A DNA stretch of 64,000 nucleotides from an uncultured Pseudomonadales bacterium (lineage in GTDB: Bacteria; Patescibacteriota; Microgenomatia; UBA1400; Chazhemtobacteraceae). How positions within the stretch are numbered: the first letter of the stretch is position 1; each line of letters begins with the position of its first letter. The stretch is taken from positions 260,908 through 324,907 of the forward strand of contig CAZUBK010000001.1 in assembly GCA_964618725.1 (NCBI GenBank), in the 5' to 3' direction. Positions 1 to 64,000 of the stretch are shown piece by piece. The notes below the pieces were generated by a model, which saw only the letters and a program-made list of their open reading frames with translations, had not been told where the DNA came from and made no database searches. Position numbers and translations under genes: made by a program.

Positions 1-2081
1 ACAAGTAGTGCGTTGGCGTCGGTTGAGACCTGAAGCTTAACTTTATTTGGCACGTGGCTCAATACCTCCACCCGGCAATCCTTACAAGGACTGATCGGAA
101 ATGTAAGTTCTTCAGAAAGAATGGCGGTGGTCCTGGGATCAAGATCCAAAGAACGAAGCTTTTTGTCTAGATCTTCATTCGAATTGGCGATTTGATAATT
201 AGAGGCAAAATAGGCGCGATCTTTGTAGGTAGGACTTTGATAAACGACAACTGAGCCATCACGAAAGACTTCTTGGTATCTGTGTTTTTCAAGAATTGGC
301 AGGTCCATATCAGCACGACCAGAGAGGCCCTCTTTGAGGGTAACGAAATACTTAACATTTAGGGCGTCTAAGTAACGGGGGTCAAAGTTCTCTAGTTCAC
401 TGTAGCGACTGGGTTTGTTGAGGAAGCTAGTTTGATTAATGACATTGAAGAGGCGATTATAGTTAAGGAGTCGAAGTGGATCGTAGCCCTCAACGGCTTC
501 TAGACCGTAATAGCTCCAAGTGTTGGGAGGAAGGAGGTTGTCTTTGGTTCTGGCAATGCGAAAAACACCATTTTGACTTTTGAGAAAGTCAATGACCGGA
601 GTAGTGGGGAAAACAATCCGGGCGGGAACCGAAGGATTGTACTTGCGAAAATATCGACCGAAGTCGCCCATAAAAAGTAAGGGGATAATGAAAAGAAGAA
701 TGAAAGGGCGACGATGAAAGAGATTAAGGGAAATGAGGAAGGTAGCGAGTAGAGCGACTGGAATGGCGGAATTACGTAAACTAGTTGTCTGAAACTGAAG
801 GGGGGTAAACTTGATGGCAAGAAGAGTGATGACAATGAGAAGAAGACTGGAAATAGTAGATGCTTTTATGTTTAGTTTTTTGTTTCTTAATTCCTCAAGA
901 CTACCGGCAACTAAGACAGCGGCGGAGAGGCCGGTGAGGAAAAAGAGACGACTGGCGGAGGAATAAGTTAAAAGGGGGAGGGGGAGACTAAAGATGAAAC
1001 GGGAGACGGGACTATTAACTGCCAGGAAAAGGCTGACAAAGAAGAGGACAAAAAAGAAGTGGTATTTTTTTCTGCTGTGAGTAAAGAAAAGACTGGTTAT
1101 GAGGGGGAGGGATATGGTACCCAGAAAACTGCTGTACTCGTGATATGAAACAGAACTCCAGTGGTTGTAAGTAGAGGGAGACCCAAAGAAGTCGGGAGCC
1201 CAGAGACGAATTAACTCGATAACAGGACTAAGACCATAATTGAAATCTGAGGCATACTTTTCTAGTTCGCGAATTGAAACCTGATAGAACTCAAAAGTGG
1301 GGAGTAATTGGATGGCAGAAAGACCAAGCCCTAGAAGTAAGGAGAAGGCTACTAACAAAGTTTGTTTGGTGAGGTTAAACTGTTGGCGACTGAGAGCAAA
1401 AAGGGGAAGAATGACTCCCGCATAGGTAAGAAGTTGGGCGTGGCCAGCAAAGATGAGAGAGGTGAAAGAAAGAGAAAGTAAGGCAAGAAGATAGAATTTT
1501 TTCTCTGTGAGAAAGCGATCGATGAGATAGAGGCAGAGAGGAATAAGACTGGCGGCCCAGACACCGGTGCCAAACTCAAACCAAGTGGTCATCGGGCCGG
1601 CAAAGGCAAAGATTAGTGAGCCGGTGAATTTAGCAAAGCTTGATTTGAGAAGCCGACCCAAGAAAAGGTACATAAAAAGAAAGGCAGAAACAGTGGAGGC
1701 GATAAGATACAAATTCCAACCAGTGAACTTAGGTAAGAGCAGAAAGAGGTTGCCCGGAAAGAAAACGCCCCAATGAATACTGGGCAGAAGTGGGGTACCG
1801 GAAAAAGAGAGCTTGTTCCAGAGCGGCACTATTCCCTGACGCCAGAGATCGATTGTTTGATGTTTCCAGATGAAGAATTGAGAAAAGACATCGGAAATGG
1901 GCGGGTTCTTGACAGGGACGCCAGTGGGATAATCCCATTTAGAATCGAGCCAGGGATAGTAGCTGCCGACAAGGGTATCGGCGGGGACAAGAACCTGGTT
2001 TTGAAAGAGTGCTTCCCGAAAAAGGATGATGAGGAAAAGAATAAACCAGAAAAGTGGATGGGTAAGTATCTTCTTAATCAC
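1..2081 (-). CDS. Large polytopic membrane protein, putative GT-C-like glycosyltransferase (paralog of 3605..5875); C-terminus runs off the window start; GTG start
   Basis: I translated the minus-strand frame whose codons end at coordinates of the form 3n+2 by hand. It is open from a GTG at 2081 (VIKKILTHPLFWFILFLIILF...IPADTLVGSYYPWLDSKWDYPTGVPVKNPPISDV) down to base 1 (bases 1-300 give ...PILEKHRYQEVFRDGSVVVYQSPTYKDRAYFAS... with no stop). The N-terminus is clearly homologous to 3605..5875 (IPADITIGAYFPWLDYKWGTVTGIPVKNSLPSDV). The ORF track shows nothing here because the frame has no stop inside the window. Confidence 0.6.
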   Translation of the reverse strand, partial: MIKKILTHPLFWFILFLIILFREALFQNQVLVPADTLVGSYYPWLDSKWDYPTGVPVKNPPISDVFSQFFIWKHQTIDLWRQGIVPLWNKLSFSGTPLLPSIHWGVFFPGNLFLLLPKFTGWNLYLIASTVSAFLFMYLFLGRLLKSSFAKFTGSLIFAFAGPMTTWFEFGTGVWAASLIPLCLYLIDRFLTEKKFYLLALLSLSFTSLIFAGHAQLLTYAGVILPLFALSRQQFNLTKQTLLVAFSLLLGLGLSAIQLLPTFEFYQVSIRELEKYASDFNYGLSPVIELIRLWAPDFFGSPSTYNHWSSVSYHEYSSFLGTISLPLITSLFFTHSRKKYHFFFVLFFVSLFLAVNSPVSRFIFSLPLPLLTYSSASRLFFLTGLSAAVLVAGSLEELRNKKLNIKASTISSLLLIVITLLAIKFTPLQFQTTSLRNSAIPVALLATFLISLNLFHRRPFILLFIIPLLFMGDFGRYFRKYNPSVPARIVFPTTPVIDFLKSQNGVFRIARTKDNLLPPNTWSYYGLEAVEGYDPLRLLNYNRLFNVINQTSFLNKPSRYSELENFDPRYLDALNVKYFVTLKEGLSGRADMDLPILEKHRYQEVFRDGSVVVYQSPTYKDRAYFASNYQIANSNEDLDKKLRSLDLDPRTTAILSEELTFPISPCKDCRVEVLSHVPNKVKLQVSTDANALL

Positions 2082-3612
2082 AGGTAGCTCTTTTCTCTAC
2101 AGTAATTTGAAACGGGAAGTCTTTTGTTTCAAGTAGACAAAGTTTCTGAAACTGCTTTAACCAATTAGCTCTTGAGTATAGCTGGTGGTCCCCTGGTTCG
2201 AATATCAGGAAAGTAAGACTTTGATTGCCTAGTGATTTTATCTTAGTCCAGTAACGGTCGTTGTCAGGAAGGTAGTGAGGAGAGTCTGGTTGGATAGCGA
2301 CGGAACTTGGTTGATATCGATATGTTTTGGTGCCATACCACCAGAAGAGATAATGAAAGGGACGATCTTCAACCGCAGGGGAATATGTGTAGACACGAAA
2401 ACCCTCTCTGGCCGCCTCTTTATAGATCCAGTCAATAATACTCAGGCGATTACTGAGATTGCTTGGATTATCTGATTGTCTTGAGGCATTCTTGATGAAG
2501 TTAAGTTGCCAGTTACCTCCCCAGATGAGAAAAGTAGACAGGAAGATGATGGTGAGTATTTTTGACCAAAGATGGTATTGGAAAAGAAGATAGAGAAAGA
2601 GGGAGAGAATAAAGATATAGATAACGCCTAGGCTGTGAAGATACCAGAGATAGATACGGAAAGGGTAAATAAGATAAAAGATAAAAGCGAGAGGGTAGAA
2701 GGCAAGAAGTGAGAGAAAGATTGTCCGTAAGTATGGTGAAACTTGCTTGAGATGAAGGCAAATAAAAACAGAGGCGGTGACTAAAATAGTAGCAACTATT
2801 ATCCAAGGTAAGCCAAAAGTAAACCCAAGGGAAGTTGTGAAATTATTAAGTAAATCGATAAACTTCTCGCTAAGAGTGAGAGGATTGGTGAGATAGTCTT
2901 GTTGACCGGTGAGTTGGTTGAGGACTAACTTAGACATGGAGAACTGATGACGGAACTCGTAAATGATTTGAGGAATTAAAGTGAGGAAAAGACCGAGGAG
3001 AAAGATAACGTATTGCTTAACTTTTTGTTGCTTAAGGAAGAAAGAGAAGAGAACAAGAGGAAGAAAGATTATGGCCATTGCGGCCTCTACCTGAAGACCA
3101 AAACCAACAAAAATGCCTAAAAAAAGAATGTTTCTTGGATGTGTTTTTGTAGTAATCTGGGGCAAAATCGTGAAGAGGATGAGAAAAAAGATAGGAAGTA
3201 GATTGGGATTGAGGGAATAATGAGTGGTGTGAAAGTAAATCGAAGCAAAGACAAACAAAAGGGCAAAAAAGAGATTGAAAGGGAAGAATTTCCTGTACTG
3301 CCAGAAGATGAAAACAGCGGCGGACAGATATGAAGCGATCAGCCAGATAACAGCGCTGGCCGGATCGCCTTGGCTGAGAAGAAAAGGGAGGGCATTGAAG
3401 TAATACCAGAAGGGGCCGACAAAAACGCCAGTCAGACCAGTCGTTGGCCCAACCAAAAGCGGGGTGTGACCGAAGACGAGCCGACGAAGATCAATAAGAT
3501 CTCTGGCTTGATCCCAGGTAAAGGCAAAGTTGTAGTTTTGGATGGCTAGTAAACGAAACAAGAGGCTGACAATTACGGCAAGGACGAAGAGATATAGATA
3601 TTTTTTAGGCAT
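2074..3612 (-). CDS. GT-C fold membrane glycosyltransferase, PMT_2/ArnT-like (GT39/GT83-like), member of a four-paralog set
   Basis: 512 aa with about 12 predicted TM helices. N-terminal motif WDQARDLIDLRRLVFGHTPLLVGPTTGLTGVFVGPFWYYF is shared with 5896..7248, 12402..13871 and 32278..33822. Confidence 0.7.
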   Translation of the reverse strand: MPKKYLYLFVLAVIVSLLFRLLAIQNYNFAFTWDQARDLIDLRRLVFGHTPLLVGPTTGLTGVFVGPFWYYFNALPFLLSQGDPASAVIWLIASYLSAAVFIFWQYRKFFPFNLFFALLFVFASIYFHTTHYSLNPNLLPIFFLILFTILPQITTKTHPRNILFLGIFVGFGLQVEAAMAIIFLPLVLFSFFLKQQKVKQYVIFLLGLFLTLIPQIIYEFRHQFSMSKLVLNQLTGQQDYLTNPLTLSEKFIDLLNNFTTSLGFTFGLPWIIVATILVTASVFICLHLKQVSPYLRTIFLSLLAFYPLAFIFYLIYPFRIYLWYLHSLGVIYIFILSLFLYLLFQYHLWSKILTIIFLSTFLIWGGNWQLNFIKNASRQSDNPSNLSNRLSIIDWIYKEAAREGFRVYTYSPAVEDRPFHYLFWWYGTKTYRYQPSSVAIQPDSPHYLPDNDRYWTKIKSLGNQSLTFLIFEPGDHQLYSRANWLKQFQKLCLLETKDFPFQITVEKRATCD

Positions 3613-5875
3613 GGTTTTTCCTTCTGAAGAGAATGAGAGCTAAAATAGTGAGTCCGGAGAAGAGGGTTGAAAGAAGTCCTACTGAGAAGGTGCGGGGGTT
3701 ATAAACAAGCTTGACTTTGTGAGAACCTGTAGAGATATCTGGCAAAGATATATATACGTTATTAGAGATACCAACAGGGTGAGGGCGTCCATCGACTTTA
3801 GCTTTCCAGGAGGGAGAGTAAGTAGTAGCAATGATTAACTGTGCGGATGAAGTACTGTTGACATTAATGTCAAAGTCACCGTTTAGATACTCCGTATAGT
3901 CTTTAATGGCAGTGATCCCTGACTTGTCTTGATACTTGAGATAAACGAGAGGAAGGCTTTTGATGTTTTCGAGAATTTGAACCGAACCATCAGAAAAAAC
4001 GGGTTTAAGATGAGGTAGCTGAAACTCGGTATGAATCTCGCCAGTAGGACTTGGGACTCCTTTGTCATACTTCTTTGCTAAGATGAAGCGGGTGGAAGTA
4101 GAGTTGAAATCAAAAGTATCGGGATAGGTGAGGATATTACCAACTCGACCGAGGGGAATATCTTGACCTTGAAGATGGCCTAAGAAAGAGGCATAGCGGG
4201 TGGAGTAGAGGGCCTCGTATCCGGCGGCAGATTTCAGATCATAGGGCATCCACATATTCATTGGAATGACATCGCCACCAGAGATGCGATCATTGCCGGC
4301 ATTTTGACGAAGGTAGTCAATAACAGGAGTAGAAGGAAAGATGTAGCTACGAGGAACAAAGCTTAGGTACTTTTTACCAAAAAGGAATAGATCACCAAAT
4401 TGAATGAAGATAAGGGCGAGACCGACGAGGAGAAGATACTTGTGGGTGAATTTATCGTTGAAGAAGCGTTTGAAGAAAAAAAGAAGGGCGGCGGCAAAAA
4501 TTACTAGAGTGGGAACAACGAGATTACGCAGGGTTGTCTTTTGGATGGTGGTAATGAGGGGTTCCAAATGGCGGACTTTGAGGTAGAGTGCGCCGGGAAC
4601 AAGCCAAAAGATCGCAAGAAGAAGGAGAAAAGCGAGGAAATAGAATAGCGAAGGCTTTTTTTGAGTCAGAAGATGATTTAGACCAATACTTGAGAGAACC
4701 GCTAGACAGAAAGTGAAGAGGGCCATAGCGCGGGCAGCAATGGCAGTACCGAAACCGGGGATGTTGTTTTCAAAAAGAAATTGAGAGAGAGGAGTCTTGA
4801 GAGAGAGAAGGAGGGCGAGGGCAAGGCCGAACCAAAAGACTGCAGTCTTACTATTTTTGGCTCGAAGGGAATAGAAGGCGAGAACTAGTGACAGGACTCC
4901 GGGATAGGTAGAGAAGTTGTCAAAGTAACCGACACCGGTATAGTTGAGAGTCGCTGGATTACCAAAGAAATTGGGTGATACTAAAGTCACCAAGTGTTTA
5001 AAGGGGAAGAAGCCAAAATTGGTAATGACAAGACTGCCGGTATCACTTAGGCGGGTTGAGGTCTTGAAGAGATCTATGAGAGGGAGAAGCTGAACGCCGG
5101 AGAAGGCAAGACCAAGGGCGGTGAATAGGGCGAGATCGATAAGTCTTTTGAGATTCGGGGAAGAGTAGAAAAGAGAAGATACCCCAACAAAGAGTAGGGT
5201 GTAGAGAACAAATTGGGGGTAACCGGCAAAGATCTGGAGTCCCAAGACTAGAGAATAAAGAGCGTAGTTTTTAACCTTAGGTTGGTCAAAACTCTTAAGG
5301 GCAGCAAAGATTACTAGAGGCATGAGGGCGAGGGAACGGCTTTGGGCATTGTATTCAACCCAGGTAGTAAAGAAACCGGAAAAGGAGAAGGTAACAGATC
5401 CAAACAAACTAGCTAGTTTACTTAGCTTTAGGTGTCTGGCGAGAAGATAGAAAGAAATCAAAGCGACGAGCGGTTGAAGAATAATTTGGATTGACCAACC
5501 GGAGACAAAGTCGGTAAAAAGATAGACGACATTAAGCGGATCAAAGATGGCATTGAGATTAGTTTGGAAGAGTTCGGTACCTGAGAGAACAAATTTATTC
5601 CAGTCAGGAAGGTGGCCGCTTAAGAGAAGCCTAATGGCGAGTGATTTGTTGGGGAAGGTCAGGGAGGGGACATCGGAGGGAAGTGAATTCTTGACGGGGA
5701 TGCCGGTGACTGTCCCCCACTTGTAGTCGAGCCAAGGGAAATATGCACCAATAGTGATATCAGCAGGAATGGGTATCAGACCCTTGAAGAAAAAGGGGTA
5801 GAAGAAAATGACGACGAGAATAACAAAAAAGGAGGGAATGAGAAGAGAAGCTAGTTTGAGAGGAAGGAATTTCAT
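3605..5875 (-). CDS. Large polytopic membrane protein (756 aa), putative GT-C-like glycosyltransferase with a C-terminal extracytoplasmic beta-rich domain
   Basis: Many TM helices across the first ~470 aa, then a soluble C-terminal region and a final TM. Paralog of the gene at 1..2081. Overlaps its neighbours by 8 nt. Confidence 0.65.
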   Translation of the reverse strand: MKFLPLKLASLLIPSFFVILVVIFFYPFFFKGLIPIPADITIGAYFPWLDYKWGTVTGIPVKNSLPSDVPSLTFPNKSLAIRLLLSGHLPDWNKFVLSGTELFQTNLNAIFDPLNVVYLFTDFVSGWSIQIILQPLVALISFYLLARHLKLSKLASLFGSVTFSFSGFFTTWVEYNAQSRSLALMPLVIFAALKSFDQPKVKNYALYSLVLGLQIFAGYPQFVLYTLLFVGVSSLFYSSPNLKRLIDLALFTALGLAFSGVQLLPLIDLFKTSTRLSDTGSLVITNFGFFPFKHLVTLVSPNFFGNPATLNYTGVGYFDNFSTYPGVLSLVLAFYSLRAKNSKTAVFWFGLALALLLSLKTPLSQFLFENNIPGFGTAIAARAMALFTFCLAVLSSIGLNHLLTQKKPSLFYFLAFLLLLAIFWLVPGALYLKVRHLEPLITTIQKTTLRNLVVPTLVIFAAALLFFFKRFFNDKFTHKYLLLVGLALIFIQFGDLFLFGKKYLSFVPRSYIFPSTPVIDYLRQNAGNDRISGGDVIPMNMWMPYDLKSAAGYEALYSTRYASFLGHLQGQDIPLGRVGNILTYPDTFDFNSTSTRFILAKKYDKGVPSPTGEIHTEFQLPHLKPVFSDGSVQILENIKSLPLVYLKYQDKSGITAIKDYTEYLNGDFDINVNSTSSAQLIIATTYSPSWKAKVDGRPHPVGISNNVYISLPDISTGSHKVKLVYNPRTFSVGLLSTLFSGLTILALILFRRKNHA

Positions 5876-5895
5876 CTTGGTAAGTATAGCGTGAG

Positions 5896-7248
5896 TTATG
5901 GCTTGATCAAGGAGACACCAAAGACGCCAAAGGTTTGCATGGTTGAATTGTGTTTGGGATTACTCGAGTAACCGACAAAGTAGGAAGCATTATCGACAAA
6001 GGGAAGAGATTTATCTTCGTAGTATTCTCTTATGGTGCCAAAACCATAACCCTCTCCGAGGAGAAAGTCGTTGACTATGTTGGGCCGATTCGGTTTGGCG
6101 CTTTCTAGTATATAGAGCATGGCACTTTTCTTGTAAAAATAACTTTGACCATCAGTAAAGCGATTAAGATTGATTATCGAAGGGATAACGATGCTAAGCA
6201 TCAAGACTACGACGATGAGGCGTCCTATCTTTGAGCTAGAGAGAGAAAGGCCTAGGAGAATGAAAAGAGTGACAACGGCAGAGAGCTGATAGTATTCAGG
6301 CCAGAAGGACTGGGAATACAAGAAGAGGGCGATGATAGAGACATAAACGATGGCAACGAGCCAACGAAAAGACTTATCTTTGAGACTTCTTATGGTGAAG
6401 AAGAAAAGTAAGAGAGGAACCAAGACATATTTGTAAATGGCATGTTGATTGAGGGGGGGGAGGGCGAAAGAAAACTCGCGAGTTAGATTGCGAAAAGAAA
6501 AAAGAAACTTGTCGATTTGGGAAGTATTTGAAAGCGAATCTTGTTGAAAGAATCTAATGGCTCCCTGAAGGTTGACAAAGCTGTGCCGCAAATCGAAGAG
6601 GAGGAGAGGAAAGTATGAAGAGACAAAAGCAAGTGTAAGAAAGAAAAGACTTGAGAAGGAAAGCTCAATGCTCTTTCTATGGTGGAAGAGCCAAAATATA
6701 ATGAGGGGGACAAAGAAGATAATCTGAAAATGGAAATTGATTCCCAATCCAAGAAGAAAAGTGGCTAAAAGAGCGTGTTTGAGTTTTGGTTTTTTATGCA
6801 GTAATAATGAGATCAAACCAAGAACAAATAGGGGTATAAAAGTCACATTCCATGACATGCGATGAGAGAGAGGGGTCAGCCAGATCAGGGAAAAACAAAA
6901 GGCAGTTAGACTTGACTTGTGTTTAAGCAAGAAAAAAATACCAAGCGCAGTAAGAATATTGAAGAAACCAGCCATATAGGCACCAAAGAGGGGGTTGGCG
7001 CCAAAAAGTAAATAAAAGGGAAGCAAACAATAGTAGTACCAGGGGCCTAAATAGAAACCACTAGCGGAAACAACGCGGGGGCCGATAAGGATAGGCCGGC
7101 GGAGGTCGAGCATTTGTTTGATGGCCAAATAATCGCGTTCTTGATCATAGTTGTAGGAATATAGCTCTGATAGACGGAAAAAACTAAAGTAAAGTCCGGC
7201 TAAGAAGATAAGTGACAAGAAGAGGAAGTCAATCCGTTTAAGTTTCAT
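5896..7248 (-). CDS. GT-C fold membrane glycosyltransferase, PMT_2/ArnT-like paralog
   Basis: 450 aa polytopic protein. N-terminal YDQERDYLAIKQMLDLRRPILIGPRVVSASGFYLGPWYYY matches the paralog motif. Confidence 0.7.
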   Translation of the reverse strand: MKLKRIDFLFLSLIFLAGLYFSFFRLSELYSYNYDQERDYLAIKQMLDLRRPILIGPRVVSASGFYLGPWYYYCLLPFYLLFGANPLFGAYMAGFFNILTALGIFFLLKHKSSLTAFCFSLIWLTPLSHRMSWNVTFIPLFVLGLISLLLHKKPKLKHALLATFLLGLGINFHFQIIFFVPLIIFWLFHHRKSIELSFSSLFFLTLAFVSSYFPLLLFDLRHSFVNLQGAIRFFQQDSLSNTSQIDKFLFSFRNLTREFSFALPPLNQHAIYKYVLVPLLLFFFTIRSLKDKSFRWLVAIVYVSIIALFLYSQSFWPEYYQLSAVVTLFILLGLSLSSSKIGRLIVVVLMLSIVIPSIINLNRFTDGQSYFYKKSAMLYILESAKPNRPNIVNDFLLGEGYGFGTIREYYEDKSLPFVDNASYFVGYSSNPKHNSTMQTFGVFGVSLIKP

Positions 7249-8378
7249 GCTAGAAGTTTCTTTAGATTCTCATAAAAGTTGTCGACGCTGAAGAGATTGG
7301 CCTTTGCCTGAGCGTTGGCGGCGAGTTTACTAAGCTTTCTCTTTTGCTTGATTAGGTAAGTTGTCTGATCAACTAATTGTTTGGTTGTGTCCCAAAGAAT
7401 ACCTTCTTTGGAGGTAACGATTTCCTTTTGCCCGCCTTTATTAACGACAAGAGGAACACAACCGGCGGCCATAGCTTCGACAGTGGTGATACCAAAGTGT
7501 TCGACTGATTCGGGGTTAAGTGACTCGTCGACCTCAAAGCCAGCGGCGTGCCAATAGAAAGTAGATTTGGCATAGAGCTCACACAACTTGTCAAAGGGCG
7601 GGTTAACGACGAAATCGATCGGATATCCTTTGGTCTTATGTTTCAGATCATCAAGAATGGACGCTTCTCCCATTTGGCCACCGGCAAGAATGAGTCGCCA
7701 GCCTGCGAGACCAGTGTCGATTAGTTGCTTAAATGCTTCAATGAGAATATCTTGCCGCTTGCTATGTGAGGGAGAAGCGAAGCGACCAACATTGAGGATT
7801 AGATTCTCTTTTTTAATTCTAGACTGGAAGGACTCAACGTCAACGGGAGGATAAAGGACGACGGATTTGTTGGTGAAGAGTGTTTTATCAATGACATTCT
7901 TGGTAAAAAGAGAGTTGACGACAATGTGATTAACGGAAAGTAGTTTCAGGCGATCTAATAATGGAAAGCGGTTGGTTTTGGTAAAGGGGACTTGGTAGTG
8001 AAGAATTGTTTTTTTGCCAAAGAGGACTGGAACAGAACCATCGCTAACGACAAAGACCAGATTGAGATCTTTGAGCGATTTGTATCTAGTTGGTAGATCA
8101 GATTTGCTGGTGAAAAGATTAAAGTACTCAGAATCGACTAAGACTCCCTCAAGTTTAAGCGAGAAACGCTGACGGGCTTTTTGAAGCGTCCCCGGATCAT
8201 TCCAGGCGAGCAGAACCTGCCAACCCATCTGAGACAGACAGTCGGCAACGGTCAGGGTGTAGCGCTCGCCCCCACCGAGGGTATCTAGATATGGATCGAA
8301 AAGAAGGGCCGTGTTGGTCATAGTAGACGTATTATGACCTAACACGACCCGACTTTCATCTTTAGTTCTAGAGATCAA
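7245..8378 (-). CDS. Glycosyltransferase family 4 (GT-B fold, retaining)
   Basis: C-terminal GT4 signature EHFGITTVEAMAAGCVPLVVNKGGQKEIV (E-x7-E class). 377 aa. ATGA overlap with the downstream gene. Confidence 0.8.
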   Translation of the reverse strand: MISRTKDESRVVLGHNTSTMTNTALLFDPYLDTLGGGERYTLTVADCLSQMGWQVLLAWNDPGTLQKARQRFSLKLEGVLVDSEYFNLFTSKSDLPTRYKSLKDLNLVFVVSDGSVPVLFGKKTILHYQVPFTKTNRFPLLDRLKLLSVNHIVVNSLFTKNVIDKTLFTNKSVVLYPPVDVESFQSRIKKENLILNVGRFASPSHSKRQDILIEAFKQLIDTGLAGWRLILAGGQMGEASILDDLKHKTKGYPIDFVVNPPFDKLCELYAKSTFYWHAAGFEVDESLNPESVEHFGITTVEAMAAGCVPLVVNKGGQKEIVTSKEGILWDTTKQLVDQTTYLIKQKRKLSKLAANAQAKANLFSVDNFYENLKKLLA

Positions 8379-9075
8379 TCAAACCTGATGAGGAAAACTC
8401 CTTACAGAATTGAAAAGCCTCGGCTTGACAGTCTGGTCTGGTTCTATGCTGATACCCGTAGATGGTGAGCATTGCTTCTTGGAACTTGACCGATTTACTG
8501 TCTGCCTGAGATCCATGGATTTTGAATAAAGTAATAATGTCGTCCTTAAACTGCGTTACATCGATCATTAGATCAGGCCTAATAGGCCACATGCCATTCA
8601 TTTGTAAGACAAGAGTGGTTCGCCAAGGATCACCAATTTCAGGTTGTATGCCGGTAGCGGCCCACTTGACGGCTTCAATGCCGAGTTGAAAAGCTGCCTT
8701 GTGATCGGGGTGAAAATCTTCTTGATTCATCAGAAAGACAACCGTTGGCTTAACTTGTCTGATGATTTTGACTAACTTAAGCATTAAGGACTTGGAATAC
8801 TGAAGAGATAGATCCTCTTGATCTAGCCAAAATAGTCTTTTCAAGCCGAGAAACTTGGCTACAGCCTTCATCTCTTCTTTACGCAAAGAGGCTGTACTTT
8901 GAGAGGTCTTTTTACTCCGCCTGTCCCGGCCTTCCGAAGCGTCGGTCAAGATAACTTCGTACAGACTAGCTCCTTTTGCCTTAAGCTTAAATAAAGTTCC
9001 GGCACAGGCTATTTCGTCGTCTGGGTGGGCCGAGATGACAAGGGCCGACAAGGGCTTTTGTGTTTCTTGTGTCAT
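8368..9075 (-). CDS. PIG-L / LmbE family N-acetylglucosaminyl deacetylase
   Basis: N-terminal VISAHPDDEIACAGTLFKL is the AHPDDE zinc-binding motif of PIG-L/MshB/BshB deacetylases. 235 aa. Confidence 0.8.
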   Translation of the reverse strand: MTQETQKPLSALVISAHPDDEIACAGTLFKLKAKGASLYEVILTDASEGRDRRSKKTSQSTASLRKEEMKAVAKFLGLKRLFWLDQEDLSLQYSKSLMLKLVKIIRQVKPTVVFLMNQEDFHPDHKAAFQLGIEAVKWAATGIQPEIGDPWRTTLVLQMNGMWPIRPDLMIDVTQFKDDIITLFKIHGSQADSKSVKFQEAMLTIYGYQHRTRPDCQAEAFQFCKEFSSSGLIDL

Positions 9076-9083
9076 TTTCTTGT

Positions 9084-9854
9084 TTACTTAATAATCTGCC
9101 GTTTTATGGCAATACTTGTTAATTGCTTAATTTTTTTTTGATCGTTGCTCTGTTTCGCAAGCCTTAATTGGTTCACGAAGTACAGAGCGAGTGATTGTTT
9201 TAGATGCTCAGATGACAGCGACAAACCAACACTTTGAAGTGCTTTCCTAAATGGTGCAAGCGGCAAGGCTACTTGATCTTTCCAAAAAGCAGCTGGGGCT
9301 AACTCTAATTCGATAGGTGCTTCAACTACGTGCTCGAAGTCAATTAGCATCAATTGATCTTCGCTCTGAATAATGTTGGCAAGATTAAGATCACCGTGAA
9401 TCAAGGTAAGATCAAACGCATCAAGTTTGAGTTCTAGAAGTTGCCTTATTAATAATCTTTTGTTAGGAGGACTTAGGGATGTTAGCTTGGAGATAAAAAT
9501 TAGATTCCTCTCCATGAAGTTAGAAAAGCTTAAAAAATCACTTACTTCTGACAACAGAGTTGCTCCGTTTAGTTTGTAGGCTTCGCGTACTTTGGTAAGA
9601 AGAAATGCAATCTTGGTTAGACACATGTTTTTTTGCACTGAACTTAAATCGTCCCAGATATCACTTAGAGTCTCGCCTTTAATCTTATTGATGATTAATT
9701 TTCCATTTTCGACTCCGATAACCATCCGACCTTGCTGAGCTAGATCAAACAAAGTACCACCGACCAACTCCCGCAATAGCAATTGTTGGGAGGCAACTTC
9801 TTTGGTTATGATTTTAGTCCGAAGTATCTTTTCGGTTATTTCTATTGCACTCAT
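9084..9854 (-). CDS. Protein-kinase-like phosphotransferase (APH/choline-kinase-like)
   Basis: Catalytic-loop-like LIHGDLNLANII and a downstream DFE motif (MLIDFEHV), typical of the APH/ChoK phosphotransferase family. Confidence 0.55.
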   Translation of the reverse strand: MSAIEITEKILRTKIITKEVASQQLLLRELVGGTLFDLAQQGRMVIGVENGKLIINKIKGETLSDIWDDLSSVQKNMCLTKIAFLLTKVREAYKLNGATLLSEVSDFLSFSNFMERNLIFISKLTSLSPPNKRLLIRQLLELKLDAFDLTLIHGDLNLANIIQSEDQLMLIDFEHVVEAPIELELAPAAFWKDQVALPLAPFRKALQSVGLSLSSEHLKQSLALYFVNQLRLAKQSNDQKKIKQLTSIAIKRQIIK

Positions 9855-9900
9855 GTTAGTTTGGGGGCTGGAAGAACCAGCCCCCTTTATGTGACTGGAT

Positions 9901-11313
9901 TCAATAATCCAGTATTTGTTTGATATTTAGACCGTTTAGATTTATGTCCATTAGAGTTTTTTGACCAACAATATCAGTACTTAGCGGTACTGGCATTGCA
10001 TTGAAGATTTCGATTAAGAGCTTTTGGGGATCTTTGTTTCTAAGTAGCAGTTCGAGAAAAACCCAGGGGTCAATGCTTGCATCGGGGCTCTGCCCTGTGG
10101 CGGAAAGGCGTACAAGGCCCACAGGCAAAAGGTATGTCCCAAAAGGATCTTTTAGATATGGTTCTGCTAGTAGATGGACCAATCCCGCCTTACTATCTTT
10201 GACCAACATGACAAGCGGGCCAAAACTTCCGAGTGAATAGCAGGCACTATAGATCGGAGCCCCACCCAACCATCCACCTAGTTCGTGAAGTTGATCCATG
10301 TTTTTCTGGCCAAGATTGGCTAGGGAATCTGACTTAACTTGCTTGCCATCGGGTAGGTTGGCAACGACGAGACTATGATTCATTTGCGATTCAAGACGTG
10401 ACGCTATCTGTCGGAGGGACAATTTACCAATGAAGGTCCCTGAGAGGAGTAATTCTGCCGGTGTCACGTAAATCGGTACGGTAAATCCCATTAGTTTTGA
10501 AACGTGATTGGCAAGATAGAGCATTCCACTGCGATACCAGTTGGCAAAACTATTATTCTCCGCTAGCTTAACTGCTGTAGGAATGACTAAATCAAGACCA
10601 GCGGCTTTAAGAAAGTTAAAGATATCGTCTGGATTGACTGGATGGGTGGGCTTGGCGTCAAAAGGCAAAGCAAGTGTGGAAAATGGAGTGTCAGAAAATA
10701 ACGCTAGACTTGGCCCGAGAACTCGATTCCAGTAATCACCAATGCTGTGAGCATGGCTATACGTATCATATACGCCTGGTAGATTAAGATAGTTGGCTGA
10801 TTTAATGACTTGTAATAATTCGAAGACATTGGCTGGGTCGGTGGTGCCGTAATACAATGGTGGCGCTGATATGCCAAGGGATTCGTTAAACAGTGTATTG
10901 GTTCCGATAATCTCGATTGGTTTGGTTATTACCCGTCCAGTTGCTAAGAATTTTTCAAATAGGATTCCGCCAGCACGAGATTTAACTGCCTTTGGCGCAG
11001 TCCATTCTTTGGTGACGTTTCGTAACATGGCAAGCAAATGGGCTGTCTCAATTCGTACCAGTCGGTCCTTGTTGATTATCAAAACAATTTTGTTTGCTAA
11101 TTCTCCACACCAACTAGGAATCTGATGGGCAGTTTTTCCCTCTGAAAGTGAAAACGACTTTTTCCCCATTTCAGATTTATCAGATGACCAACAATATATT
11201 TCTTTGCTTCCGCCTTCAGGAAGTAGAAAAACTCCTGACTCCTGAACTAAAGCACCTAGTTTTGTCAGGAAACTAACTGCGACCTGGTCATTCACATCGA
11301 CAACGATTTTCAC
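9901..11313 (-). CDS. Hypothetical protein (470 aa), unknown function
   Basis: Long intact ORF with no TM helices and no motif I recognise. Co-oriented with the kinase, deacetylase and GT4 block. Confidence 0.5.
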   Translation of the reverse strand: MKIVVDVNDQVAVSFLTKLGALVQESGVFLLPEGGSKEIYCWSSDKSEMGKKSFSLSEGKTAHQIPSWCGELANKIVLIINKDRLVRIETAHLLAMLRNVTKEWTAPKAVKSRAGGILFEKFLATGRVITKPIEIIGTNTLFNESLGISAPPLYYGTTDPANVFELLQVIKSANYLNLPGVYDTYSHAHSIGDYWNRVLGPSLALFSDTPFSTLALPFDAKPTHPVNPDDIFNFLKAAGLDLVIPTAVKLAENNSFANWYRSGMLYLANHVSKLMGFTVPIYVTPAELLLSGTFIGKLSLRQIASRLESQMNHSLVVANLPDGKQVKSDSLANLGQKNMDQLHELGGWLGGAPIYSACYSLGSFGPLVMLVKDSKAGLVHLLAEPYLKDPFGTYLLPVGLVRLSATGQSPDASIDPWVFLELLLRNKDPQKLLIEIFNAMPVPLSTDIVGQKTLMDINLNGLNIKQILDY

Positions 11314-11403
11314 TTCTCTGTCTCCTTTTTTTGGAAATGTAAACGGTCAAGAGAAAAAGATATTCGTGTATCTTCTTATCTTGAAATATCAATTTTAAGG
11401 TAC

Positions 11404-11455
11404 AAAAAAACTTCCCGCTGTCAGTCACTGAGGCTGAAAGTGGGAAGTTTTTTAC
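11404..11455 (-). terminator. Rho-independent terminator, bidirectional (A-run, hairpin, T-run)
   Basis: aaaaaaa-CTTCCCgctgtcagtcactgaggctgaaagtGGGAAG-tttttt, between the GT2 operon end and the 9901..11313 start. Confidence 0.5.
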
Positions 11456-11596
11456 TTTTGTTTTTCTTACTTAACTTCTACACCAATAGCCTCCGTGCTA
11501 AAGCGGAGCCAACGATAGGCGTGGTGTTTCTTCAAAGTAAGTAACATTTGATGAATTAAAGCAGAAAAAAAGTTGCCTGTCAACTTTTTTATGGGC

Positions 11597-12397
11597 TTAC
11601 GAGTTCCATTCATTAAGAATTTTTTTATCAATACGAGCGTATGTTTGTTTGAGTTTAGGGTGGCGCTGTAGTTGCCACAGTTGGACGTAGGTGAGAAAAC
11701 GGGAAAACATTTGATAGATAACTTCAATGTTGCCTTCGTTACCATCTCGCCAGAGGCCTTGCTTGACGAATCGAGTAAAGAATTCAGTAAAAAGGATGCG
11801 CCAAAACCGCCAACCTTTCATGGGAGGATGATTGGCTTTAAGAAGCATCTTGGCCTCAAGCCTTGACCAATTCAGGGTATTGAGAAGCTTTTCTTCAATA
11901 TTTTTGTGAGTCAAATGAACTAGAGATCCCTTAAGGGTGCCGATACTACCTTCGATGAGGGGTTGTTCGTGAAGTTTGCCCGTCCATTTCTTAAGAGCTG
12001 ATTTCTTGATGAGACGAAGAACATAGGAGTCGGGCCAGTGCTTGAGGTGTTTACCAAGAAGAATCTCAAAACGATGGATACGATAGGCGGCATGAGAGGG
12101 ATTTTGAATTATATTTAGGATCTCGTCGGCGAGAGGCTTGGGGACACGCTCGTCGGAATCGATATAGAGGAGCCACTCAGAGGAAGAATACTCTGCCCCA
12201 GTATCTCTCCATTTGGCAAAGTTTTGATTACTGCTTACTTTGATTATCTTATCGACAAAAGGTCTGACAAGCTTAAGAGTATTGTCGGTTGATCCTGTAT
12301 CGACGAAGATTATTTCGTTGGCGAAGCGGACTGTTTTAAGAGTGGGGACAACCTCATGGGCAACGTTTTTGCCTAGAATGATTACAGAAAGAGACAT
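11597..12397 (-). CDS. Glycosyltransferase family 2 (GT-A fold)
   Basis: MSLSVIILGKN...FVDTGSTDNT...LLYIDSDERV (DxD). The track start at 12436 is probably over-extended; an ATG at 12397 lies 2 nt after the stop of the upstream gene. Paralog of 17781..18695. Confidence 0.75.
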   Translation of the reverse strand: MSLSVIILGKNVAHEVVPTLKTVRFANEIIFVDTGSTDNTLKLVRPFVDKIIKVSSNQNFAKWRDTGAEYSSSEWLLYIDSDERVPKPLADEILNIIQNPSHAAYRIHRFEILLGKHLKHWPDSYVLRLIKKSALKKWTGKLHEQPLIEGSIGTLKGSLVHLTHKNIEEKLLNTLNWSRLEAKMLLKANHPPMKGWRFWRILFTEFFTRFVKQGLWRDGNEGNIEVIYQMFSRFLTYVQLWQLQRHPKLKQTYARIDKKILNEWNS

Positions 12398-12401
12398 ATG
12401 A

Positions 12402-13871
12402 TTATTGTAGCCTACTCCAGGTGTGCTGCTCCACAAAAAGGTCGTGGCTTCTATACGACTCTTTGACAGGGCCGAAATTTTTCTCGACTTGTGTTTGCCA
12501 CTTTAGAAGATTCTCTGGCCGGTCATAATCTGGTTCGAAAATCGCGAAAAACATCGTGGCTTCTTTCAAGTCGTTTGGGGAGAAGCCACCCATTTTCTCG
12601 GGAAGGTAGCCGAACTGTTGTTGGCCATACCAAAGAAAGCTATATCGCCATGGCTCGTCTTGAAAGTAGGGAAGGACATAGAACCAGGTGGCGAATGGAT
12701 TCCCCTCTGCTTTTGCATATACCCAGTCAACAATATTTCTACGATCTTGAATGGTAGTCAGATTGGAGGTGCCGATGGGGGTAAGACCAGCAGAGGGGTA
12801 GAGAAGGCTTTGGTTGTGGGTGAGGTTAATGAGAATTAGGGCGAAGATAATGGGGAGGACAAGATATTGATGCAACTGAAGAATAGCCCAGCCAATTAAA
12901 GCAAGCATTAGTGGCCAGGTATGAATAAAGAAGAAACCGATGGCGCCGCGTCTAAGCAAACCATAAGTAAGAATGGAGATAAATAGGTAACTCCAGACCA
13001 AACGGATAGTCTTGGTAGAGAGACTGCGTGAAAACAAAAGGGCAAGAATGAAGAGGGCAGTCGAAAAGACGGAGTACTTGTAACTAATCATGTAACTTAT
13101 CTGTTCGAGAAAAGTACGGGTGGTGTTGTAAAAGGGAAGCAGACTGAAGGAGAATCCATCCCCTCCTTGGAAAAGACCAAGAATGGCTTTGGTTGAGACA
13201 TAATCGTGACGCAATTCAAAAAGAATCTGAGGAAGAGAAGGCAATACGATGCCGATTAAAAGAATGGAGAGTGTTTTGAGATTTAGTTGGGAACGAAAGA
13301 TAAAAAGGATGGCTGGAATAAGGGAAAAGGCCATGGCGCCGTCAAGTTGAGCGACTAGACCAATTAGTAATGAAATTATTAACCATCTTTTTTGGGTCCA
13401 CTGGTGGAGCTGATAGGCAATTAAGAAGATGAGGATATTGGCAACGGGCAGAATGGGAGGAACATTGTTTAACCAACGACTGTAGCCTATTAACATATGG
13501 GAGACAGAATAGAGAATGAGGGTTAACATGGCGGTCTTTTTGTTAAAAAGTTTTGTCAGCCCTAAATACAAAAATGGGAGAGTGGTGACTTCGAGAAGGA
13601 TTTGAAAGACTACGGCAGTCACAGGATTTCCGGAAGAAAGAAAATAGGGAATAGAGAGTAAGTGATAGTAGAGTGAACCGTGAAAGATACCATCGACATC
13701 GGTGGGATGTCCGAGTAATTTGAGTTCACGATCGTGCCAGATAGACCAGGCACCTAGAGCATGCACCCCTTGATCCCGGTGAAAAAGCAGATCAGTATCG
13801 ATGCGCCAAAGTCGTAAGATGGCACTTAAGAGAAGGACTGATATGAGGAAAATAATTTCTTTATTTTTCAT
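12402..13871 (-). CDS. GT-C fold membrane glycosyltransferase, PMT_2/ArnT-like paralog
   Basis: 489 aa polytopic protein. HRDQGVHALGAWSIW...GHPTDVDGIFHGSLYYH matches the paralog motif. Confidence 0.7.
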   Translation of the reverse strand: MKNKEIIFLISVLLLSAILRLWRIDTDLLFHRDQGVHALGAWSIWHDRELKLLGHPTDVDGIFHGSLYYHLLSIPYFLSSGNPVTAVVFQILLEVTTLPFLYLGLTKLFNKKTAMLTLILYSVSHMLIGYSRWLNNVPPILPVANILIFLIAYQLHQWTQKRWLIISLLIGLVAQLDGAMAFSLIPAILFIFRSQLNLKTLSILLIGIVLPSLPQILFELRHDYVSTKAILGLFQGGDGFSFSLLPFYNTTRTFLEQISYMISYKYSVFSTALFILALLFSRSLSTKTIRLVWSYLFISILTYGLLRRGAIGFFFIHTWPLMLALIGWAILQLHQYLVLPIIFALILINLTHNQSLLYPSAGLTPIGTSNLTTIQDRRNIVDWVYAKAEGNPFATWFYVLPYFQDEPWRYSFLWYGQQQFGYLPEKMGGFSPNDLKEATMFFAIFEPDYDRPENLLKWQTQVEKNFGPVKESYRSHDLFVEQHTWSRLQ

Positions 13872-15661
13872 TTCAAAACGACGTAGTAGCCGTTCTCGAA
13901 TAGCTTAGAGGAAGGAGAAAGCTTAAGCAAGTTCTCTTGACCATATCGGTCGTCTTTGCTGACTATTTGTTTATCTAGATACTCTGATACCTCAAATTCT
14001 TGTTTACCAAACCAAGGGAACTTAGGAGTAAGTTTTTTTCTGATACTCAGGAAATTCTCGAGAACGGGAAAGTCAAAATGGTGGATGCCGATCTTGAAAC
14101 TTGGGAAACGAATACCGATTAGACTTTCTGGGCCAATGGCTAGCCCCAAGTACTTTTGTCCATGAAGACTGGAAAAGCGAATGTCGGGAACAAAAGAGGA
14201 GAGTCTAGTGAGAAACGACTTAAGACAGGAATTGGGCAATTGATATCCTCCGATGATTTCGTAGCAGCGAGTGATTGAACTGGGCAGTGTGTTTTTGGGT
14301 GAGGGGATGGGGAGAGGAAAGGCGGTGAACTCGGGCCTCAATGCCTTGAGACGGAGTACTTGAGTGTCGAAAGTAAGGATGGCTTGATCTTTGCTGTTGG
14401 TTATCCCGAAACCAGTATTGCTACCAAGAATTAGTTGATTATTAAAGACGACTTGATCGATGGCGGCGGGAACCAGTCGGCTTAGATTATGCCGAGAGTC
14501 GATCTGAGATTGGTCGTTATCGTGCCAGATGTTCTGATGGTAGAAACGAAGGTCTTTGAGGATGACTTGACCGTCTTCTACAAAGAGACCTAGGCGATAG
14601 TTGCTATTCATGTACCAATATGAGGTCTTGTCTCCGTTTGAGGAACTTAAAAAAACGGGAGGAGAGACCGATTCAAATTTGCTACGGTACAGCTTGTTGA
14701 ATTCACTAAGAGTAGTAGTCTTCAGGGATGACCTCCCACGGGGATCTTCGACCTGTAGGTCACTTAGATCCTTGAGTTGATTCTTTAGTTCAGGTAGATA
14801 CTCACTGCTCACCTCGCCGACTTCGAGACCAATGACTACTTGGGAAATGGAACCGACAGCATTGATCGTCGAATCCTTGAGAAGCTTAGTGAAATAAGAA
14901 TGAGGAAGCTTTTTGGAACGGTAGTAGTCATTCAGTTGAAGACTAAAGTTACTAAACTCAACACTGTCACCGTAACTTAATGTCGGCTCCCTCGGCGCCC
15001 AGAGAACTTTTAAGACATTAGTACTGTCAGTAGCACTTTGAGCGGGTTCGATGGCGGACTTTTTGCTAACAAAGTAGGGCTGGTTGATGTACTGACCCCA
15101 AGTTTGATAACCATCGGTGGAGTATTGATCGGCAAGGCCAAGATTGATATTGGCACCATATTTTTCTTTTATGTACTCCAGGGAATACACATCGGTGTAC
15201 CAAGAGCCATAAGAAGAGGGATAATAGCCAAAAGTATCCTTAAAAGAAGTAAAGGCTTTGTCGATGATCTTACGACGATCTATTAATGAATATCCCGAAA
15301 GAAAGAGCTTGTGAGCCGAGCTCCAGTGATCGTTTTCCCAATCGAATACAACAAAACTATCCTCGGCTAGTTGTCGGGTTACTTCGAGAAACAAACCGAT
15401 CTCTTGATTTGCAGGCAGTTCTTTAAGCCGACCGAGAATCTCTTTGTCTCGTAGGACGTCGTAATGCAAGACCCAAGTGGCGGGAAGCTTACTTTCTAAA
15501 ACGATTTTTTTAAGATTGGTGAAATGACGAATGTCCCCTCCCTCGCGCCAATACTCTCTACCCCGAACAGGAAAAACGGGAGTGACAAAGTTTTGCTCAG
15601 CGGCGTGCACGTTAACGGGAAGAAGAAAAAGAGAGAGAAGTAATAGAAAAGCTACAATCAT
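13868..15661 (-). CDS. Secreted protein with a conserved N-terminal domain also found at the N-terminus of 18692..21832
   Basis: Signal peptide MIVAFLLLLSLFLLPVNVHA. Shared block PVFPVRGREYW...PATWVLHYDVL...FLEV...GYYPSSYGSWYTDVYSLEYIKEKYG, versus PIREIL...TWLLDYKVL...LLEV...GFYPKSVGGTYLDSFSLEYLQKKYS in the other protein. Confidence 0.7.
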   Translation of the reverse strand: MIVAFLLLLSLFLLPVNVHAAEQNFVTPVFPVRGREYWREGGDIRHFTNLKKIVLESKLPATWVLHYDVLRDKEILGRLKELPANQEIGLFLEVTRQLAEDSFVVFDWENDHWSSAHKLFLSGYSLIDRRKIIDKAFTSFKDTFGYYPSSYGSWYTDVYSLEYIKEKYGANINLGLADQYSTDGYQTWGQYINQPYFVSKKSAIEPAQSATDSTNVLKVLWAPREPTLSYGDSVEFSNFSLQLNDYYRSKKLPHSYFTKLLKDSTINAVGSISQVVIGLEVGEVSSEYLPELKNQLKDLSDLQVEDPRGRSSLKTTTLSEFNKLYRSKFESVSPPVFLSSSNGDKTSYWYMNSNYRLGLFVEDGQVILKDLRFYHQNIWHDNDQSQIDSRHNLSRLVPAAIDQVVFNNQLILGSNTGFGITNSKDQAILTFDTQVLRLKALRPEFTAFPLPIPSPKNTLPSSITRCYEIIGGYQLPNSCLKSFLTRLSSFVPDIRFSSLHGQKYLGLAIGPESLIGIRFPSFKIGIHHFDFPVLENFLSIRKKLTPKFPWFGKQEFEVSEYLDKQIVSKDDRYGQENLLKLSPSSKLFENGYYVVLK

Positions 15662-15687
15662 GAGCTGATTGTAGCTGATTAAAGTGC

Positions 15688-15891
15688 CTATTTACTCACA
15701 AGATTGAGAAGTTCAGGTAACACAAGTTTGGCATAACTGATACCAACAAAGAAACCGACTATAGAGCCATAAACAAGTTGAAAGGTATGACCTCGTTTAT
15801 CAATCGCAAAAAAAACAGATCCAACCACTTCAAAGAACCAATATAAAACTCCTGCGACATAGACAAGTGATATAACAGCAAAAAGAACCAA
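15688..15891 (-). CDS. Small two-TM membrane protein (67 aa), hypothetical; TTG start
   Basis: The listed start codon is TTG. The sequence has two clean TM helices. An alternative 48-aa frame with GGAGGT-N6-ATG (15759..15941) competes for this DNA. Confidence 0.2.
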   Translation of the reverse strand: MVLFAVISLVYVAGVLYWFFEVVGSVFFAIDKRGHTFQLVYGSIVGFFVGISYAKLVLPELLNLVSK

Positions 15892-15909
15892 GCGCTAAGA
15901 TTCATCTCA

Positions 15910-16101
15910 TCACCTCCATGCTGAGAAATATGGGTATACAAAGTGGAAATAGATCAATACCATTGGTATCGCGACTAAGATGACTGATAGAAGCTGAATC
16001 TTAAGTCTCTTTGAGAGACTCGCGACCCCCGCCATCATAGAGCCAGTAGCAGCTAACCAGGAAATAGTTACTGCCCAGAATCCAGTTTCGTAAACATCCA
16101 T
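15910..16101 (-). CDS. Small two-TM membrane protein (63 aa), hypothetical
   Basis: ATG preceded by GAGGTGAAAC. Two hydrophobic helices. Confidence 0.35.
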   Translation of the reverse strand: MDVYETGFWAVTISWLAATGSMMAGVASLSKRLKIQLLSVILVAIPMVLIYFHFVYPYFSAWR

Positions 16102-16164
16102 GTTTCACCTCGACTATGAAAATGTGCGTGTTATAAGTTTATCATCGAAGCGACAAAATGTCTA

Positions 16165-16193
16165 TTGACATTCGTATTTTATTTGGTTTAAAT
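16165..16193 (+). promoter_or_regulatory. Sigma70-like promoter for 16246..16731 (TTGACA-17-TTAAAT)
   Basis: ttgaca at 16165-16170, a 17-nt spacer, ttaaat at 16188-16193. Confidence 0.45.
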
Positions 16194-16245
16194 AGATGTA
16201 GGTTCGGAAATACTCTAAAGGATTGTAAATAGCATATTGACTAAG

Positions 16246-16731
16246 ATGAACACGAAGAAGGTTGTGGAAATACTATTCTGGGAATACATAAAAGGTACGA
16301 GGGCAGAAGCAATTGTCACTAACGTTACGTCTTTTTTGTGCCACCTACCTAACGGCGTTAAAGTTGCTATGGAGCTACCTTCCTCCAAGGTCTATGTGAC
16401 GACTAGAATGATTAAACATTTGTATGATGCGAAACCAGCTGAAGAATTTCACTTTGTGGTAGATAATCTACTTACTCTTATTAGATGCCCTGACGAAATA
16501 TACCTAAACAGAGGTTCAAAGAGAGCTAGTTTTTGCATACTGAAAAAAGTAAAAGGAGAATACTATTTTTGTCCTCTGGAAATCGTAAACCACGAAGAAG
16601 AGCTCGCCGAAGAGAAACTAAATGGATTGTATGTCGTGACCGCTTTTAGATTAAGAAGAAAACAAAAAGATAAATATTTGAGAAATTATAAACTGGTGTG
16701 GAGATGGAGGGACGACGTTTCCTCATCGTAA
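16246..16731 (+). CDS. Hypothetical protein (~161 aa); the only plus-strand gene in a ~35-kb minus-strand run
   Basis: The track start at 16237 is TTG. The first ATG is at 16246 (MNTKKVVEIL...). Flanked by non-coding DNA on both sides. Lys/Arg-rich C-terminus (RLRRKQKDKYLRNYKLVWRWRDD). Confidence 0.55.
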   Translation: MNTKKVVEILFWEYIKGTRAEAIVTNVTSFLCHLPNGVKVAMELPSSKVYVTTRMIKHLYDAKPAEEFHFVVDNLLTLIRCPDEIYLNRGSKRASFCILKKVKGEYYFCPLEIVNHEEELAEEKLNGLYVVTAFRLRRKQKDKYLRNYKLVWRWRDDVSSS

Positions 16732-16860
16732 CGCTTTGGATGTCAGTTTCCTGATCTACTTGCGCCCCGCAGTAGAGCCGATTATTTCTGCATTTCAACC
16801 CCACATCAGTTAACAATTAAAGTTCTAGGTTTTATTATACAGGAGTTAGTCAAATGTTAA

Positions 16861-17775
16861 CTACTTTAGCCACGAGCCTTTGCCGAACCTACCCCGAAAG
16901 AAGTCAATTACAGCAGTCCTTTGTGCTTTGGTTCCGGAAATGAGAAAACGGATGGCCTCGCGCAAAAGGGCGAACCGAGTACGGAGGGAGGCATAAGTAA
17001 AACCAAAAAGAAGCCTATTCCTGGTGATGAAGTAATCGTTTAGAGAGGAGCCTACTCCTGAGCTCTGGGAGACTTTGTGCCACAAATAAATAGTGGGATC
17101 AAAGACAACTTGCCAACCCTTCCGCTTGGCTCTGATGGAGAGTTCGAGGTCTTCGAGATAGAGGAAGTAACGCTCGTCAAAGAGGCCGATCTGATCAACG
17201 ACCTCTTTTTTGATGAGTAGACAGGCACCGGTGGCAAAATCAGTTGGGGTGGTTTTTTTGAATTGCCCCTTATCTACCTCATCTACATGGGCATTGCTGC
17301 CAAGGACGTTGTTAATATCAAGTATTCCACCAGCACTCCAGATAACTTTACCTAATTCATTTTTCTCATACCTATCTTTGTGAAATTCGTAGCCCTGTGC
17401 AAAATAGATCTTGGGAGTAACTAGGCCAACACTGGGATCATTGATGGCGCTGTTAATCAAATCGGTAAAAAATGATTTTGGGACAACAGTGTCGTTATTG
17501 AGAAAAAGAATATGGGAAGGATTATTCTTTAGAGCTTCTTTGACTCCAAGATTGTTACCGCCGGCAAAGCCGGTATTGGTAGAAGCGACAATTAGTTTGA
17601 CCTGTTTTTGGAGGCTCTTTTTTAGAATCTTCAGCGAATCATCGGTAGAAGCATTTTCGACTACGATAATTTGATGTGAGAAGTCCTTAGGAACATTTGC
17701 CTCTGCAAGAGAATTAAGACACTCAAGAGTGTCTTTGGCTGTGTTGTAATTGACAAGGACGATACTTAGTTGCAT
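16861..17775 (-). CDS. Glycosyltransferase family 2 (rhamnosyl/GlcNAc-transferase-like GT-A)
   Basis: MQLSIVLVNYNTAKDTLECLNSL...IIVVENASTDDS...FLNNDTVV; classic GT2 N-terminal and DxD motifs. Confidence 0.8.
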   Translation of the reverse strand: MQLSIVLVNYNTAKDTLECLNSLAEANVPKDFSHQIIVVENASTDDSLKILKKSLQKQVKLIVASTNTGFAGGNNLGVKEALKNNPSHILFLNNDTVVPKSFFTDLINSAINDPSVGLVTPKIYFAQGYEFHKDRYEKNELGKVIWSAGGILDINNVLGSNAHVDEVDKGQFKKTTPTDFATGACLLIKKEVVDQIGLFDERYFLYLEDLELSIRAKRKGWQVVFDPTIYLWHKVSQSSGVGSSLNDYFITRNRLLFGFTYASLRTRFALLREAIRFLISGTKAQRTAVIDFFRGRFGKGSWLK

Positions 17776-17780
17776 AAGTA

Positions 17781-18695
17781 TTACAACTTAGGGATGACTT
17801 TTCTCTTGAACTTAAGAAAAAGACGAGCGAGAAAGGGTTTAGTAAAATCGAGACGGAAGGTATAGAACCAAAAGAGGAAGTCTTTAAACTTTGTGACGAG
17901 TAAGCGATCAAGCTCGCGTATAAAGGGAGTACCGGATTGTTTTTTGAAATCTTGCTGTTCCCAGACAAGAAGATAAACAGTGAACTCGGAGAATGCCTGG
18001 AGGAGGGCGAGAACTAATCCGTGAAGGCCGTCTTTGTAGCCTTGGCCAGCAAAGAAACGGGAGAGGAACTCACCTAGAGGCTTGGTGATGAGATCGGTCC
18101 AGTGAAATTTATATTCTTTCTTGATCAGCTCTTTAGCTTGAACTCTGGTGTAGCGGTGGAAGCGCTCAAAATAGCTTTGGATGGAGGGATAGTTGTAGTG
18201 AAGTAGAGCAAGACCTTCTTCGGCCGGGAGAGTAAGACCTTCACCATAAGTAATGGGGATGGAGTGAATGGCATTTTGCCACTCTACCTGGTCTTTCTTG
18301 AAAAAGCGGATATTGTAGTCAGGCCACCAACGGGAGTGCTCAAGCCATTCTCCAAAGGCAATGTTTTTTCGAGGAATGCGAACAAAGTTGTATTTGTCTT
18401 CAAGAGCGATTTGATAGAGCTTAGCTGCGAGATCTTTGGGGACACGTTCATCGGCATCAATGATGAGCAACCAATCGCCTTTGGCTTGTTTGATGGCAAA
18501 GTTTCGAGCTGGCTCAACGTAGCCCATGCGTTTGTGATTGAAAACATTCTTGGTATACTTGTAACTTAAATCTTTGGTCCTGTCATCTGAATCCATGTCA
18601 ACGACGACTATCTCGTCGACCCAATCAAGTGACTTGAGACAGTCAATGATATTCTTTTCTTCGTTAAGAGTGTTAATGATGGCGGATATCTTCAT
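17781..18695 (-). CDS. Glycosyltransferase family 2 (paralog of 11597..12397)
   Basis: MKISAIINTLNEEKNIIDCLKSL...IVVVDMDSDDRT...LLIIDADERV. The C-terminal half aligns with the 11597 protein. Confidence 0.8.
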   Translation of the reverse strand: MKISAIINTLNEEKNIIDCLKSLDWVDEIVVVDMDSDDRTKDLSYKYTKNVFNHKRMGYVEPARNFAIKQAKGDWLLIIDADERVPKDLAAKLYQIALEDKYNFVRIPRKNIAFGEWLEHSRWWPDYNIRFFKKDQVEWQNAIHSIPITYGEGLTLPAEEGLALLHYNYPSIQSYFERFHRYTRVQAKELIKKEYKFHWTDLITKPLGEFLSRFFAGQGYKDGLHGLVLALLQAFSEFTVYLLVWEQQDFKKQSGTPFIRELDRLLVTKFKDFLFWFYTFRLDFTKPFLARLFLKFKRKVIPKL

Positions 18696-21600
18696 GGTTT
18701 ATTTCTAGAATAAAGTTTGTATGGACCGGCGTCAAAGATGGGAGAGAAACCGAGTTGACCCAAATCAAACTTGGGCACTGAGAAGGGATCAATGAGGATA
18801 TAATTAAGCGGAGTGTCTTTGAGAAAGTTCTTAGCAAAAATTTGACTGTCTGTGAGGAAGAAGCGTTGATTAAGAGTTTGTTGCTCTTGATAGTCGTAGT
18901 TACTAATCTCAAGGTTAACGTTGTCGGCAAAGTAGACGGGCTGTCCGGTAAGAGCGGTGACATAAGAAGTGGAGTCGAAGGCGAAGAGCGGTTTGGGGGT
19001 AACAAGTGGCTTGGCTCTCTGCTGTTGGTAACTGGGAGAAAGGACTAGTCCAGGAGCACTTCGGCGTAGTATGTCGAGTTGACGAAGCTGGGGGTAGGGG
19101 ATGAAAGTGGAAGGAGAAAAGGAAGTATAGTTTCTTAGCGACCCAACAGTTGTAGATAGAGCAAAGATAATGAATGCAGCGGTTAGTAGACTTAGCTGAA
19201 GGAGATTGCGACAACGAGAAAGGAGGGAGATAATGACGGGACCGATCAAAAGGTTTAGGAAAAAGAGGGAGTAATAGGAGAATTGGATAGAGTTCCAAGA
19301 ATTACCGGATTGAATAAAGATGAGGGGAACGATCAAGCCGACTATGGTGATAAAAAAGATAATTTTGGCAGTATCCTTTTCTTTGATAAGAGAGGCTAAT
19401 CTAGGTAGAGCGAGGAGGCGGAGACCCAGGTTACCAACCAAGTATAGAAATAATCCTATTGACTGGAGAAAAATGAGTTTTAGATAGTTGCCGCTCAGGA
19501 GGTAGTTTTGCCAGGCAGAGGCAAAATACGGGATGAAGAGGCGGTCTTCAGCGGCAAAGAGAGCCTTGATAAACCAAAGCGGCGAGAAAATAAAAAGACT
19601 ACTACCCGCATTGTAGGTGGGGAGAAAGAAAAGAAGGGTGAGAGCAACAGAGCTAAAGAGAATCACAGATAAAGAGCGTGTTCTCTTAGGGGAACGAAGA
19701 AGGGAAAGAAGAAACAAAAGACCAAGAGAAATAAGGAGAAGGATGGAGGCGTAGGCTTTAATCTGGATAAGTAGACCAGCGAGGAGAGAAAGAACTGCTG
19801 TGCGACGAAGAGTTAAAGCATTTATCCAGCGATCAAAAAGAATGAGGAAACCAAGCAAGATAGTTAATGAAAGAGCAAAGGGAGGGTTGACGAGGGTAGT
19901 GACGGACTGGGTCATCCAGAAGGTAGATTCACCACCAAAAGGGCCGTGGCCACTGATGAGAGAAGGAATGAAGCCAAGAGAGCCCATGAGATAGACGGCG
20001 AGAAGAGAGACGCTGATGGCAGAAGTGGTGAACTTTAGACGACGAAGCAAAATGGCCGAGAAAAGGCCGACAAGGATAGAAATCACGGCAGGGACAAAAC
20101 GAAAATATAAATCGAGTGAAGAGATACTAGTGGCCCAGGTAAGGAGACCGAGAAAATAATCATAAAGGAAATGATAGTTTTGGAGCTGATGAGAATAGAG
20201 ATTGGGATTGGCGAGGGAAAGAGGTTCCCTGGCAAATGATTCGATTAAAGAAAAATGAACTAAGGCGTCATGACTATGTGCTCCGAAGAGAGTAAGACCA
20301 AAGGAATTTAATTGTCCTGATTGCCACATCGTTAACATCCACACCAGGGATCCAAAAAGAATAGTGAGAGTAACGGCAATATTACCTTTGGCAATAGTAG
20401 CGACTCTCTTGGGAGTGAGCCCAAGAAAATAGAGAACGATGAGGACAAGGGCAATAAACTTGGCTAGGTCAAAGAGAAAGCTCAGTCGAGAGTGAAAGTA
20501 GGGCGCCCAATTTGAATTGAAACTAAAGGTTGTCTGACTAGAGTCAATTTTCTTAGATATGGCGGGGTGGGGCGGGAGGATGAAGTCGATGTTAGTCGTT
20601 ATTCCCTGTGATTCAAGATTTATGAATTGCTCTTGGTCGGAGAGATCAAGGTGCCAGAGACCTTTCTCGACGCCAATTTGAGCCGTCTTGAGGTTGAAAT
20701 CGATATCTAGTGGGTTACCTGAGATGAGGGGGTAATTGGTCAGAGACAACTGGGGCAGAAAGTTTCTGACTTGGCGATAGTCCTCGGCTTCGATATTGTT
20801 AAAGATGGTTAGTTGAGTGATTTTACTTTGGCCATTGGTTTGAGTCAGACGAATTTGATAAAAGGGGTTGACGTAATAGAGGTCGGTGTCGAAAGGAGAA
20901 ACAGACTTGAGATAGTAGGCGGGGCTAGTGGCGAGATAACGCTGGTTGAACCAGGTACCGAATTCGCCTAGTTTCAGTGGCCTAAAGTTGTAGCTTTGGT
21001 TGGCGGTGGTGAGAAATTGAAGATATTGGCGGAACTGGCTTAGGAAGGGGGCAAAGTTTGAGCGGTTGTCTATACCGACGGTCACTTGGCCAAATTCGCT
21101 TAAAGGAGAAGTAGATAAATCGATTAAGTGATCGGTAAGGCGCTTCTCGGCTTGCCTCGGATTCCAGTAGGTCAAACCAATAGAGATCTTTTCGCTTCGA
21201 TTTTGGCTTGGGACGAGAGCGTTGTTCTGATGAGGAAAATAGGGGAAATGAGTAAAGGGAGTGATCAGAGACGGGGGGACCGAGTCGAGGGGGGTAATGC
21301 CATAGGTGGCGGCGGTAACCGAGTATTTCTTTTGAAGATACTCAAGACTAAAGCTATCTAAATAGGTGCCACCGACGCTCTTGGGGTAAAAGCCAAAACT
21401 CTTAAAGAAAAGTTCCATGTAAGTATTAATCAACTTGATTCGATCCCTGGGGGTGTAACTATTAAGGTAGTTCATCGTCTGGCTATATTCAGCGCTGAAG
21501 CTAAGCTTGCCAAGTAAAGACCGATCTACTTCTAACAGGGCGCCAATCTCGTGATTAGTTTCCTTGGCCAGCTTTTGGAAATAACTAAGTGAAAGGGGAG

Positions 21601-21832
21601 AGTTTAAGACTTTATAATCAAGAAGCCAGGTGATGGGGGTGGCAGCTTTAGTGGCTTCCTCAGTAATAGCGATGGGGAGATCAAGAGTGGAAAATGGTAG
21701 ACCATCTGTAGGTAAGATCTCACGGATGGGAAAAACGAAGTTAATGAAGGTTTCTTTTTTGAAGGCATATGAGGGGCTAACAAAGAGAAAAAGACTAAGA
21801 ATGAGGGTAAATAGGGTAAAGAATCGTTTCAT
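18692..21832 (-). CDS. Bipartite envelope protein (1046 aa): secreted conserved N-domain (paralog of 13868..15661) fused to a large polytopic membrane domain
   Basis: Signal peptide, the shared N-domain (see 13868..15661), then more than 12 TM helices from about residue 450 to 900, and a C-terminal soluble tail. Confidence 0.7.
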   Translation of the reverse strand: MKRFFTLFTLILSLFLFVSPSYAFKKETFINFVFPIREILPTDGLPFSTLDLPIAITEEATKAATPITWLLDYKVLNSPLSLSYFQKLAKETNHEIGALLEVDRSLLGKLSFSAEYSQTMNYLNSYTPRDRIKLINTYMELFFKSFGFYPKSVGGTYLDSFSLEYLQKKYSVTAATYGITPLDSVPPSLITPFTHFPYFPHQNNALVPSQNRSEKISIGLTYWNPRQAEKRLTDHLIDLSTSPLSEFGQVTVGIDNRSNFAPFLSQFRQYLQFLTTANQSYNFRPLKLGEFGTWFNQRYLATSPAYYLKSVSPFDTDLYYVNPFYQIRLTQTNGQSKITQLTIFNNIEAEDYRQVRNFLPQLSLTNYPLISGNPLDIDFNLKTAQIGVEKGLWHLDLSDQEQFINLESQGITTNIDFILPPHPAISKKIDSSQTTFSFNSNWAPYFHSRLSFLFDLAKFIALVLIVLYFLGLTPKRVATIAKGNIAVTLTILFGSLVWMLTMWQSGQLNSFGLTLFGAHSHDALVHFSLIESFAREPLSLANPNLYSHQLQNYHFLYDYFLGLLTWATSISSLDLYFRFVPAVISILVGLFSAILLRRLKFTTSAISVSLLAVYLMGSLGFIPSLISGHGPFGGESTFWMTQSVTTLVNPPFALSLTILLGFLILFDRWINALTLRRTAVLSLLAGLLIQIKAYASILLLISLGLLFLLSLLRSPKRTRSLSVILFSSVALTLLFFLPTYNAGSSLFIFSPLWFIKALFAAEDRLFIPYFASAWQNYLLSGNYLKLIFLQSIGLFLYLVGNLGLRLLALPRLASLIKEKDTAKIIFFITIVGLIVPLIFIQSGNSWNSIQFSYYSLFFLNLLIGPVIISLLSRCRNLLQLSLLTAAFIIFALSTTVGSLRNYTSFSPSTFIPYPQLRQLDILRRSAPGLVLSPSYQQQRAKPLVTPKPLFAFDSTSYVTALTGQPVYFADNVNLEISNYDYQEQQTLNQRFFLTDSQIFAKNFLKDTPLNYILIDPFSVPKFDLGQLGFSPIFDAGPYKLYSRNKP

Positions 21833-23316
21833 GAGTGTAGATTAGAGTAAATAGTCTTGAACTGTCTAATTAAAGCATTCCCCTCGACTAAATAGACGGC
21901 GGTGAAATAGATCAGGACAGAACCAAGAATAACAGGAATAAAGATCACTAGGTTGGTGAGAAGTGGTAAAACCAGAATCAGGCCAATGGCCAAACAGAGG
22001 CTCCCCAAGATGGGGGCCTTGAGGGCAAGAAGGAAATTGGCATGGGTGAGACGAGAAATGATGACAAAGACGACAATTGAGCTCAAGGAAATCAGAGCGG
22101 CGGAAATGGAGACACCCAGATAGCCAAAGCGGATGGCCATAAAGGGCATGAGAGTCCAAGTGAGGACGGTCCACATGATCATGAGTTTGAAAGTAATCTT
22201 GATCTTACCGATGGCATTAAGGGCATTGGTAAGGGGAGTAGAAAGAACGGCAAAGGCGGCGTTGATAAGATACAAGTAGAGGGGAATGAGAGCCGGGAGC
22301 CATTTTTGATAGCGGGGAATGAGATCGATTAAAGGTTTGGCGAGAATACCCATACCAACAAAGATAGGGAAACAAAGAAGGGCGAGAAAAAAGAGCGTAC
22401 GTTCGATACCTTTCTTTAGAGTCTCGGGGTGGTGCTGAACGCGTGAGTAGGCTGGGAAAGCGACTTTGGTGACATTGTCCATAAAGAAACGAAGCGGTTG
22501 GTTGGCCCAACGAGAGGCCCAGCCGATGTAACCCAAGCCAGCCGAGCCGATGATCCGACCCAAAATTATGGTCATACCGTCGTCTTTAATAACGGCTAAG
22601 AAAGTGTTGAGCTGGAAGGGAAGGCCAAAGTGAAGGAGCTTCTTGAGGGAGGCTTTGGAGATACCAAGGATTGGTTGCCAAGGAGCGATGACGTAGATGG
22701 CAGCTAGTCCGACGATGCCTCTAATCAAAACCGCGGCAGTAAAGGTGTTGATCCCCCAGCCTTTCCAGGCGAGATAGACGGCGGTGATATTGAAAGCGAG
22801 GTTCTCTAAGATCTGGGGGACAATTAGCTTGTTGAATTGAAGTTCTCTTTCAAGCAGGATGGTAGGAATAGTTTTCAGCGAGGAAAGGAATAACGAGATG
22901 CCAAGCGACCACATGAGATAAATCCCAGCAGAGGAGAGTCCATATTGAGTCTTGATTAAAGGTGTGGCAGAAAAAAGGATCACTAATAGAGTAAGAACAA
23001 GCGCTTGTTGGATAGTGAAGGTGGTTTTCAGGTCATCGTCGGTGACGGCCTCTTTTTTCTGAATAAGAGCGGCGGCAAGACCAATATCGGCAAAATAGGT
23101 GAGGAAGTTAACTACAGCAGAGACTAGGAAGAAGGTGCCATAGATCTCGGGGGAGAGGAAAACGGTGAGGGCAAAAGTAGCGATGAAGGTGATAATTTGG
23201 ATGATAAAGGTCCTGGAAGTGAGTGCGACGACACCAGAGATGGAGCGAGCTTTGATGGAATGTAGATCGATCTCTGGCGTACCTGGATCAAGCTCGATTG
23301 GTTGAGACTCAGACAT
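21829..23316 (-). CDS. Polysaccharide/oligosaccharide flippase (Wzx-like, MOP superfamily)
   Basis: 495 aa with about 12-14 TM helices. N-terminal VALTSRTFIIQIITFIATFALTVFLSPEIYGTFFLVSAVVNFLTYFADIGLAAALIQKK is typical of Wzx/PST family proteins. Confidence 0.7.
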   Translation of the reverse strand: MSESQPIELDPGTPEIDLHSIKARSISGVVALTSRTFIIQIITFIATFALTVFLSPEIYGTFFLVSAVVNFLTYFADIGLAAALIQKKEAVTDDDLKTTFTIQQALVLTLLVILFSATPLIKTQYGLSSAGIYLMWSLGISLFLSSLKTIPTILLERELQFNKLIVPQILENLAFNITAVYLAWKGWGINTFTAAVLIRGIVGLAAIYVIAPWQPILGISKASLKKLLHFGLPFQLNTFLAVIKDDGMTIILGRIIGSAGLGYIGWASRWANQPLRFFMDNVTKVAFPAYSRVQHHPETLKKGIERTLFFLALLCFPIFVGMGILAKPLIDLIPRYQKWLPALIPLYLYLINAAFAVLSTPLTNALNAIGKIKITFKLMIMWTVLTWTLMPFMAIRFGYLGVSISAALISLSSIVVFVIISRLTHANFLLALKAPILGSLCLAIGLILVLPLLTNLVIFIPVILGSVLIYFTAVYLVEGNALIRQFKTIYSNLHS

Positions 23317-23396
23317 AAGGAAATTCTAGCATGGGGACCGACGGGTAACTAATCCTAATGTTGGTCATTGTGACCGGCTTGAGTTAAAATGAGCCA

Positions 23397-24236
23397 ATGA
23401 ATTTTACTTGGGGAAATATTTTTATTGATGGCAAGATAGAGGAGACAGAGAAACTGAAGGAAGATTTGGGGCTATCTGATTGGAATCCAGAAGATCCAGA
23501 AGAGATTTGGCACACGCTACATGATAAACAGAAAGAATTAGACCGGATACTGGGAGGGAGGGTTGAAGTTAGCTTGATTACCTATGCGGATGGAGAGGCG
23601 TGTTTTGATTTCTATGTTTCTGGGGAAAAGAAGGAAGTGACAAAATATAGGGAGGAATTTCAGATGGATATTAAGCTTTGGGAGTTGTGGGAGAAGTATT
23701 CCAAGAGGATGTTCGAGAATGTACAGAACGGAGTTCAATACAAACAGGACATGACCAAGGGATATTTTCTTTCTGAAGATGAGGTGATGAGGAGAATTGA
23801 AGAGGAATTTATCGATCTTGTACCGAATTACATAGATGGGATCAAGAAAGTTTTGTTTGGATGTAAAGATGATGATAAGAGGGCTGGTGCCGCTTATTTG
23901 ATTGGCTGGCATGATGACAGGAAAGAGGCATTAGAACTTCTTAGTCGGGCAATTGCTGAAGATCCAAGTCATCACGTTCACAATAACGCTCTAAGAGTAA
24001 TGGTACCCTTGACGAGAGTTCTTAAGGTATCAATTCCAGATGCTGTGTTGAACATGCTGTATCACCCCTCGACTGCCTGCATCAACAAGGCTTTGTGGTT
24101 AATCTCAGAAGTAAGCAAAGAGGACTTGATATCAATTCCCAAGAGATATAAAGAAAGAATTCAGATTTTATCGGAAGTTAAACAAAAGAATTTAAGAGAT
24201 ATTGCAAAAGAAATCATAAAAAAAGGGTTGCAGTAA
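23397..24236 (+). CDS. Hypothetical soluble protein (279 aa)
   Basis: Intact ORF, acidic and helical, with no motif I recognise. Convergent with the ATP-grasp gene. Confidence 0.55.
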   Translation: MNFTWGNIFIDGKIEETEKLKEDLGLSDWNPEDPEEIWHTLHDKQKELDRILGGRVEVSLITYADGEACFDFYVSGEKKEVTKYREEFQMDIKLWELWEKYSKRMFENVQNGVQYKQDMTKGYFLSEDEVMRRIEEEFIDLVPNYIDGIKKVLFGCKDDDKRAGAAYLIGWHDDRKEALELLSRAIAEDPSHHVHNNALRVMVPLTRVLKVSIPDAVLNMLYHPSTACINKALWLISEVSKEDLISIPKRYKERIQILSEVKQKNLRDIAKEIIKKGLQ

Positions 24237-24243
24237 GCAACCC
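24218..24243 (-). terminator. Rho-independent terminator for the minus-strand ATP-grasp operon
   Basis: Minus-strand reading: GGGTTGC-ttact-GCAACCC followed by TTTTTTT. Overlaps the last codons of 23397..24236. Confidence 0.45.
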
Positions 24244-24274
24244 AGAAAGAGTTAACGATACACTCTTAATAGCC

Positions 24275-25215
24275 TTAATAAGAGCTCGTCATTGGGAGTC
24301 CGGTTAATTGTTCCAACCAATACCACTGACCGTTGGCGTTGGTTTCAAGATAAATGTAATCACCATCCGGAGTAACTATCATGTCAGAAGCTGAGTAGTT
24401 GAGGTTGAGGGTTTTGTTAAGTTCCAATAGCTGTCGCTCAACCATGTAAGGTAATCGGACAGATTCATGACCCATTTTTTCAGGAAGCACTCTTCGCCAG
24501 TCAATTCGGCTGTCATCCATGGTTTGGGAGTCGATCTGAACGGCAAAGACTTGGTTGCCAAAGATGGTGATACGAAGCTCATATGCTTTAGGTATGCATT
24601 CCTGAAAGATTTCATCCCCACATTTTAGTTGGGGTGTGGCGATCCGTTCTAGAACTTGTGCGAGTTAGACTTGATTTGTCAAATGTTCGTATAGGACAAA
24701 CAGAATACGGACCAGGTAGTAGCCCTGGTCCGTTATGTTTAGCGCATGAAGATGATTCCTGGTGCATCAGGATCAATAGGGTTAGGGTCTTTGATGCCGC
24801 GATATACGGCACTAGCGACCCAAAGAGCTTCTTTCAGATTGTTCACTTGAGCAATTCGTCTTACCATAATGGCGACTTTACCAGCGAACTCGTGTGTCTC
24901 AATTGCCCCCTTCATCTCAGTGTGGGGAATGTAGTGAATGATAAGCGCGAGGTGGCCGAAAACAAAAACATCTTCGTCTTTGAAGGAATCTTGGCGAGCA
25001 ACGGCTGACTCTCCATTGTGTAAGAGTGGAGTAAGCGAAGAATGGACACTGAAAATCTGGTTGGTCAGATCTAGGCGAAGATAGCCATAAAAGCTATCAA
25101 AATCTAAATTGTGATCGTCGACGAGATCAAGCTCGGGAAGATTCAAAATAAAAGTGCCGGTGGCTAATTTGCTGATTCGGACAACAAAGAAACGATCAAG
25201 ATTGTCAGTCATCAA
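24275..25215 (-). pseudogene. Microviridin-type (MdnC/MvdD-like) ATP-grasp ligase, disrupted and split over two or three frames
   Basis: N-terminal ORF 24739..25215 carries ...DRFFVV..., ...IPHT..., FAGKVAIMVRR (ATP-grasp central region). C-terminal frame 24275..24664 reads LERIATPQLKCGDEIFQECIPKAYELRITIFGNQVFAVQIDSQTMDDSRIDWRR...LNYSASDMIVTPDGDYIYLETNANGQWYWLE. That matches my memory of MdnC (FQENIPKALELRITIVGEQ...DWR...LNYGAIDMIVTPDERYIFLEINPVGEFFWLE). The frames are separated by an in-frame TAA at 24665-24667 and a frame change near 24740. SD GGAGGT lies before the ATG at 25215. Confidence 0.6.
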
Positions 25216-25279
25216 ATACCTCCATTGTGGAATGTATTTATTCTACCAACTGTCGGGGGGATTGTCGATATCTATGGGG

Positions 25280-25549
25280 TTAGAGCCCAAGGTTGATATC
25301 AAGAAGGGCGTCACCAGAGAAGTCGTCAGGATTAGTTTTGTCCAAATCTTGATTGGTTTGATTCATTTCAGAATCAATATCGTCCTGAGGAGCAAGAATG
25401 GGAGTAGGCATTGGAGCAGGAAAGATAGTTTTGACAACGGGAGAGGACTGGAGATTTTGGGGCAGTTTGACGGTACCGGAGTAGACAAGGTACCAGAGAC
25501 CGAGGATGGCAGCGGCAATGAGGGTGAGGGTGAGATAGGTATTTTTCAT
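25280..25549 (-). CDS. Small protein (89 aa) with an N-terminal hydrophobic segment and an acidic, Thr/Asp/Glu/Lys-rich C-terminus; hypothetical (candidate substrate peptide of the adjacent ATP-grasp)
   Basis: MKNTYLTLTLIAAAILGLWYLVYSG...QDDIDSEMNQTNQDLDKTNPDDFSGDALLDINLGL. Its start is 10 nt after the stop of the 25560 gene and its stop is 65 nt upstream of the ATP-grasp start. Confidence 0.45.
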   Translation of the reverse strand: MKNTYLTLTLIAAAILGLWYLVYSGTVKLPQNLQSSPVVKTIFPAPMPTPILAPQDDIDSEMNQTNQDLDKTNPDDFSGDALLDINLGL

Positions 25550-25559
25550 TTGTTTTGTT

Positions 25560-26153
25560 TTACTGAGTAACAGTTGGGGTAGGGGTAATTGTAGCCTTTT
25601 GTTGTCTTAAGGCTCTGAGATCAGCTCTGATGACATTTTTGATGTAATCATGAATCTGCTTGGCAGAGGTGCGGAAAGTAGCGAGACTTTGACGCGAAGA
25701 GTTCATCTGACCCTTAAAGTTCACCATTTGTGACATACAGTCAAAAGTGAGAGATTTCTCGGCATCAATGACAAACTGAGAGTAGTCAGTGGCGAGATCC
25801 TCAATCATGATGGTAAGAGTAGCGAGATGAGTCCTAAAGATGGCGGTGTCATAACCTTGGCTGGTGAGCCGATCGGCTAGTTCAAGCCAGCGGGTGTGAG
25901 CTGAACGATAGACTTCGATGTGATTATCTTTACGAACACTGAGATTGTTGACGTGAGCACGAACACGACTTTCGATGGCAGAACATTTGTTTTCTATTCT
26001 TCTGGCCGATTGAGTAGAAACTCTCTGAGCTCGAAGAGTGGGATCCATTCGCTCCGCTCGCTGCGCCGAGACAGGGAGGGCGAGAAAGGAGAAAAGAAAG
26101 GTGAGAAGAAAAAGTATATTCATATCAATTTGGTCTTTCTTTATTATAACCAT
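25560..26153 (-). CDS. Secreted hypothetical protein (197 aa)
   Basis: Signal-peptide-like MNILFLLTFLFSFLALPVSA (the real start may be the internal ATG at 26123). No motif I recognise. Confidence 0.55.
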   Translation of the reverse strand: MVIIKKDQIDMNILFLLTFLFSFLALPVSAQRAERMDPTLRAQRVSTQSARRIENKCSAIESRVRAHVNNLSVRKDNHIEVYRSAHTRWLELADRLTSQGYDTAIFRTHLATLTIMIEDLATDYSQFVIDAEKSLTFDCMSQMVNFKGQMNSSRQSLATFRTSAKQIHDYIKNVIRADLRALRQQKATITPTPTVTQ

Positions 26154-27873
26154 TTCTTGTCAAGCGACGTATCTGCCAGATGAGATAACCCAGGGAGAAA
26201 ATGGTGATTAAGTTACTGAGAATGCGAATAAAGGTGTTGTGAAGTTTAACCTTAATATGATGAGTACCTTGAGGCAGCTCAATTTCAATTCGGCCTAAAT
26301 CGGCGTCATACCCATGCTTTATTTTTTTCCCATTGGCAGTGACTACCCAGTTGGGATATTCAAAGATGGGCAACTGGAGGGTAGCCAGCTTGGAGGAAAT
26401 CTTGGTATCAAAGAAAAGATAGTTAGTACCTTTCTCCATGTTCTGTATGCCGCCTTGGCCTTTGATAAATTCAGGATAGATCTGTCCGGGAGCACCAGGA
26501 GGGCGAGAAGCGGTTTTAGGCAGGTAGTCAAAGATTCCCCCAGTGGTCTGGAGTTCCCAGGCGTAACCGCTGAACTTTTCTTGGACGGTAGTCTTGACTG
26601 ACTTTTGGATGGCAAAGAAGGGCAGATTCCAAGCAATGACACCGACGATTAGGACGCTCGCGACAGCCCAATGGAGTACCTTGTTACTTGGAAGAAAAAG
26701 AAAGAGATAAGCCGAGAGAAAAGAGAAGATGAAGGTAGGGATGGCCAAGAGACGCCAAGGGAACTGGGCGTAGTAGAGGAAGGGAAGATGATCCCAGAAC
26801 CAAATGGAACGACTGTGAATGAGAAAAATGTAGAAAAGAGTAAGAGAAGTAAGTAGCGGAATGACCAGGCTAACACGGATTAGCTTGTGAGGACTTTTTC
26901 TTAAGAAGGAGAGTATTAGGAGACCGACAAAAAGAAAAGAGACGATAAGAGTAGTGATCCAATGAAAGTGGCCAATGGGGAAGGCCATGTCATCGTTGGG
27001 TCCCCAAGTGGAACCACCATAGCCCCAGAAGCGAGAAAAGAACATCTGGTTGATATCGGCATAGTGGGCGAGATAGTTGAAGTAACCAACGGTCATTGAC
27101 TCAACGTGGGCGAGGGACTTCTCGGCGACGACGGGAATGAAAAAGAAGGCGGCGAGACCGATGGCGAGAAAACCAGAGAGGATGAGGGGTTTAAGGCGAG
27201 AGAAATCCCTCATTTTGAAAAGCCAAAAGAGACCCCAAGCGGCTAAAAGTGGGGAGAAGATGAGGGTCATGACATTGTGAGACAGGAGTAGCGCGGCATA
27301 GGAAAGGGCTAAGCCGAGTCTGGCCCACCTGATGTCCTTGGCGGTGGCAACCGTATGAACATAGAGGAAAGTGAGAGGAAACCAAATGAGTCCCCAGGCT
27401 TCATTGAGGGCACCGCGAACGTAGATATCTACTGAATGATAGGGGGCATAGACATAGAAGACGGCGGCGAGTAAGCCGGCGATGGGACCGTGGAAGCGCG
27501 AGGCGAGGGCGAACATAAAGAGACCAGGGAGGACGAAGGCAAGAATGAAGACGAGTTTGATTGACCAGAAAAGATCGAAGCCGAGAAGATGAAAGACCTC
27601 AGCGACGTAATACGGAAGAGGGGGATAGTAGTTGAACATGGGGTAACCCAGACCAAAGCCGGCATCGGGAATCCAACGACAGGGAATCTGAAGATCCTTA
27701 AGACACTGGTGCAGTCCCTCAAGACGAAGAATCTGAAGATCATCGTGCATGGTGAAATAACCAGGGAGGAGAAGGTCCTTGATGGCGGGAAGTGACAAGA
27801 GGATGACCAAAAGATACCACTTGGAAGAAATTAAGAATTTCAAAATCTTCTGACCGGTTTTTTTAAGACTCAT
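26125..27873 (-). CDS. Polytopic membrane protein (582 aa), putative GT-C-like glycosyltransferase with a C-terminal periplasmic domain
   Basis: More than 12 TM helices, then a soluble C-terminal ~150 aa. Head-to-tail with the PMT/ArnT-like genes. Confidence 0.6.
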   Translation of the reverse strand: MSLKKTGQKILKFLISSKWYLLVILLSLPAIKDLLLPGYFTMHDDLQILRLEGLHQCLKDLQIPCRWIPDAGFGLGYPMFNYYPPLPYYVAEVFHLLGFDLFWSIKLVFILAFVLPGLFMFALASRFHGPIAGLLAAVFYVYAPYHSVDIYVRGALNEAWGLIWFPLTFLYVHTVATAKDIRWARLGLALSYAALLLSHNVMTLIFSPLLAAWGLFWLFKMRDFSRLKPLILSGFLAIGLAAFFFIPVVAEKSLAHVESMTVGYFNYLAHYADINQMFFSRFWGYGGSTWGPNDDMAFPIGHFHWITTLIVSFLFVGLLILSFLRKSPHKLIRVSLVIPLLTSLTLFYIFLIHSRSIWFWDHLPFLYYAQFPWRLLAIPTFIFSFLSAYLFLFLPSNKVLHWAVASVLIVGVIAWNLPFFAIQKSVKTTVQEKFSGYAWELQTTGGIFDYLPKTASRPPGAPGQIYPEFIKGQGGIQNMEKGTNYLFFDTKISSKLATLQLPIFEYPNWVVTANGKKIKHGYDADLGRIEIELPQGTHHIKVKLHNTFIRILSNLITIFSLGYLIWQIRRLTRNGYNKERPN

Positions 27874-27880
27874 ATCGAGA

Positions 27881-28990
27881 TCATTTTAACTTGATAGATT
27901 TAAGAATGATACTAAGAAGCCCTCCAGTCAGGAGATAGAGACTAGGGAAGATGACCAAGAGATGGCGGGGATAGACGGCTTCGAAGGAGAAGAGAAATAA
28001 GGAGAAAATGAGCCAAAGGACGAGGGGAAGAAAAAACAAATTCTTCCGAATTAAATAGTAAAAACTGGTAAAAAGACTACTGATAAGCAGGACTGGCCAG
28101 CCAGGCCACCAAAAAGGGGTGGAGATGATAGCCTCTTTCTCCCACCAAGTGTGCCAACGATTCATGAAAATTAGGTCGAAGACTTGGAGAGGTGGAACCT
28201 GGGGGCTGCCGGCCCACCAGGACAAGACGTAGCGCTGATACCTAAAGAACTCGAGAGGTGAGGGGTGATAAAAGAAATAGGTAAGATGGCCAAGGAAAAA
28301 ACCAAGAAGAATGAAGCTTAGGGCAGCAGTGTGCTGAAGAAATAACTTGAACTTGCCGGTAAAGACGGTGACAAGAAGAAGACTACCAAGGAGAGGGAAC
28401 CCGACGGGGAAGAACTTGGTAGCGAGAGCTAGCCCAAGAAAGAGCTGAGACAGAGCGATTTTGAGAAAGTGGGGACGCTTGAACCACGAGAGATAGAAAT
28501 ACAGTCCAGTAAGAGAAAAAACCAGAAGATAAATGTCGAGAAGGGAAGTAGTCAATTGATCGATGAAGAGCGGCTCGAATGAGAAGAGGCTGGTTAGAAT
28601 CAAACTGAGGAGGGGGGGGAGACCAAGGAGACAAGCAATGGAGTAAAGAAGCCAAAGAGCGAGTAAACCAAAGATCGGGGCAAAGAAGTAAGGATTACTA
28701 AAGAAGATAATGGAGAGACCGATTAGGTACTTGCCAAGGGGTGGATGGCCGGGAGTAAGTTGATGAAGATCTTTTCCGTGGATGAGGAAATAGCCTTCGG
28801 TGGCGTAAAGCTCTTCATCAGAAAGGATATAGCTGGCGCGAATTTTCCCATAGGAAGAGTTGAAATAGCGGTCCTCGGCTACTTTGGAATTAAAGGGTTG
28901 AAGGTAAATCTGGCGATGGGAAAAAAGAAAGAGACCAAAGTAGATGACTAAACTTCCAAGAAGTAAATAGAAGAGTTTGCCCGCCTTCAT
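27881..28990 (-). CDS. Protein O-mannosyltransferase-like GT-C enzyme (GT39 / PMT family)
   Basis: Loop-1 signature SDEELYATEGYFLIHGKDLHQLTPGHPPLGKYLIG (DE motif plus HPPxxK, as in Pmt1 DEVHFG...HPPFAKML). Polytopic, 369 aa. Confidence 0.7.
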   Translation of the reverse strand: MKAGKLFYLLLGSLVIYFGLFLFSHRQIYLQPFNSKVAEDRYFNSSYGKIRASYILSDEELYATEGYFLIHGKDLHQLTPGHPPLGKYLIGLSIIFFSNPYFFAPIFGLLALWLLYSIACLLGLPPLLSLILTSLFSFEPLFIDQLTTSLLDIYLLVFSLTGLYFYLSWFKRPHFLKIALSQLFLGLALATKFFPVGFPLLGSLLLVTVFTGKFKLFLQHTAALSFILLGFFLGHLTYFFYHPSPLEFFRYQRYVLSWWAGSPQVPPLQVFDLIFMNRWHTWWEKEAIISTPFWWPGWPVLLISSLFTSFYYLIRKNLFFLPLVLWLIFSLFLFSFEAVYPRHLLVIFPSLYLLTGGLLSIILKSIKLK

Positions 28991-30532
28991 TTATTTAAGT
29001 ATCTGATAAAACTGGAGGGTCTCGTGAGTACCGTCGGGTCGGAGGGGCTTTTCATACTCTGCAATCAACTTGACGTGATTTTGTAGATCTATTGGAGGCA
29101 AGTTATTGCGACTTTGGTTAACCACAAGGTAGACTTCATTTTCGACAAGAGCGTTTCTCAGAGACTCGGGAATTCTTCCGATAGGTTGGCCGATACCAAG
29201 AATGACAATATTGGGATGTCCCTCGGTGTATATTTGCAGGCCATCGGGTAAGGTGCCAAAGAAGCCTTCGGTGCCGACGAGGATTTTTGTCGTTGAGGGA
29301 CGAGCTTTTTTAAGATACTGCGCGACTAGATCTTGACCATAGCCGGCGGTCCATTCTTGGAAGTAGCCGTATTTCATGTTTTGGGGAATGGGGGCAGCTG
29401 GTGGATTAGTCAACAAAAGCAAGTCTTTGTAGCTTGCAAAAAGCAGTATCAGAAGGAAGAGGCCTGAAACGACTTTCTTGAGCGATTTGTGTTTTAGTTC
29501 TTCGAGGGCCAAACCGATGATGATGAGAAGTGGAGGAATGGTGAAGAGAAAATAGCGTGAAGTATAGGCCTTGGCAATAGAGGCCTGAAAGAGAATGGGT
29601 AGAAGTGACCAAAGGAAGAGGGATAGTTTGTAACTGCGGAAGGGCTTGAGAAAAAGTGATAAAAGAAGGAGACCGATGGCTGGCCAAGTGATGAGAGAGA
29701 TAAGCCAGCTAATGGAGTCGGTAAAGTGACCGATGAAAGGATTAAGAGGGTGACTAAGCACCTCGGCGAAAGAGAAAACGTAATCCTTGTTTCTTATGGC
29801 GATCATTTGAAAGTTGGGACCAAGACGAAGGATGTTATACATGGCAAAAACGATCACTAAGGCCACTAACCAACCACCAAGTAGTTTGAGTGCGATTACA
29901 CGATTAATCTTCTTTAGATTGAGAAGGAGAAAGAGTTGGAGAGGGAGGAAATACCAACCGGGCGATTTGGTTAAGACGGCACCACCAAGAATCATACCAA
30001 GCAGCAGGGCCAGATCGAGTCGTTGGTAATGAACGAAAAGTAGCCCGAGGAAAAAAGACCAGATGGCGAACATAGAAAGGAGGGAGTCGGCAAGCGCCAT
30101 GCGATCAAAGAAGAGAGTGAAAGGGGTAAGAATGTACAAAAGCAAAACGACAAAAATGGCTTTTTTGGACCGACTAATGTACCAAGTCAGACTGCTCAGA
30201 CCTATAAGTGAACCAAGTCCGGCAAGAATCGAGGTAAAGCGACCAGCGACAAGAGGATCGGAAAAAAGCTTGAACATCGGGATGGTCAGCCACATGAAGA
30301 GGGGCTGCTTGCCATCAGAAAGGGGTAAGAAACGAAGGGTCGGTTCTGTTCTCATTACTTGAGACCAGCGAATATAGATGGCCTCATCGACAAAGACGGG
30401 AATGAGGGTGAGATGAAAGAGTCTGGTAACTAAGTAAAGAATGATTAAGGCGGAGAAAATTAAGAGAAACTTGAGTTGGAGTAGTTTTTTCAGGTCAGTG
30501 GCTAGATTATTCATATTTGCCAAGTAAATCAT
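28991..30532 (-). CDS. ArnT-like GT-C glycosyltransferase (GT83/GT39-like)
   Basis: FVDEAIYIRWSQVMR...LSDGKQPLFMWLTIPMF matches the ArnT pattern DE.RYAE...KPPLLYW. 513 aa, polytopic. Start abuts the stop of 27881..28990. Confidence 0.7.
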   Translation of the reverse strand: MIYLANMNNLATDLKKLLQLKFLLIFSALIILYLVTRLFHLTLIPVFVDEAIYIRWSQVMRTEPTLRFLPLSDGKQPLFMWLTIPMFKLFSDPLVAGRFTSILAGLGSLIGLSSLTWYISRSKKAIFVVLLLYILTPFTLFFDRMALADSLLSMFAIWSFFLGLLFVHYQRLDLALLLGMILGGAVLTKSPGWYFLPLQLFLLLNLKKINRVIALKLLGGWLVALVIVFAMYNILRLGPNFQMIAIRNKDYVFSFAEVLSHPLNPFIGHFTDSISWLISLITWPAIGLLLLSLFLKPFRSYKLSLFLWSLLPILFQASIAKAYTSRYFLFTIPPLLIIIGLALEELKHKSLKKVVSGLFLLILLFASYKDLLLLTNPPAAPIPQNMKYGYFQEWTAGYGQDLVAQYLKKARPSTTKILVGTEGFFGTLPDGLQIYTEGHPNIVILGIGQPIGRIPESLRNALVENEVYLVVNQSRNNLPPIDLQNHVKLIAEYEKPLRPDGTHETLQFYQILK

Positions 30533-31253
30533 TCTTCTTGACTCTTAAAATTTGCTTGAGCATGTCCACTGATTCTGTGAGGAAGTTTTTGTCCTTCCCT
30601 GTACTAACATCACGGTCTTTCCAATCAACTTTGACTTCCTTGAGTTTGTAGCCAGCTTTCTCAACAAGAAAAAGTAGCTCGACATCAAAGGCAGAGACGA
30701 CCCAACCCTTGGCTTGTTTTTGGCGAGATAGGATCTCAAGTTTGGGGAAAAGTTGCTTGGCGACTTTTGTCTTGAATGACTTGAAGCCACATTGGGTGTC
30801 AACAACAGGACGCAGGAGAAGAAAACGTCTAAAGGTGAGAAAAGAGAAGGCCATAATCTTCCTGATCATAGAAGCGTCGCGTTTGCTGCCACGAGAGCCG
30901 AAGACAACATCGAAGCCTTCCTCATACCCAGGGAGGAGTTTCTCTATTTCGGCTAACGGAGTGCTTTGGTCCATGTCGGTAAAAAGAACAATATCGTGTT
31001 TCGCCTTTTGGATGCCCGCCCAGACAGCGGCGGCCTTACCGCCATGCGGATTGTTCAAAACAGTAAAACCTTTATGTTTTTTGGCAAAATCTTCGGCAAG
31101 TTCTCGACTTCCATCACTACTACCGTCGTCGGAAATAATGACTTCCCAGGAGAAATTGGCTGTCTTCAAATATTGGTTGACTTGGTCGAGGACGCCGCGC
31201 TGCAGATTCTCTTTTTCGTTGTAGTTGGGGATCACAATAGAAACGGAAAGCAT
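30507..31253 (-). CDS. Polyprenyl-phosphate sugar synthase, GT2 (Dpm1/GtrB/ArnC-like)
   Basis: MLSVSIVIPNYNEKENL...VIISDDGSSDGS...FTDMDQSTP (DXD). 248 aa, soluble. Overlaps the downstream ArnT-like gene by 26 nt. Confidence 0.8.
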   Translation of the reverse strand: MLSVSIVIPNYNEKENLQRGVLDQVNQYLKTANFSWEVIISDDGSSDGSRELAEDFAKKHKGFTVLNNPHGGKAAAVWAGIQKAKHDIVLFTDMDQSTPLAEIEKLLPGYEEGFDVVFGSRGSKRDASMIRKIMAFSFLTFRRFLLLRPVVDTQCGFKSFKTKVAKQLFPKLEILSRQKQAKGWVVSAFDVELLFLVEKAGYKLKEVKVDWKDRDVSTGKDKNFLTESVDMLKQILRVKKNDLLGKYE

Positions 31254-31270
31254 GGTTTGATTGTATCAGC

Positions 31271-32260
31271 TTAGAGCTTGCCTTGAGATTTGAGAAGATT
31301 GACCGTGTTGAGAAACTCTCGCTTGGCTTCTTGCAGAGTGCCCTGGAAACGAAACCCGGCGGAAGCCTTATGCCCACCACCACTTAAGCGTTGTGCAATT
31401 TGCTGGACATCGGTTTGTGGAAGCCGAGCACGAAGAGTCCCTCCCACGATGCCAGGTTTTTTTTCGACAAGAATGGCGCCAAACTTGGTGTCAGCGATCT
31501 GACCCAAGAACTGATTGGCGAAGAGGGCAATTTTAGTCGCAGGGTTAACCTGTTCCCATGTTTGTTGGTCAATGGCAAGATAGACAAAGTCTTGCTCTTC
31601 AGATAATTCGAGGTGATCAAGAAGAATCCCCCAGGACTGAAACTCGTAAAAAGGAATACTTCTCTGCAGCTGAACCAGGCATAATTGATAGTCACCACCC
31701 TTTTTAATTAGTTCGGAAACAATTGTGAATATTTTGGCATTAGTATTGAAGTTCTGAAAACAACCAGTATCGCCTAAGATACCAAAGAGTAGACAAGTGG
31801 CAATATCCTTACTGATACCGATATTGAGTTTTTGAATGAGATGAAAGATCATCTCCGCCGTTGAAGAAGCATCTATCTCAGACCAGGTGACTTGTCCGAG
31901 AATAGCGGGATCGAGGTGATGATCGACAACTAGAATGGGTTGGGGAAAGACCGGCACTGGAGTACTGCGGGTAAGGAGACCGAAGATAGGGGTGTCGAGA
32001 GCGAGATAGTAGTCGTGAGGGAAGGTAGCCAGAGCCTCGGACAATGGCATTTGTTTGACTGACTCAATACCGGGCAGGAAAGTAGCAAATTCGGGAATCT
32101 CATCTTCGCAGAAGACTTCCATTACCTTACCCTCTGATTCTAGAGCTAGTCTGAGAGCAAGAGCAGAACCGATGGTGTCGGCATCAGGGCTTAGGTGAAT
32201 GTGGGCCAAGAAACTGGCTGAGCTATTGACTTTGGAAAGGAGTGGCTTGGGGATACGCAT
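31271..32260 (-). CDS. nrnA: DHH-family phosphoesterase (NrnA-like oligoribonuclease / pAp phosphatase)
   Basis: HLSPDADTIGSALAL (DHH motif I/II region), ILVVDHHLDP (DHH motif III), and a C-terminal DHHA1-like GGGH motif (LSGGGHKASAGF). Confidence 0.7.
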   Translation of the reverse strand: MRIPKPLLSKVNSSASFLAHIHLSPDADTIGSALALRLALESEGKVMEVFCEDEIPEFATFLPGIESVKQMPLSEALATFPHDYYLALDTPIFGLLTRSTPVPVFPQPILVVDHHLDPAILGQVTWSEIDASSTAEMIFHLIQKLNIGISKDIATCLLFGILGDTGCFQNFNTNAKIFTIVSELIKKGGDYQLCLVQLQRSIPFYEFQSWGILLDHLELSEEQDFVYLAIDQQTWEQVNPATKIALFANQFLGQIADTKFGAILVEKKPGIVGGTLRARLPQTDVQQIAQRLSGGGHKASAGFRFQGTLQEAKREFLNTVNLLKSQGKL

Positions 32261-32277
32261 TGCCCTATTCTACCAGG

Positions 32278-33822
32278 CTATTTCGTATGTACCATCTTGT
32301 AGATCTTGATCGAATCGATTTGCCACGCTTGGACGATGGTGGAGGGACCAAAGACGGCGATTTGCCACTGCGAGTTGCCCTCAGGTTGACATTTATCACC
32401 GTCTTCGCAGACAACAAAGATCTGGTCAACGACTCGCTCTTCGCCCCTGATCATACGGGCCTTCTTGTTTTCGAGAAAATAGCGATATGATTCATCATAG
32501 TTTTGCTTGGCAATCAGGCCGAAGTTGAAGTCTTGCTCATTAGACTCTTTGATGATCAAATCAACGACCTTCTCAGTTCTTTGGAGTTGGCGATTGGGTT
32601 CTTGTTTAAGAGGGGAGTAATAAACGGCGTGATAGAGAAGGCAACCTAAAAAGACGATGGATAGGGCCTTGAAAAGGAAATGCTTTTGCTGCCAGAGAAA
32701 GGCGAGGAGGAAGCCGACGAGAAGGTAGACAGCGGGAAAAAGAAAACCAAAGTAATGGGCGTAGATGTGTTGCTTGTAGATTCCAAGACCCAAAATGGCG
32801 AAACCAATCCAAGTGAGAAGTAGAATCAGAGCTGGGTCTTTTTTGGTTTTAAGATCTTTGAGGGAGATCTTGAACTTGCCAAAAAAAGCCCAAAAGAAGG
32901 TGATGGCAATAATTAGGGCGGTCAGGGAGGAATAAATGAGTTGACGACCCAAAAGTAGCTCAGCAACAATGGATTGAATGGCTGGGAGGAAGCGATCGGA
33001 ACGGGCGGGATTAAGATTAACGGTGGTCTGGCGGTTCCCGAAAAAGGCCTTAAAGGCATTGAGATTCTGACCACTATGCTTGAGATCAAAAAGAACAAGG
33101 GGTGACATTAAGACTAAGAAAGAGATTAGGGCGATTGCGGTGGAGACAAGGAGAGATTTTTTTGAAATAACACTTGCCCGAGCTTGCCTAAAGGTGAGAA
33201 ACCAGAAAACAACAAGAGTGGGAATGAGCAAGAGACCTAGGTAGTGCATCTGAAGGGCAAAGGCTAAAGAAGTGCCTACAATGGGCAGCCAGCGAAAATT
33301 CTTGTTTTGCCAGACTTGCCAGATACCCCAAATACATAGAAGAGAAAAGAAAGGCATAGGGTTAGGATTCCAAGAAGCACGACCATAAATGATGGCAACA
33401 GGAGAAATGGCAAAAAGAAAAGCTGCAAGTAGACCAGTGAGGGGATTAAACCAAGTGCGACCAACCCACCAGGCGAAGAGAACGGTGACAGTGCTCAAAA
33501 AGGCAATCATAATCGCCGGACCAACGGGACTAAGTCCTGAGAACCAAAGGGCAGGGGCCATCATGTAGTAGTAGAGAGGGCCAAGATACATATTGCCAAT
33601 GGAAGTCATGGGGCCGATAAAAACCAGGTCTCCTTTGGTGATTAGGTCTCTAACGATTCGAACATCGCGACCTTCGTCGCCAAGGAAAGTCAGATACCCA
33701 TCAATCTTCCAGAGACGAAGGGCGAGGGCGAGAAAGAAGATAAAAAAGATAGTGATCAGCTCAAGTCGGTGTTGGTTGAGGAACTTGAAAATACTTTTCA
33801 TGCCAGATTGAGGTGATACCAA
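32278..33822 (-). CDS. GT-C fold membrane glycosyltransferase, PMT_2/ArnT-like paralog
   Basis: LGDEGRDVRIVRDLITKGDLVFIGPMTSIGNMYLGPLYYY. 514 aa, polytopic. Confidence 0.7.
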   Translation of the reverse strand: MVSPQSGMKSIFKFLNQHRLELITIFFIFFLALALRLWKIDGYLTFLGDEGRDVRIVRDLITKGDLVFIGPMTSIGNMYLGPLYYYMMAPALWFSGLSPVGPAIMIAFLSTVTVLFAWWVGRTWFNPLTGLLAAFLFAISPVAIIYGRASWNPNPMPFFSLLCIWGIWQVWQNKNFRWLPIVGTSLAFALQMHYLGLLLIPTLVVFWFLTFRQARASVISKKSLLVSTAIALISFLVLMSPLVLFDLKHSGQNLNAFKAFFGNRQTTVNLNPARSDRFLPAIQSIVAELLLGRQLIYSSLTALIIAITFFWAFFGKFKISLKDLKTKKDPALILLLTWIGFAILGLGIYKQHIYAHYFGFLFPAVYLLVGFLLAFLWQQKHFLFKALSIVFLGCLLYHAVYYSPLKQEPNRQLQRTEKVVDLIIKESNEQDFNFGLIAKQNYDESYRYFLENKKARMIRGEERVVDQIFVVCEDGDKCQPEGNSQWQIAVFGPSTIVQAWQIDSIKIYKMVHTK

Positions 33823-34499
33823 AGTTTAAGTGACTCTTTGAAGGCACGGAGGATGACTTTGAAGTTGGCGCCTGTCTGGGTGCCAGCAGTGCGGGGGTAG
33901 TGGTGGACACCGATTTGCTTGAGGCGAAAGCCCTTTTGTTTGACTTTAATGAGAAACTCAGCAGAGGTAAGAGCAGACTCAGTCTTAAGATCAATCTCAT
34001 CTATGACCTGTTTTTTGATGATCTTAAAGGCACAGTCAATATCTTTGACCCAGAGGCCAAAGAGGAAATAGATCCAAAGCTTCCAGATGAAGGCATTAAG
34101 GGAGCGAAGGAAGCTGTCTTGACGCTTGATTCTGTAACCAATGACTAGATCGTATTTGGAGAGATGGGGGCTAAGCTTCTTGATCTCGGAATAGTCGAAT
34201 TGACCATCGGAGTCGATAAAAGAGACAAACTCGTGTTGGCTTCCATAAAGACCAGTCTTAAAGGCGCCACCGTAACCCTTATTTGGTTTATGTTGAATCA
34301 GACGAATATGCTTGTTCTTAACCATCAATCCTTTGACAATCTTGGCGGTATCGTCTTTGCTACCATCGTCAACAACTAAGATCTCGTATTCATTAGCAAC
34401 ATCTTTGAGGACTTTATCGGCGTCTGTGACAGTCTTGGTAATATTGGCTGCTTCATTGTAGGCGGGGAGAAACAAACTAAGGGAAGACAGTTTTGACAT
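33798..34499 (-). CDS. Polyprenyl-phosphate sugar synthase, GT2 (Dpm1/GtrB/ArnC-like)
   Basis: LSLFLPAYNEAANI...ILVVDDGSKDDT...FIDSDGQF. 233 aa. Overlaps the downstream GT-C gene by 25 nt, the classic ArnC-ArnT / GtrB-GtrC arrangement. Confidence 0.8.
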   Translation of the reverse strand: MSKLSSLSLFLPAYNEAANITKTVTDADKVLKDVANEYEILVVDDGSKDDTAKIVKGLMVKNKHIRLIQHKPNKGYGGAFKTGLYGSQHEFVSFIDSDGQFDYSEIKKLSPHLSKYDLVIGYRIKRQDSFLRSLNAFIWKLWIYFLFGLWVKDIDCAFKIIKKQVIDEIDLKTESALTSAEFLIKVKQKGFRLKQIGVHHYPRTAGTQTGANFKVILRAFKESLKLWYHLNLA

Positions 34500-35662
34500 A
34501 CGGCTATGATAGCATTAAGACTATGAAGCGCTTCGTTGGGATTTTAGGGTTGGTTGTGGCATCAGCGGTGGTTTTTTGGTTGCCGTTTGTGGCTAAAGTG
34601 AATAGCCTTCCGGGATGGGGGATAAACTTTTCTCCCGGGATGGAGAAGGTGTTTGCTAATTTTGACGGACCAAATTACTTAATCGTGGCAAAGAGCTGGT
34701 ATGACAAATCTTTTATTGGCCATACATTCTCTAATCCACTCCCTTTAGAGTATTATCCCGCTCATTTACCATTATACCCCTTTCTTGTTTGGCTGGCTGA
34801 CGTGGTGTTGCCTGGGACATGGGCGATGCTACTGGTTACCCTTGTTGGTTCGATCCTGATGTTTGGTATGTTTTTTATTTTTGTAAAAGAGGTCGTTAGT
34901 GAGAAGACAGCCTGGTGGCTTAGCTTAACACTATTAGTATTGCCAGCCAGACTACTAACAGTGCGAATGGTTGGGTCTCCGGAGCCTTGGTTTATTTTCT
35001 TTGTCTTGGCGACGCTATATCTATACCGGAAAGAGAAATATCTTTTGGCTGGAATAGCGGGAGTAGCAGCGCAATGGACAAAGAGTCCGGCGATTTTGCT
35101 TTTTGTGGGTCTTTGCCTGTATCACTGTTATCGATTTAGAGATAGCTTGTTTAGTGCGTCGAGCTGGAAGCAAATGCTCAAATCCTGGCCGATTCTATTA
35201 ATGCCATTAAGTGTATTGCCTTTGTTTTATTTCTATCAAGTTAGAACGGGCGACTTTTGGGCGTATTTTAATAGTGGAGATAATTTTCATTTGTTTTTTC
35301 CACCCTTCAGCATCTTTTCGCCCAAGGGACAGTTTTGGACGGGCGAGTTCTGGCTTGAGGAAATTGTTTGGATCTGGCTGGTCTATGGAATGGGGGTATT
35401 GAGGCTCTGGAAGAAGGACCTTAGGCTGGAGGCAATATTCGCTGGAGTCTTTTTCTTTTCGACCTTATTTGTCGCCCACCGCGACATAGCGCGCTATATT
35501 CTTCCCATCGCTCCATTAGTGCTACTGGGTTGGAAGGAAATTATTGTAAGTAAAGAGTTTCGATGGCTGCTACTCTTGATGATTATCCCGGTGTATCTCT
35601 TCTCCTGGAACTTTGTTTTGAATAACGTAGCTCCAGTAGCTGACTGGACACCGTATCTTTAA
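34493..35662 (+). CDS. Polytopic membrane protein (389 aa), putative GT-C-type mannosyltransferase-like
   Basis: About 10-11 TM helices with periplasmic-loop aromatic motifs. Divergent from the GT2 gene at 33798..34499. Confidence 0.55.
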   Translation: MTYGYDSIKTMKRFVGILGLVVASAVVFWLPFVAKVNSLPGWGINFSPGMEKVFANFDGPNYLIVAKSWYDKSFIGHTFSNPLPLEYYPAHLPLYPFLVWLADVVLPGTWAMLLVTLVGSILMFGMFFIFVKEVVSEKTAWWLSLTLLVLPARLLTVRMVGSPEPWFIFFVLATLYLYRKEKYLLAGIAGVAAQWTKSPAILLFVGLCLYHCYRFRDSLFSASSWKQMLKSWPILLMPLSVLPLFYFYQVRTGDFWAYFNSGDNFHLFFPPFSIFSPKGQFWTGEFWLEEIVWIWLVYGMGVLRLWKKDLRLEAIFAGVFFFSTLFVAHRDIARYILPIAPLVLLGWKEIIVSKEFRWLLLLMIIPVYLFSWNFVLNNVAPVADWTPYL

Positions 35663-35714
35663 TATAGTAGAATATTACGAGTTCTATGAAAAACTTAGGA
35701 TAAGGAGTAGATAA

Positions 35715-36008
35715 ATGGACATTGGAGCGGTACTCGACGGAGCACTGATGACTAGCCTATTGCTAATAGTACTCATCATAATAGTATGGTTCGTGTTGCC
35801 CAAAATTTTGGACCTAATTCCCTGGTTGCCACTGTCAACAATGGTGGCAGGGACGTTGATCATGACCGCCGTGGCGATTGTCAGTTGGGCTTTAGTTGTC
35901 GCGCTTTTACAGATGACTGAGCCATTACTTTGGTTCGTTTTGGGTGGCTCGACGGCGGGAATGCTGGGTGGATTGGTCTTTGGATCAGTACGTAGGTGGT
36001 ATCGGTAA
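35715..36008 (+). CDS. Small membrane protein (97 aa)
   Basis: AAGGAG-N7-ATG. Three hydrophobic helices. The stop overlaps the next start (TAATG). Confidence 0.5.
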   Translation: MDIGAVLDGALMTSLLLIVLIIIVWFVLPKILDLIPWLPLSTMVAGTLIMTAVAIVSWALVVALLQMTEPLLWFVLGGSTAGMLGGLVFGSVRRWYR

Positions 36009-36271
36009 TGGATTCATTCTACCTTGGTCTTCTCGTTGGTTTAATCTCGGTTGTGACCCTTGTGATCATCGCCGCCTGTGGGATACTTTTGTTCCCAAGC
36101 CAGTTAAAGTCTGCACTCCTTGGTGGATTGCTTGGTGCACTGATTGGCACACTGACTGGTTTAATTGGGGGTGCCTTCGTTAACTGGGAATTGAGTTTCC
36201 TCTGGGGTACTGTACTTGGCGGAGCTGGCTTAGGTGCCTTGATTGGTTTGGTCGTCGAAACTATCGAGTGA
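36008..36271 (+). CDS. Small glycine-zipper membrane protein (~87 aa)
   Basis: The ATG at 36008 overlaps the upstream stop (the track start at 35996 is GTG). GxxxG-rich: GGLLGALIGTLTGLIGGAF...GGAGLGALIGLVV. Confidence 0.45.
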   Translation: MDSFYLGLLVGLISVVTLVIIAACGILLFPSQLKSALLGGLLGALIGTLTGLIGGAFVNWELSFLWGTVLGGAGLGALIGLVVETIE

Positions 36272-36305
36272 AGTATCTTCGGGACTAGGTAACTAGTCCC
36301 TTTTT

Positions 36306-37535
36306 TTACTTGTTTTTCCAAATGAAGAGGTGGTACATAGTCCAGTTGTAGGGAATGATAAGAAAGCCAATGGAAAGAATGAGCGAGCCTTGGCGAACCA
36401 AGGTGGTGTCACCGAAAAGAACGGTGGCGAGACCTATGACGATGAACTGAATAACAACAGCACCAAAGGAGGTGAGGTTGAACTGGAGGAGTTTGTAGAG
36501 GAAACGGAAGGGGTTGGTGATTCTCTCTGAAGCGAAAGTCCAGAAGTTATTTAAGATAAAATTGCTGATAATAGCCAGCTCAGCAGCCAGCGCCCCGGAC
36601 CATGAGTTCTCGTTGGCGAGAAGGGAGAGAACAGGGGTATCTTTGAACTGAGAGAAAGAAACAGCAAGAGATTCAACCAGACCGTCTTTGCGGAAGAGTT
36701 CAAGAGTGATGGCATTGATGAGGAAGCCAATAAAACCGACGGTGCCAAATTTGATGAACTTGGGGCTGGTGACTAGTTTAATAAAGGACAGGATGCGAAT
36801 CTTGAAGATGAAAATAAGGATGTGTTTGAGGTATTCCAAGCCGAGTTTGCTTTCGCCTTTGGTACGATCGACAAACTCAATAGGGACTTCGCCAATTTTG
36901 AAACCTTCGAGCATGGTGTTGTAGAGCTGGCCGATTTGCCAGGTATACCCGGAGAAGCCCTTGCTTTGTCGAAGAATTGGCTCGATTCTTTGATGAACTT
37001 GCTTTCTGATAGCACGGTATCCAGTAGTCCAGTCATGGATTCTAAAATTGGTGAGAATGAGTTGGATGAACTTGTTTCCCCCGACGCTGAGTAGTTTACG
37101 ATGGAAGCCCCAGGTAGAGGGAATGGAACCGCCGGGAATGTAACGACTGCCGAGAACGAGATCATAACCGACATCAATCTTCTTTAAGAATGAGGGGATG
37201 TGTTTGGGCTGATGTTGGCCATCGGCGTCAAATTCGAAGGCGACATCGGCCTTGAGATCATCGAAGGCGTAAGCCAAACCTTTAAGATATGCTCCACCAA
37301 GACCGGCCTTTTTCTTATTGAGAAGGAGGTGGAGATTCTTTTTCTTCTTTTGGAGCTTTTTTACAATTTCAGACGTCCCGTCAGGGGAGGTATCATCGAC
37401 TACCAGGATGTGCATGGAGTAGCGCTTAGGCACCTTATCAAAGACAGCCTCAAGCTTCTGGATTGTAGTCTCAATGTTACCAGCCTCGTTGTAGGTGGGA
37501 ATGACGATAACGGCGATTTTCTTGTCTTCGGACAT
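36306..37535 (-). CDS. Dolichyl/polyprenyl-phosphate mannose synthase-like GT2 fused to a GtrA-like C-terminal membrane domain
   Basis: IAVIVIPTYNEAGNI...ILVVDDTSPDGT...FDADGQH (GT2 and DXD), then four TM helices (FIKFGTVGFIGFLINAITLELF...), as in GtrA-containing Ppm1-type enzymes. The likely start is the ATG at 37535 (MSEDKK). The longer track ORF would overlap the 37557..37585 promoter. Confidence 0.75.
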   Translation of the reverse strand: MSEDKKIAVIVIPTYNEAGNIETTIQKLEAVFDKVPKRYSMHILVVDDTSPDGTSEIVKKLQKKKKNLHLLLNKKKAGLGGAYLKGLAYAFDDLKADVAFEFDADGQHQPKHIPSFLKKIDVGYDLVLGSRYIPGGSIPSTWGFHRKLLSVGGNKFIQLILTNFRIHDWTTGYRAIRKQVHQRIEPILRQSKGFSGYTWQIGQLYNTMLEGFKIGEVPIEFVDRTKGESKLGLEYLKHILIFIFKIRILSFIKLVTSPKFIKFGTVGFIGFLINAITLELFRKDGLVESLAVSFSQFKDTPVLSLLANENSWSGALAAELAIISNFILNNFWTFASERITNPFRFLYKLLQFNLTSFGAVVIQFIVIGLATVLFGDTTLVRQGSLILSIGFLIIPYNWTMYHLFIWKNK

Positions 37536-37556
37536 AGGGAAAGTATAACTCAAACA

Positions 37557-37585
37557 TTGACTTTTGGGGGTACTTGTGGTATTAT
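37557..37585 (+). promoter_or_regulatory. Sigma70-like promoter (TTGACT-17-TATTAT) driving the small-membrane-protein operon
   Basis: ttgact at 37557-37562, a 17-nt spacer, tattat at 37580-37585, then AAAGGAGGTG-N4-ATG at 37609. Confidence 0.55.
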
Positions 37586-37608
37586 GGGTCATCGAAAGGA
37601 GGTGGCCA

Positions 37609-37803
37609 ATGAACCTTTTAGGTCTTATTTTGGCAGCCGCTCTTTTAGTCTATGTGTGCCTGGCATGGCACACTATCGCAGGCCTTGACATGATCTTCTC
37701 AAAGGTCATGAAGAAGGGCTCGATCCAAACAGCGGTGGTGGCCTACTTCGCCATTGCCATTGTTTGGGTAGTAGGCTTTTTCTTCGCCTTCGTGGCGAAA
37801 TAA
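37609..37803 (+). CDS. Small two-TM membrane protein (64 aa)
   Basis: Strong SD GGAGGTG. MNLLGLILAAALLVYVCLAW... (the track start at 37564 is further upstream). Confidence 0.5.
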   Translation: MNLLGLILAAALLVYVCLAWHTIAGLDMIFSKVMKKGSIQTAVVAYFAIAIVWVVGFFFAFVAK

Positions 37804-37813
37804 GGAGGCAGAA

Positions 37814-37918
37814 ATGCCATTTCTAGCTTTAGCAGTTGGAATCGTGGGAGTGATTTGTTTCGCTTCCACATTCTATCTTATCCCCATGTTGGCGCTCCGG
37901 CTGTGGGGGAAGAAATAG
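37814..37918 (+). CDS. Very small single-TM membrane peptide (34 aa)
   Basis: AAGGAGG-N5-ATG; MPFLALAVGIVGVICFASTFYLIPMLALRLWGKK. Followed by the hairpin at 37924..37946. Confidence 0.4.
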   Translation: MPFLALAVGIVGVICFASTFYLIPMLALRLWGKK

Positions 37919-37923
37919 GAAGA

Positions 37924-37946
37924 AGGGCTCGCAATTGCGAGCCCTT
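37924..37946. terminator. Perfect 9-bp stem hairpin (AGGGCTCGC-aatt-GCGAGCCCT) between convergent genes; probable terminator
   Basis: Hairpin at 37924-37945 followed by TTTCTAT on the plus strand. Sits between the small-ORF operon (+) and the vWA gene end (-). Confidence 0.45.
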
Positions 37947-37969
37947 TCTATATAAAAAAGTGAAGAATA

Positions 37970-38731
37970 TTAGCTGAAGAAGTTCTGGCTGGCCCCGCCG
38001 ATGACGGCCTGGCTGGCGCGGATGACGCTCTTGCTGGTGGTGTTGAAAGCCTTACGGATCTCAGAGTCACCAGATTTCTCATCCATGACATTGCTGGTCG
38101 GGAAACCAATCTGCGCGGCAACCGACTTGCCGTTCATGCCAAAAGCGACGAAGGCGAGGGTGTAAATCTCCTGTTGGAGAAGATCCTTGGCGACCATAGC
38201 AACGGCGGCGGCAGAGTTGCGACTAGCGTTGTCTTCACCATCACTGATGACGACGACAACAATCTTGGTTCGAACGCCTGCGTCACGAAGCGACTGTCCG
38301 TAAGCAACAATACCAGTGAACGCGTCGATAACGGCGTCATAGAGGGCAGTGAAATTGTCGGGGTTATAGCTTTTACGGTCCAGGGTTGGAACATCTGCTA
38401 TTGGCATATAACCATGCCGGAGAATCGATTTGGTATTGAAGAGCCAGGTCGACATGAGGATTGAGTCAGCGGCTTTGGAAGCAATGATGGCCCGAAGATG
38501 GGCATTGTAGGCGTCGATAACGGCGTCTTGATAGATGCTCATACTCCCCGTCATGTCGATAACTTCGACCAGGAGGGTGACTTCGTCACCGGCCAGATCA
38601 TCGACGGCGGTACCTTGGGTGCCAGCCATAGTGGTGGCATTGAGATTATTGACGAGAATGCCGACAGCGTTAGCGCTTAAGCCTTCGTCCTGAGCATTAT
38701 CGAATAAATCTTGGACATTGCCAGTACTCAT
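37970..38731 (-). CDS. von Willebrand factor type A (vWA) domain protein, TerY-like
   Basis: MIDAS motif DMTGSMS (DxSxS) and ISDGEDN. 253 aa, soluble. Confidence 0.8.
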   Translation of the reverse strand: MSTGNVQDLFDNAQDEGLSANAVGILVNNLNATTMAGTQGTAVDDLAGDEVTLLVEVIDMTGSMSIYQDAVIDAYNAHLRAIIASKAADSILMSTWLFNTKSILRHGYMPIADVPTLDRKSYNPDNFTALYDAVIDAFTGIVAYGQSLRDAGVRTKIVVVVISDGEDNASRNSAAAVAMVAKDLLQQEIYTLAFVAFGMNGKSVAAQIGFPTSNVMDEKSGDSEIRKAFNTTSKSVIRASQAVIGGASQNFFS

Positions 38732-38755
38732 TTCTTCTTTTCCTTTCCTTTTTTT

Positions 38756-38781
38756 AAAAGGATTTGGAGAGCCGCTTTCGC
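38756..38781 (-). terminator. 10-bp perfect hairpin (GGAGAGCCGC-tttc-GCGGCTCTCC) between the nicotinamidase and vWA genes; attenuator or terminator-like
   Basis: Perfect inverted repeat. On the minus strand it is followed by AAATCCTTTTAAAAAAA, a mixed A/T tract that makes only a weak U-run. Confidence 0.35.
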
Positions 38782-38796
38782 GGCTCTCCAGCTAGA

Positions 38797-39729
38797 TTAG
38801 CCGATGGTGTCAGTAGTCTTGACGAGCTGAACACCTTTGTTGACCATGTCGGCCAGGGCAGTGTTAGCAAGCCCATCAAAGTCAATGTCGGGGTGAATCA
38901 CTGAGCTAGTGCCGTCTTCCAGAAAACGGAAGCGACGGATAACTTCAGGTTGATTTTTGAAGTACGTGGTTAGCTGCTTCATAGTCTCGAGCACACAGTG
39001 ACTCTTGGCCTCGCCGGCAACATAGACAAGATCGTGGGTGGCGATGGCTTTGAGAATTTCGGTGTTCATAACCCCGGCGGGGTTTTTAACATATTCCACT
39101 TCTGGGGCAAAAATGCCGTAGTGTTCGACTTGAGGCACGGTGCCTTTGAGAATAATGTTGACCTGAGAGTTCTTGGCGGTACTATAGAAAGCGAGGGCTT
39201 CGGAGAGCACTGGCATGAGATTGTGACCCATGGTGCCAAGCATAGTATGTTCCGGCCAGATCATCAGATCTTTTTGAGCATTCTTTTTGAGAGCGGGCAA
39301 GTACTCGCCGATTGACCAAAGAGGGTTGAGAACGGCTTGCCATTTGCCACGATTGACGTCTTCGAGAGTGATCAGAGTGTACGGATCGGGATGTTTGCCA
39401 GTGGCAGGATCAACCCACCAGTGACTGAAGAAGATCTGGTAAGGTTTGTGGCTGTCCAGACTGGCGTAAACAGAGGTGATGTCTTCTGCGTTCTTGTAAA
39501 TGAATTCGACAACGCGAGAAACATCAGCCTGAGAACCAGGAACGGAAAGGTGTCCGGTCGGGTGGACAAAGTCCCACTGCATATCGACCAGAATGAGAGC
39601 AACTTTACGGGGATCCTTGGTATAGGGACGTAGTCCCGCTTTGCTACCTTCGACCGAAAACTCATAAGTGCGAGCATTGTACATATCGGCGAAAGCGTCG
39701 CTTGGCTTGTATAGCGAAGGGTACGACAT
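38797..39729 (-). CDS. Divergent nicotinamidase/pyrazinamidase-like cysteine hydrolase (PncA / isochorismatase family) with an N-terminal extension and internal insert
   Basis: ALILVDMQWDFVHP (catalytic Asp), LDSHKP...FFSHWW (metal-binding D/H/H), WPEH, ILKG (Lys), AGEAKSHCVLET (catalytic Cys). 310 aa. Confidence 0.7.
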   Translation of the reverse strand: MSYPSLYKPSDAFADMYNARTYEFSVEGSKAGLRPYTKDPRKVALILVDMQWDFVHPTGHLSVPGSQADVSRVVEFIYKNAEDITSVYASLDSHKPYQIFFSHWWVDPATGKHPDPYTLITLEDVNRGKWQAVLNPLWSIGEYLPALKKNAQKDLMIWPEHTMLGTMGHNLMPVLSEALAFYSTAKNSQVNIILKGTVPQVEHYGIFAPEVEYVKNPAGVMNTEILKAIATHDLVYVAGEAKSHCVLETMKQLTTYFKNQPEVIRRFRFLEDGTSSVIHPDIDFDGLANTALADMVNKGVQLVKTTDTIG

Positions 39730-39808
39730 TTTTTGCTCCTTTGAGAGAAAAATGATGGGAGATCTTTGGAAAAGGGCGTCTCCCGAAATCCCTCGATACT
39801 GATTTCAA

Positions 39809-41695
39809 TTAGCTTAAGACTAGATGAGTGACAAGATTGTCTTTGACAACGAGTAAGCCACCTTTGTAGGAATACAAAGCATCGCCTTCTTGGACGTGGC
39901 CTTTGGTAGTAGTAAAAGTTTTGCTGTTACCACTTTGAACATCTTCCTGGAGAACACCATCATCGGTAGCATGGAGGAGTTTGCCGGTGCTGTAGGCCAG
40001 GCCATGAAGGCCGGCAGCGGGATGATCTTCTGCGGGTAGGCGAGACGGGGAGTAGGTGACTTGACCTTGGGGGTCAAGAATTTCGGTCCGAAGATAGTTG
40101 ACTCCCAGGTGCTGAGTAAGACGACGGATGAAAATACTCTGACTGGAGTAGCGGACAGTAAGATCGAGTAACGATTCACCAGGATCTAACGGTGAAAGAC
40201 TGAGATTGTCGTAGATACGACCTTCCCAAACTAACCAGTAAAGCTGTTTTTCCAGCATCTGGAAGAATCCAAAAGCAGTTGGTCGATCACTAAAATCATC
40301 GGTTTTGACATTGAACCAAGTCAACTGGTCGATGACTTGGCGAAGGGTATATTCTACAAAGCGACCATCAACCATCTCTCCATAGAGAAGGCTGTCCGAA
40401 ACTATGCGAAAGATGAATCTACTCGAAGCACGGAAGATGGGACGGCGATTGACGGTGAAAAGAGAGGTCTCACTTTTAGCGATCGGTTGAAGTGGATTTG
40501 TGGTTGTATCAAGAAGGAGCAACTGAGTTTTTCCCGGGGGGTTAACCACTAAAATATCTCCAACGACCTCATAGCGAGCTCCCGGCATTTCGTTGAAGAG
40601 TTCATTGCGCGTAACCGGACCACTGCCGCGTTTACAATAGAGGACGGCCTTGCCGGACTCGTAAGCAATTAAATAAATGGTCGTACCGATCAACTTATGA
40701 AAGACAATCGGACCATTGGTTTTGATAAACTCTGTAACAGTAATACCTTTAGTGACCGTTGTCGGCCTGGAGATAATGATGAGGGTGGCAGCGCTACAGA
40801 CAGGGCAAGAGCGCTTGGAGTTGGGATAATAGGTGTTACAACTTTTACACTCAACAAGGCTATCGGTGTAGGCTTTAAGTGTTTCCAAGGGAAACATACC
40901 GCGCTGACCTTTACTAAAGATCTTGTCAAAAGCGTCTAGTAGATCATCGTTGAGGATATCGGGGGTAAAAGCAATCTTAGGATAGGTGACACCGCTATCG
41001 AAAACAGTAATCCGTCTGGCTGCCCGGGTCGTTAATTGTTTGTAGTCTTTGTGAATGCCACCGTAAGGATGGGTTAATAGCAAAGATTTGAACAACATGA
41101 CGGCATAGGAGTACCAATCGTATTCTGGTTTGAAAACAGGCTTAAGACTCAGATTTATCCCGTAGAGCTCAGGAACAAGGAACTGTTCGGTAGCAACGGG
41201 GCAAGGAAAGTGGTCAAACTGCCAGGCATCGACATCAATAAAAAGCATTTCTTGATTGCGAAAGAGGGCGTTGAGATCGTTACTGTCGCCCATAACAAGT
41301 CCATTTGGATGGATTGTCTTTATGGTCGATCCCCCATCAAGAAAAATATTGGCAACCATCTTGTTGTTAACAAGAAAGGAAGCACGATACTTTTTGTTGG
41401 CGAGACTAGTCACTTCCTCAAAACCCTGGCCTAGAAATGGCATAGCAGGTCCAAGAATCTTTTGTCCGGTTGAGTCGTAGACTAAATGTATTGGAGCGGC
41501 TACCCGATCAAGGGGTAGAGTCCAGTGTTTGGCAAGGAAAGCCTCAAGCTTACTACTTCGATTTTGATCAAGCTGGTGCCAGATTTTGATGGCGAGAGAA
41601 GCGTGTTTGTAGACGGTGCCTTCACCGCCGACCCCGATAACGTCTTTCTGAGACAGTCGAAGCCTCTGGCCATTAACTAGAACCTCCATCAACAT
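39809..41695 (-). CDS. Ser/Thr protein-kinase-like protein with zinc ribbon and a C-terminal beta-rich domain (628 aa)
   Basis: Gly-loop GVGGEGTVYK, VAIK-like lysine (LAIKIW), atypical catalytic loop HPNGLVMGDSNDLNALF, DFG-like IDVD, zinc ribbon CKSCN...CPVCS. Confidence 0.7.
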   Translation of the reverse strand: MLMEVLVNGQRLRLSQKDVIGVGGEGTVYKHASLAIKIWHQLDQNRSSKLEAFLAKHWTLPLDRVAAPIHLVYDSTGQKILGPAMPFLGQGFEEVTSLANKKYRASFLVNNKMVANIFLDGGSTIKTIHPNGLVMGDSNDLNALFRNQEMLFIDVDAWQFDHFPCPVATEQFLVPELYGINLSLKPVFKPEYDWYSYAVMLFKSLLLTHPYGGIHKDYKQLTTRAARRITVFDSGVTYPKIAFTPDILNDDLLDAFDKIFSKGQRGMFPLETLKAYTDSLVECKSCNTYYPNSKRSCPVCSAATLIIISRPTTVTKGITVTEFIKTNGPIVFHKLIGTTIYLIAYESGKAVLYCKRGSGPVTRNELFNEMPGARYEVVGDILVVNPPGKTQLLLLDTTTNPLQPIAKSETSLFTVNRRPIFRASSRFIFRIVSDSLLYGEMVDGRFVEYTLRQVIDQLTWFNVKTDDFSDRPTAFGFFQMLEKQLYWLVWEGRIYDNLSLSPLDPGESLLDLTVRYSSQSIFIRRLTQHLGVNYLRTEILDPQGQVTYSPSRLPAEDHPAAGLHGLAYSTGKLLHATDDGVLQEDVQSGNSKTFTTTKGHVQEGDALYSYKGGLLVVKDNLVTHLVLS

Positions 41696-42470
41696 CCTCC
41701 TTTATTAGCATTTCTACGGTAATGAGGGTGACGTCGTCGTAAAAGCGCTTGTCATTTTTGGACCAGACGTTGAGACGGCGTTGTAAACCGGCGGGATTCT
41801 TGAAGCCCCAGATATCATTGATCAGTTCTGACTCGTGTTTCCAAGCATCACTGCCGATAGCGAGACGAGTGATCGTATCAGTTAGATAGATACTTGTCTC
41901 AAATCCGGTCGGAAGGGGGGTGCTTGTTTGTAGGGCGCTTCGGTCGACGAGATGATAGGCGGGATAAAGGGGATGGTCGTCAGAGTCAATAAAGTCAACT
42001 TGATCATTGATGACTATCGTGCCATCTCCGGTATAAAAAACCACGATGATTTCGTCACTGGTAATGAAACCAACGACAGTTGCCAGAAGATGATGCTGAA
42101 TAAAGGCGGCTTTGTCAGTCTGATCAGTAAAAGAGTATTCATTAAGAGTCCTACCTAAGAAACGAAGGAGGTCTGGATAGAGAAGAGAGGGGACGACTGA
42201 TGTAGCTACTCCTTGTTTGAGAAGCATGACTGCCTCATGAACTAGAAAGGTACTAGTTAACCGAGACCCAATTTCTGTATGCATATCTTTCTTTTCTTCG
42301 TCGGCGCCGGAACAACCATCACTAACAATGCCGATGATAATGTGTTGTCCATTGATTTCGCCATCAAATAGGGCAAGGGAATCTTGATTATTGATGAAAC
42401 TGAGAAGGTGTCCGCGCCCGGCGTGTGTAGCTTTGCGAACTTGATAGTCTTTAGCCATTATTTCCTCCAT
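41673..42470 (-). CDS. PP2C-family Ser/Thr protein phosphatase
   Basis: PP2C metal-binding motifs: IVSDGCSGADEE, YTGDGTIV, IGSDAW, DDVTLITVE. 265 aa. 23-nt overlap with the kinase gene. SD GGAGG before the ATG. Confidence 0.75.
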   Translation of the reverse strand: MEEIMAKDYQVRKATHAGRGHLLSFINNQDSLALFDGEINGQHIIIGIVSDGCSGADEEKKDMHTEIGSRLTSTFLVHEAVMLLKQGVATSVVPSLLYPDLLRFLGRTLNEYSFTDQTDKAAFIQHHLLATVVGFITSDEIIVVFYTGDGTIVINDQVDFIDSDDHPLYPAYHLVDRSALQTSTPLPTGFETSIYLTDTITRLAIGSDAWKHESELINDIWGFKNPAGLQRRLNVWSKNDKRFYDDVTLITVEMLIKEDVDGGSS

Positions 42471-42538
42471 TGGCTAATTGAATGGTCACTATCGAGGGAT
42501 TGAGCGACCCATTCATATTCTTCACTTGTTAAAGTTCT

Positions 42539-42555
42539 AATGATCAAGGATCATT
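42539..42555 (-). promoter_or_regulatory. Perfect 17-bp palindrome AATGATCaagGATCATT just downstream of a TTGACA-17-TAAGAT promoter; candidate operator
   Basis: Minus-strand reading: gtgTTGACAagacactaactcttggtGTAAGATactctcacAATGATCCTTGATCATT...GGAGGaaataATG(PP2C). The palindrome sits at the predicted TSS/+1 region. Confidence 0.4.
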
Positions 42556-42632
42556 GTGAGAGTATCTTACACCAAGAGTTAGTGTCTTGTCAACACTTAC
42601 TTTGAGGCTACTTTTTGAATTAGTTCGGGGAG

Positions 42633-43367
42633 CTAGAGAACGGGGATGACTTCTGGGCGGGTAGAAGCGAAGGAGTAGAGTTGGGCGGGGCGATGGGCGG
42701 CGCCACGACTTTGGCGGGGAAGTGGACGCAATAGATTGAGAGCTTGAAGTTTCTTTCGGAAGTTCCGTTTATCGAGGGGTTCACCAAGGATTATTTCATA
42801 GGCCGTTTGTAACTGGGTCAGGGTGAATTCCTTAGGCATTAAGTTATACATGAGGTTGGTATAGCTAAGCTTGGAGCGGAGACGATTAATTGCCTCTTTG
42901 GCGACTTCTTCATGGTCATAGGCGAGCTTTGGCAGAGCATTGACGGGATACCAATATGTGCCTGGAAATTCGGTTTGGTTGGGGTTGAGATCAATATCGG
43001 AAGGGATGAGAATAAAATATGCGACTGAGACAACGCGACCGATTGGGTCACGCCCTGGGTCACCAAAAGTATATAACTGCTCGAAATACGGTTTACGTCG
43101 AGATGTCTTCATAACGGCAGAGTAAAAGCGAGAGGCGGCATCCTCAAGCCTTTCATTGACTTTAAGTAACCCACCCGGAAAGGCGAAACGGCCAGGAAAC
43201 TTATCATTCTTGGGTTTGACTAAGAAGGTCTCCAATTGATTTCTTTGTAACCGGAAGATGACAATATCAGTGGCGAGGATAGCGTGAGAAGATGAGTGGT
43301 CGGAATTTATCATAGAGTTCTGTGTATTGGTTACACTTATAATATGGCTAACAGAAGGGGTTGTCAA
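42633..43367 (-). CDS. nrtR: NrtR-like Nudix-related transcriptional regulator (degenerate Nudix domain plus C-terminal winged helix)
   Basis: Nudix-like FPGGLLKVNERLEDAASRFYSAV (the catalytic REx2EE is degenerate). C-terminal LAYDHEEV...FTLTQLQTAYEIILGEPLDKRNFRKKL matches the NrtR wHTH signature. Confidence 0.6.
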   Translation of the reverse strand: MTTPSVSHIISVTNTQNSMINSDHSSSHAILATDIVIFRLQRNQLETFLVKPKNDKFPGRFAFPGGLLKVNERLEDAASRFYSAVMKTSRRKPYFEQLYTFGDPGRDPIGRVVSVAYFILIPSDIDLNPNQTEFPGTYWYPVNALPKLAYDHEEVAKEAINRLRSKLSYTNLMYNLMPKEFTLTQLQTAYEIILGEPLDKRNFRKKLQALNLLRPLPRQSRGAAHRPAQLYSFASTRPEVIPVL

Positions 43368-43395
43368 GCGTTGTATTGAGTAAGATAATGGTGTT

Positions 43396-43749
43396 ATGAG
43401 TGAAGAACCAGGAGAGATAGAAAAATATGCAAGTTTGCTTGGTATCCCCGAGGAAGAGGTAGCGATACTACTACCTGGTTTATCGATGGAGGAAAGGAAA
43501 GCGTTAGATCCGATAAGTTATTGGTCTAAAAAATTAGACCAAACATCCGAAGAAACGGCGGCGCTACTTAAGTCAATGACTCCTGCTGAGAAGACGGAAC
43601 TAGAGAGACGTCTGGCGGAACCAGCAGTGACGATTGAGATTGACGAGGCAAAAAGAAAGAAACAGGTTGAAGAAGTGACGAGTTCGGAATTTTTTCAGGG
43701 TTTAAGAGCAAGAGCGGCGGAGATTCGAGCTAATTCCCAAACCAACTAG
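43396..43749 (+). CDS. Hypothetical acidic protein (117 aa)
   Basis: Intact ORF. The end overlaps the SOD gene stop region (convergent). Confidence 0.45.
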
Positions 43750-44378
43750 CCAGCATTCTTAGCCACTTGTTGCCAGTTGATAATGTTCCAGAAGGCAGTG
43801 ACATAGTCAGCGCGTTTGTTTTGATACTTGAGATAATAAGCATGTTCCCAGACATCCAGACCAAGAAGTGGGGTGTGGCCGTCTGTGAGAGGAGAGTCCT
43901 GATTGGCAGTAGAAGTAATCTTAAGAATACCTTTGTCATCAACTAACCAGGCCCAGCCACTGCCAAAGCGGTTGAGGGCAGCTTCCGTAAAGTCTTCTTT
44001 TAACTTGTCAAAACCTCCCAAATCTTTATCCATTCTTTCTAACAGTTCTTTCGAAGGTTCGCCTCCAGAAGGAGAAAGAATTGCCCAGAAGAAACTATGA
44101 TTGAGGTGGCCACCACCGTGATTTCTAACCGCAGTGCGAATATCTTCAGAGACTAAGTCGAGGTTCTTGATCAGGTCTGTCAGCGGTTTATCGACAATTT
44201 CGGGATGGGCTTCGAGAGCAGCATTGAGTTTGTCTATATATGCTTGGTGATGCTTGCTGTGATGGATCTCCATCGTTCTGGCATCGATATGGGGCTCAAG
44301 AGCGGAATAATCATAGGGGAGAGTGGGGAGAGTGTAGTGCATGGGTTGAATATACACAGGAAAAGTCCAAGTTTGCAA
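43746..44378 (-). CDS. sodA: Fe/Mn superoxide dismutase
   Basis: [14 protein letters not shown]...[19 protein letters not shown], the canonical Fe/Mn-SOD signatures. 210 aa. Confidence 0.9.
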
Positions 44379-44391
44379 CTAATGGTAGGAT

Positions 44392-44706
44392 ATGGGCGTG
44401 AACAAAGAGAGTTTGGTCAGATGTGTTCTCAATCAGAGGGTGGAGTGTCCGAAACAATGTGGGTTATATGATTCTGTTGAATATTGGCAACAGGAGGTGG
44501 CGAACAAACTGGGGATTACGCTTGAAGAGTATCTTAGCGATCTAGATCGAGACAAATTTTTAGATGATCTAAGGATCCAATTGTCAGAGATCATGGATAG
44601 AATGGGATTAAAAGGCTGGTGTCTAAAGCGGCATGAGACAGATATTCTGGAGGAAAGGCCTCTTTTGAGGAAATGGAGAAAGATTGTCGGTGACGATACT
44701 GATTGA
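44392..44706 (+). CDS. Hypothetical protein (104 aa)
   Basis: Intact ORF with no motif I recognise. Confidence 0.4.
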   Translation: MGVNKESLVRCVLNQRVECPKQCGLYDSVEYWQQEVANKLGITLEEYLSDLDRDKFLDDLRIQLSEIMDRMGLKGWCLKRHETDILEERPLLRKWRKIVGDDTD

Positions 44707-44714
44707 CCTCATGA

Positions 44715-45620
44715 TTGATTTGCCTATTTTCTGTGTATACTAGTGTCATGTGGTTTCGTAAGAATGTTTCCTGGATTTTAGTATTAGCCTTGTCGCTGGT
44801 GGTCTTGAGTATGTATCTTGGTAACAGCAGACTGGGAACTGATTTAAGTTTGGGTCAACCGCAGACCCTGATGACCGAGGCAGGTGTGGCGATGATGGAT
44901 AAAGTTGGACTTGTCCCTTCATTTCGTGAGGCAGTCCCAGTGGTACAGGAAGACAGATTAGTGATCAGGGATACAAGTCTTTCTTTGCTGGTCGATGGGG
45001 TCACAGAGACGATAAAGAAGATAGAGGGCTTGGCGACACAACGGGGCGGATATTTGGTCGAATCCAGATTAGAGAAGCCCGAAGAAGGTGAGACTGGAGT
45101 AATCACTATTCGGATACCGACGGATAAACGTGGGGAGATTGTTGAGGAGATTAAAGGCCTTGGCGTTCGAGTTATATCAGAAAACGTAATCGGCGAAGAC
45201 GTAACTGATGAATATGTCGATCTCGAGGCTAGATTGATAACGCTTCTATCAACAAAGCAAAAGCTGGAGGACCTACTTAGCCAAGCAACGGAAGTAAGTC
45301 AAATACTAGAAGTGCAACGCGAGTTGACCAACTTGCAATACCAGATTGATCAACTGAAGGGACAACAGAAGTTCTTGGAGCAATCGGCAAAATTATCAAG
45401 AATTGCGGTGTACCTGGCCACCGACGAGTTAGCTTTGCCATATGCTCCAAGTGACTCCTGGAGGCCAGGAGTAATATTCAAGCAGGCAGTTAGGTCGCTT
45501 GTTAGATCTGTTAGAGATCTAGGGAATCTACTCATATGGGTGATTGTGTACTTACCAGTTTGGCTTCCGATAGTTGGGATAGCTTGGTGGATTGGGATGA
45601 AAAAGAAAAGAAATGGCTAA
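44715..45620 (+). CDS. Membrane-anchored coiled-coil protein (N-terminal TM, C-terminal TM; DUF4349-like architecture)
   Basis: N-terminal TM (WILVLALSLVVLSMYL), a long coiled-coil central region, C-terminal TM (LLIWVIVYLPVWLPIVGIAWWIGM). The real start may be the ATG at 44751. Confidence 0.5.
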   Translation: MICLFSVYTSVMWFRKNVSWILVLALSLVVLSMYLGNSRLGTDLSLGQPQTLMTEAGVAMMDKVGLVPSFREAVPVVQEDRLVIRDTSLSLLVDGVTETIKKIEGLATQRGGYLVESRLEKPEEGETGVITIRIPTDKRGEIVEEIKGLGVRVISENVIGEDVTDEYVDLEARLITLLSTKQKLEDLLSQATEVSQILEVQRELTNLQYQIDQLKGQQKFLEQSAKLSRIAVYLATDELALPYAPSDSWRPGVIFKQAVRSLVRSVRDLGNLLIWVIVYLPVWLPIVGIAWWIGMKKKRNG

Positions 45621-45821
45621 AGGCAGAAAAACATTCCACATTCTGAAGAACTTCCAACCGTTGGGTTTTAGGTCTCCCTGGTGGGTAATTGGCAATTTCT
45701 TTAAAAATGGTGAAGTGGATAGATGGAAGAATAAAGCGGATGAACAAAGATGGAGAAAGAGAGAGCGATAATTGAGCTTTGGTAAATGTTTCTTTTGTAG
45801 GTCTAGTAGCTTAAAATACTG

Positions 45822-46463
45822 ATGATGAAGATAGATATTATTACGATTTTCCCAGATATGTTTGCTGGACCTTTTGGTGAGAGTATTCTCAAACGGGCAA
45901 AAGACAAAGGACTGGTGGAAATAAAGATATATGACTTACGTGACTTTACGGAAGATAAGCATAGAAGTGTAGACGCGCCGCCATACGGCGGTGGGGCAGG
46001 GATGTTGATGCGAGTGGATGTGATTGATAAAGCAGTGGCAGAATTAAAAAAAGAAAATGGGAGTCTGAAGTCTCACGTAATCCTTTTGGATACAAAGGGG
46101 GAGATATATAACCAGCAACGGGCTCAGGCATTGAGTCAAGAAGAGCACTTGATCTTCATCGCCCCACATTATGAAGGGATCGATCATCGAGTTCATGAAC
46201 ATATTGCAGATGAAGTGATATGCATTGGAGAGTATGTCTTGACGGGGGGGGAGTTGCCTGCAATGGTAGTAGTAGATAGTATTGCGAGATTGATTCCTGG
46301 AGTGTTGGGCAACGAGGAGTCGCTGGCAGAGGAATCGTATAGTCAACCAGGGCAGATAGAGTATCCGCAGTATACAAGGCCGGCGGAATACAAGGGATGG
46401 ACGGTGCCGGAAGTACTATTATCAGGACACCACAAAGAAATTAAAGCATGGAGGGAAAGATGA
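45822..46463 (+). CDS. trmD: tRNA (guanine37-N1)-methyltransferase
   Basis: [26 protein letters not shown]...[17 protein letters not shown]...[14 protein letters not shown]...[24 protein letters not shown], near-canonical TrmD throughout. Confidence 0.9.
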
Positions 46464-46475
46464 GACTTAATCAGC

Positions 46476-47252
46476 TTAACTTTCGTCGGGGTAGCCAACA
46501 GGAATGACATATATAACTCTTTCATTAATGGGGGATCCGAGCAGTCTGTAGGTGGCACTCTCGTCAAAGCCGCCTATTACGACCGTGCCAAGACCTAATG
46601 TTTCGACTTGAAGATAGAGATTTTGGGCAGCGTGTCCAGCTTCGAGATAGACATTGTTGTCGGCGGGAGTACCTTGGAAAGCCTCGGTCATCTTTTGAAA
46701 ATTGCCAGTGATCACAATGATGGCAGGAGCATTCTTGGCAGATGATTGCTTGGCAGCAGTGAGACTCTGCTCGGTTAGATCGACTTCTCGGAGAAGGCCA
46801 AGTTTATGAATCGGTTTTAGGTTACCGGGAATGTAACGATAAAGACCTGGGGCTAAACCGTCAACCTTGAGGGCAACTGCATATATTTCAAGAGGGTAGG
46901 CCGATCTGGCCGAAGGAGCGGTGCGGCCGCCCCAATCAGCAGTGACCCCCTGGAGAGACCAAAGAATTTGGGAAAGCTGCTTGAGTCCAATAGACTTGTC
47001 GAAGAATTTGCGCTGTGTTCGACGCTGAAGGAGTGCCTGTTCGACACTCACACGACTTGACTTGCTGGGGGCAGGTAAATCAATTTCTTTAATGAGAGAT
47101 GTTGTTGGACTTGGGGTTGGAGAAAGATTACCATCTTTCTTGGTAAAAAGAGAGGAACCCTTTGTGGCAGTGAGAAGGATGGCTAGGATGAAAAGCGAAA
47201 GAAGTAGAAAAAGATTGGCTCGAGAAGACCGTCTGAGCTTTTTTTTGGACAT
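46476..47252 (-). CDS. SagB/ThcOx-type nitroreductase-family protein with an N-terminal membrane anchor
   Basis: RRTQRKF...LSQILWSLQGVT...YLEAGHAAQNLYLQVETLGLGTVVIGGFDE...PVGYP, the nitroreductase fold signature. Confidence 0.6.
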   Translation of the reverse strand: MSKKKLRRSSRANLFLLLSLFILAILLTATKGSSLFTKKDGNLSPTPSPTTSLIKEIDLPAPSKSSRVSVEQALLQRRTQRKFFDKSIGLKQLSQILWSLQGVTADWGGRTAPSARSAYPLEIYAVALKVDGLAPGLYRYIPGNLKPIHKLGLLREVDLTEQSLTAAKQSSAKNAPAIIVITGNFQKMTEAFQGTPADNNVYLEAGHAAQNLYLQVETLGLGTVVIGGFDESATYRLLGSPINERVIYVIPVGYPDES

Positions 47253-47275
47253 TAGGTTAAGTTGACTCTTTTTCG

Positions 47276-47977
47276 TTAGCTTGTCAAGTAAATAGAGACT
47301 TGGGCCTTGGCCTTATATTCCTCAAACCACTTTCCAAACTCTTGTTGTAATTTTTGGGTTTTAAGATCCTTGGTGATATCAGCCTTAACGTCTTCAAACT
47401 TCTTTCCTGTAAAGAGAGTCTTATTAGTCTCGAAATAGCTCTTTATCTCTTCGTCAGAAATTTGAACAATCGAGACCTTCTCAGCTAGCTTCTGTTGAAG
47501 TAGACGAAGCGAGATCTGACGACGGAGATCCTGATCAGAGAGTCCATACTGTTCCATCGCAGAAAGAAGATTGTCTTTGCCACCAAGAGATTCCTCAAGC
47601 TTCTTGAGTTCATCGTTTATCTCATCATCTGAGACTGAAACCTGATTCTCGGTGGTAGCCTGCTTGAGAAGTCTTTCGTTTATAAGCTCTTCTAACACAG
47701 TACGGCCGTATCTTTTGGTCAAAACTTGGTTTAGCTCGAAGCGACTAATGGGGGACTTATTGACCATGCCAGAGATAAAGAAACCACGGTAGCGCTTGGC
47801 TAAGAAGAAGATGGTGGCACCAACAAGGAGAACCAGAAGAAGGTTGACAATGAATTTGGTGTTGAATCGAGGAAGAACTGAACGGGAAACAAGGGGAGAG
47901 ATGATCTCAATATTTGTCTTAGGGACTCTTCGACTAACTGAAGACTTGTTTGCAACGTTTTTTTTCTTAGTGGCCAT
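47276..47977 (-). CDS. SurA N-terminal-domain-like periplasmic chaperone-like protein (no PPIase domain evident)
   Basis: N-terminal TM, then a helical region resembling the SurA/PpiD N-domain (ELINERLLKQ...). 233 aa. Confidence 0.4.
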   Translation of the reverse strand: MATKKKNVANKSSVSRRVPKTNIEIISPLVSRSVLPRFNTKFIVNLLLVLLVGATIFFLAKRYRGFFISGMVNKSPISRFELNQVLTKRYGRTVLEELINERLLKQATTENQVSVSDDEINDELKKLEESLGGKDNLLSAMEQYGLSDQDLRRQISLRLLQQKLAEKVSIVQISDEEIKSYFETNKTLFTGKKFEDVKADITKDLKTQKLQQEFGKWFEEYKAKAQVSIYLTS

Positions 47978-48044
47978 GGGGAATGACTAATTGAACAACA
48001 TGGTTATTTTATCAGCTAACCTCAATTAAAGAAACATCCTGTTT

Positions 48045-48446
48045 TTAATTCTTGAGCTCTTTTCTAAGACTTATTCCTTCATCTATACTGGGTGGGGCGG
48101 GGTCGGGTAAAAGAGTAGAAAAGACTTGGATGTCTTTCTGAAGATCGCGAATCTTGGAACTAGCGGGTGAAAGTGTTGGGGGGGCGAGGGTAGGGAGAGC
48201 TGGGACCGTTACTATCGGCATTCGCTGTGATTTGGATAGATTTAGGCCAAAGTTGACACCGAAGATAGTCAAGGAAAGAATCAAGATGAGCAAAACAGTG
48301 AGTCGAACATGGAAACCATAACGGATCCAAAAAAAGACAATCTTAGGAGTGTAATAATTAAGGGGAGGTGAATTGACGAGCTTATGAATGTAAGCCCTAG
48401 CCTCTTCTAGTTGTTGTTGAATGGTTTTTTTGTTATTGCTTGACAT
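48045..48446 (-). CDS. Hypothetical single-TM protein (133 aa)
   Basis: Intact ORF with a central TM (FFWIRYGFHVRLTVLLILILSLTIFGVNF). 14-nt overlap with the upstream gene. Confidence 0.4.
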   Translation of the reverse strand: MSSNNKKTIQQQLEEARAYIHKLVNSPPLNYYTPKIVFFWIRYGFHVRLTVLLILILSLTIFGVNFGLNLSKSQRMPIVTVPALPTLAPPTLSPASSKIRDLQKDIQVFSTLLPDPAPPSIDEGISLRKELKN

Positions 48447-49233
48447 ATCGGACGTCTAATTCATTCATAAGCTCAAGTAGCTGTAATTGTTTGGCTCGGA
48501 TGTCTTCTAGAACCTCATTAACGTTACGAAAGACCTGTTTTACAGGAAGGTCACCTGATTCGAGGGGGCCAACGAGTGTTTTCGCCTCTGTAATCCGATT
48601 ATTTGTATTCTCAGCCAAAGACGAAATCCTAAATAATCCCTGTTGAATCTCAGCTGGATCTGTTCTACCCTGAAGTGAGCTAAGAATTGGTTCATAGAGG
48701 GATCTGATGAGATGCTGATATGAGGTAAGCTTGGCAAGCTTGAGGTGAATTTGGGCAGAAGCAAATAACTGGTCTCGCTCTGGTTTCTGGTCAACGTAGC
48801 GGCCCATGACCTCGTCAAACATGGCAACCGAGCTGGTGGCAGATATTTCCGTTTGATGAGAAGAGAACCACTGAGCTTGAATACTTAGTCGATCAGTTAG
48901 GTTTTGGATCTCAGGATAAACGGAGCTAAATTCGAGTAATTTTAGACGAATCCAAAGAGTATAGGCTTTCAGGACTTCTCCTCTTTGAGTGGCAACCAAC
49001 TTGGCCGCTTCCAGAGCTTCCTGTTCCGCTTTAATGGTTTTTGTTTTTTCCCACTCCGATTTGGAGATTTGATACTGGGTATAGTGAGTGCGATAACGAT
49101 CGAACTGATAGCGATAATCAGACTCTGCCTGATTGATGGCAGTTTGGATAGTTTGGTCTTGTGCCTGGACTGAAGTCAGACCGGAGGCTATCAAAAACAA
49201 AAGGGAGACAAGAAAAAAGGCTAGTTTGGTCAT
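48433..49233 (-). CDS. Secreted hypothetical protein (266 aa)
   Basis: Signal peptide MTKLAFFLVSLLFLIASGLTSVQA, helical/coiled-coil-rich. Confidence 0.5.
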   Translation of the reverse strand: MTKLAFFLVSLLFLIASGLTSVQAQDQTIQTAINQAESDYRYQFDRYRTHYTQYQISKSEWEKTKTIKAEQEALEAAKLVATQRGEVLKAYTLWIRLKLLEFSSVYPEIQNLTDRLSIQAQWFSSHQTEISATSSVAMFDEVMGRYVDQKPERDQLFASAQIHLKLAKLTSYQHLIRSLYEPILSSLQGRTDPAEIQQGLFRISSLAENTNNRITEAKTLVGPLESGDLPVKQVFRNVNEVLEDIRAKQLQLLELMNELDVRYVKQ

Positions 49234-49493
49234 AATTGGAGCAAGAGTGAGGCAAGGAGACTGGTTCCCAAGATACTAATAATTAGATATTCGAGTGTGA
49301 TGCGAGGGTGGAGATCTTTGAGTTTGTGATGATGAATTATACCCCAAAGAAAGTATATTGAACCAAGAGAGACAACTAGTACAGTTTGAAAGGTAGGCTC
49401 ATATTGGAAGGCGAGAATTAACAAGGAAACAACGCTAAGAAGAATAAGGAGAATAATGAAGTGAAGTAGATGGCTTTTGTCTTGAGTGCGCAT
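49230..49493 (-). CDS. Small membrane protein (87 aa)
   Basis: Three hydrophobic helices. 4-nt overlap with the downstream gene. Confidence 0.4.
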   Translation of the reverse strand: MRTQDKSHLLHFIILLILLSVVSLLILAFQYEPTFQTVLVVSLGSIYFLWGIIHHHKLKDLHPRITLEYLIISILGTSLLASLLLQL

Positions 49494-49498
49494 GTTTT

Positions 49499-50401
49499 TT
49501 ACAATATCAGGCCCTGCTTAATAATGATGAGGAGAATGGCAATAAAACCAAAGAAGGTGAGATGGGCCCAGCTTCTACCCGAAATCCTGATAAGATTTTT
49601 TTGCCAGGCAATTAGCCAATCAACGGCTAGAGTGAGCATAATCAAGAAGGCAAAAGCCAAGGAGATACTCCTGGCTACCTGAAAGGTGTCAAAAAGCGGA
49701 AATGTAGATTCTGTTGGGACGTCGTTGAATCGGGAAATAACTTCTTCTGAAGGTGTAGCAGCCGAGGCGACAGTAACGATTTCCGAGAGAACGAGGGTGG
49801 AAGTGTTGTTGGAGTCTGAACTTACTTGCGGAGCAGAGGTTTGTGGTGTACCAAACATTTGAACGACCAGAGTTGTCTCACCGCCGGTTAACTGGCCGTC
49901 AACAACAGCAACGCCTATATCAACATAACGAGGATTAAGTAGATTGTCTCGATGACTTGGTGAGTTCATCCAGGCCTCTACTATGCTCTCGCTATTATTG
50001 AAGTCGCGGGCGAGATTCTCCCCGGCATGGAGATAATCGTAACCGGCGGCGAGAATAAAGCTCCACGGTTTAGTACCATCTGGACTGTTGTGTGCCCAGT
50101 AGTTTTTGGTGAACATATGGGCAGCCTTGCGTCTAGCTGCGTCAGAAAGTCTCTCATTAAGAACTAATGCAGGAAGTCCGAAGGCAGTACGATTTTGGTT
50201 AGTGAGTTCAATAATTCTCTGAGGAGGGATTTGAGAAGCGAAGCCGAGGATCTGCGGAGCCTTGAGTTGAATGAGTTGGAGCGCGGCGTTAGACAAAAAA
50301 AGAAGGCCGATGAGAAAAAGAAGCGACTGATGGTGAAGTAATTTGGATCGATGGTTGTTGCTGTGATGGGGAAAGAACAGCCGGATAAAAGTCTTGAGCA
50401 T
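49499..50401 (-). CDS. CAP/SCP/PR-1-like domain protein with a C-terminal membrane anchor
   Basis: CAP signatures HNSPDG...HAGENLA...SIVEAWMNSPSHRDNLLNPRYVDIGVAVV. The track start at 50473 is TTG. The first ATG, at 50401, avoids most of the overlap with the upstream gene. Confidence 0.65.
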   Translation of the reverse strand: MLKTFIRLFFPHHSNNHRSKLLHHQSLLFLIGLLFLSNAALQLIQLKAPQILGFASQIPPQRIIELTNQNRTAFGLPALVLNERLSDAARRKAAHMFTKNYWAHNSPDGTKPWSFILAAGYDYLHAGENLARDFNNSESIVEAWMNSPSHRDNLLNPRYVDIGVAVVDGQLTGGETTLVVQMFGTPQTSAPQVSSDSNNTSTLVLSEIVTVASAATPSEEVISRFNDVPTESTFPLFDTFQVARSISLAFAFLIMLTLAVDWLIAWQKNLIRISGRSWAHLTFFGFIAILLIIIKQGLIL

Positions 50402-50411
50402 TAGGATTATT

Positions 50412-52157
50412 CTAAACAGTTTTGACCCGGCGGGAAAGGAGGATACGAAAAAGAACAAGGAGTGGGAGAACAAGAAGATACATTAAGCGTAATCTTCGAG
50501 GAAGTGAGGTTTTAGCGCCAAGAATACTCAAATCCAAATCTTGATTTAGAGTGAGAGTTGTTGTCGAAGTTTCCGGAATCGTTAAGCTAAACAGTGGATT
50601 ACTTTTTGAAATTATTTTGACTGTATTGCTATTAGAAGCGGAAACCGTTTGGTCTTGGTATTTGGCGGTAACGGTTGCGGGGGTCAAATAGATGCCAGAA
50701 GAAAGACTGTCCTTGAGAGCAAGTTCGAATTCGAGCTTGAGACCCTTGCCGACATCGAGACCTTTAAGAGGGAGTCTAACTTTATCCAGAACTCGACCTT
50801 CCGGAGTATTCAAGCTCTGCTCGAAAATAATATCAGAAAGAGGGGTATCGCCTGTGTTTTTGACAACAACGGTATATCGCACATGATCACCTGGATAAAC
50901 AAAATCATTAATATTATTTTTAGTGTTAAGTCTTATTTCTGGATTAGTTTTGGTATCGATTGTATTGGAACGCGGGCCGATGCCTCCGATGGCTGGCTCC
51001 TCTGCTTTTGGTTCCTGAGCGGGGGAATCGTCAGCTGATTCTTCTAGATGACCAAAGATTAAGTCACCTGTCCAAGGCTTAAAAAGATTGATTTGACCGA
51101 AGAGATATCGAGAAAAGGTTAAGTTGGTATTGGTGATCGTGGTAGTATGGGCAGCGGCAAAGGCATGCCCCGTCTGCATTTGGGAATTCTCGGATATTTG
51201 AGTGTTGAATCCAGTATTAGCTTTGGCCTTTGCCACAGTCGAACTCTGAGTATTGTTTTGGGTGGAATTTTGAATAAATGCAGAGGAACTGGCAACACTG
51301 GTCGAGAGATAGCTCAGAAATCCGGTTGGGTTCTGGCGACTGCCGGGATAGAGGAAATTAATGATTTCTCCCTGCCAGAGGTTGATGTTGTTAACGACGA
51401 ACTCAAAAAGAAAGGTATTAACTAGGTTAGCGTTGACGATTGTTTTGGCTGATGTAATTGAAGTGGCGTCACCGGTTATCAAGGAGCTCTGTGAATCTGA
51501 TTGAATATTGTTGCCGGAGTTGGCTTCTGCTACCACCCAATCAGTGATAACCGCTTGATTTTGATTGTAAACTGCGGAAGGGGAAGCATGATTCACTACA
51601 CTCGATAGTTCGGTCAAAGAGGGAAGAAAGATGTCGCCATCCCATTCTTCAAAAACATTAACCAAGGAGAGACCTAAATATGATTGAAAAAGGTTAGTGT
51701 TGATCACCGCAGTAGCATGGGCTGAAGCATAGGCATCGCCAGTGACAAGAGTGCTACTACCGTTCGTAGTTTGTAGATTATGACCAGTATCAGCGGTAGC
51801 CATGACTGTGGCAGAGACAGTAGCATAATTTTCACTGACAACAATCTGAGCCGATGAAGAGCCGACCTGGTTTGAATCAGAGAAAAGACTTATATCAGCA
51901 GAATCGGTGGCAGTTACATCGAGGTAATCTGTTTCTAGAGTTGAGTTAATAAGATTGGTGTTGGCAATGGTAGTGGCACTTGCTGAAGCATAGGCATCGC
52001 CAGTGACTAATACTGCGTCCTGCTCAGATGTGGGTTCAGCAGAAGATGTGGCATCCTCAGCAATGACTAAATGGGCGAGTGACAGACGAAATAGAAGACT
52101 AAAGATTATCAGGAGGCTTAAAGAAATGTTCCGTATAGACCGTTGTTTTGAATTCAT
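50412..52157 (-). CDS. Secreted repeat protein (581 aa) with degenerate 'TGDA-x-A-x-A-x-T-x-x-N-x-N-L' repeats and a DUF11/CARDB-like C-terminal domain and anchor
   Basis: Signal peptide. Repeats VTGDAYASASATTIANTNL / VTGDAYASAHATAVINTNL / ITGDATSITSAKTIVNANL / TGHAFAAAHTTTITNTNL. ...YPGDHVRYTVVVKNTGDTPLSDIIF (DUF11-like). C-terminal TM. Confidence 0.6.
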   Translation of the reverse strand: MNSKQRSIRNISLSLLIIFSLLFRLSLAHLVIAEDATSSAEPTSEQDAVLVTGDAYASASATTIANTNLINSTLETDYLDVTATDSADISLFSDSNQVGSSSAQIVVSENYATVSATVMATADTGHNLQTTNGSSTLVTGDAYASAHATAVINTNLFQSYLGLSLVNVFEEWDGDIFLPSLTELSSVVNHASPSAVYNQNQAVITDWVVAEANSGNNIQSDSQSSLITGDATSITSAKTIVNANLVNTFLFEFVVNNINLWQGEIINFLYPGSRQNPTGFLSYLSTSVASSSAFIQNSTQNNTQSSTVAKAKANTGFNTQISENSQMQTGHAFAAAHTTTITNTNLTFSRYLFGQINLFKPWTGDLIFGHLEESADDSPAQEPKAEEPAIGGIGPRSNTIDTKTNPEIRLNTKNNINDFVYPGDHVRYTVVVKNTGDTPLSDIIFEQSLNTPEGRVLDKVRLPLKGLDVGKGLKLEFELALKDSLSSGIYLTPATVTAKYQDQTVSASNSNTVKIISKSNPLFSLTIPETSTTTLTLNQDLDLSILGAKTSLPRRLRLMYLLVLPLLVLFRILLSRRVKTV

Positions 52158-52214
52158 TGATTTTCAGATACTGGGGAGGGGCGGTCTCCCGCCCCTCGTA
52201 GCTAAGAAACGAGT

Positions 52215-52724
52215 TTAGAGCTCGTAGTCATCAACGTCGATACTGACAATATCAGAGATATTGACGTTAACCCAGGAGCCAGCAGTGGCTTCAGAAAGGG
52301 CGGTACCAGTAAACAGGACATCATTATCATTGAGTTCGCTGTCGTAAGCTTCGTCGTTTTGAGTGTTACTACCAGTATCAGATAGGGCTACGGCTTCTGC
52401 ATAAACATCGGCGAAGTTGACATTACCTACATCGATGGAGGTATCCCCAGAGCCAACATAAAGAATAGTGGTTAGGTTTTCGTTAATCTCGGAGGTGATA
52501 TCGGCATAAGCATTGGCGTCACCAGTAGTCATGACATCGTCGCCCGCGACTCCGTCATCTTGACTGTTGCCACCAGTGTTGGCAGTAGCTATTGCAGTAG
52601 CCTCGATATAAGCTTCGTTAACATTGAGGTTGCTTATATCAGCAAGAGCAACACCAGCTAAACCTAAGACAAAAGCAGCAGAACTGGACAAAATAGCAAT
52701 TTTTTTGGTCATTTTGTTTTTCAC
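52215..52724 (-). CDS. Secreted repeat protein (169 aa), short paralog of 50412..52157
   Basis: Signal peptide MKNKMTKKIAILSSSAAFVLGLAGVALA. Repeats ATAIATANTGGNSQ..., TTGDANAYADITSEINENL, AEAVALSDTGSNTQ. Confidence 0.55.
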   Translation of the reverse strand: MKNKMTKKIAILSSSAAFVLGLAGVALADISNLNVNEAYIEATAIATANTGGNSQDDGVAGDDVMTTGDANAYADITSEINENLTTILYVGSGDTSIDVGNVNFADVYAEAVALSDTGSNTQNDEAYDSELNDNDVLFTGTALSEATAGSWVNVNISDIVSIDVDDYEL

Positions 52725-52852
52725 CTCCCTTCTTCTTTAGAATATTGAAGCGGCTACTTTGATTGATCAAAGTAGCGCTCGGCCACTCTAGCACGCGGGA
52801 CGAAAGCCGTGTCAACGGATCAAAAGGGATCAGTTAGGAAAGTTAGAGAAGT

Positions 52853-54001
52853 TTAGAGACAGAAGAGACTACCGATGGCTTTACAGGCATTGATGCGTCC
52901 GTGTGTCCAGTAGCGACCTGTGCCGAAGATATCATCGGCAGTAGTTTCAAGTTGACTACGGACTTGGGTACTTGACCAAGTGGGGTGTTGCCCTTTGATG
53001 AGGGTGGCGAGACCAGCAACAAAAGGAGTGGCCATAGAGGTGCCAGACCAAGATTGATAATCTTCACTGGTAGTTGAAAGGATACTGACACCAGGGGCAG
53101 CAACATCGACCCAGGAGCCGTAGTTGCTGAAGTATGCTTTCAAGTCGTTTTGATCCGTGGCCGCAACGGCGATGGCTTGAGAATAATAAGCTGGGTAGGT
53201 ACGTGAAGACCGGCCGTTGTTGCCAGCGGCAGCGGCGATGACGACTCCTTTGTCGGAGGCGTATTTGATGGCGTTTTGAAGGGTTTTGCTACCAAAGGAT
53301 CCACCAAGACTTAAGTTGATTACTTCAGCACCGTTATCTGCGGCCCAGATGATGCCGTCAGCCACTTGGGAATATGATCCCGAACCGGCACTATTTAGGA
53401 CTTTGACGGAAATTAATCGAACAAAGCGGTCTAGGCCAGCTATACCAAGACTATTGTTGGTATTAGCGGCAGCAATGCCGGCAACATGCGATCCATGACC
53501 GTTGTTATCGAGATCTGGATCGGCGGTAAAATTGGCACGAGCAACAACTCTGTCAGAGAGGTCAGGGTGAGACCCGTCTATACCGGTGTCAATAACGGCG
53601 AGATCAACATCACCCGAGCTAGTGGCAACATCCCAAGCCAAAGGAGCCTGGATACGAGAGAGTCCCCATTGCTGAGGGAATAGGGGATCGTTCGGTGTTT
53701 CAAGGATAGTAGCGGTGTAATTTGGTTCAGCGTATTCGACGAGAGGGCTGTTGCTTAGGACAAGAGAAAGCTTTTCTTCAAGTCCGGATGGAACAATCAT
53801 GATAAACGTTTGGGGAAGCAAGAGTGATTGGTTTAGTTTAAGACCGTGAGACGCAATGAATTGATTAATTCGCGCAGAGGGAAGAGAGGAGCGGAAGCTG
53901 ACGATAACTTGGCCGGAAGTGAACTCAGAGGCAAGGATTGCTCGAGGAGATACAAAGGCAACAGTAAGTAATACGAGAAACGAGGAGAGTATTTTCTTCA
54001 T
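52853..54001 (-). CDS. Subtilisin-like serine protease (peptidase S8), secreted
   Basis: Catalytic triad motifs VIDTGIDGSHPDL (Asp), HGSHVAGIAAA (His), GTSMATPFVAG (Ser). Signal peptide. 382 aa. Confidence 0.85.
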   Translation of the reverse strand: MKKILSSFLVLLTVAFVSPRAILASEFTSGQVIVSFRSSLPSARINQFIASHGLKLNQSLLLPQTFIMIVPSGLEEKLSLVLSNSPLVEYAEPNYTATILETPNDPLFPQQWGLSRIQAPLAWDVATSSGDVDLAVIDTGIDGSHPDLSDRVVARANFTADPDLDNNGHGSHVAGIAAANTNNSLGIAGLDRFVRLISVKVLNSAGSGSYSQVADGIIWAADNGAEVINLSLGGSFGSKTLQNAIKYASDKGVVIAAAAGNNGRSSRTYPAYYSQAIAVAATDQNDLKAYFSNYGSWVDVAAPGVSILSTTSEDYQSWSGTSMATPFVAGLATLIKGQHPTWSSTQVRSQLETTADDIFGTGRYWTHGRINACKAIGSLFCL

Positions 54002-54014
54002 TAGTTGATGATAT

Positions 54015-54055
54015 CAAAAAAAAGAAAGGAAAGGGCAGCCGATTGGCTGCCCTTT
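54015..54055 (-). terminator. Rho-independent terminator (AGGGCAGCC-aatc-GGCTGCCCT then T-run) after the mini-gene
   Basis: Minus-strand reading: cccaaaaAGGGCAGCCaatcGGCTGCCCTTtcctttcttttttttg. Confidence 0.6.
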
Positions 54056-54061
54056 TTGGGA

Positions 54062-54262
54062 TTATTCCTCGCTATTAGCGGGATCGACTTTGATCAGAAC
54101 GAGATAGAAACCTTCGTACTTATGCTTACCGTACTGGTCTGTCACATCGATCTCGCACCAACCGTCTGTGGTATGCGATGAGGAAACAACCCCACCTTCC
54201 GTGTGACGGCCAATAACCTGGCCGTTCTGAGCGATTGCGATAATCTGATGATTCTCTTCCAT
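54062..54262 (-). CDS. Small soluble protein (66 aa), hypothetical; self-contained promoter-RBS-ORF-terminator unit
   Basis: GGAGGTcacATG. Sequence MEENHQIIAIAQNGQVIGRHTEGGVVSSSHTTDGWCEIDVTDQYGKHKYEGFYLVLIKVDPANSEE. Bracketed by a consensus-like promoter (54301..54329) and a strong terminator (54015..54055). Confidence 0.5.
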   Translation of the reverse strand: MEENHQIIAIAQNGQVIGRHTEGGVVSSSHTTDGWCEIDVTDQYGKHKYEGFYLVLIKVDPANSEE

Positions 54263-54300
54263 GTGACCTCCAAAGATGAGAGAGTAAGATTTACGTGGGT

Positions 54301-54329
54301 ATTGTATCTTATAATCTTCAATCTGTCAA
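54301..54329 (-). promoter_or_regulatory. Near-consensus sigma70 promoter TTGACA-17-TACAAT for the 66-aa mini-gene
   Basis: Minus strand: TTGACA (complement of 54324-54329), a 17-nt spacer, TACAAT (complement of 54301-54306). Confidence 0.55.
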
Positions 54330-54336
54330 TAGTGGA

Positions 54337-54372
54337 CAAAAAAATATCCAGCTTTCGTTGGATATTTTTTAT
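54337..54372 (-). terminator. rRNA operon terminator immediately after 5S (bidirectional A-run / hairpin / T-run)
   Basis: aaaaaaATATCCAgctttcgtTGGATATttttttatt. Confidence 0.55.
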
Positions 54373-54493
54373 TGCCCGGCAATGACCTATTTTCGCAAAC
54401 AGTTGCCCGCGTACTATCGTCGGCGCTGAAGCGTTTCACGACTCTGTTCGGAATGGGAAGAGGTGGGACCACTTCGCTCGAATCACCGAGCAG
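54373..54493 (-). rRNA. rrf: 5S ribosomal RNA
   Basis: Minus-strand reading ...GCGAAGUGGUCCCACCUCUUCCCAUUCCGAACAGAGUCGUGAAACGCUUCAGCGCCGACGAUAGUACGCGGG... aligns to E. coli 5S (GCGCGGUGGUCCCACCUGACCCCAUGCCGAACUCAGAAGUGAAACGCCGUAGCGCCGAUGGUAGUGUGGGG). Helix I pairs UGCUCGGUGAU with AUUGCCGGGCA. Confidence 0.8.
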
Positions 54494-55004
54494 TCAGCAG
54501 TCCAAATTGCTTTGGACTGCCTCAGCTTTGTGATTTCACTTGGCTACTTAAAAAGTGAACAGAAACGTTGGTCGCTTCTCCTGCCCCTAACCGTTAATGG
54601 AATAACAGCTAAGAGCAGGGCGCTAAAAATTTTGTTTATCCTTCGACAATTAGTACTCATGAGCTAAATGCCTTACGGCACTTACACTTTGAGCCTATCA
54701 ACCTAGTAGTCTACTAGGTGTCTTTCGTTCTTTCGAACATGGATTCCTAATCTTGGGGTGGGTTTCCTGCTTAGATGCTTTCAGCAGTTATCCCGAATCA
54801 ATGTAGCTACCCGGCATTGCACTTGAAAGTAACAACCGGCACACTAGGGATTGACGCATCTCGGTCCTCTCGTACTAGAGACGAACCCCCTCAAGAATCC
54901 CGCGCTAGCAGCGGATAGAGACCAACCTGTCTCACGACGGTTTGAACCCAGCTCACGTAGGGTTTTAATGGGCGAACAGACCAACCCTTGGGACCTCTTC
55001 CTTC

Positions 55005-55751
55005 CATAATTACTTATGGGGCAAGACTATACCTTCACCATGTCTCTAACTGTCACCAGTTAAGACTTCAGGTGCGAACCGTGTGATAGTAGGGCCGTAG
55101 CCTTATGAAATATTGAGTCTACTATCTCATCCTTGGCGCCAAACGCCAGGAATCAGTCGTTACGGGAAATGGTGTCTTCGATCTTCGCTGCATAGTTCTT
55201 TCTTCGATTTTTGGATCGAACATTGAACCCAGCTAAAGAATCAGCCAGATGAGCGATTTTTAACAAATCATTTTTGCTTGTAATCGGAAAGGAGAGAATT
55301 TCTTTTGCTAAAGCAATTTGTTCTCCTTTCCCAACACTGTAGTTATCGATGATGTTAAGAACTTCCAGAGCTTCTGTCTGGGTTTTTAAAATCCAGTCAA
55401 AAGTATTTCTATTCTTAACCACTTTTCCTCTATTAAGTTTTCCTCTCACCCATTCAAGAACACGGGGATTAGATTGAGTAATTTTGAGAATTACCCGGAT
55501 TCTAAATCCGTATTTCTTTTCTGAATGAGACTCAATAGAAGCCATGATAGCTCCATCAGCATCAATTAGACCTGCTATATACGCTTTATTTGGTTCAGAC
55601 AACATTTTTCCCACGGTACCAACCATTAACTCATTTTTATCTGGGACCTGCAATTAGCAAGTTCCTGAAACATTATTAATGGCCTCCACCGTTTTGGGTT
55701 CGATTATTACCTCACACTTTCGTGCGAGGAGAGAAGTTAAATGTTTTCTCC
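55005..55751 (-). mobile_element. Group I intron (~747 nt) in 23S domain V carrying a LAGLIDADG homing endonuclease ORF
   Basis: The exon sequence GGGGCU | GAAGAGGUCCC (E. coli GGGGCUGAAGUAGGUCCC) is interrupted. The inferred intron starts after an exon U and ends ...AUUAUG (terminal G). It shares a core (cagtcgttacggg) with the other two insertions. Confidence 0.65.
55153..55653 (-). CDS. LAGLIDADG homing endonuclease (single-motif type), intron-encoded
   Basis: ...KAYIAGLIDADGAIMASIES... carries the canonical LAGLIDADG motif. 166 aa in the longest form; the real start may be the internal Met (MLSEPNK). Confidence 0.8.
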   Translation of the reverse strand: MQVPDKNELMVGTVGKMLSEPNKAYIAGLIDADGAIMASIESHSEKKYGFRIRVILKITQSNPRVLEWVRGKLNRGKVVKNRNTFDWILKTQTEALEVLNIIDNYSVGKGEQIALAKEILSFPITSKNDLLKIAHLADSLAGFNVRSKNRRKNYAAKIEDTISRND

Positions 55752-55775
55752 AGCCCCAGGATACCCTGAGCCGAC

Positions 55776-56010
55776 CAATTATTCCTTCTATTACTAGAGG
55801 TATGGACTATATCTTCTACTTAAATTTATAAGTAGTTTGGCGTGTTATACGTTCATAAAAAGAACATATCTCATCCTTGCGGAATCAGTCTCTACGGGGT
55901 CAATCCTTCGTTGAAAACTCAGGACGACTTCCCACGGTATTAACCTAAAATGTTCATGTTTAGGCCTCCACCGTTATAGCCAAATTTAGCCTCGACGTTC
56001 GTTGTGGTTA
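55776..56010 (-). mobile_element. ORF-less group I intron (~235 nt) in the 23S peptidyl-transferase loop (after the U of ...CUCGAU|GUCGG, E. coli ~U2504)
   Basis: Exons CUCGAU (56011-56016) and GUCGGCUC... (55771-55775 onward) flank a 235-nt insert ending in G. The core block acggggtcaatcctt also occurs in the 16S insert. Confidence 0.6.
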
Positions 56011-56057
56011 ATCGAGGTGCCGAACCGCACCGTCGCTAGGGACGCTTAGGTGCGACG

Positions 56058-56088
<31 letters not shown>

Positions 56089-56424
56089 ATAAGCCCGGTG
56101 CCTCCCACGAGGCACACGAGGATCACTTGGACCTACTTTCGTATCTGCTCGACTTGTATGTCTCACAGTTAAGCATCCTTATACCCATGCGCTTACAATT
56201 CCGTTTCCATCGGAATTAAGGATACCTTTGTGCGCTTGCGTTACCCTTTAGCAAGCAACCTCCCCAGTTAAACTGCCTACCAGACAGTGTCCCTACTTAC
56301 GTTTGCAGTAAGTTTAGGTGAGGATTGTATATTTCAAAAAGAGGTGTTCCATTGGCGAACCATACAAAGTAAGGTTCTCCCTCCTACGCTCGATAGTTAA
56401 AAAACACAATCCAGTGCCAAGTTG

Positions 56425-56459
<35 letters not shown>

Positions 56460-58022
56460 TAGTAGGCCGCATCTTCACAGCCATTTCAATTTCGCCGAGT
56501 CCCCTCTCAAGACAGTTGCAAAGTGGTTAAACCTTTCGTGCGCGTCAGAACTTACCTGACAAGGAATTTCGCTACCATAGAACAGTTATAGTTACTGCTG
56601 CCGTTCACTGGGGCTTCACTTGCAGCCTAGCATCTTAAAGATGATCAGCCACGCATTTAACCTTCCAGCACTGGGCAGGTTTCAGCCTGTATACTTAAGC
56701 TTTCGCTTTTGCACAGACCTGTGTTTTTGTTAAACAGTCCCTCTGCATTCTTTTGTTGTAGCCCCGCTTGCGCGGGACAGGGCATCTCCCAAAGTTACGC
56801 CCAGCTAATTTGCCGAGTTCCTTAAGAGAGGTTCTCTCGATCGCCTTGGTCTACTCGACCTGTCCACCTGTGTCGGTTTGCGGTACGGATTGCTTGTACT
56901 CTCACTGCGACGCTTTTCCCGGAAACTGAAGTCACCCAACTCGCCTTCCTTGCGGAAGACTCGTATTCACAGCTTGAATAAACGCTCTGACGGATTTGCC
57001 AATCAAAACTGTCTCACTGATTAAACGAATATAACTTCAACATACCGCTTGGGCTATCCAATTTCGTCCCGCCCCAGCTGATAACGATTACAAACAAGAA
57101 CTGGAATATAAACCAGTAATCCATCGGGTACGCTAAACGCCTCCCCTTAGGGCCGCCTAACCCAACGTCGACGAACGTTGCGTTGGAAACCTTGGACATT
57201 CGGCGTTAATGATTCTCACATTAATTTCGCTACTCATACCGGCATTCTCACTTCTTGCCGCTCCACCATTCCTTACAGAACAGCTTCAATGCAACAAGAA
57301 CGCTCCCCTACCATACACTTATATAAATATAAAAATATCCACAAATTCGGTAACATACTTGAGCCTCGATCATCTTCGGCGCCACATTCCTCGGCTAGTG
57401 AGCTGTTACGCTTTCTTTCAAGGATGGCTGCTTCTAAGCCGACCTCCTAGGTGTCCTAGCAATGTGACTTCCTTATCCACTTAGTATGTATTTAGAGACC
57501 TTATTTGGTGATCTGGGATGTTTCCCTCTCGCCCCCGGAGCTTAGCCCCCGGGTACTGATTCCCGTAGAACACTACATTGGTATTCGGAGTTTGATTGAA
57601 TTTGAACGCTTGCGCACCCAAATCCATTCAGTGCTCTACCCCCAACAAGCTTTTATACGAGACCACGCCGAGACGTGTTTCGGGGAGAACCAGCTATCTC
57701 CAGGTTCGTTTGGCATATTACCTCTAACCACAAGTCATCCGAGCAATTTGTGACTTACACCGGTGCGGGCCTCCACTAGGTTTTACCCTAGCTTCACCCT
57801 GCTCATGGTTAGCTCACCTGGTTTCGGGTCTGCCCCATACAACTTAACGCCCTGTTAGGACTTGGTTTCCCTACGGCTTCGCCATGTAATGGCTTAACCT
57901 TGCTGCATGGAACAACTCGCCGGTTCATTCTTCAATAGGCACGCGATCATCCCGATTACTCGGGACTCTCGCTGTTTGTTAGCAATTGGTTTCAGGATCT
58001 TTTCAAAGGGTGTCTCACCCGT

Positions 58023-58063
<41 letters not shown>

Positions 58064-58745
58064 ACAAGAGTATTTAGCCTTGGACCGTGGTCGGCCCAGC
58101 TTCTCTCTAGAGTTTGCCGTCTCTAGAGGTACTCAGGGAATCCTCTGCCGATCTTAGATTTTCGCTTACGGGACTGTCACCCTCTATGGTTTCCCATTCC
58201 AGGGAATTCTTCTAATCCTTGATCTAGCGTATGAGGCCCTACAACCCCGAACCCGAAGGTTCGGTTTGGGCTGTTTCCTTTTCGCTCGTCGCTACTAGGG
58301 AAATCTCTGCGATTTCTTTTCCTCTCCCTACTTAGATATTTCAGTTCAGGAGCTTACCTGCCATTGCTGGCACATCCCGATTGCTCGGGACGGGGTTACC
58401 CCATTCGGACACCACCGGATCGATGCTTGTTTGCCAGCTCCCCGGTGATTTCGTCGACTACAAACGTCCTTCGTCGGCTCTTGTTGCCAAGGCATCCGCC
58501 AATTGCTTGAGTTGAATAAACAAAATTAATTTTATTAACGCTATTTTGATACATGATCACTCATGTATCGATGCGACCTTTGTCTTCATAGTATTACTAC
58601 TTCTTGTCGCTAATTAAATCGCAGGACGCGTTTTAGTTCCGATACAAGATTCTGAAGACAAACGTTTCTATTCACTTTTTAAAGAGCCAAGCTCCTAGAG
58701 CTTGTTACTAATCCTTTAAGGGACCAAGACAAGATCTTGAGCGTG

Positions 58746-58818
58746 TGGACCGTGTCGGGCTCGAACCGACCACCTCTTCATTGCAAATGAAGTGCTCTAC
58801 CAGATGAGCTAACGGCCC
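58746..58818 (-). tRNA. tRNA-Ala (anticodon UGC) with the G3:U70 identity pair; CCA not encoded
   Basis: GGGCCGUUAGCUCAUCUGGUAGAGCACUUCAUUUGCAAUGAAGAGGUGGUCGGUUCGAGCCCGACACGGUCCA folds as a cloverleaf. Anticodon loop UUUGCAA. Confidence 0.85.
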
Positions 58819-58971
58819 TTGTGGCCTTGTGCCCATCGGGCGAGAGAGATGTAAAAAATCTCCGTTTCCGGAGATGCCAGTTTAGGAAGTTTTGACCACA
58901 ATAGTCACTTTTTGGTGGGGCAGAACTTGTGTGAGATCAAAGTCATCATAAATTGGTTTTCCGGTACGGAG

Positions 58972-58980
58972 ATTATAACA
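58972..58980 (-). promoter_or_regulatory. Extended -10 promoter element (TGtTATAAT) about 150 nt upstream of tRNA-Ala; candidate promoter for tRNA-Ala / 23S / 5S
   Basis: Minus-strand reading: ...gcaagcTGTTATAATctccg. The -35 is weak (TTCCAA, 16-nt spacer). Confidence 0.4.
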
Positions 58981-59116
58981 GCTTGCTCATATTTTTGGAA
59001 GAACTAGTTCTTTCTCCAAAAATATTGCGCTTCCTGTTATATTCCGTCGTTAGTGGTCCTCATGCTAGTTTCACTAGCACCTGCGGTTCCACTACTTTCC
59101 GGAATATAATCAAGCA

Positions 59117-59752
59117 ATGATAATAGAGAGCTTGAAAGTTGGGGATCTAGACACAAATTGTTATGTTGTGTGGGATGAAGAGAGTGAGGAAGCGGTGATC
59201 GTAGATCCAGGAGCCGATGGGGGATTCATTAGTGAGAAAATTCTGAAGTGGAAGCTCAAGCCTTTATGCATAGTACTGACCCATGGACATTTTGATCATG
59301 TATTGGGCTGTCTTGAGATAAAGCTAAACTTTCAGATACCTATATTGCTACATAAAGAAGATGAAAGGCTATACAAACAAGCAAATAAGAGTGCCAAGCA
59401 CTGGGCGGGGAGAGCAGAAGACCCGGTACCCAAAATAGATCGATACATAAAGGAAGGGGAAGAGATCATATTTGGGAAAGAGAAATTAAGGGTGATAGAA
59501 GTGCCAGGCCATACGCCAGGGAGTGTGTGCCTGTATGATGAGCGGGGACGCAATCTCTTCAGTGGGGATACTTTGTTTAGAAATGGAGTTGGAAGGACTG
59601 ATTTCTCGTATTCTAATGAATTTGACTTAGCTCGGTCACTTCAGAAAATCAAGAGATTACCACTTAATTGTACCGTTTATCCAGGACACGGCGAGATAAC
59701 GACTATAGCTGAAGAAAAACAAATTAGAGATACTGACCAAGAATTTCTCTGA
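59117..59752 (+). CDS. MBL-fold metallo-hydrolase (GloB/hydroxyacylglutathione-hydrolase-like)
   Basis: VLTHGHFDHVLG (HxHxDH), ...PGHTPGSV..., GDTLF. 211 aa. Lies between rRNA-operon tRNAs on the strand opposite to the rRNA genes. Confidence 0.8.
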   Translation: MIIESLKVGDLDTNCYVVWDEESEEAVIVDPGADGGFISEKILKWKLKPLCIVLTHGHFDHVLGCLEIKLNFQIPILLHKEDERLYKQANKSAKHWAGRAEDPVPKIDRYIKEGEEIIFGKEKLRVIEVPGHTPGSVCLYDERGRNLFSGDTLFRNGVGRTDFSYSNEFDLARSLQKIKRLPLNCTVYPGHGEITTIAEEKQIRDTDQEFL

Positions 59753-60755
59753 CCTCTGTCGTTGAATTACATACGACAAGCTTCTGGCGTAAATCGGCGG
59801 CTCCGTCGAAACCTTTGACGTACCAAGCCAGGTGCTTGCGCATAGGAAAGAAGTGAGTCTTAGGGAAGAGTTGCTCGTATTTTCGGGCATGTTCTAGAGC
59901 CACTTTTAGCTTATCTTTAGCTGAGATTGTTTTGTTAGTGAAGACCCAGGGATTGCCAAAGGTAGCTCGACCCAAGAGGACCCCGTCAAGTTCAAATTCT
60001 TTTATTCTTCTCTTAGCATCTTCTAAGGAAGTAATATCACCATTACCAAGAAGTAGGGTCTTTGTTTTTTTGGCCAATTTAGCCGCTTTGTTGATCTCGT
60101 CCCAATTAGCACTCCCTATATACATCTGTTTGAGAGTACGACCGTGAAGCGAGATATTAGCGAGGTCAAACTGTAAGAGATGTGAGATCCAGGCTTCAGT
60201 GACTGGAGTATCGTAACCAATACGAGTTTTAACACTTAAGGGAAGACGGCGACGGCTGAATTCGGCTCTTGTATTCTTGTTGTGAATGTATTCGATGATT
60301 TGGGGGTGGATGCCAGCCTTTTCCAGGGTAATGCCGTCAGCCCAATCAGCTAATCCCTTTTGGCAGGCTTTGATAATTTGGCCGGCAAGTTTGGGATTTA
60401 AAATTAGCCCGGCGCCGGCGCCGTGTTCTTCAACAGATTTGGCCGGACAACCCATATTGATGTCCAGACCATCAAAACCTAAAGCGGCAACGACGATGGC
60501 GGCTTGATAGAAGGCATCGGGATCGGAACCAAAGACTTGGGCGACAATGGGGCGCTCTGATTCATCAAAGGCAAAATCTTTCATAAGGCGGAGTGCCCCC
60601 GCACGGATGCCCTCAGCGGAGGTAAACTCGGTAAACATGACGGCGGGCGAGCCATATTTTTTAGTAATGAAGCGCATGGCGGCATCAGTTACTCCGTCCA
60701 TAGGGGAGAGACCAATGATAGGTTTTTGAAGTTTTTGCCAAAAAGATTCTTGCAT
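59724..60755 (-). CDS. dusB: tRNA-dihydrouridine synthase (Dus family, DusB-like)
   Basis: LSPMDGVTDAAMRFITKKYG...MFTEFTSAEG...DGLDINMGCPAKSV...LHGRT...: the FMN/TIM-barrel Dus motifs with the catalytic Cys in DINMGCPA. Confidence 0.85.
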   Translation of the reverse strand: MQESFWQKLQKPIIGLSPMDGVTDAAMRFITKKYGSPAVMFTEFTSAEGIRAGALRLMKDFAFDESERPIVAQVFGSDPDAFYQAAIVVAALGFDGLDINMGCPAKSVEEHGAGAGLILNPKLAGQIIKACQKGLADWADGITLEKAGIHPQIIEYIHNKNTRAEFSRRRLPLSVKTRIGYDTPVTEAWISHLLQFDLANISLHGRTLKQMYIGSANWDEINKAAKLAKKTKTLLLGNGDITSLEDAKRRIKEFELDGVLLGRATFGNPWVFTNKTISAKDKLKVALEHARKYEQLFPKTHFFPMRKHLAWYVKGFDGAADLRQKLVVCNSTTEVREILGQYL

Positions 60756-60850
60756 CGGTATATTTTATATCAAGACTATAGTGCAAAGCTACTATTGGCG
60801 TAGATGTATGAGGAATAAGTTGAGGGGCACCATTGCTGGTGCCCCTTTTT

Positions 60851-62008
60851 TTAGAGTAGATCGTGAAGTTGCTTAATCAATTGAGAAAAGCTTTCTTCTA
60901 TTTGGATACGGTCGACCTTAGTAGACCAACTGGTAGAGCGCCGTAGGATATAGTCGACTGTAAGTCTAATCTTACCGATTTCTATCCAATCACAGCCCTT
61001 GGGGGTGCATTGACAGACTGACGTGGTGAGTTCAATCTCTGCTTCACCACCGGTGAGGCGGACCTTAAGGTGGACCTGGTCGGAATGGATAAGGTCGAAG
61101 ATACGTCTTGTTTCGCTAACAAGCATGTCGATGAACATGTACAGAATCCTTTGACGGTGAACGACATTTATTGTGCTGTCATTTCTAAGAAAAAGGCAGA
61201 TTTGCTCAAGATCGTTGATCTTTTCCTCATTAAGCGAGAATTCGATTTCGTTATGATCAGCGTCTAGAGCCATCAGATACATCGAGTCGATTTCCCAAGG
61301 ACCAGAGGTGAACTCGAGCTCTATCTCTTCAACACGAGGCGGACTGCCTTCCATGCACTCATCTTTCCTATCTTTTTCTTGAGGCGAGGAGTCCTTAGTT
61401 GGTGGTCTCTTAGAAGTTGCGGCAATGCCGATACCAACAGCGACTACTCCAAGAAAAAGAAGGGCCAGTAGACCTAAAACTAATAGAGGAAGATTGTTCC
61501 TGGGACTTGTCGCCCCGGTTGTTACTGTACTGGCTGGTAGGGGAGTCAGCGTTATTTCAGGAGAAGGAGGCGTGTCTATGGCAGGGATCAATATCTCAAA
61601 CTGTTCTCGATAGACATTGTTACTGCGATCTAGATCAGAGTAACTACCTTCCGGGTCGATCTCAAAACTAAACAAGACAGTCTGACCCAAATACTCAGCG
61701 GGGATTTCAACTTCAAAGGTCAATGTGTGCAAATCGGATGGATACGGTTTCATTGGAGGAAGAGTCTGGGACATTTCTGTCCACCAAGTGCCAAAGAGAA
61801 CTCTGACTGCTGGACTTGTTTGTTTACCAAAATTGGCGATGATGACTTGGATTACCAATACGTCGTGTTCCTCGGCTTCGCTTTTGTATAGGTGAATGGT
61901 GTTGATGTCAGTGATCGCCAGATCAACTGACTTAGTATCATCTTGGGCGGCCACTGGATAGGGGAGAAGAATCAGCAGAAAAAGACAGAACAGAATTAGC
62001 TTTTTCAA
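60851..62008 (-). CDS. Hypothetical envelope protein: signal peptide, CARDB-like extracellular domain, TM, cytoplasmic domain
   Basis: Signal peptide MKKLILFCLFLLILLPYPVAA. ...DLDRSNNVYREQF (CARDB-like). A TM segment (LPLLVLGLLALLFLGVVAVGIGIA), then a ~200-aa cytoplasmic region. Confidence 0.5.
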   Translation of the reverse strand: MKKLILFCLFLLILLPYPVAAQDDTKSVDLAITDINTIHLYKSEAEEHDVLVIQVIIANFGKQTSPAVRVLFGTWWTEMSQTLPPMKPYPSDLHTLTFEVEIPAEYLGQTVLFSFEIDPEGSYSDLDRSNNVYREQFEILIPAIDTPPSPEITLTPLPASTVTTGATSPRNNLPLLVLGLLALLFLGVVAVGIGIAATSKRPPTKDSSPQEKDRKDECMEGSPPRVEEIELEFTSGPWEIDSMYLMALDADHNEIEFSLNEEKINDLEQICLFLRNDSTINVVHRQRILYMFIDMLVSETRRIFDLIHSDQVHLKVRLTGGEAEIELTTSVCQCTPKGCDWIEIGKIRLTVDYILRRSTSWSTKVDRIQIEESFSQLIKQLHDLL

Positions 62009-62100
62009 AATTACCTCCGATTAAAAAGGGCGATGGAGCTATTTTACTATAAGTTTGAGAAAAGAAAAAGAGTGAGACGGGTTGTCTCACTCTAGAATAA

Positions 62101-62307
62101 TTACAATCGACGAAGATTGGCGGGGTCGACGATATAGGTTTCGCCGATATAGAAGTAAAGATAAGAGTTTACAAATACCTCAAGAAACTCAATCTCGACT
62201 AAGCGATCAGTGATTTTTAGAACCTTGATCTTGGCTTGCTCATGTCCATGGAACGGACGAAAGAGAAGGACATCGCCTACTTTGATGTCTTTGGTCGTTA
62301 GAACCAT
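62101..62307 (-). CDS. Small hypothetical protein (68 aa)
   Basis: Intact ORF between the hypothetical envelope protein and tRNA-Ile. Confidence 0.35.
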   Translation of the reverse strand: MVLTTKDIKVGDVLLFRPFHGHEQAKIKVLKITDRLVEIEFLEVFVNSYLYFYIGETYIVDPANLRRL

Positions 62308-62341
62308 TTAAGTCTCCTTAGGTTTGATTTTTCGATACAGT

Positions 62342-62415
62342 GGGCGCTCATGGGGTCGAACCATGTACCTTAGTCTTATCAGGACTACGCTCTGACCAGA
62401 TGAGCTAAGCGCCCT
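62342..62415 (-). tRNA. tRNA-Ile (anticodon GAU)
   Basis: GGGCGCUUAGCUCAUCUGGUCAGAGCGUAGUCCUGAUAAGACUAAGGUACAUGGUUCGACCCCAUGAGCGCCCA. Anticodon loop CUGAUAA. Proper cloverleaf. Confidence 0.85.
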
Positions 62416-62791
62416 TAAATTTTCTTTAGGCTCTATTACACCAGATGAGTAAGAGCTTGCTCACTTTTTCAGAGTAACTTCGTTACTTTTCTGAAACGCT
62501 GTGCTTCCTCTTATATCATGCGCCGATAATGGCTTGCGCACTATCGTCTGGATATAATCGCCCGTAGGCTCATATTTTAACATGAGACAGGTTTTTTTGA
62601 TACCAAAAATCCACCTATCCGGTGGTTTCTTGGTGCATTACTTATTTTCTTTCTCTTCTAAGACGTGACAGGAAACTGCGCCGGCATTTGAAGCTAAGAG
62701 AGCTTCATTTGCCTCCGAAGATTATTTTACGACTGATCTTCAAAGTCGGGCGTATTGTTTACGGTAGTCGTGAACTACCGCACACTCCTTA

Positions 62792-64000
62792 GAAAGGAGG
62801 TGATCCAGCCGCTCCTTCCAGAACGGCTACCTTGTTACAACTTAGCCCCCATCGCCAGTCTAACCTTAGGCGGCCGGCTCCTTGCGGTTACCGGGACCGA
62901 CTTCGGGTCCTACTGACTTTGTTGACTTGATGGGCGGTGTGTACAAGAAATGAGAACGTATTCACCGCGGTATGGCTGACCCGCGATTACTACCAACTCC
63001 CCTTCACGCGGTCGAGTTGCAGACCACGATCCGTACTGAGGAAGGCTTTATTAGGATTAGCTCCGCCTTGCGACTTCGCAACCCGTTGTACCTTCCATTA
63101 CCCCATGTGTGTCGCCCTAGGTGTAAGCGCCATGCTGATTTGACGTCGTCCCCTCCTTCCTCCCTGGTTGAACCAAGGCAGTTTCGCATGAAATACAACA
63201 TGCAATAGGGGTTGCGTTCGTTACTGTACTTAAACAGACGCCTCCTAAATATTTTAGATTTCTCTAAAAATTAGACTATACCTTCATCCCGCGAGCGGGA
63301 GACCGGCGTGTTATATACATTATAAATTTAGACCAAAGTCTAAAATGTATATCTTCGTTTTACGATAAATAAAACTTCAGTCGTTACGGGGTCAATCCTT
63401 TGCAGGATGACTTCCCTCGAGATTGCCCATTTGATTTAAGTAAACCCAAAAGTTTACCGAAAATCAACAGGGGTTCCTCGATATGAGCCGGTTTTTTCAT
63501 CACTGTTACCAGTGAAGGTCGCGATAGCATTCACGACACGAACTGACGACAACCATGCAGCAGCTGTGTATCACCCTCGAAGGCTTCCTCTGTTTCCAGA
63601 GGCTTGCAGATACATGTCAAACCTAGGTAAGGTTCTTCGTTTCGTCTCGAATTAAACCACATGGGACGCTGGTTGTGCATTTCCCCGTCAATTCCTTTGA
63701 GTTTTAACCTTGCGGTCGTACTCCCCAGGCGGAACACTTAACGCGTTAGCTTGCGCCAGCCAGATTACTCCGACTAGCTAGTGTTCAAAGTTTACGGCTA
63801 GGACTACAGGGGTCTCTAATCCCTTTTGCTACCCTAGCTTTCGTTCATCAGCGTCAGTCAAGTCCTAGATGCCTGCCTTCGCCCATGGTGTTCTTCTTAA
63901 TATCAACGGATTTCACCCCTCCACTAAGAATTCCAGCATCCCCGAACTGACTCTAGTCTGATAGTTTGACGAGCAGATCCAAGGTTGAGCCTTGGGCTTT
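62792..64000 (-). rRNA. rrs: 16S ribosomal RNA, 3' portion (partial; the 5' end lies beyond the window), interrupted by a ~287-nt insertion
   Basis: The 3' end ...GGAUCACCUCCUUUCU (complement of aaaggaggtgatcc at ~62793). Conserved blocks GUACACACCGCCCGUCA, CAUGGUUGUCGUCAG and AACGAACGCAACCC in order, collinear with E. coli except for the insert. Confidence 0.85.
63241..63527 (-). mobile_element. ORF-less group-I-like intron / intervening sequence in 16S (near E. coli position ~1080)
   Basis: Exons ...GUGUCGUGAAUG | (insert) | GUCUGUUUAAGUACAGUAACGAACGCAACCC are otherwise contiguous with E. coli 16S (GUGUUGUGAAAUGUUGGGUUAAGUCCCGCAACGAGCGCAACCC). The insert is AT-rich and shares the core tcagtcgttacggggtcaatcctt with the 23S introns. 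Confidence 0.55.

Follow-up and report, generated by a model that had tools for sequence, protein, structure and literature searches.

A GT-C-rich gene cluster of about 37 kb with a putative role in envelope-glycan assembly in a Microgenomates bacterium

Gene content of the cluster

The window, a stretch of 64,000 nt, belongs to a Microgenomates (CPR/Patescibacteria) bacterium with a genome that is probably below 1 Mb. Positions 1-37,600 of the window encode 11 GT-C-type polytopic proteins, three lipid-phosphate-sugar GT2 enzymes, three further GT2 enzymes, one GT4 enzyme, and one Wzx flippase, nearly all on the minus strand, and the cluster extends past the left end of the window. The ORF coordinates match those of the initial annotation, which had described about 37 kb devoted almost entirely to envelope glycosylation with at least 11 GT-C proteins. 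The count of 11 agrees with it; the share of glycan-related bases is lower, at ~78% of 1-37600, with GT-C genes at 50%. It had also listed five other GT-A/GT-B enzymes; the count here is only four, namely three GT2 and one GT4. The junctions of both GT2/GT-C pairs, of Wzx with the 1046-aa fusion, and of the fusion with GT2a are ATGA start/stop overlaps. Genes for a priming phosphoglycosyltransferase, Wzy, an LCP ligase, and a stand-alone GtrA flippase were not detected in the window. Gene order is kept in 79 loci from related genomes (~80 related species), which are used for the counts below.

The 11 GT-Cs comprise four PMT_2-like paralogs, two YfhO-like proteins, one PTPS_related-like, one short PMT-like, and one ArnT/PMT_2-like protein, and, assigned by fold, a 379-aa minimal GT-C and the 1046-aa fusion. 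All have a short basic N-terminus followed by TM1 and a long loop with acidic motifs (DQARD, DQERD, DEGRD, SDEELY...HPPLGK, and VDEAIY...KQPLFMW). Five of them (1-2096, 2074-3612, 5896-7248, 18692-21832, and 34523-35662) are without their own Pfam or NCBIfam match. The four paralogs expected from the initial annotation are linked by mutual BLASTP matches (E 1e-6 to 5e-28), with PMT_2 above the Pfam cut-off in two: 12402..13871 (minus strand; PF13231, 28.5 bits against a cut-off of 26.1) and 32278..33822 (minus; DEGRD...GPLYYY; 40.3 bits), the start codon of which is likely the ATG at 33801. The paralog at 2074..3612 (minus; DQARD...GPFWYY; 10 TM) matches these two at E 5e-28 and 2e-15, respectively, and that at 5896..7248 (minus; DQERD...GPWYYY; 9 TM) matches 32278-33822 at E 7e-17. 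The two paralogous proteins of about 750 aa are both YfhO-like (31% identity, E 3e-59). The 756-aa protein at 3605..5875 (minus) matches PF09586 YfhO at 39.1 bits in its C-terminal part only, a model that was matched by 19/19 of its aligned family members (best E 2e-26); its partial paralog at 1..2096 (minus), the C-terminus of which lies past the window start, has nine predicted TM helices and a P-x-D in loop 1.

The PTPS_related/PMT_2-like protein at 26125..27873 (minus) carries an HDD motif in loop 1, and its own matches are below the cut-offs; its orthologs match PF10131 (12/15) and PF13231 (9/15). For the 369-aa protein at 27881..28990 (minus), described earlier as PMT-like with a DE...HPPLGK motif, the motif (SDEELY...HPPLGK) and a PF02366 PMT match (25.9 bits, cut-off 22.7) were recovered, and membership of GT39 was not supported: the match is marginal and covers the PMT N-domain alone, and no MIR or PMT_4TMC domain was found by Pfam. 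It was rejected as a true PMT, and it is present in only 7/79 loci. The ArnT/PMT_2-like protein at 28991..30532 (minus; VDEAIY...KQPLFMW) has a PF13231 match of 33.1 bits. The minimal GT-C at 34523..35662 lies on the plus strand (the ORF opens at 34493, with its true start probably at 34523) and is divergently transcribed; its product consists of the membrane module alone. Its AF2 model (pLDDT 86.5, pTM 0.89) was matched by Foldseek first to ArnT 5f15 (E 8.7e-5, TM 0.59) and then to OST, AglB, Pmt4, and ALG9; a weak PMT match was seen in 7/13 orthologs, and some of its 1437 homologs are annotated as "Gpi18-like mannosyltransferase".

Three Dpm1-like synthases had been proposed, and the best solved relatives of the three enzymes are indeed DPMS, ArnC, and GtrB. 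The putative polyprenyl-phosphate sugar synthase at 30507..31253 (minus; PF00535, 97.4 bits) matches ArnC (E 7e-17), DPMS (3e-14), and GtrB (4e-13), and the one at 33798..34499 (minus; PF00535, 88.7 bits) matches ArnC best (E 1.2e-14), with GtrB and DPMS also matched. Both are soluble and lack the TM helices of GtrB and ArnC. The third, at 36306..37592 (minus), is the expected GT2-GtrA fusion (PF00535, 99.9 bits; PF04138, 35.2 bits); it matches Pyrococcus furiosus DPMS 5mlz at E 1.2e-32 over residues 24-311 and has the architecture of archaeal dolichyl-phosphate-mannose synthase. The overlapping pairs exist exactly as first described (33798..34499 with 32278..33822, and 30507..31253 with 28991..30532), the ATG of each GT-C overlapping the TGA of its GT2.

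The Wzx/MOP-family flippase at 21829..23316 (minus; PF13440, 176.9 bits), also called in the initial annotation, is coupled to the 1046-aa fusion gene at 18692..21832 (minus). The fusion protein starts with a signal anchor, followed outside the cytoplasm by a DUF3863-like (beta/alpha) barrel and a beta-sandwich (~25-445) and then by a GT-C membrane module that carries a small C-terminal domain (~450-1046). Its invariant loop motif is G-x-x-x-H-D-A-x-x-H (H521, D522, H526), and the WWDYG motif is absent from it. Foldseek of the AF2 model (pLDDT 75.5, pTM 0.68) returned STT3 (E 3.7e-8), AftA (8if8), DPY19, and PglB, with Emb structures also among the matches; the modest likeness of this model to STT3 and AftA (TM 0.46-0.54) is taken as evidence of GT-C class, not of function. 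The N-terminal domain matches 3lm3 at E 3.6e-7. A secreted 597-aa barrel protein with a signal-like N-terminus, encoded at 13868..15661 (minus), is related to fusion residues 8-345 (BLASTP E 4e-22); its stop is overlapped by the start of 12402-13871, a second link between a DUF3863-like domain and a GT-C. PF12979 (DUF3863) was matched weakly by 7/28 relatives, all below the Pfam threshold level.

The cytoplasmic enzymes are a GT4 (GT-B) at 7245..8378 (PF00534, 69.4 bits; in 58/79 loci), GT2c at 11597..12436 (PF00535, 50.7 bits; in 64/79), GT2b at 16861..17775 (PF00535, 68.3 bits), and GT2a at 17781..18695 (PF00535, 68.8 bits; in 69/79), all on the minus strand. The best solved relatives of the three GT2s by the Wzx and fusion genes are GmaR (GT2a, E 8e-18), TarS, and GlfT2 (both GT2b), and not ArnC or other polyprenyl-phosphate glycosyltransferases. 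A minus-strand cassette (8368..11313) encodes a PIG-L/LmbE-type de-N-acetylase (8368..9075; PF02585, 100.3 bits) that is missing from the syntenic loci, an APH-like small-molecule kinase (9084..9854; PF01636, 29.9 bits), and an orphan 470-aa protein (9901..11313) that has no Pfam or NCBIfam match, is not recognisable as a glycosyltransferase, and has only five homologs among 5.8 billion proteins. Among cluster copies, only that of this genome carries the cassette; the three genes are also found together in L083/L084. The DHH/DHHA1 phosphoesterase at 31271..32260 (minus; PF01368 and PF02272) is not a glycosylation enzyme, and in Collierbacteria its slot holds an RNase_T gene. An anchored surface protein with 23% Ser+Thr is encoded at 50412-52157.

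Conservation in related genomes

The recurring gene string is the minimal GT-C, Dpm with PMT_2, Dpm with the ArnT-like gene, one to four PTPS_related genes, Wzx with the fusion, GT2a, GT2b, GT2c and GT4, PMT_2, and YfhO. In 74/74 loci, the next gene after Wzx encodes either the fusion or its N-domain. The GT2-to-GT-C pairing noted initially is kept across species as well as being ATGA-coupled: the 30507 synthase precedes the ArnT-like gene in 37/39 loci, and the 33798 synthase precedes the PMT_2-like gene in 20/25. The fusion also occurs in split form, as an N-domain gene and a separate GT-C gene, and a triple fusion of Wzx, N-domain, and GT-C was seen once, in a single database protein, which could be a frameshift artefact at the ATGA junction. 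Collierbacteria loci end in a weak GT87/MptA_B-family gene, and a record of 615 kb whose title calls it a chromosome (L048) retains the locus.

Proposed pathway and alternatives

The cluster is best read, with a probability of roughly 0.7, as an envelope-glycan assembly locus, a translationally coupled operon for split-site glycosylation; the logic of such multi-component transmembrane systems has been reviewed (PMC8035078, PMC5836110). Counting against this reading are the undetected priming, Wzy, LCP, and GtrA genes and the two short Dpm-like GT2s without TM helices. Part identities and folds, topology signatures, gene coupling, and cross-species conservation are observed, and from them the scheme below, with its step order, donors, acceptor, and product, is inferred. 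On the cytoplasmic face, GT2a, GT2b, GT2c, and GT4 would build a polyprenyl-diphosphate-linked oligosaccharide on a primer made by an enzyme encoded elsewhere, and Wzx would transfer it to the outer face. There the fusion, encoded directly downstream of wzx, may take it as polymerase or transferase, with the DUF3863-like barrel facing outward. In parallel, the three Dpm1/ArnC/GtrB-like GT2s would charge polyprenyl phosphate with single sugars, and the other ten GT-Cs would use these outside the membrane, either on the glycan itself, by extension, branching, or decoration, or to add sugars to wall polymers or surface proteins. Since the paired and fused GT2s resemble DPMS, ArnC, and GtrB and the other GT2s do not, a natural reading of the sequences is that several polyprenyl-phosphate sugar donors serve several extracytoplasmic transferases.

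Protein O-glycosylation as the main job is an unlikely alternative, in which PMT/PMT_2-like GT-Cs would place polyprenyl-phosphate hexoses on surface or S/T-rich proteins, pilins, or an S-layer, as in actinobacterial Ppm1/Pmt or the streptococcal glycosylation of S/T-rich disordered regions. The Pfam PMT and PMT_2 matches, the DE...HPPLGK motif of 27881-28990, the GT2/GT-C pairs, and the Ser/Thr-rich protein at 50412-52157 are in line with it, and streptococci are known to glycosylate S/T-rich regions GT-C-dependently (PMC12041528). PMT_2, however, is a generic ArnT/PMT-type module shared by transferases that do not act on proteins, the PMT-like protein is short and rare, and single-sugar O-glycosylation would need far less than one Wzx, four GTs in the cytoplasm, and eleven GT-Cs; protein O-mannosylation in this cluster is only a possibility. 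It is similarly improbable that the GT2/GT-C modules merely decorate a teichoic-acid-like polymer or peptidoglycan made elsewhere, like CsbB/GtcA/YfhO or Gtr, with no polymer made de novo from the locus. Two YfhO-family proteins and three Dpm/GtrB-like GT2s would fit this, as would the known role of YfhO in LTA and WTA glycosylation (PMC5836110, PMC7389260). The strictly conserved Wzx-fusion-GT2a-GT2b-GT2c-GT4 core instead resembles a repeat-unit or oligosaccharide pathway, and teichoic-acid genes are absent from the window. Decorating one polymer seldom requires eleven GT-Cs.

A reading of the polytopic proteins as transporters, or as membrane proteins of another kind that only look like GT-C, in a cluster not mainly for glycosylation, is highly improbable, although 5/11 have no match of their own in Pfam or NCBIfam. 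Proteins without a Pfam match have paralogs among the PMT_2 or YfhO members, and in the two confident models (fusion and minimal GT-C) the top solved matches are all GT-C, with transporters only at probability <0.25. These fold matches, the paralogy, and the conserved acidic loop-1 motifs effectively refute the transporter reading, and the original GT-C assignment holds.

Relation to known systems

The preferred envelope-glycan reading can be set beside known systems. In GtrA/GtrB/GtrC of enterobacterial O-antigen and CsbB/GtcA/YfhO of Bacillus/Listeria teichoic acid, as here, a GT2 expected to charge polyprenyl phosphate sits beside a GT-C transferring the sugar outside (PMC8035078, PMC5836110, PMC7389260), and the cluster shares YfhO-family members and a GtrA-type TM domain, here fused to one GT2. 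It differs in having eleven GT-Cs for three synthases, two of these synthases being without TM helices and ATGA-coupled to their GT-C, and in lacking a stand-alone GtrA/GtcA, its modules sitting within a Wzx-type oligosaccharide pathway. The wall-less envelope suggested initially is not supported for this Microgenomates host, since for Ch65, a closely similar lineage, the peptidoglycan pathway was reported to be essentially complete, with a sortase present and any Gram-negative structure lacking (PMC7143001). In the aminoarabinose pathway with ArnC and ArnT (GT2/GT83), the acceptor is lipid A, which is not expected here, in a lineage for which a Gram-negative envelope was reported absent (PMC7143001). 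ArnC is the best solved relative of 33798-34499 and 30507-31253, ArnT is the best fold match of the minimal GT-C, and 28991-30532 has the PMT_2 module; other arn genes are absent from the window, and ArnT identity is ~17% in the structural alignment.

In mycobacteria and corynebacteria, Ppm1 and multiple GT-Cs (PimE, MptA/B/C, Emb, Aft, Pmt) build LM, LAM, and arabinogalactan. The likeness lies in many extracytoplasmic GT-Cs that polymerise and branch an envelope glycan from polyprenyl-phosphate monosaccharides, in a catalytic GT2 that, like Ppm1, is soluble and would depend on a membrane partner, and in AftA 8if8 and Emb among the fold matches and the weak GT87/MptA_B gene of Collierbacteria. 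The cluster differs in its single operon-like block, in the lack of orthology to Emb, Aft, or Mpt at the sequence level, and in a host that is not an actinobacterium. The eukaryotic and archaeal lipid-linked oligosaccharide pathway uses cytosolic ALG GTs, RFT1, DPM1/ALG5, lumenal ALG3/9/12/6/8/10, and STT3/AglB. Compared with that pathway (PMC10859629, PMC4973528), the cluster has similar inside GT-A/GT-B steps, a MOP-type flippase candidate, Dpm1-like synthases, several GT-C extenders, and STT3 chains as the top fold matches of the GT-C beside the flippase; it differs in a fusion without WWDYG, in showing no sign of en bloc transfer to Asn and no sequence-level relation to ALG families, and in a DUF3863-like domain without counterpart there. 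By fold, the fusion N-domain and 13868-15661 resemble DUF3863 (PF12979; 3lm3, BDI_3119, "putative glycoside hydrolase/deacetylase"), but they lack the CE4-type Asp-His-His motif and have E101, D159, R131, Y126, and Y170 conserved (E101, D159, R131, and Y170 in both proteins), and in this cluster the domain comes with GT-C enzymes, by fusion or by gene coupling.

The enzyme types are already known; what is new is how densely they are packed, how widely they are conserved across the lineage, and two families for which Pfam has no model. A small-genome CPR bacterium gives ~37 kb to this cluster, the products of which most likely build a surface glycan outside the cell membrane.

Composition of the cluster and GT-C assignment

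In the ORF listing, minus-strand genes run nearly unbroken from the start of the window to 37,592, and the cluster is truncated by the left end of the window. Glycan-related bases make up 78% of 1-37,600 and GT-C-coding bases 50%, which falls short of the "almost entirely" glycosylation of the initial annotation. Membrane proteins were assigned to GT-C at the fold level, by a polytopic membrane module (8-13 TM segments) together with HMM or fold similarity to known GT-Cs. All eleven polytopic proteins were placed in GT-C in this way, five through Pfam matches above the cut-off and the other six through further evidence. The Pfam matches were to PMT_2 for 12402-13871, 32278-33822 and the ArnT-like protein 28991-30532, to PMT, marginally, for 27881-28990, and to YfhO for 3605-5875, in its C-terminal part only. 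BLASTP among the window proteins grouped 2074-3612, 5896-7248, 12402-13871 and 32278-33822 into a four-member family and identified the partial ORF 1-2096, which gave no YfhO match of its own, as a paralog of the YfhO-like 3605-5875 (31% identity). Paralogy alone thereby added three GT-Cs to those with their own Pfam match. The YfhO match of 3605-5875 is limited to profile positions 761-833 of 835 (39.1 bits), and 19 of 19 aligned relatives of the family matched PF09586 (YfhO; best E 2e-26). No GT2 gene directly adjoins either YfhO-like gene. The orthologs of 26125-27873 matched PTPS_related (12 of 15) and PMT_2 (9 of 15), both of which are members of the Pfam GT-C clan.

NCBIfam gave no match for nine of the ten problem proteins, the sole match being a weak one of 34493-35662 to the AZOBR_p60025 family (37 bits against a cut-off of 150). 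Sequence searches of the PDB (phmmer/profile) with the YfhO-like, PTPS_related-like, mini GT-C (+ strand gene at 34523-35662) and fusion (18692-21832) families returned no meaningful relative, and fold comparison was the only approach that succeeded. Alignments between the four families with hhalign were insignificant (probability <4%), and the families are therefore not linkable to one another by sequence. The mini GT-C probably starts at 34523, giving a protein of 379 aa, and its structure model is confident (pLDDT 86.5, pTM 0.89). Its top solved fold matches in Foldseek were ArnT (TM 0.59), OST subunits, AglB, Pmt4 and ALG9, with transporters appearing at probabilities <0.25 only.

By hydropathy and the positive-inside rule only, all eleven GT-Cs begin with a short basic N-terminus; TM1 follows, and after it comes a long loop carrying a conserved D/E motif, in which every acidic motif quoted in the initial annotation was located. 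The invariant loop columns are D39/D68 in the YfhO-like family, D44/D45 in the PTPS_related-like family, D48 in the mini GT-C and H521/D522 in the fusion. The PMT-like protein 27881-28990 carries SDEELY and HPPLGK, with the DE motif in loop 1, and matches PF02366 with 25.9 bits (cut-off 22.7) over profile positions 87-227 only. MIR and PMT_4TMC domains were absent from all eleven GT-Cs in Pfam, and 27881-28990 gave PF02366 only; without these two domains and at 369 aa, membership in GT39 (true PMT) was rejected. A transporter reading of the polytopic proteins, named beforehand as the outcome that would overturn the GT-C claim, was excluded by the classification, and the observation of a GT-C run therefore stands.

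Putative synthases, flippase and the flippase-coupled fusion

Pfam identified GT2 domains in 11597-12436 (GT2c), 16861-17775 (GT2b), 17781-18695 (GT2a), 30507-31253 and 33798-34499, a GT2 domain with a fused GtrA/DPMS transmembrane domain in 36306-37592, a GT4 enzyme (7245-8378) and a PIG-L deacetylase (8368-9075). Five GT-A/GT-B enzymes had been counted in the initial annotation besides the Dpm-like synthases; four were found (three GT2, one GT4) and a fifth was not. The protein 21829-23316 is a Wzx-type flippase by HMM (PF13440, 176.9 bits; PF01943, 74.2 bits), with 11 hydropathy peaks against the approximately 12 TM segments expected of Wzx/MOP flippases. No priming phosphoglycosyltransferase, Wzy, LCP ligase or stand-alone GtrA was found in the window, including the small ORFs of the gaps, nor were GtcA or teichoic-acid genes found within it.

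The three putative lipid-phosphate sugar synthases match PF00535 at 88-100 bits and contain DxD motifs. The best solved relative of 36306-37592 is Pyrococcus DPMS (E 1.2e-32), with the match reaching into the TM region, in line with its C-terminal PF04138 GtrA/DPMS TM domain. For 33798-34499 it is ArnC (1e-14), followed by GtrB and DPMS, and for 30507-31253 they are ArnC (7e-17), DPMS (3e-14) and GtrB (4e-13). The control enzymes GT2a and GT2b instead gave GmaR, and TarS and GlfT2, respectively, so the likeness to DPMS/ArnC/GtrB is specific to the three GT-C-associated GT2s, which agrees with their earlier description as Dpm1-like. The two short enzymes, 33798-34499 and 30507-31253, have 0 TM segments and resemble known TM-less synthase forms such as human DPM1 and the Ppm1 catalytic domain. 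Their overlapping pairs with GT-C genes (33798-34499/32278-33822 and 30507-31253/28991-30532) were recovered from the ORF listing at exactly the coordinates first reported, and at both junctions the end of the GT2 gene and the start of the GT-C gene share an ATGA. The lack of a TM helix together with this overlap suggests that the GT-C partner anchors each soluble GT2 at the membrane. From the adjacency of Dpm/ArnC/GtrB-like GT2 genes alone, the GT-Cs would take polyprenyl-phosphate-linked sugar donors.

The 1046-aa fusion (18692-21832) combines an N-terminal DUF3863-like barrel with a GT-C membrane module and has no Pfam or NCBIfam match. Its AlphaFold2 model, built from 12 homologs, is of medium confidence (pLDDT 75.5, pTM 0.68); the C-terminal 600 residues match STT3, AftA, DPY19 and PglB in fold, and the N-terminal part matches the barrel 3lm3, annotated as 'glycoside hydrolase/deacetylase'. 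The likeness to STT3 is at the level of the GT-C core only (TM 0.46), and no motif of the WWD type occurs in the fusion; without WWDYG, membership among STT3/PglB/AglB-type OSTs was rejected. A full HMM search collected 2232 clusters at 50% identity with E <= 1e-3 and 1082 with E <= 1e-30, in fused form (about 1000-1160 aa), as stand-alone GT-C (about 550-680 aa) or as stand-alone N-domain (about 480-690 aa). In Daviesbacteria-type loci, split N-domain and GT-C genes lie side by side. A single database protein of 1639 aa (P0180) holds Wzx, the DUF3863-like N-domain and GT-C in one chain and shares 50% identity with Wzx of the window (residues 9-490) and 30% with the GT-C of the fusion. An indel at the ATGA junction could have created it as an artefact; if genuine, it would be a Rosetta-stone link of flippase and transferase.

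DUF3863, the family of 3lm3, was matched weakly by the N-domain of 7 of 28 relatives. The alignment of 25 N-domains has conserved E101, D159, R131, Y126 and Y170 and no conserved His. The domain had no match to Polysacc_deac_1, and CE4 (NodB) deacetylase activity was rejected, the Asp-His-His triad being missing from the alignment. Because CE4-type His motifs are absent and the five residues are conserved, the N-domain is read as a putative domain for handling the acceptor, carbohydrate-binding or hydrolase-like in kind, rather than as a metal-dependent deacetylase. A second DUF3863-like domain is found in the secreted protein 13868-15661, whose stop overlaps the start of the PMT_2-like 12402-13871.

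Conservation of gene order, surroundings and organism

Gene strings were derived from the ORFs of 79 loci, each ORF labelled by its best window homolog. A scan of species-representative genomes, to which the window's own genome does not belong, gave 78 loci with titles of Collier-, Woese-, Davies- and Shapirobacteria, Microgenomates or Patescibacteria. The recurrent string is mini GT-C (-), Dpm then PMT_2, Dpm then ArnT-like, one to four PTPS_related, Wzx then fusion, GT2a, GT2b, GT2c, GT4, PMT_2 and YfhO. In 74/74 loci the next gene after Wzx is the fusion or the gene for its N-domain; the ArnT-like gene comes after Dpm(30507) in 37/39 and the PMT_2-like gene after Dpm(33798) in 20/25, with gene overlaps of mostly 4-14 nt. 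The record that carries one of the loci (L048) is 615 kb long and bears the title 'chromosome: 1'. Close relatives of the fusion are few, and the named ones are Collierbacteria and Daviesbacteria. Dozens of records among L004-L081 go under the name 'uncultured Pseudomonadales' or 'uncultured Gammaproteobacteria bacterium', and one each is titled Spirochaetia and Clostridia; the gene content contradicts such titles, and their taxonomy is probably a placeholder or wrong.

Several genes in and around the cluster are not part of the string. Within the operon, 8368-11313 (- strand) is a cassette of three genes, for an orphan protein of 470 aa, a kinase of APH-like type and the PIG-L deacetylase. 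None of the syntenic loci of relatives has this cassette. A distant CPR contig (L083/L084, source name Katanobacteria) carries the same trio as neighbours, but away from any glycosylation cluster. The cassette has the appearance of a mobile module for tailoring or a resistance-like function. Homologs of 9901-11313 are scarce and its cassette context elsewhere is outside glycosylation clusters, and it was rejected as a candidate for the fifth glycosyltransferase. Between the first and second GT2/GT-C pairs, this genome has a DHH/DHHA1 (NrnA-like) phosphoesterase (31271-32260), and Collierbacteria have in the same slot an unrelated RNase_T (Orn-like) exonuclease (L001 3919-4464); the two could be analogous nanoRNases. 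The segment 23397-25215, with a + strand 279-aa HEAT-like ORF and short ORFs, is not conserved in relatives and is probably gene debris or an insertion separating two halves of the cluster; by eye, the short ORF 24275-24520 resembles the C-terminal part of an ATP-grasp enzyme. Just outside the cluster, 39809-42470 encodes a 628-aa protein without a Pfam match (N-terminus kinase-like by eye) and a weakly PP2C-like phosphatase. A 581-aa protein with signal and anchor (50412-52157; 23% Ser+Thr) is a conceivable glycoprotein substrate.

The GC content of the window is 44.9%, and the + strand has 26.2% G and 18.8% C over the whole window. GC skew is positive (0.12-0.34) over genes of both orientations (+ genes 23397-24236 and 45822-46463; - genes 18692-21832 and 43746-44378) and reversed over the rRNA genes only; the G/C disparity is not simply a coding-strand effect. 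The bacterial rRNA cluster at 54374-64000 (- strand) has an unusual layout: a 16S gene truncated at the end of the window is followed, in this order, by tRNA-Ile, three protein genes (CARDB-like 60851-62008, Dus 59724-60755 and, on the + strand, MBL-fold 59117-59752), tRNA-Ala, 23S and 5S. The 23S match stops at 55949, beside a group I intron-like match at 55784-56039 (46.9 bits; cut-off 50), with an intron-borne LAGLIDADG endonuclease ORF at 55153-55653, and the 3' exon of 23S is thus probably between this ORF and the 5S gene. Single-direction skew, as in the window, has been described for Ca. Chazhemtobacterium aquaticus Ch65, Collierbacteria and Beckwithbacteria (PMC7143001). The rRNA layout of the window is likewise that reported for Ch65, which is sister to Collierbacteria (PMC7143001); GC, skew, rRNA layout and the intron-borne LAGLIDADG gene of the window all match its description. 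The organism is placed by its relatives and by this likeness to Ch65 only. A complete peptidoglycan pathway, a sortase and no Gram-negative structure were reported for Ch65 (PMC7143001).

Proposed role of the locus

The analysis shows the identities and folds of the parts, their topology signatures, the translational coupling and the cross-species conservation; the following scheme is inferred. GT2a, GT2b, GT2c and GT4 would build a lipid-linked oligosaccharide inside the cell, with a priming enzyme encoded outside the window. Wzx would flip it to the outer face, where the coupled fusion GT-C may polymerise or transfer it. The three Dpm-like GT2s would supply polyprenyl-phosphate sugars, and the remaining GT-Cs could use these to extend, branch or decorate the glycan, possibly also surface proteins. 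Mycobacterial LAM/arabinogalactan assembly and the ER LLO pathway follow the same logic. The scheme also shares that of known three-component transmembrane glycosylation systems (PMC8035078, PMC5836110). It is possible, with less support than for this assembly scheme, that protein O-glycosylation is the main purpose of the locus, or that its enzymes merely decorate a polymer made elsewhere.

Taken furthest, the assembly scheme would give Microgenomates a bacterial equivalent of the line that assembles lipid-linked oligosaccharides in the ER, a reading to which we give a probability of about one in five as a whole. This joint reading holds that a core oligosaccharide is made inside by GT2/GT4 enzymes and flipped by a MOP flippase, that the GT-C series extends it outside from three different polyprenyl-phosphate sugars, and that the DUF3863-barrel-GT-C fusion is a previously unrecognised GT-C family, polymerising or transferring en bloc and physically or translationally coupled to the flippase.

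Every enzyme kind in the locus is already known, so it embodies no new principle. The literature searches turned up no account of the locus, the sole related statement being the '29 genes of glycosyl transferases' of Ch65, given there without further analysis (PMC7143001). New relative to the literature searched are the density (a single operon-like block with eleven GT-Cs, in a genome of probably <1 Mb), the lineage-wide conservation of gene order, the coupled pairs of soluble synthase and GT-C, and two abundant GT-C families without Pfam models (the flippase-coupled DUF3863-like fusion and the 379-aa mini GT-C). The locus offers testable targets in the three putative synthases, the GT2/GT-C pairs that may form complexes and the two model-less families, and the mini GT-C and the soluble synthase/GT-C pairs could be useful as compact models in studies of how GT-Cs work.

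A large and mostly uncultured share of bacterial diversity belongs to CPR/Patescibacteria, and their surface chemistry, the interface with hosts, is essentially unknown. In a genome of this kind with 0.8 Mb, the locus accounts for about 4-5%, and its gene order is preserved in genomes of the Collier-, Woese-, Davies- and Shapirobacteria type; for these reasons it probably makes a major, indispensable envelope glycan. If the counterpart of the ER assembly line is real, it would make a surface glycan that defines the lineage, is essential even where the genome has only 0.6 Mb and may have a central part in host attachment.

Follow-up and report, generated by a model that had tools for sequence, protein, structure and literature searches.

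We analysed a 64-kb stretch of DNA (here called the window) from a MAG of a Microgenomates (CPR) bacterium. Between g582 and the flippase gene g495 lies a lineage-specific island, whose features are collected in Table 1. In the six closest syntenic relatives (loci L003-L006, L011 and L012), g582 and g495 are directly adjacent, only 12-50 bp apart; the island is an insert that these relatives lack, and both of its flanks are syntenic Microgenomates genes. Searching for the island ORFs by tblastn in 22 syntenic loci gave no matches. The junction of g582 and g495 marks a variable site at which foreign or orphan DNA gathers. The host cluster around it is an otherwise conserved glycosylation/cell-envelope gene cluster.

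Table 1. Features of the island, in window coordinates.
Feature	Position	Strand	Description
Lineage-specific island, about 2.8 kb	23317..26124	.	Between g582 and the g495 flippase gene
Convergent 279-aa orphan gene g279	23397..24236	+	In the same island; weak HEAT-repeat-like signal
Intrinsic terminator of the former ATP-grasp gene	24218..24243	-	7-bp GC-rich stem, 5-nt loop, T7 tail; -12.8 kcal/mol, z -4.6
Putative remnant (3' part) of an ATP-grasp ligase gene of graspetide type (MvdD/MdnC-type)	24275..24682	-	Final ~130 codons of ~323; native stop 24275-24277
81-aa ORF, the longest within the remnant to run from start to stop	24275..24520	-	First in-frame ATG at 24520; in the ORF list, and called as an 81-aa gene in L106
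Nonsense codon (TAA, in frame) close to the 5' edge of the remnant	24665..24667	-	Translation; HMM alignment passes through
Terminator of orf157	24697..24733	-	10-bp-stem hairpin and U-rich tail directly after the orf157 stop; -22.6 kcal/mol, z -5.0
Orphan gene orf157/158	24739..25215	-	Start ATG 25212 or TTG 25215; not the N-terminal half of the ligase
Promoter-like site of orf157	25240..25268	-	TCGACA-17-TG-TAGAAT, 10/12 consensus matches; consensus match only
89-aa ORF (orf89)	25280..25549	-	N-terminal hydrophobic anchor LTLTLIAAAILGLWYLVY, acidic tail; candidate precursor of the earlier note
187-aa secreted orphan protein	25560..26123	-	Signal peptide MNILFLLTFLFSFLALPVSA|Q; 187-aa gene call in L106/L107

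The island consists largely of orphans. None of the genes that typically accompany graspetide ligases (TPR, cluster-23/DUF6624-like, peptidase, SPASM maturase, transporter) was found in it, and the neighbours of the remnant in the island have no significant family in Pfam, NCBIfam, PHROG or PADLOC. Viral contigs, PHROGs and PADLOC likewise returned no match to the island genes except one generic ATP-grasp PHROG match of the remnant, and an Rfam scan of 23000-26500 found no RNA family. Among 5.8 billion proteins, g279 and orf158 each match themselves alone. The HEAT-like signal of g279 (Pfam HEAT_2, E 0.005) is below the cut-off, and its codon usage is atypical (-0.08 bits/codon, where real genes score 0.21 +/- 0.14); its stop codon overlaps the terminator of the former ATP-grasp gene. 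A resemblance of g279 to a partial ORF at a related locus (L026) had a pairwise E of 0.001 but an E of 0.37 by phmmer against all locus ORFs, and was set aside. DUF6624 is an accessory family whose genes come after intact ATP-grasp genes in at least six metagenome loci; membership of g279, g197 and orf158 was rejected (hhalign against a DUF6624 mini-profile, probability <=0.1%).

The island also encodes a core of about 130 aa (window 24679..24278, minus strand) matching MvdD/MdnC-type graspetide ATP-grasp maturases. An earlier note on this DNA had described a block with FQECIPKAYELRITIFGNQVFAV...DWRR...DMIVTPDGDYIYLETNANGQWYWLE at 24664..24275 of the minus strand, which is present and matches the family far beyond chance. 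The profile search proposed there recovers TIGR04184 (MvdD; E 2.3e-34, 119 bits, model positions 203-309 of 321) and TIGR04187 (E 1.2e-30, 107 bits), as well as TIGR04185 (E 1.8e-27). These scores miss the curated NCBIfam cut-offs (119 vs 475 bits for TIGR04184, 107 vs 350 bits for TIGR04187) since the match spans just one third of either model. With a purpose-built profile of 111 full-length homologs and 323 positions, the remnant reaches 175-180 bits (E 6e-55) at positions 185/186-314 (window 24679/24676..24281), and hhalign against the family gives a probability of 100% (E 3.5e-51). The PDB match to MdnC (5ig9, E 3.6e-25) covers residues 205-306, and the MdnC, MdnB, CdnC and AMdnB structures align with the remnant at residues ~205-350 only. 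We gathered 7157 homologs, of which the full-length ones (~320 aa) always align at their own positions ~195-320. The closest full-length relative shares at most 53% identity (best 52-53%), and no intact ortholog or close relative was found in a search of 1.84 billion representatives and of metagenome and viral contigs; among the viral contigs there was no match.

The fold of the ATP-grasp superfamily is shared with RimK/GshB-type enzymes of primary metabolism, and the piece could in principle come from one of these rather than from a RiPP maturase; there is a weak match to the RimK family alpha-L-glutamate ligase (TIGR00768, E 0.067), and the PHROG match, annotated as 'S6 glutaminyl transferase', has an E of 2e-9. 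This reading is almost certainly wrong, as the RimK match amounts to only 12.5 bits against 64-119 bits in the MvdD, MvdC, SAV_5884 and grasp-with-spasm models, and the top PDB matches are all graspetide ligases. The placement in RimK/GshB that would have spoken against the earlier family call did not materialise. By its motifs and by its closeness to the RiPP ATP-grasp models, the C-terminal piece is a member of the graspetide ATP-grasp family, and the family call holds for this piece.

The rest of the enzyme is a different matter. The roughly 185 absent codons correspond to two domains, pre-ATP-grasp and central, which carry the ATP-binding lysines, the docking site of the leader peptide and the invariant residues K132, A139, P147 and K172. 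Searching all six frames with profile positions 1-185 (hmmsearch --max) found nothing at E<=100 in 23000-27000 and nothing at E<=10 in the whole window, which was the extent covered in the search for an N-terminal partner gene. The earlier note had instead placed the N-terminal half at 24739..25215, in a different frame from the C-terminal half, with at least two lesions between them and a third ORF (24612..24812) as a bridge. These ORFs do exist as described, as do those at 25280..25549 and 25560..26153. A full-length ligase broken by a frameshift near 24740 and a nonsense codon would also fit the arrangement of the two main ORFs, which lie side by side on one strand and would add up to ~290 aa, near the family length of ~320 aa. 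However, the ORF at 24739..25215 has no sequence or profile similarity to the N-terminal or central domain of ATP-grasp enzymes, with Pfam and NCBIfam matches at chance level only (E 0.06-0.1) and an hhalign probability of 0.27% against 30 full-length ligase homologs, and it contains no counterparts of the four invariant residues. Near 24740, where a change of frame had been read, another gene ends in its own TAA stop with a terminator hairpin behind it, and the supposed bridge has a negative coding potential (-0.21 bits/codon). A broken full-length gene is therefore extremely improbable. The anatomy first proposed does not stand: the N-terminal codons are missing from the window, the upstream ORF looks unrelated, and what is left of the ligase is, judged from its sequence, a 3' gene stump and not a frameshifted full-length pseudogene.

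The upstream ORF looks like a separate, self-contained orphan gene unrelated to the ligase, because it has a promoter-like site, a terminator, a Shine-Dalgarno sequence (GGAGG, 6-7 nt ahead of the ATG) and host-like coding statistics (0.264 bits/codon in frame, with host-like codon usage). ATP-grasp homology starts about 25 nt past the stem of its terminator hairpin, which is unique in the window and not a repeated element. We found no significant match for orf157/158 in Pfam, NCBIfam, PHROG or PADLOC, and an AlphaFold2 model of orf157 built without an alignment was uninformative (pLDDT 35). Public gene callers list it as an ordinary protein of 157 aa.

Could the apparent truncation be an artefact, made by a chimeric join or a collapsed region? 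The earlier note had offered a locally error-prone assembly as one option, and the sequence does come from a MAG, with singleton protein clusters in NCBI and Logan. The Logan contigs retrieved from one run (SRR12113422) also break off before reaching the junction from both sides, at 24355 and 24777, and leave it unspanned. Against this, a 95-kb Logan contig from another run (L106, SRR12113420) is 100% identical over 14,292 bp (window 15280-29571), junction included, although both assemblies may share reads. The syntenic Microgenomates genes on both flanks also argue against a chimera, as do the GC and codon usage of the stump, which are host-like (base composition does not separate the remnant from the host). 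Finally, what lies at the junction is a well-formed gene end with a terminator, not a random break. We consider a local assembly error unlikely.

The remnant itself is hardly decayed. None of the 12 columns that are invariant in the C-terminal part of alignment A1 (K, R, Q, DWR, D, E, N, G, Q, W) has been lost, and the core of the remnant scores 161-164 bits, compared with 176-182 +/- 13 for held-out intact proteins. The in-frame TAA described earlier is real, and homology extends about 4-5 codons past it, to ~24679. Recoding of this codon was considered and rejected; TAA is an ordinary stop in 28 of the 42 genes in the window. An uninterrupted ORF of ~320 codons is not present, since the TAA intervenes and the first in-frame start comes only at ATG 24520. 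We found neither a Shine-Dalgarno sequence nor a -10 box before this ATG, where the upstream sequence is TGCCGTTCAGATCGACTCCCAAACC. Public gene callers nevertheless list the 81-aa ORF as a protein. With about 185 N-terminal codons absent, a nonsense codon and no signalled start, the claim that the ligase is inactivated was right.

The good preservation, with all invariant residues and a single nonsense codon, could also be explained by purifying selection acting on a small stand-alone product. The C-terminal domain might then be expressed by itself, either as the 81-aa protein or by readthrough from orf157, in a non-catalytic or trans-complementing role. Its near-completely conserved family-invariant residues, family-typical profile score and retained native terminator are consistent with this, and databases contain short homologs of 130-190 aa. 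We nonetheless regard such a role as very unlikely. Besides the missing start signals, a strong terminator stands just upstream; the 81-aa product would not include the FQE-IPK-ELR strands, and with the central domain its ATP-binding lysines are gone. Of the short homologs, the one that we checked (P0002) is cut by contig ends, and several others have no Met start. Truncated graspetide ATP-grasp proteins in the literature also keep their N-terminal domains, not the C-terminal one (PMC8939145).

Upstream of orf157 lies orf89, which the earlier note had put forward as a substrate peptide. It has a coding potential of 0.466 and forms a singleton protein cluster. Its first 20 residues form a hydrophobic anchor (transmembrane or signal), which is atypical of cytoplasmic precursors. 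When compared with the leader motifs PFFARFL and Phhx(1,2)h, it offers only a low-information PVVKTI string at residues 37-42, and it lacks the TxxxTx(6-10)Dx(1-4)D signature of branch-1 CPR cores. No similar ORF was found in 104 related loci, and no homolog near the intact relatives. A functional maturase that could act on it appears to be lacking. The secreted protein next to it is equally isolated, with no significant family in Pfam, NCBIfam, PHROG or PADLOC and no relatives in the loci compared; a longer reading of 197 aa would start at 26153, inside the preceding gene. The island could instead be what survives of a broken-down Microgenomates graspetide locus: orf89 or the 187-aa secreted protein would once have been linked to the ligase, and the C-terminal domain would still be under selection, either alone or with a partner outside the window. 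We find this very improbable; if the domain were selected, this would be an ATP-grasp arrangement, split or minimal, of a kind not yet described in graspetide systems.

Compared with the MdnC/MvdD microviridin ligases (PDB 5IG9; TIGR04184), the remnant shares the region of MdnC residues 205-306 and the hallmarks FQE-IPK-ELR, DSQ, DWR, D-MIVTP and LE-N-NGQW. Unlike them, it encodes only ~40% of the protein, without the N-terminal and central domains that bind ATP and the precursor leader; it also contains an in-frame stop, has no PFFARFL-type precursor and reaches at most 53% identity. The earlier note was surprised to see a graspetide maturase in a small genome. This surprise is unfounded, because graspetide loci of CPR bacteria, to which the present host also belongs, have already been described in branches 1 and 2 (Makarova et al. 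2022, PMC8939145). Branch-1 CPR loci have a TPR-repeat protein directly downstream of the ligase (PMC8939145). The same arrangement is seen in the closest intact relatives found (L025-L027; 52-53% identity, similar GC). Here, in contrast, the ligase appears to be a stump and no TPR, DUF6624-like, peptidase or SPASM partner accompanies it. The truncated ATP-grasp proteins of branch 8 (PMC8939145) offer another parallel, as incomplete and probably catalytically dead frames in a graspetide-family context; the remnant differs in keeping the C-terminal domain alone, in being unique to one genome and in having no start signals.

Taken together, the locus very probably holds a non-functional 3' stump of a graspetide-type ATP-grasp peptide ligase gene, of which the C-terminal domain, the native stop and the terminator are left and the 5' 60% is gone. 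The place of the lost part would have been taken by the unrelated orf157, with its own promoter-like site, Shine-Dalgarno sequence and terminator, and the stump sits in an orphan-gene island inserted at a variable junction of a conserved glycosylation/cell-envelope cluster. Two origins may be envisaged: the 5' part may have been deleted or replaced in a once-intact, horizontally acquired graspetide locus, or an already partial piece of foreign DNA may have been captured. The event was presumably recent, as the remaining sequence is hardly decayed. No close relatives for dating it or for a dN/dS analysis were found (best identity 53%). As far as can be predicted from the DNA, the stump is an ordinary gene remnant that cannot make a working enzyme, and the locus would yield no graspetide.

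Some caution follows for the annotation of such loci. Public gene callers present both the ORF of 81 aa and that of 157 aa as ordinary proteins, and a reading based on motifs can mistake neighbouring ORFs for a single 'frameshifted' enzyme. When graspetide ligases are counted in mined CPR genomes, the N-terminal and central domains should be required. With CPR graspetide loci already documented, the biological weight of the stump is small; it would be a further decayed relic of RiPP genes that move horizontally.

Judged by its sequence, the C-terminal block described in the earlier note is a graspetide ATP-grasp domain. Its 129 codons (24664..24278) match four graspetide-type NCBIfam models: TIGR04184 (MvdD; E 2.3e-34, model positions 203-309 of 321), TIGR04187 (E 1.2e-30), TIGR04185 (MvdC; E 1.8e-27) and TIGR04192 (grasp-with-spasm; E 1.7e-17). 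The matching solved structures are MdnC (5ig9, residues 205-306), CdnC, MdnB and AMdnB, bearing out the family call. RimK reaches just E 0.067 (12.5 bits) in NCBIfam, and the alternative placement in RimK/GshB therefore fails. When 1.84 billion representatives were scanned exhaustively with HMMER, 7157 homologs emerged; full-length ones are about 320 aa, the aligned part always being their positions ~195-320, with identity no higher than 52%. A custom 323-position ligase profile, built from 111 full-length homologs, gives 175-180 bits at 24679/24676..24281 (profile positions 185/186-314), its alignment continuing across an in-frame TAA, while hhalign against a 30-sequence full-length ATP-grasp alignment gives a probability of 100% (E 3.5e-51). 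The best-scoring database homolog, P0007 (716 aa), fuses two complete ATP-grasp ligases of the graspetide type into a single polypeptide, with a Pro/Ala-rich linker between them.

The 157/158-aa ORF upstream had been read as the N-terminal half of the same gene, displaced by a frameshift. No such half is present: with six frames searched and filters off, profile positions 1-185 had no match in 23000-27000 (E<=100) or across the whole 64-kb window (E<=10). The ORF itself has no ATP-grasp match in Pfam/NCBIfam, only chance-level matches (E 0.06-0.1), an hhalign probability of 0.27% against the same 30-sequence alignment, and no homolog but itself among 5.8 billion proteins. Its GKVAIMV and IPHT, claimed as ATP-binding motifs, are thus chance strings. 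It bears every mark of an independent gene, with a promoter-like site, GGAGG 6-7 nt 5' of ATG 25212, a terminator hairpin, and an in-frame coding potential of 0.264 bits/codon (real genes 0.211 +/- 0.137; all other frames negative). The ATP-grasp homology starts ~25 nt past the hairpin. As the ORF is separate, the two-halves anatomy is unsupported, and the ORF said to bridge the halves (24612..24812) is noise by its coding score (-0.21 bits/codon).

A local sequencing error or a locally error-prone assembly, the latter also considered earlier, is unlikely, since Logan contigs (an independent assembly set) are identical to the window. Contig L106 (95 kb, run SRR12113420) has 100% identity over 15280-29571, as do two short SRR12113422 contigs over 23396-24355 and 24777-26165, with the junction 24356-24776 outside them. 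These two contigs (L105/L107) stop either side of the junction between the 157/158-aa ORF and the ligase remnant, at 24355 and 24777, which could reflect low coverage, or a graph branch from strain variation at that spot.

The remnant retains its native stop, a canonical terminator (24243..24225 plus T7, z -4.6) and 12/12 family-invariant residues of the covered region. Profiles made from 70 homologs give its core 161-164 bits, vs 176-182 +/- 13 for 41 held-out intact proteins, at the low end yet within their range. There is one nonsense codon; recoding of this TAA is ruled out because TAA is the usual stop, ending 28/42 genes. The first in-frame start (ATG 24520, 81 aa) lacks both an SD and a -10 box. 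The gene was rightly called inactivated. From the MdnC-type architecture summarised in PMC8939145, ligase activity would be inconceivable without the central domain (invariant lysines, leader-binding region).

With the ligase dead, the precursor question is largely moot. The proposed substrate, an 89-aa ORF, opens with a hydrophobic anchor of 20 residues, which sets it apart from cytoplasmic graspetide precursors. The core pattern TxxxTx(6-10)Dx(1-4)D, reported for precursors of CPR branch 1, is absent from it, and none of 104 related loci has an ORF resembling it, leaving that role unsupported.

Searching with the 582-aa membrane protein g582 (genes are named by aa length) retrieves 22 syntenic loci, which come from MAGs of the Microgenomates group (Collierbacteria, Woesebacteria, Amesbacteria and others). 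As the best identity to g582 is ~50%, the window belongs to a CPR genome that has no close relatives among those sequenced. The six closest loci share the order g248-g513-g582-g495-g1046-g304-g304, with 12-50 bp between g582 and the flippase gene g495, vs 2.8 kb (23317..26124) in the window. By tblastn, the island's five ORFs have no match in the syntenic loci; g279 and the 157/158-aa ORF are orphans in protein searches, and no island gene matches phage or defence systems. Exact look-up found 4/5 island proteins, all singleton clusters (the 197-aa reading of the secreted protein is missing from the collection). More distant relatives carry different cargo here (g582 paralogs, metabolic genes, a 228-aa ORF), so the g582/g495 junction is a variable hot spot among Microgenomates.

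In L010, L014, L016, L017, L018 and L019, 1-5.5 kb of cargo separates the g582 and g495 homologs. By eye it includes tandem g582 paralogs, a carbohydrate-kinase-like ORF, an adenosylhomocysteinase-like ORF and glycosyltransferases; the 228-aa ORF, in L014, looks transposase-like. Between g513 and g582 the window has a 369-aa membrane protein, with a weak PMT-family match (Logan annotation), that almost all syntenic relatives lack at this site; it is thus the cluster's second lineage-specific insertion.

Features of the window
Feature	Position	Strand	Remark
g582, membrane protein	26125..27873		upstream of all relevant minus-strand ORFs
369-aa membrane protein	27881-28990
187/197-aa secreted protein	25560..26123/26153	-	first ORF downstream of g582
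89-aa ORF	25280..25549	-	second after g582
Promoter-like site	25268..25240	-	TCGACA-17-TAGAAT with TG extension; upstream of 157/158-aa ORF
157/158-aa ORF	24739..25212/25215	-	third after g582; ATG 25212 or TTG 25215
Hairpin	24733..24707		directly after TAA of 157/158-aa ORF; 10-bp stem, U-rich tail; -22.6 kcal/mol, z -5.0
Ligase remnant frame	TAA 24665-24667 to stop 24275-24277	-	59-nt gap after 157/158-aa ORF
g279, 279-aa gene	23397..24236	+	convergent with the minus-strand ORFs
rRNA operon	54374-64000	-	unusual layout
16S	62793 to past 64000
tRNA-Ile	62340-62414		within rRNA operon
Three protein ORFs	60851-62008, 59724-60755, 59117-59752		between tRNA-Ile and tRNA-Ala
tRNA-Ala	58745-58818		after the three ORFs
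23S	55949-58522		just ~2574 nt
5S	54374-54490		1.46 kb beyond 23S; 166-aa ORF between
TAnAAT-box start regions (examples)	23316, 5875, 31253, 32260, 34499, 60755		GCTAGAATTTCCTT-ATG, GCTATACTTACCAAG-ATG, GATACAATCAAACC-ATG, GGTAGAATAGGGCA-ATG

Elsewhere in the window, model positions 597-1533 of the 16S take up ~1208 nt, pointing to an insertion of ~270 nt; rRNA-gene insertions are typical of CPR genomes. Many window genes lack a Shine-Dalgarno and have instead a TAnAAT-like box 6-10 nt before the ATG, which suggests that leaderless or very short-leader mRNAs are frequent in this genome.

Graspetide loci have been described from two branches of CPR bacteria, where TPR proteins and an accessory family termed 'cluster 23' often accompany them (Makarova et al. 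2022, PMC8939145). In the nearest intact relatives (L025-L027; 52-53% identity, GC 0.41-0.46) a TPR protein lies directly downstream of the ligase, with an IS630-like transposase directly upstream in L026, and in other intact relatives a DUF6624 gene follows. Unlike these, the window's island neighbours are related to neither TPR protein nor DUF6624. DUF6624-family genes lie directly 3' of intact graspetide-type ATP-grasp genes in at least six unrelated metagenome loci (L081 (6512-7510), L069, L060, L088, L066, L045), and may be the 'cluster 23' family of PMC8939145. L026 has a partial ORF (3-296) lying 1.8 kb upstream of its ligase gene, the closest intact relative, and this ORF weakly resembles the g279 C-terminus (27% over 95 aa with window 23964-24221, pairwise E 0.001; only E 0.37 by phmmer on all locus ORFs), and a former g279-ligase linkage is unproven. 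What the locus preserves is genuine but non-functional: the 3' end of a gene from a known enzyme family, lying inside an orphan-gene island. That ligase family was already known from this phylum.

Follow-up and report, generated by a model that had tools for sequence, protein, structure and literature searches.

The window analysed here, a 64,000-nt stretch of the genome of a CPR/Patescibacteria bacterium, contains an rRNA locus whose minus strand carries 16S, tRNA-Ile(GAU), a 68-aa ORF, the gene for a 385-aa membrane protein, a tRNA-dihydrouridine synthase gene (Dus), tRNA-Ala(UGC), 23S and 5S, with an MBL-fold hydrolase gene on the opposite strand between Dus and tRNA-Ala (Table 1). Annotation with Rfam and ARAGORN, together with ORF and Pfam analysis, returned the same gene order as the original prediction, which had been made from the sequence alone. 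The interval between the two tRNAs is 3,521 nt long and holds the four protein genes, and 16S and 23S are 4,270 nt apart (62793 versus 58522). The order is that of an rrn operon read as a single transcript, with 16S, tRNAs, 23S and 5S on one strand, but whereas a canonical spacer is limited to tRNAs and processing signals, this one contains four ORFs, the MBL gene facing the other way. Nor are intrinsic terminators expected from 16S to 5S in such an operon; we found terminator-like sites at 62625-62605, 62093-62058 and 58875-58852. The region as a whole has 11 terminator-like sites, compared with 3.7 +/- 2.0 in shuffled sequences.

Table 1. Features of the rRNA locus, in the order of minus-strand transcription (positions in the window).
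Feature	Positions	Strand	Details
16S rRNA, 3' two thirds	62793-64000	-	cut by window end; Rfam RF00177, 808 bits, model positions 597-1533
Terminator-like hairpin	62605-62625	-	CCACC-GGATA-GGTGG + T-run, past 16S trailer; then conserved motif TTTTTGGTAT
Extended -10, candidate tRNA-Ile unit promoter	62574-62582	-	TGTTAAAAT; within 16S-tRNA-Ile spacer
tRNA-Ile 5'-end remnant	62551-62564	-	GGGCGATTATATCC; read from sequence
70-nt module, copy A	62440-62515	-	contains hairpin; GGAAGC...hairpin...AAAAA..GAGCAAGCT
tRNA-Ile(GAU)	62340-62414	-	ARAGORN; Rfam tRNA, 62.7 bits
68-aa orphan ORF	62101-62307	-	starts 33 nt past tRNA-Ile; Shine-Dalgarno AAGGAG
Strong intrinsic-terminator-like site	62058-62093	-	after 68-aa ORF; 10-bp stem, then TTTTTCTTTT
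385-aa ORF	60851-62008	-	single-pass membrane protein with signal peptide, weakly CARDB-like domain, TM helix and a C-terminal domain of unknown function
Terminator-like hairpin	60822-60854	+	385-aa gene/Dus gap; 11 bp, then T7
Dus, DusB-like	59724-60755	-	Pfam PF01207, 1e-54, 186 bits (cut-off 20.4)
MBL-fold hydrolase	59117-59752	+	small, YcbL/glyoxalase-II-like; Pfam 1e-32; PDB 2xf4 3e-34
70-nt module, copy B	58968-59040	-	runs into predicted tRNA-Ala promoter
Extended -10, predicted promoter of tRNA-Ala-23S-5S unit	58972-58980	-	TGTTATAAT
Leader	58852-58965	-	about 110-113 nt; 14-codon mini-ORF 58949-58905 (MMTLISHKFCPTKK)
Leader-terminal hairpin	58875-58852	-	ATCTCCG-GAAA-CGGAGAT + T6
tRNA-Ala(UGC)	58745-58818	-	Rfam, ARAGORN
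boxA-like element	58675-58687	-	GCTCTTTAAAAAG; tRNA-Ala/23S gap; conserved in four genomes (alignment)
23S rRNA	54631-58522	-	Rfam; two group I introns, 56010-55776 and 55745-55001
LAGLIDADG ORF	55153-55653		in second 23S group I intron
5S rRNA	54374-54490	-	Rfam
Hairpin	54338-54364	-	TATCCA...TGGATA + T7, directly past 5S; read from sequence

The 68-aa ORF has no match in Pfam or NCBIfam, and a comparison with 1.84 billion representative proteins yielded no relative. For the 385-aa protein the earlier label 'CARDB-like' holds weakly, as the match (E 7e-4, 20.2 bits) stays below the Pfam cut-off of 22.7 bits. DusB is the best NCBIfam match of the Dus protein, albeit at 206.7 bits and hence below the equivalog cut-off of 293, which leaves the subfamily unassigned, and homologues in Patescibacteria are named Dus. 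The MBL gene is convergent with Dus, with an overlap of 29 nt, and needs a divergent promoter in the same 298-nt gap that lies upstream of tRNA-Ala; antisense transcripts from this promoter would be stopped by the plus-strand hairpin in the gap between Dus and the 385-aa gene. In the 23S half, the first Rfam match ended at 55949 because two group I introns interrupt the gene. We take the boxA-like element to resemble E. coli boxA (GCUCUUUAACAA), and the hairpin past 5S is the likely end of the tRNA-Ala-23S-5S unit.

A synteny comparison, which the original prediction had put forward as a check, revealed that the arrangement is clade-wide and not restricted to this genome. The genomes with the split are monophyletic in the Dus tree; Dus-MBL is their fixed core and the genes from tRNA-Ile to Dus are variable cargo. 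In one relative (L007) the order is 16S end, tRNA-Ile, Ddl, RRM, Dus, MBL, tRNA-Ala and 23S, and the 16S-23S distances are 4,953 nt in L007, 3,829 nt in L096 and 6,753 nt in L002, in which tRNA-Ile is inverted and opposite-strand genes lie between the halves. No 16S was found within 10 kb in L004. The sister clade (L009-L012) has 16S, tRNA-Ile and, 30-34 nt further on, Dus, followed by MBL-SIMPL-S1-RadA, and no 23S is present there. What is conserved at the core is Dus placed immediately behind 16S-tRNA-Ile, and none of 80 outgroup loci with more distant Dus genes had rRNA nearby. It is a neat but minor curiosity that in the sister clade the gene of this tRNA-modifying enzyme apparently shares a transcript with tRNA-Ile. 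As to the direction of the event, either an intact spacer may have received an insertion, or two units that were already independent may secondarily have come to lie side by side.

Besides a strand of the 16S leader-trailer processing stem, the 16S-tRNA-Ile spacer holds a terminator-like hairpin followed by an extended -10 element. A hairpin with T-run occurs at the equivalent spot in L007, L009, L010, L012 and L002 with differing stems (CCCCG/CGGGG, CCCGC/GCGGG, CCACC/GGTGG), and TGnTAAAAT is located 8-13 nt upstream of tRNA-Ile in L007, L009, L010 and L012, while in the window about 150 nt are inserted downstream of the element. This punctuation, hairpin and T-run and then extended -10, is kept in five relatives. 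Neither the terminator-promoter pair nor the terminator after the 68-aa ORF had been picked up in the original prediction. The tRNA-Ile remnant directly past the putative spacer promoter has an analogue in L096, a duplicated fragment (TTTTGGGCGATTAGCT). When copies A and B of the 70-nt module and the L007 spacer were aligned, mean column identity was 74%; the Smith-Waterman score of the module was 33, compared with 13.6 +/- 2.3 for shuffles, and 0 of 2000 shuffles reached 33. The module and the 14-nt remnant are the sole repeats at the locus.

Upstream of tRNA-Ala, the extended -10 proposed earlier as an independent promoter is found at 58980-58972 on the minus strand, and comparison strongly supports its predicted function: TGnTAnnAT is present in 7 of 7 related genomes while its flanks diverge, with equivalents of TGTTATAAT in L095, L007, L004, L002, L097 and L096, and this motif has a background frequency of 0.037 per 200-nt strand interval. 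L096 has the putative promoter 25 nt upstream of tRNA-Ala, without a leader. A generic promoter scan gave no enrichment over shuffles (7 versus 7.2 expected), and the extended -10 sites were not among its hits.

The conserved terminator-like hairpin between this promoter and tRNA-Ala had been overlooked, and its position means that promoter output would depend on read-through. A leader ending in an intrinsic-terminator hairpin is kept in six genomes, with tetraloops, 5-8 U and varying stems (ATCTCC/GGAGAT, AGCTCC/GGAGCT), and the leader structures have computed stabilities of -19 to -35 kcal/mol. The 5' arm of the terminator has an alternative pairing with the 5' end of the leader; the first 14 nt are its best partner in 5 of 5 tested leaders (0 of 52-61 other windows being as good), and the two folds are 1-6 kcal/mol apart. 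Covariation gives the proposed antiterminator helix weak support: in a 4-sequence alignment 68% of cells were paired versus 65.5% in shuffles, 74 of 500 of which were as high. All six leaders contain a mini-ORF of 13-14 codons with aligned start and stop and a GGA(G) 8-13 nt from the AUG, an element that doubles as a strand of the proposed antiterminator helix. Among the six peptides (MMTLISHKFCPTKK, MMKLISFLICPTNT, MILLTQNFTFFLTS, MMILKLNQTALTT, MQNLTFSNRLLFHT and MQKTHFTDRLTFHT) we detected neither sequence conservation nor a shared trp-type regulatory codon run. The leader region (58819-59116) had no Rfam match at E up to 1, and alignments of relatives contained no conserved promoter between the leader hairpin and tRNA-Ala.

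How does this locus compare with described systems? Unlinked rRNA genes are defined by a 16S-23S distance above 1,500 nt and are abundant in Patescibacteria/CPR (Brewer et al., bioRxiv 10.1101/705046; later ISME J). With 4,270 nt the locus is unlinked by this published definition, a trait already reported as common in Patescibacteria, and as in the pairs of Brewer et al. the trait is phylogenetically conserved: it is a property of the clade and not sporadic (L007, L096, L002; L004; sister clade). Distances above 6 kb prevail among the unlinked pairs of that survey (682 of 778; Brewer et al., bioRxiv 10.1101/705046), whereas here the halves are close, co-oriented and in ancestral order, with tRNA-Ile staying with 16S, tRNA-Ala with 23S and a conserved Dus-MBL core in between; intervening genes and promoters are not described by Brewer et al. 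In the account given in PMC7761764, Buchnera aphidicola has a 16S unit with ORFs (Munson 1993) and Wolbachia a 23S-5S unit (Bensaadi-Merchermek), which resemble our locus in the protein-coding ORFs of a 16S unit without 23S and in the separate promoter of the 23S-5S unit, a predicted one in our case; these are endosymbionts with halves far apart and other partner genes, and no leader element is known to have been reported for them. A canonical boxA-antiterminated rrn operon (PMC10250234) shares the gene order, both spacer tRNAs, the boxA-like element before 23S and the processing-stem strand, but differs in lacking the four spacer protein genes (one on the opposite strand), the terminator-like hairpins and the internal promoters predicted here. 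Like attenuators and riboswitch platforms (trp-type leader peptides, TRAP, terminator/antiterminator switches; for example PMC3064811), the leader combines a putative promoter, about 110 nt of leader and an intrinsic terminator ahead of the first gene with an alternative partner for the terminator 5' arm and an internal mini-ORF; unlike these, it precedes a tRNA/rRNA unit instead of an mRNA and has neither an Rfam match nor a regulatory codon run. Group I introns and homing endonucleases are known from the rRNA genes of CPR bacteria (Brown et al. 2015, cited by bioRxiv 10.1101/705046), and the two 23S introns, one with LAGLIDADG, are a side feature of this kind, apart from the split.

We consider the locus, with a probability of about 0.7, to be the single rRNA locus of this bacterium turned into a row of separate transcription units, which keeps the ancestral order and orientation yet is no longer one operon. 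Unit 1 would comprise 16S and its processing-stem trailer and end at the hairpin and U-run at 62625-62605; unit 2 would start from the spacer promoter TGTTAAAAT and carry tRNA-Ile and the 68-aa ORF up to the 10-bp terminator; unit 3 would consist of the 385-aa gene and Dus, converging on the MBL gene; and unit 4 would run from its own promoter TGTTATAAT through a leader of about 113 nt, tRNA-Ala, boxA, 23S and 5S to the post-5S hairpin. If, as we infer, these motifs act as promoters and terminators, 16S and 23S lie on separate transcripts, a reading with good support in silico. The mis-assembly of two rRNA loci envisaged in the original prediction is contradicted by an independent Logan assembly of run SRR12113420, in which a 4,030-nt sequence (L001) is 100% identical to 62818-58789 of the window, a stretch that begins within the 3' end of 16S, crosses both junctions and ends within tRNA-Ala, and by three relatives from other samples (L007, L096 and, on a contig of 784 kb, L002) with 16S...Dus-MBL...tRNA-Ala-23S on single contigs. 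It is true that assemblies classically break at rRNA genes, that the cargo between tRNA-Ile and Dus varies among relatives and that the spacer bears a tRNA-Ile remnant; however, with the Dus-MBL core present in at least five other samples, no integrase or transposase in the segment (Pfam) and a GC content of 0.41-0.46 like that of the flanks, an assembly chimera of 3.5 kb, or a recent mobile-element insertion unique to this genome, is barely credible. The same lack of integrase and transposase domains and of deviant GC led us to reject an integrated mobile element or genomic island. The locus could still be one operon. rRNA antitermination complexes are able to ignore terminators, and a boxA complex that modifies the polymerase from upstream of 16S might read through hairpins and protein genes to 5S, with internal promoters topping up. 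The boxA-like element fits this idea, as do the order and orientation of 16S, tRNA-Ile, tRNA-Ala, 23S and 5S kept in the window, L007, L096 and L002, and the start of the protein genes 30-53 nt past tRNA-Ile, too close for a promoter. We nevertheless regard it as unlikely, given the convergent and overlapping MBL gene, the terminator past the 68-aa ORF, the conserved terminator-then-promoter pair in the spacer, the inverted tRNA-Ile and opposite-strand genes of L002, and the separation of 16S from 23S in L004 and the sister clade. Within a row of separate units, the order and co-orientation kept in four genomes could mean that some read-through is still under selection.

The conserved leader features suggest, as a candidate, an attenuator acting on the 23S-5S unit, which looks like an undescribed on/off switch. 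Pairing of the Shine-Dalgarno-like GGA/GGAG at the leader 5' end with the CUCC arm of the terminator would allow read-through, and occupation or unfolding of the 5' part, whether by a 30S subunit, by a ribosome engaged in translation of the 14-codon mini-ORF or by some protein or ligand, would let the terminator form. That the leader is indeed a hitherto undescribed transcription attenuator devoted to the tRNA-23S-5S unit we propose only tentatively, with the odds against it. Alternatively, promoter, leader and terminator might be a self-contained small gene for a small RNA or a 14-aa peptide, with tRNA-Ala-23S-5S driven from elsewhere, as the complete promoter-to-terminator layout, the ubiquitous mini-ORF and the stable structure would allow. 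Such a gene appears quite improbable, since the stretch from hairpin to tRNA-Ala lacks a conserved promoter, L096 has a similar promoter without leader just before tRNA-Ala, the peptide is not conserved and its Shine-Dalgarno spacing ranges from 8 to 13 nt, and the cassette is always immediately 5' of tRNA-Ala while the upstream gene varies.

In practical terms, long-amplicon surveys spanning 16S-ITS-23S will miss or mis-size this clade, and in assemblers' output contigs break exactly at both tRNA/rRNA borders. The relatives form a comparative series, from linked order with separate promoters to a lone 16S-tRNA-Ile-Dus unit and 23S units with or without leader, that is suited to measuring promoter strength, termination and any attenuation. 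Our data raise the question of how subunit balance is achieved without co-transcription in a cell with a single rRNA copy. If the proposed attenuator is real, large-subunit rRNA output in this uncoupled lineage would be set apart from that of 16S, possibly by the ribosome pool.

All structural points of the original prediction were found to be correct: Rfam and ARAGORN return the same gene order, the ORFs stand where described, and the extended -10 element TGTTATAAT lies where it had been placed. In the window, 4,270 nt separate 16S from 23S and 3,521 nt separate tRNA-Ile from tRNA-Ala, with four ORFs inside the latter interval. Brewer et al. (bioRxiv 10.1101/705046) define rRNA genes as unlinked when 16S and 23S are more than 1,500 nt apart, and by this definition the locus belongs to the unlinked rRNA genes. 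The 68-aa ORF behind tRNA-Ile (ORF68), which has its own predicted terminator (a 10-bp hairpin with a U-run, 62093-62058), has no relative among 1.84 billion representative proteins; it must be an orphan gene or no gene at all. Dus, the tRNA-dihydrouridine synthase, and the MBL-fold hydrolase (MBL) are convergent, their 3' ends overlapping by 29 nt. We considered MBL as an RNA-processing nuclease of the RNase Z/J type and rejected this, given its length of 211 aa and its best matches, which are YcbL/glyoxalase-II-type enzymes. The 3.5-kb segment has a GC content of 0.41-0.46, like its surroundings, the minus strand carries nearly all of the window's genes, and the closest Dus homologues bear the names Patescibacteria, Peregrinibacteria and Roizmanbacteria.

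Features of the split rRNA locus and of the related loci compared with it
Sequence	Feature	Position	Strand	Detail
Window	16S rRNA	62793-64000, cut by window end	minus	Rfam
Window	tRNA-Ile(GAU)	62340-62414	minus	Rfam, ARAGORN
Window	ORF68, 68 aa	62101-62307		good Shine-Dalgarno sequence, own terminator
Window	385-aa protein	between the tRNAs		signal peptide, transmembrane helix; CARDB match sub-threshold
Window	Dus	between the tRNAs		Pfam 1e-54
Window	MBL, 211 aa		opposite to rRNA genes	YcbL/glyoxalase-II type
Window	tRNA-Ala(UGC)	58745-58818	minus	Rfam, ARAGORN
Window	23S rRNA	54631-58522	minus	Rfam
Window	Group I introns, 23S domain V	56010-55776; 55745-55001
Window	LAGLIDADG ORF, second intron	55153-55653		Pfam 6e-9
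Window	5S rRNA	54374-54490	minus	Rfam
Window	Leader; extended -10	58852-58965; 58980-58972		TGTTATAAT
L095	Leader; extended -10	3134-3262		TGTTATAAT
L007	Leader; extended -10	4752-4862		TGATACAAT
L004	Leader; extended -10	11590-11704		TGGTAAAAT
L002	Leader; extended -10	12373-12482		TGGTAGAAT
L097	Leader; extended -10	3061-3178		TGCTAAAAT
L096	Extended -10			TGGTAAGAT; TTGAAA 17 nt before; tRNA 25 nt further
L007	Gene order			16S end, tRNA-Ile, D-Ala-D-Ala-ligase-like gene, RRM protein, Dus, MBL, tRNA-Ala, 23S; 16S-23S 4,953 nt
L096	Gene order			16S, tRNA-Ile, Dus, MBL, tRNA-Ala, 23S; 16S-23S 3,829 nt
L002 (784-kb contig)	Gene order			16S, three genes, inverted tRNA-Ile, RRM, Dus, MBL, tRNA-Ala, 23S, 5S; 16S-23S 6,753 nt
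L004, L095, L097	Gene order			Dus-MBL...tRNA-Ala(-23S)

The 23S gene is itself interrupted: the initial Rfam match stopped at 55949, and the gene holds two group I introns separated by an exon of 30 nt, the second of which encloses a LAGLIDADG homing-endonuclease ORF. The 23S of the 784-kb relative contig L002 is intron-less. Introns in rRNA genes are typical of CPR bacteria, according to a text citing Brown et al. (2015). Directly after 5S we found a hairpin followed by T7, and past this terminator a compact small gene (54030-54329) composed of a near-consensus promoter (TTGACA-17-TACAAT, 54329-54301), a 66-aa ORF with a GGAGG Shine-Dalgarno sequence (54262-54062) and an 11-bp terminator (54055-54030).

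Mis-assembly, which the original prediction had named as its refutation, was not borne out. An independent assembly from run SRR12113420 yielded a contig of 4,030 nt (L001) that equals window positions 62818-58789 with zero mismatches, ending 26 nt inside 16S and 30 nt inside tRNA-Ala, and three contigs from other samples (L007, L096 and L002) hold the same layout unbroken. The locus is thus not an assembly artefact.

Nor is the layout confined to this genome; a clade of relatives shares it. The constant feature is Dus-MBL straight behind 16S-tRNA-Ile, and what separates tRNA-Ile from Dus is cargo that differs between genomes: ORF68 and the membrane protein in the window, and elsewhere Ddl, RRM, or AAA_21 with DUF4276. 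The last of these, an AAA_21 ATPase gene paired with a DUF4276 gene, has the look of a defence-type cassette and lies on the opposite strand of L002 (7128-8967), with 16S on one side and the inverted tRNA-Ile on the other. RRM_1 RNA-binding proteins lie around Dus, beside the rRNA genes, in L002, L004, L007 and L093, an NYN nuclease gene in L012 (9406-9909) and an S1-domain protein gene in L009-L012; none of these is found in the window. In L004 no 16S was detected within 10 kb upstream. In a further group of loci (L009-L012), Dus is 59-61% identical and begins just 30-34 nt after tRNA-Ile, except in L012, where the NYN gene precedes it; Dus is followed by MBL, SIMPL, S1 and RadA, with neither tRNA-Ala nor 23S thereafter. 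A neighbour-joining Dus tree placed the split loci in one clade and these 16S-tRNA-Ile-Dus loci as its sister. A metagenome scan added 80 loci, with Dus mostly at <=56% identity and used as outgroups only, none of which had rRNA nearby or an adjacent MBL, and a Dus scan of the genome collection returned two distant loci only (46% and 39% identity) of no use for synteny. In L005, 23S lies ~5 kb off on the other strand, which we take as coincidental.

Two histories could account for this distribution. In one, Dus-MBL would have inserted into a spacer that was still intact, and the sister clade would afterwards have lost the 23S half from this site. In the other, a tRNA-Ala-23S-5S unit that was already autonomous would have come to lie between MBL and SIMPL. 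One distant-Dus metagenomic locus (L081) has MBL next to SIMPL, which slightly favours the landing of an autonomous unit.

Several predicted signals support separate transcription of 16S and 23S, among them the hairpins behind ORF68 and 5S and the ordered elements of the 16S-tRNA-Ile spacer described below. When the stretch from the upstream gene to tRNA-Ala was aligned across genomes, the flanks were scarcely alignable, yet an extended -10 element was present on the rRNA strand in every genome, against a background for this motif of 0.037 per 200 nt on one strand in the sequences analysed here. A generic sigma-70 promoter scan gave no enrichment over shuffles, so that support for the predicted promoters comes from conservation and not from such a scan. 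The independent tRNA-Ala/23S/5S promoter proposed originally has gained strong comparative support as a prediction. MBL is convergent on Dus; a transcript arriving from the 16S side would need to cross MBL antisense, and the 298-nt gap holding the tRNA-Ala promoter must also host the divergent MBL promoter. Between tRNA-Ala and 23S lies a conserved boxA-like element (GCTCTTTAAAAAG, 58687-58675), through which the 23S unit could load antitermination factors of its own. Between the 385-aa gene and Dus, the plus strand holds a strong terminator-like hairpin (11 bp, T7; 60822-60854), which would keep transcripts that begin at MBL and run antisense through Dus from extending to the tRNA-Ile/16S side.

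The 16S-tRNA-Ile spacer has an order common to L007, L009, L010, L012 and the window: a strand of the 16S processing stem, a GC-rich hairpin whose sequence varies, TTTTTGGTAT and TGnTAAAAT, the last located 8-13 nt before tRNA-Ile in the relatives. In the window, 14 nt left over from a tRNA-Ile 5' end come after this candidate promoter (62582-62574), and ~150 inserted nt then precede the real tRNA. Such remnants lie directly behind the spacer promoter in the window (62551-62564), L096 (~2040-2215) and L002 (~6290-6320), with the functional tRNA-Ile 150-170 nt beyond in the first two and inverted, 3 kb away, in L002; insertions seem to recur at the tRNA-Ile start. The window has two copies of a 70-nt module (GGAAGC, a hairpin showing compensatory changes, an A-run and GAGCAAGCT), one upstream of tRNA-Ile (62440-62515) and one running into the tRNA-Ala promoter (58968-59040), and the L007 spacer has a single copy at a different relative position (330-405). 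The alignment score is 33, against 13.6 +/- 2.3 for shuffles. The module may be a portable element that sits close to promoters.

The stretch between the extended -10 element and tRNA-Ala, here called the leader, spans 105-115 nt in six loci (the window, L095, L007, L004, L002 and L097) and is absent from L096. It ends in a tetraloop hairpin followed by 5-8 U, 35-60 nt ahead of tRNA-Ala (in the window ATCTCCG-GAAA-CGGAGAT-T6, 58875-58852), the stems of which vary compensatorily, as in AGCTCC/GGAGCT of L002. The hairpin pattern NCTCC-N3-9-GGAG-N1-2-T5+ occurs just 11 times in ~1 Mb on both strands, and eight of these occurrences are leader copies, with L001 and L003 as duplicate contigs included in the count. 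Five leaders were folded, and in all of them pairing is possible between the 5' end (ACCGGA, UGCCGAGA, GGAGA, ACGGA) and the terminator's 5' arm; among all windows of each leader, none pairs with this arm better than the first 14 nt. The alternative pairing closes a long hairpin and buries an AUG; it is the minimum-energy fold in L007 and L004, while in the others its energy is 3-6 kcal/mol higher than that of the terminator fold. The leader is rated as a candidate, not as an established, attenuator for the 23S-5S unit.

Other roles for the leader were weighed against this. The co-directional gene upstream in L095 is followed by a terminator of its own ahead of the leader promoter, so ending an upstream gene is not what the leader hairpin is there for. 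Each of the six leaders carries a mini-ORF of 13-14 codons with aligned start and stop and a GGA(G) element 8-13 nt from the AUG; a conserved peptide is out at the sequence level, as close pairs differ by 6 non-synonymous versus 1-2 synonymous codon changes. An SRP- or 6S-like RNA was likewise rejected for want of conservation in the apical part, and Rfam has no family matching the leader. As RNase P removes the leader at tRNA-Ala maturation, a conserved leader would have a role only while it is being transcribed, or else as an RNA in its own right. Formal covariation was weak in an alignment of only four leader sequences, and from five leaders aligned with MAFFT, RNAalifold recovered the terminator hairpin alone. 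Our covariance model (R1) recovers its own four sequences, finds the L002 leader at 19.9 bits only (E 0.69), misses that of L097 and finds no further copy in the window or 36 loci; on these scores, homology of the window and L002 leader groups is not established. Upstream of 16S in the sister clade, L009 (~1040-1105) and L012 (~7440-7525) carry promoter-like TGGTAGAAT/TGGTAGACT, then UUAUGAUGA/UUAUGACAA and a hairpin with T7, ~60-180 nt before 16S. We rejected these as tRNA-Ala-type leaders: the likeness is superficial, the pairing between 5' end and hairpin arm not being kept between these close relatives, and the hairpin may simply end the co-directional upstream gene.

Unlinked rRNA genes are a phylogenetically conserved trait, with Patescibacteria among the clades rich in it (Brewer et al., bioRxiv 10.1101/705046), and, as related in PMC7761764, Buchnera has a 16S unit carrying ORFs without 23S and Wolbachia a separate 23S-5S unit. 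Particular to the present locus are that its halves are close, co-oriented and in ancestral order, that each half retains a spacer tRNA with the Dus-MBL core between them, and that the 23S half bears a leader element; in open-access text we found no description of a Dus-MBL core or of an rRNA-unit attenuator. Overall, the original interpretation is supported with amendments, and the value of the locus rests on the comparative series and the candidate leader, not on the split itself.
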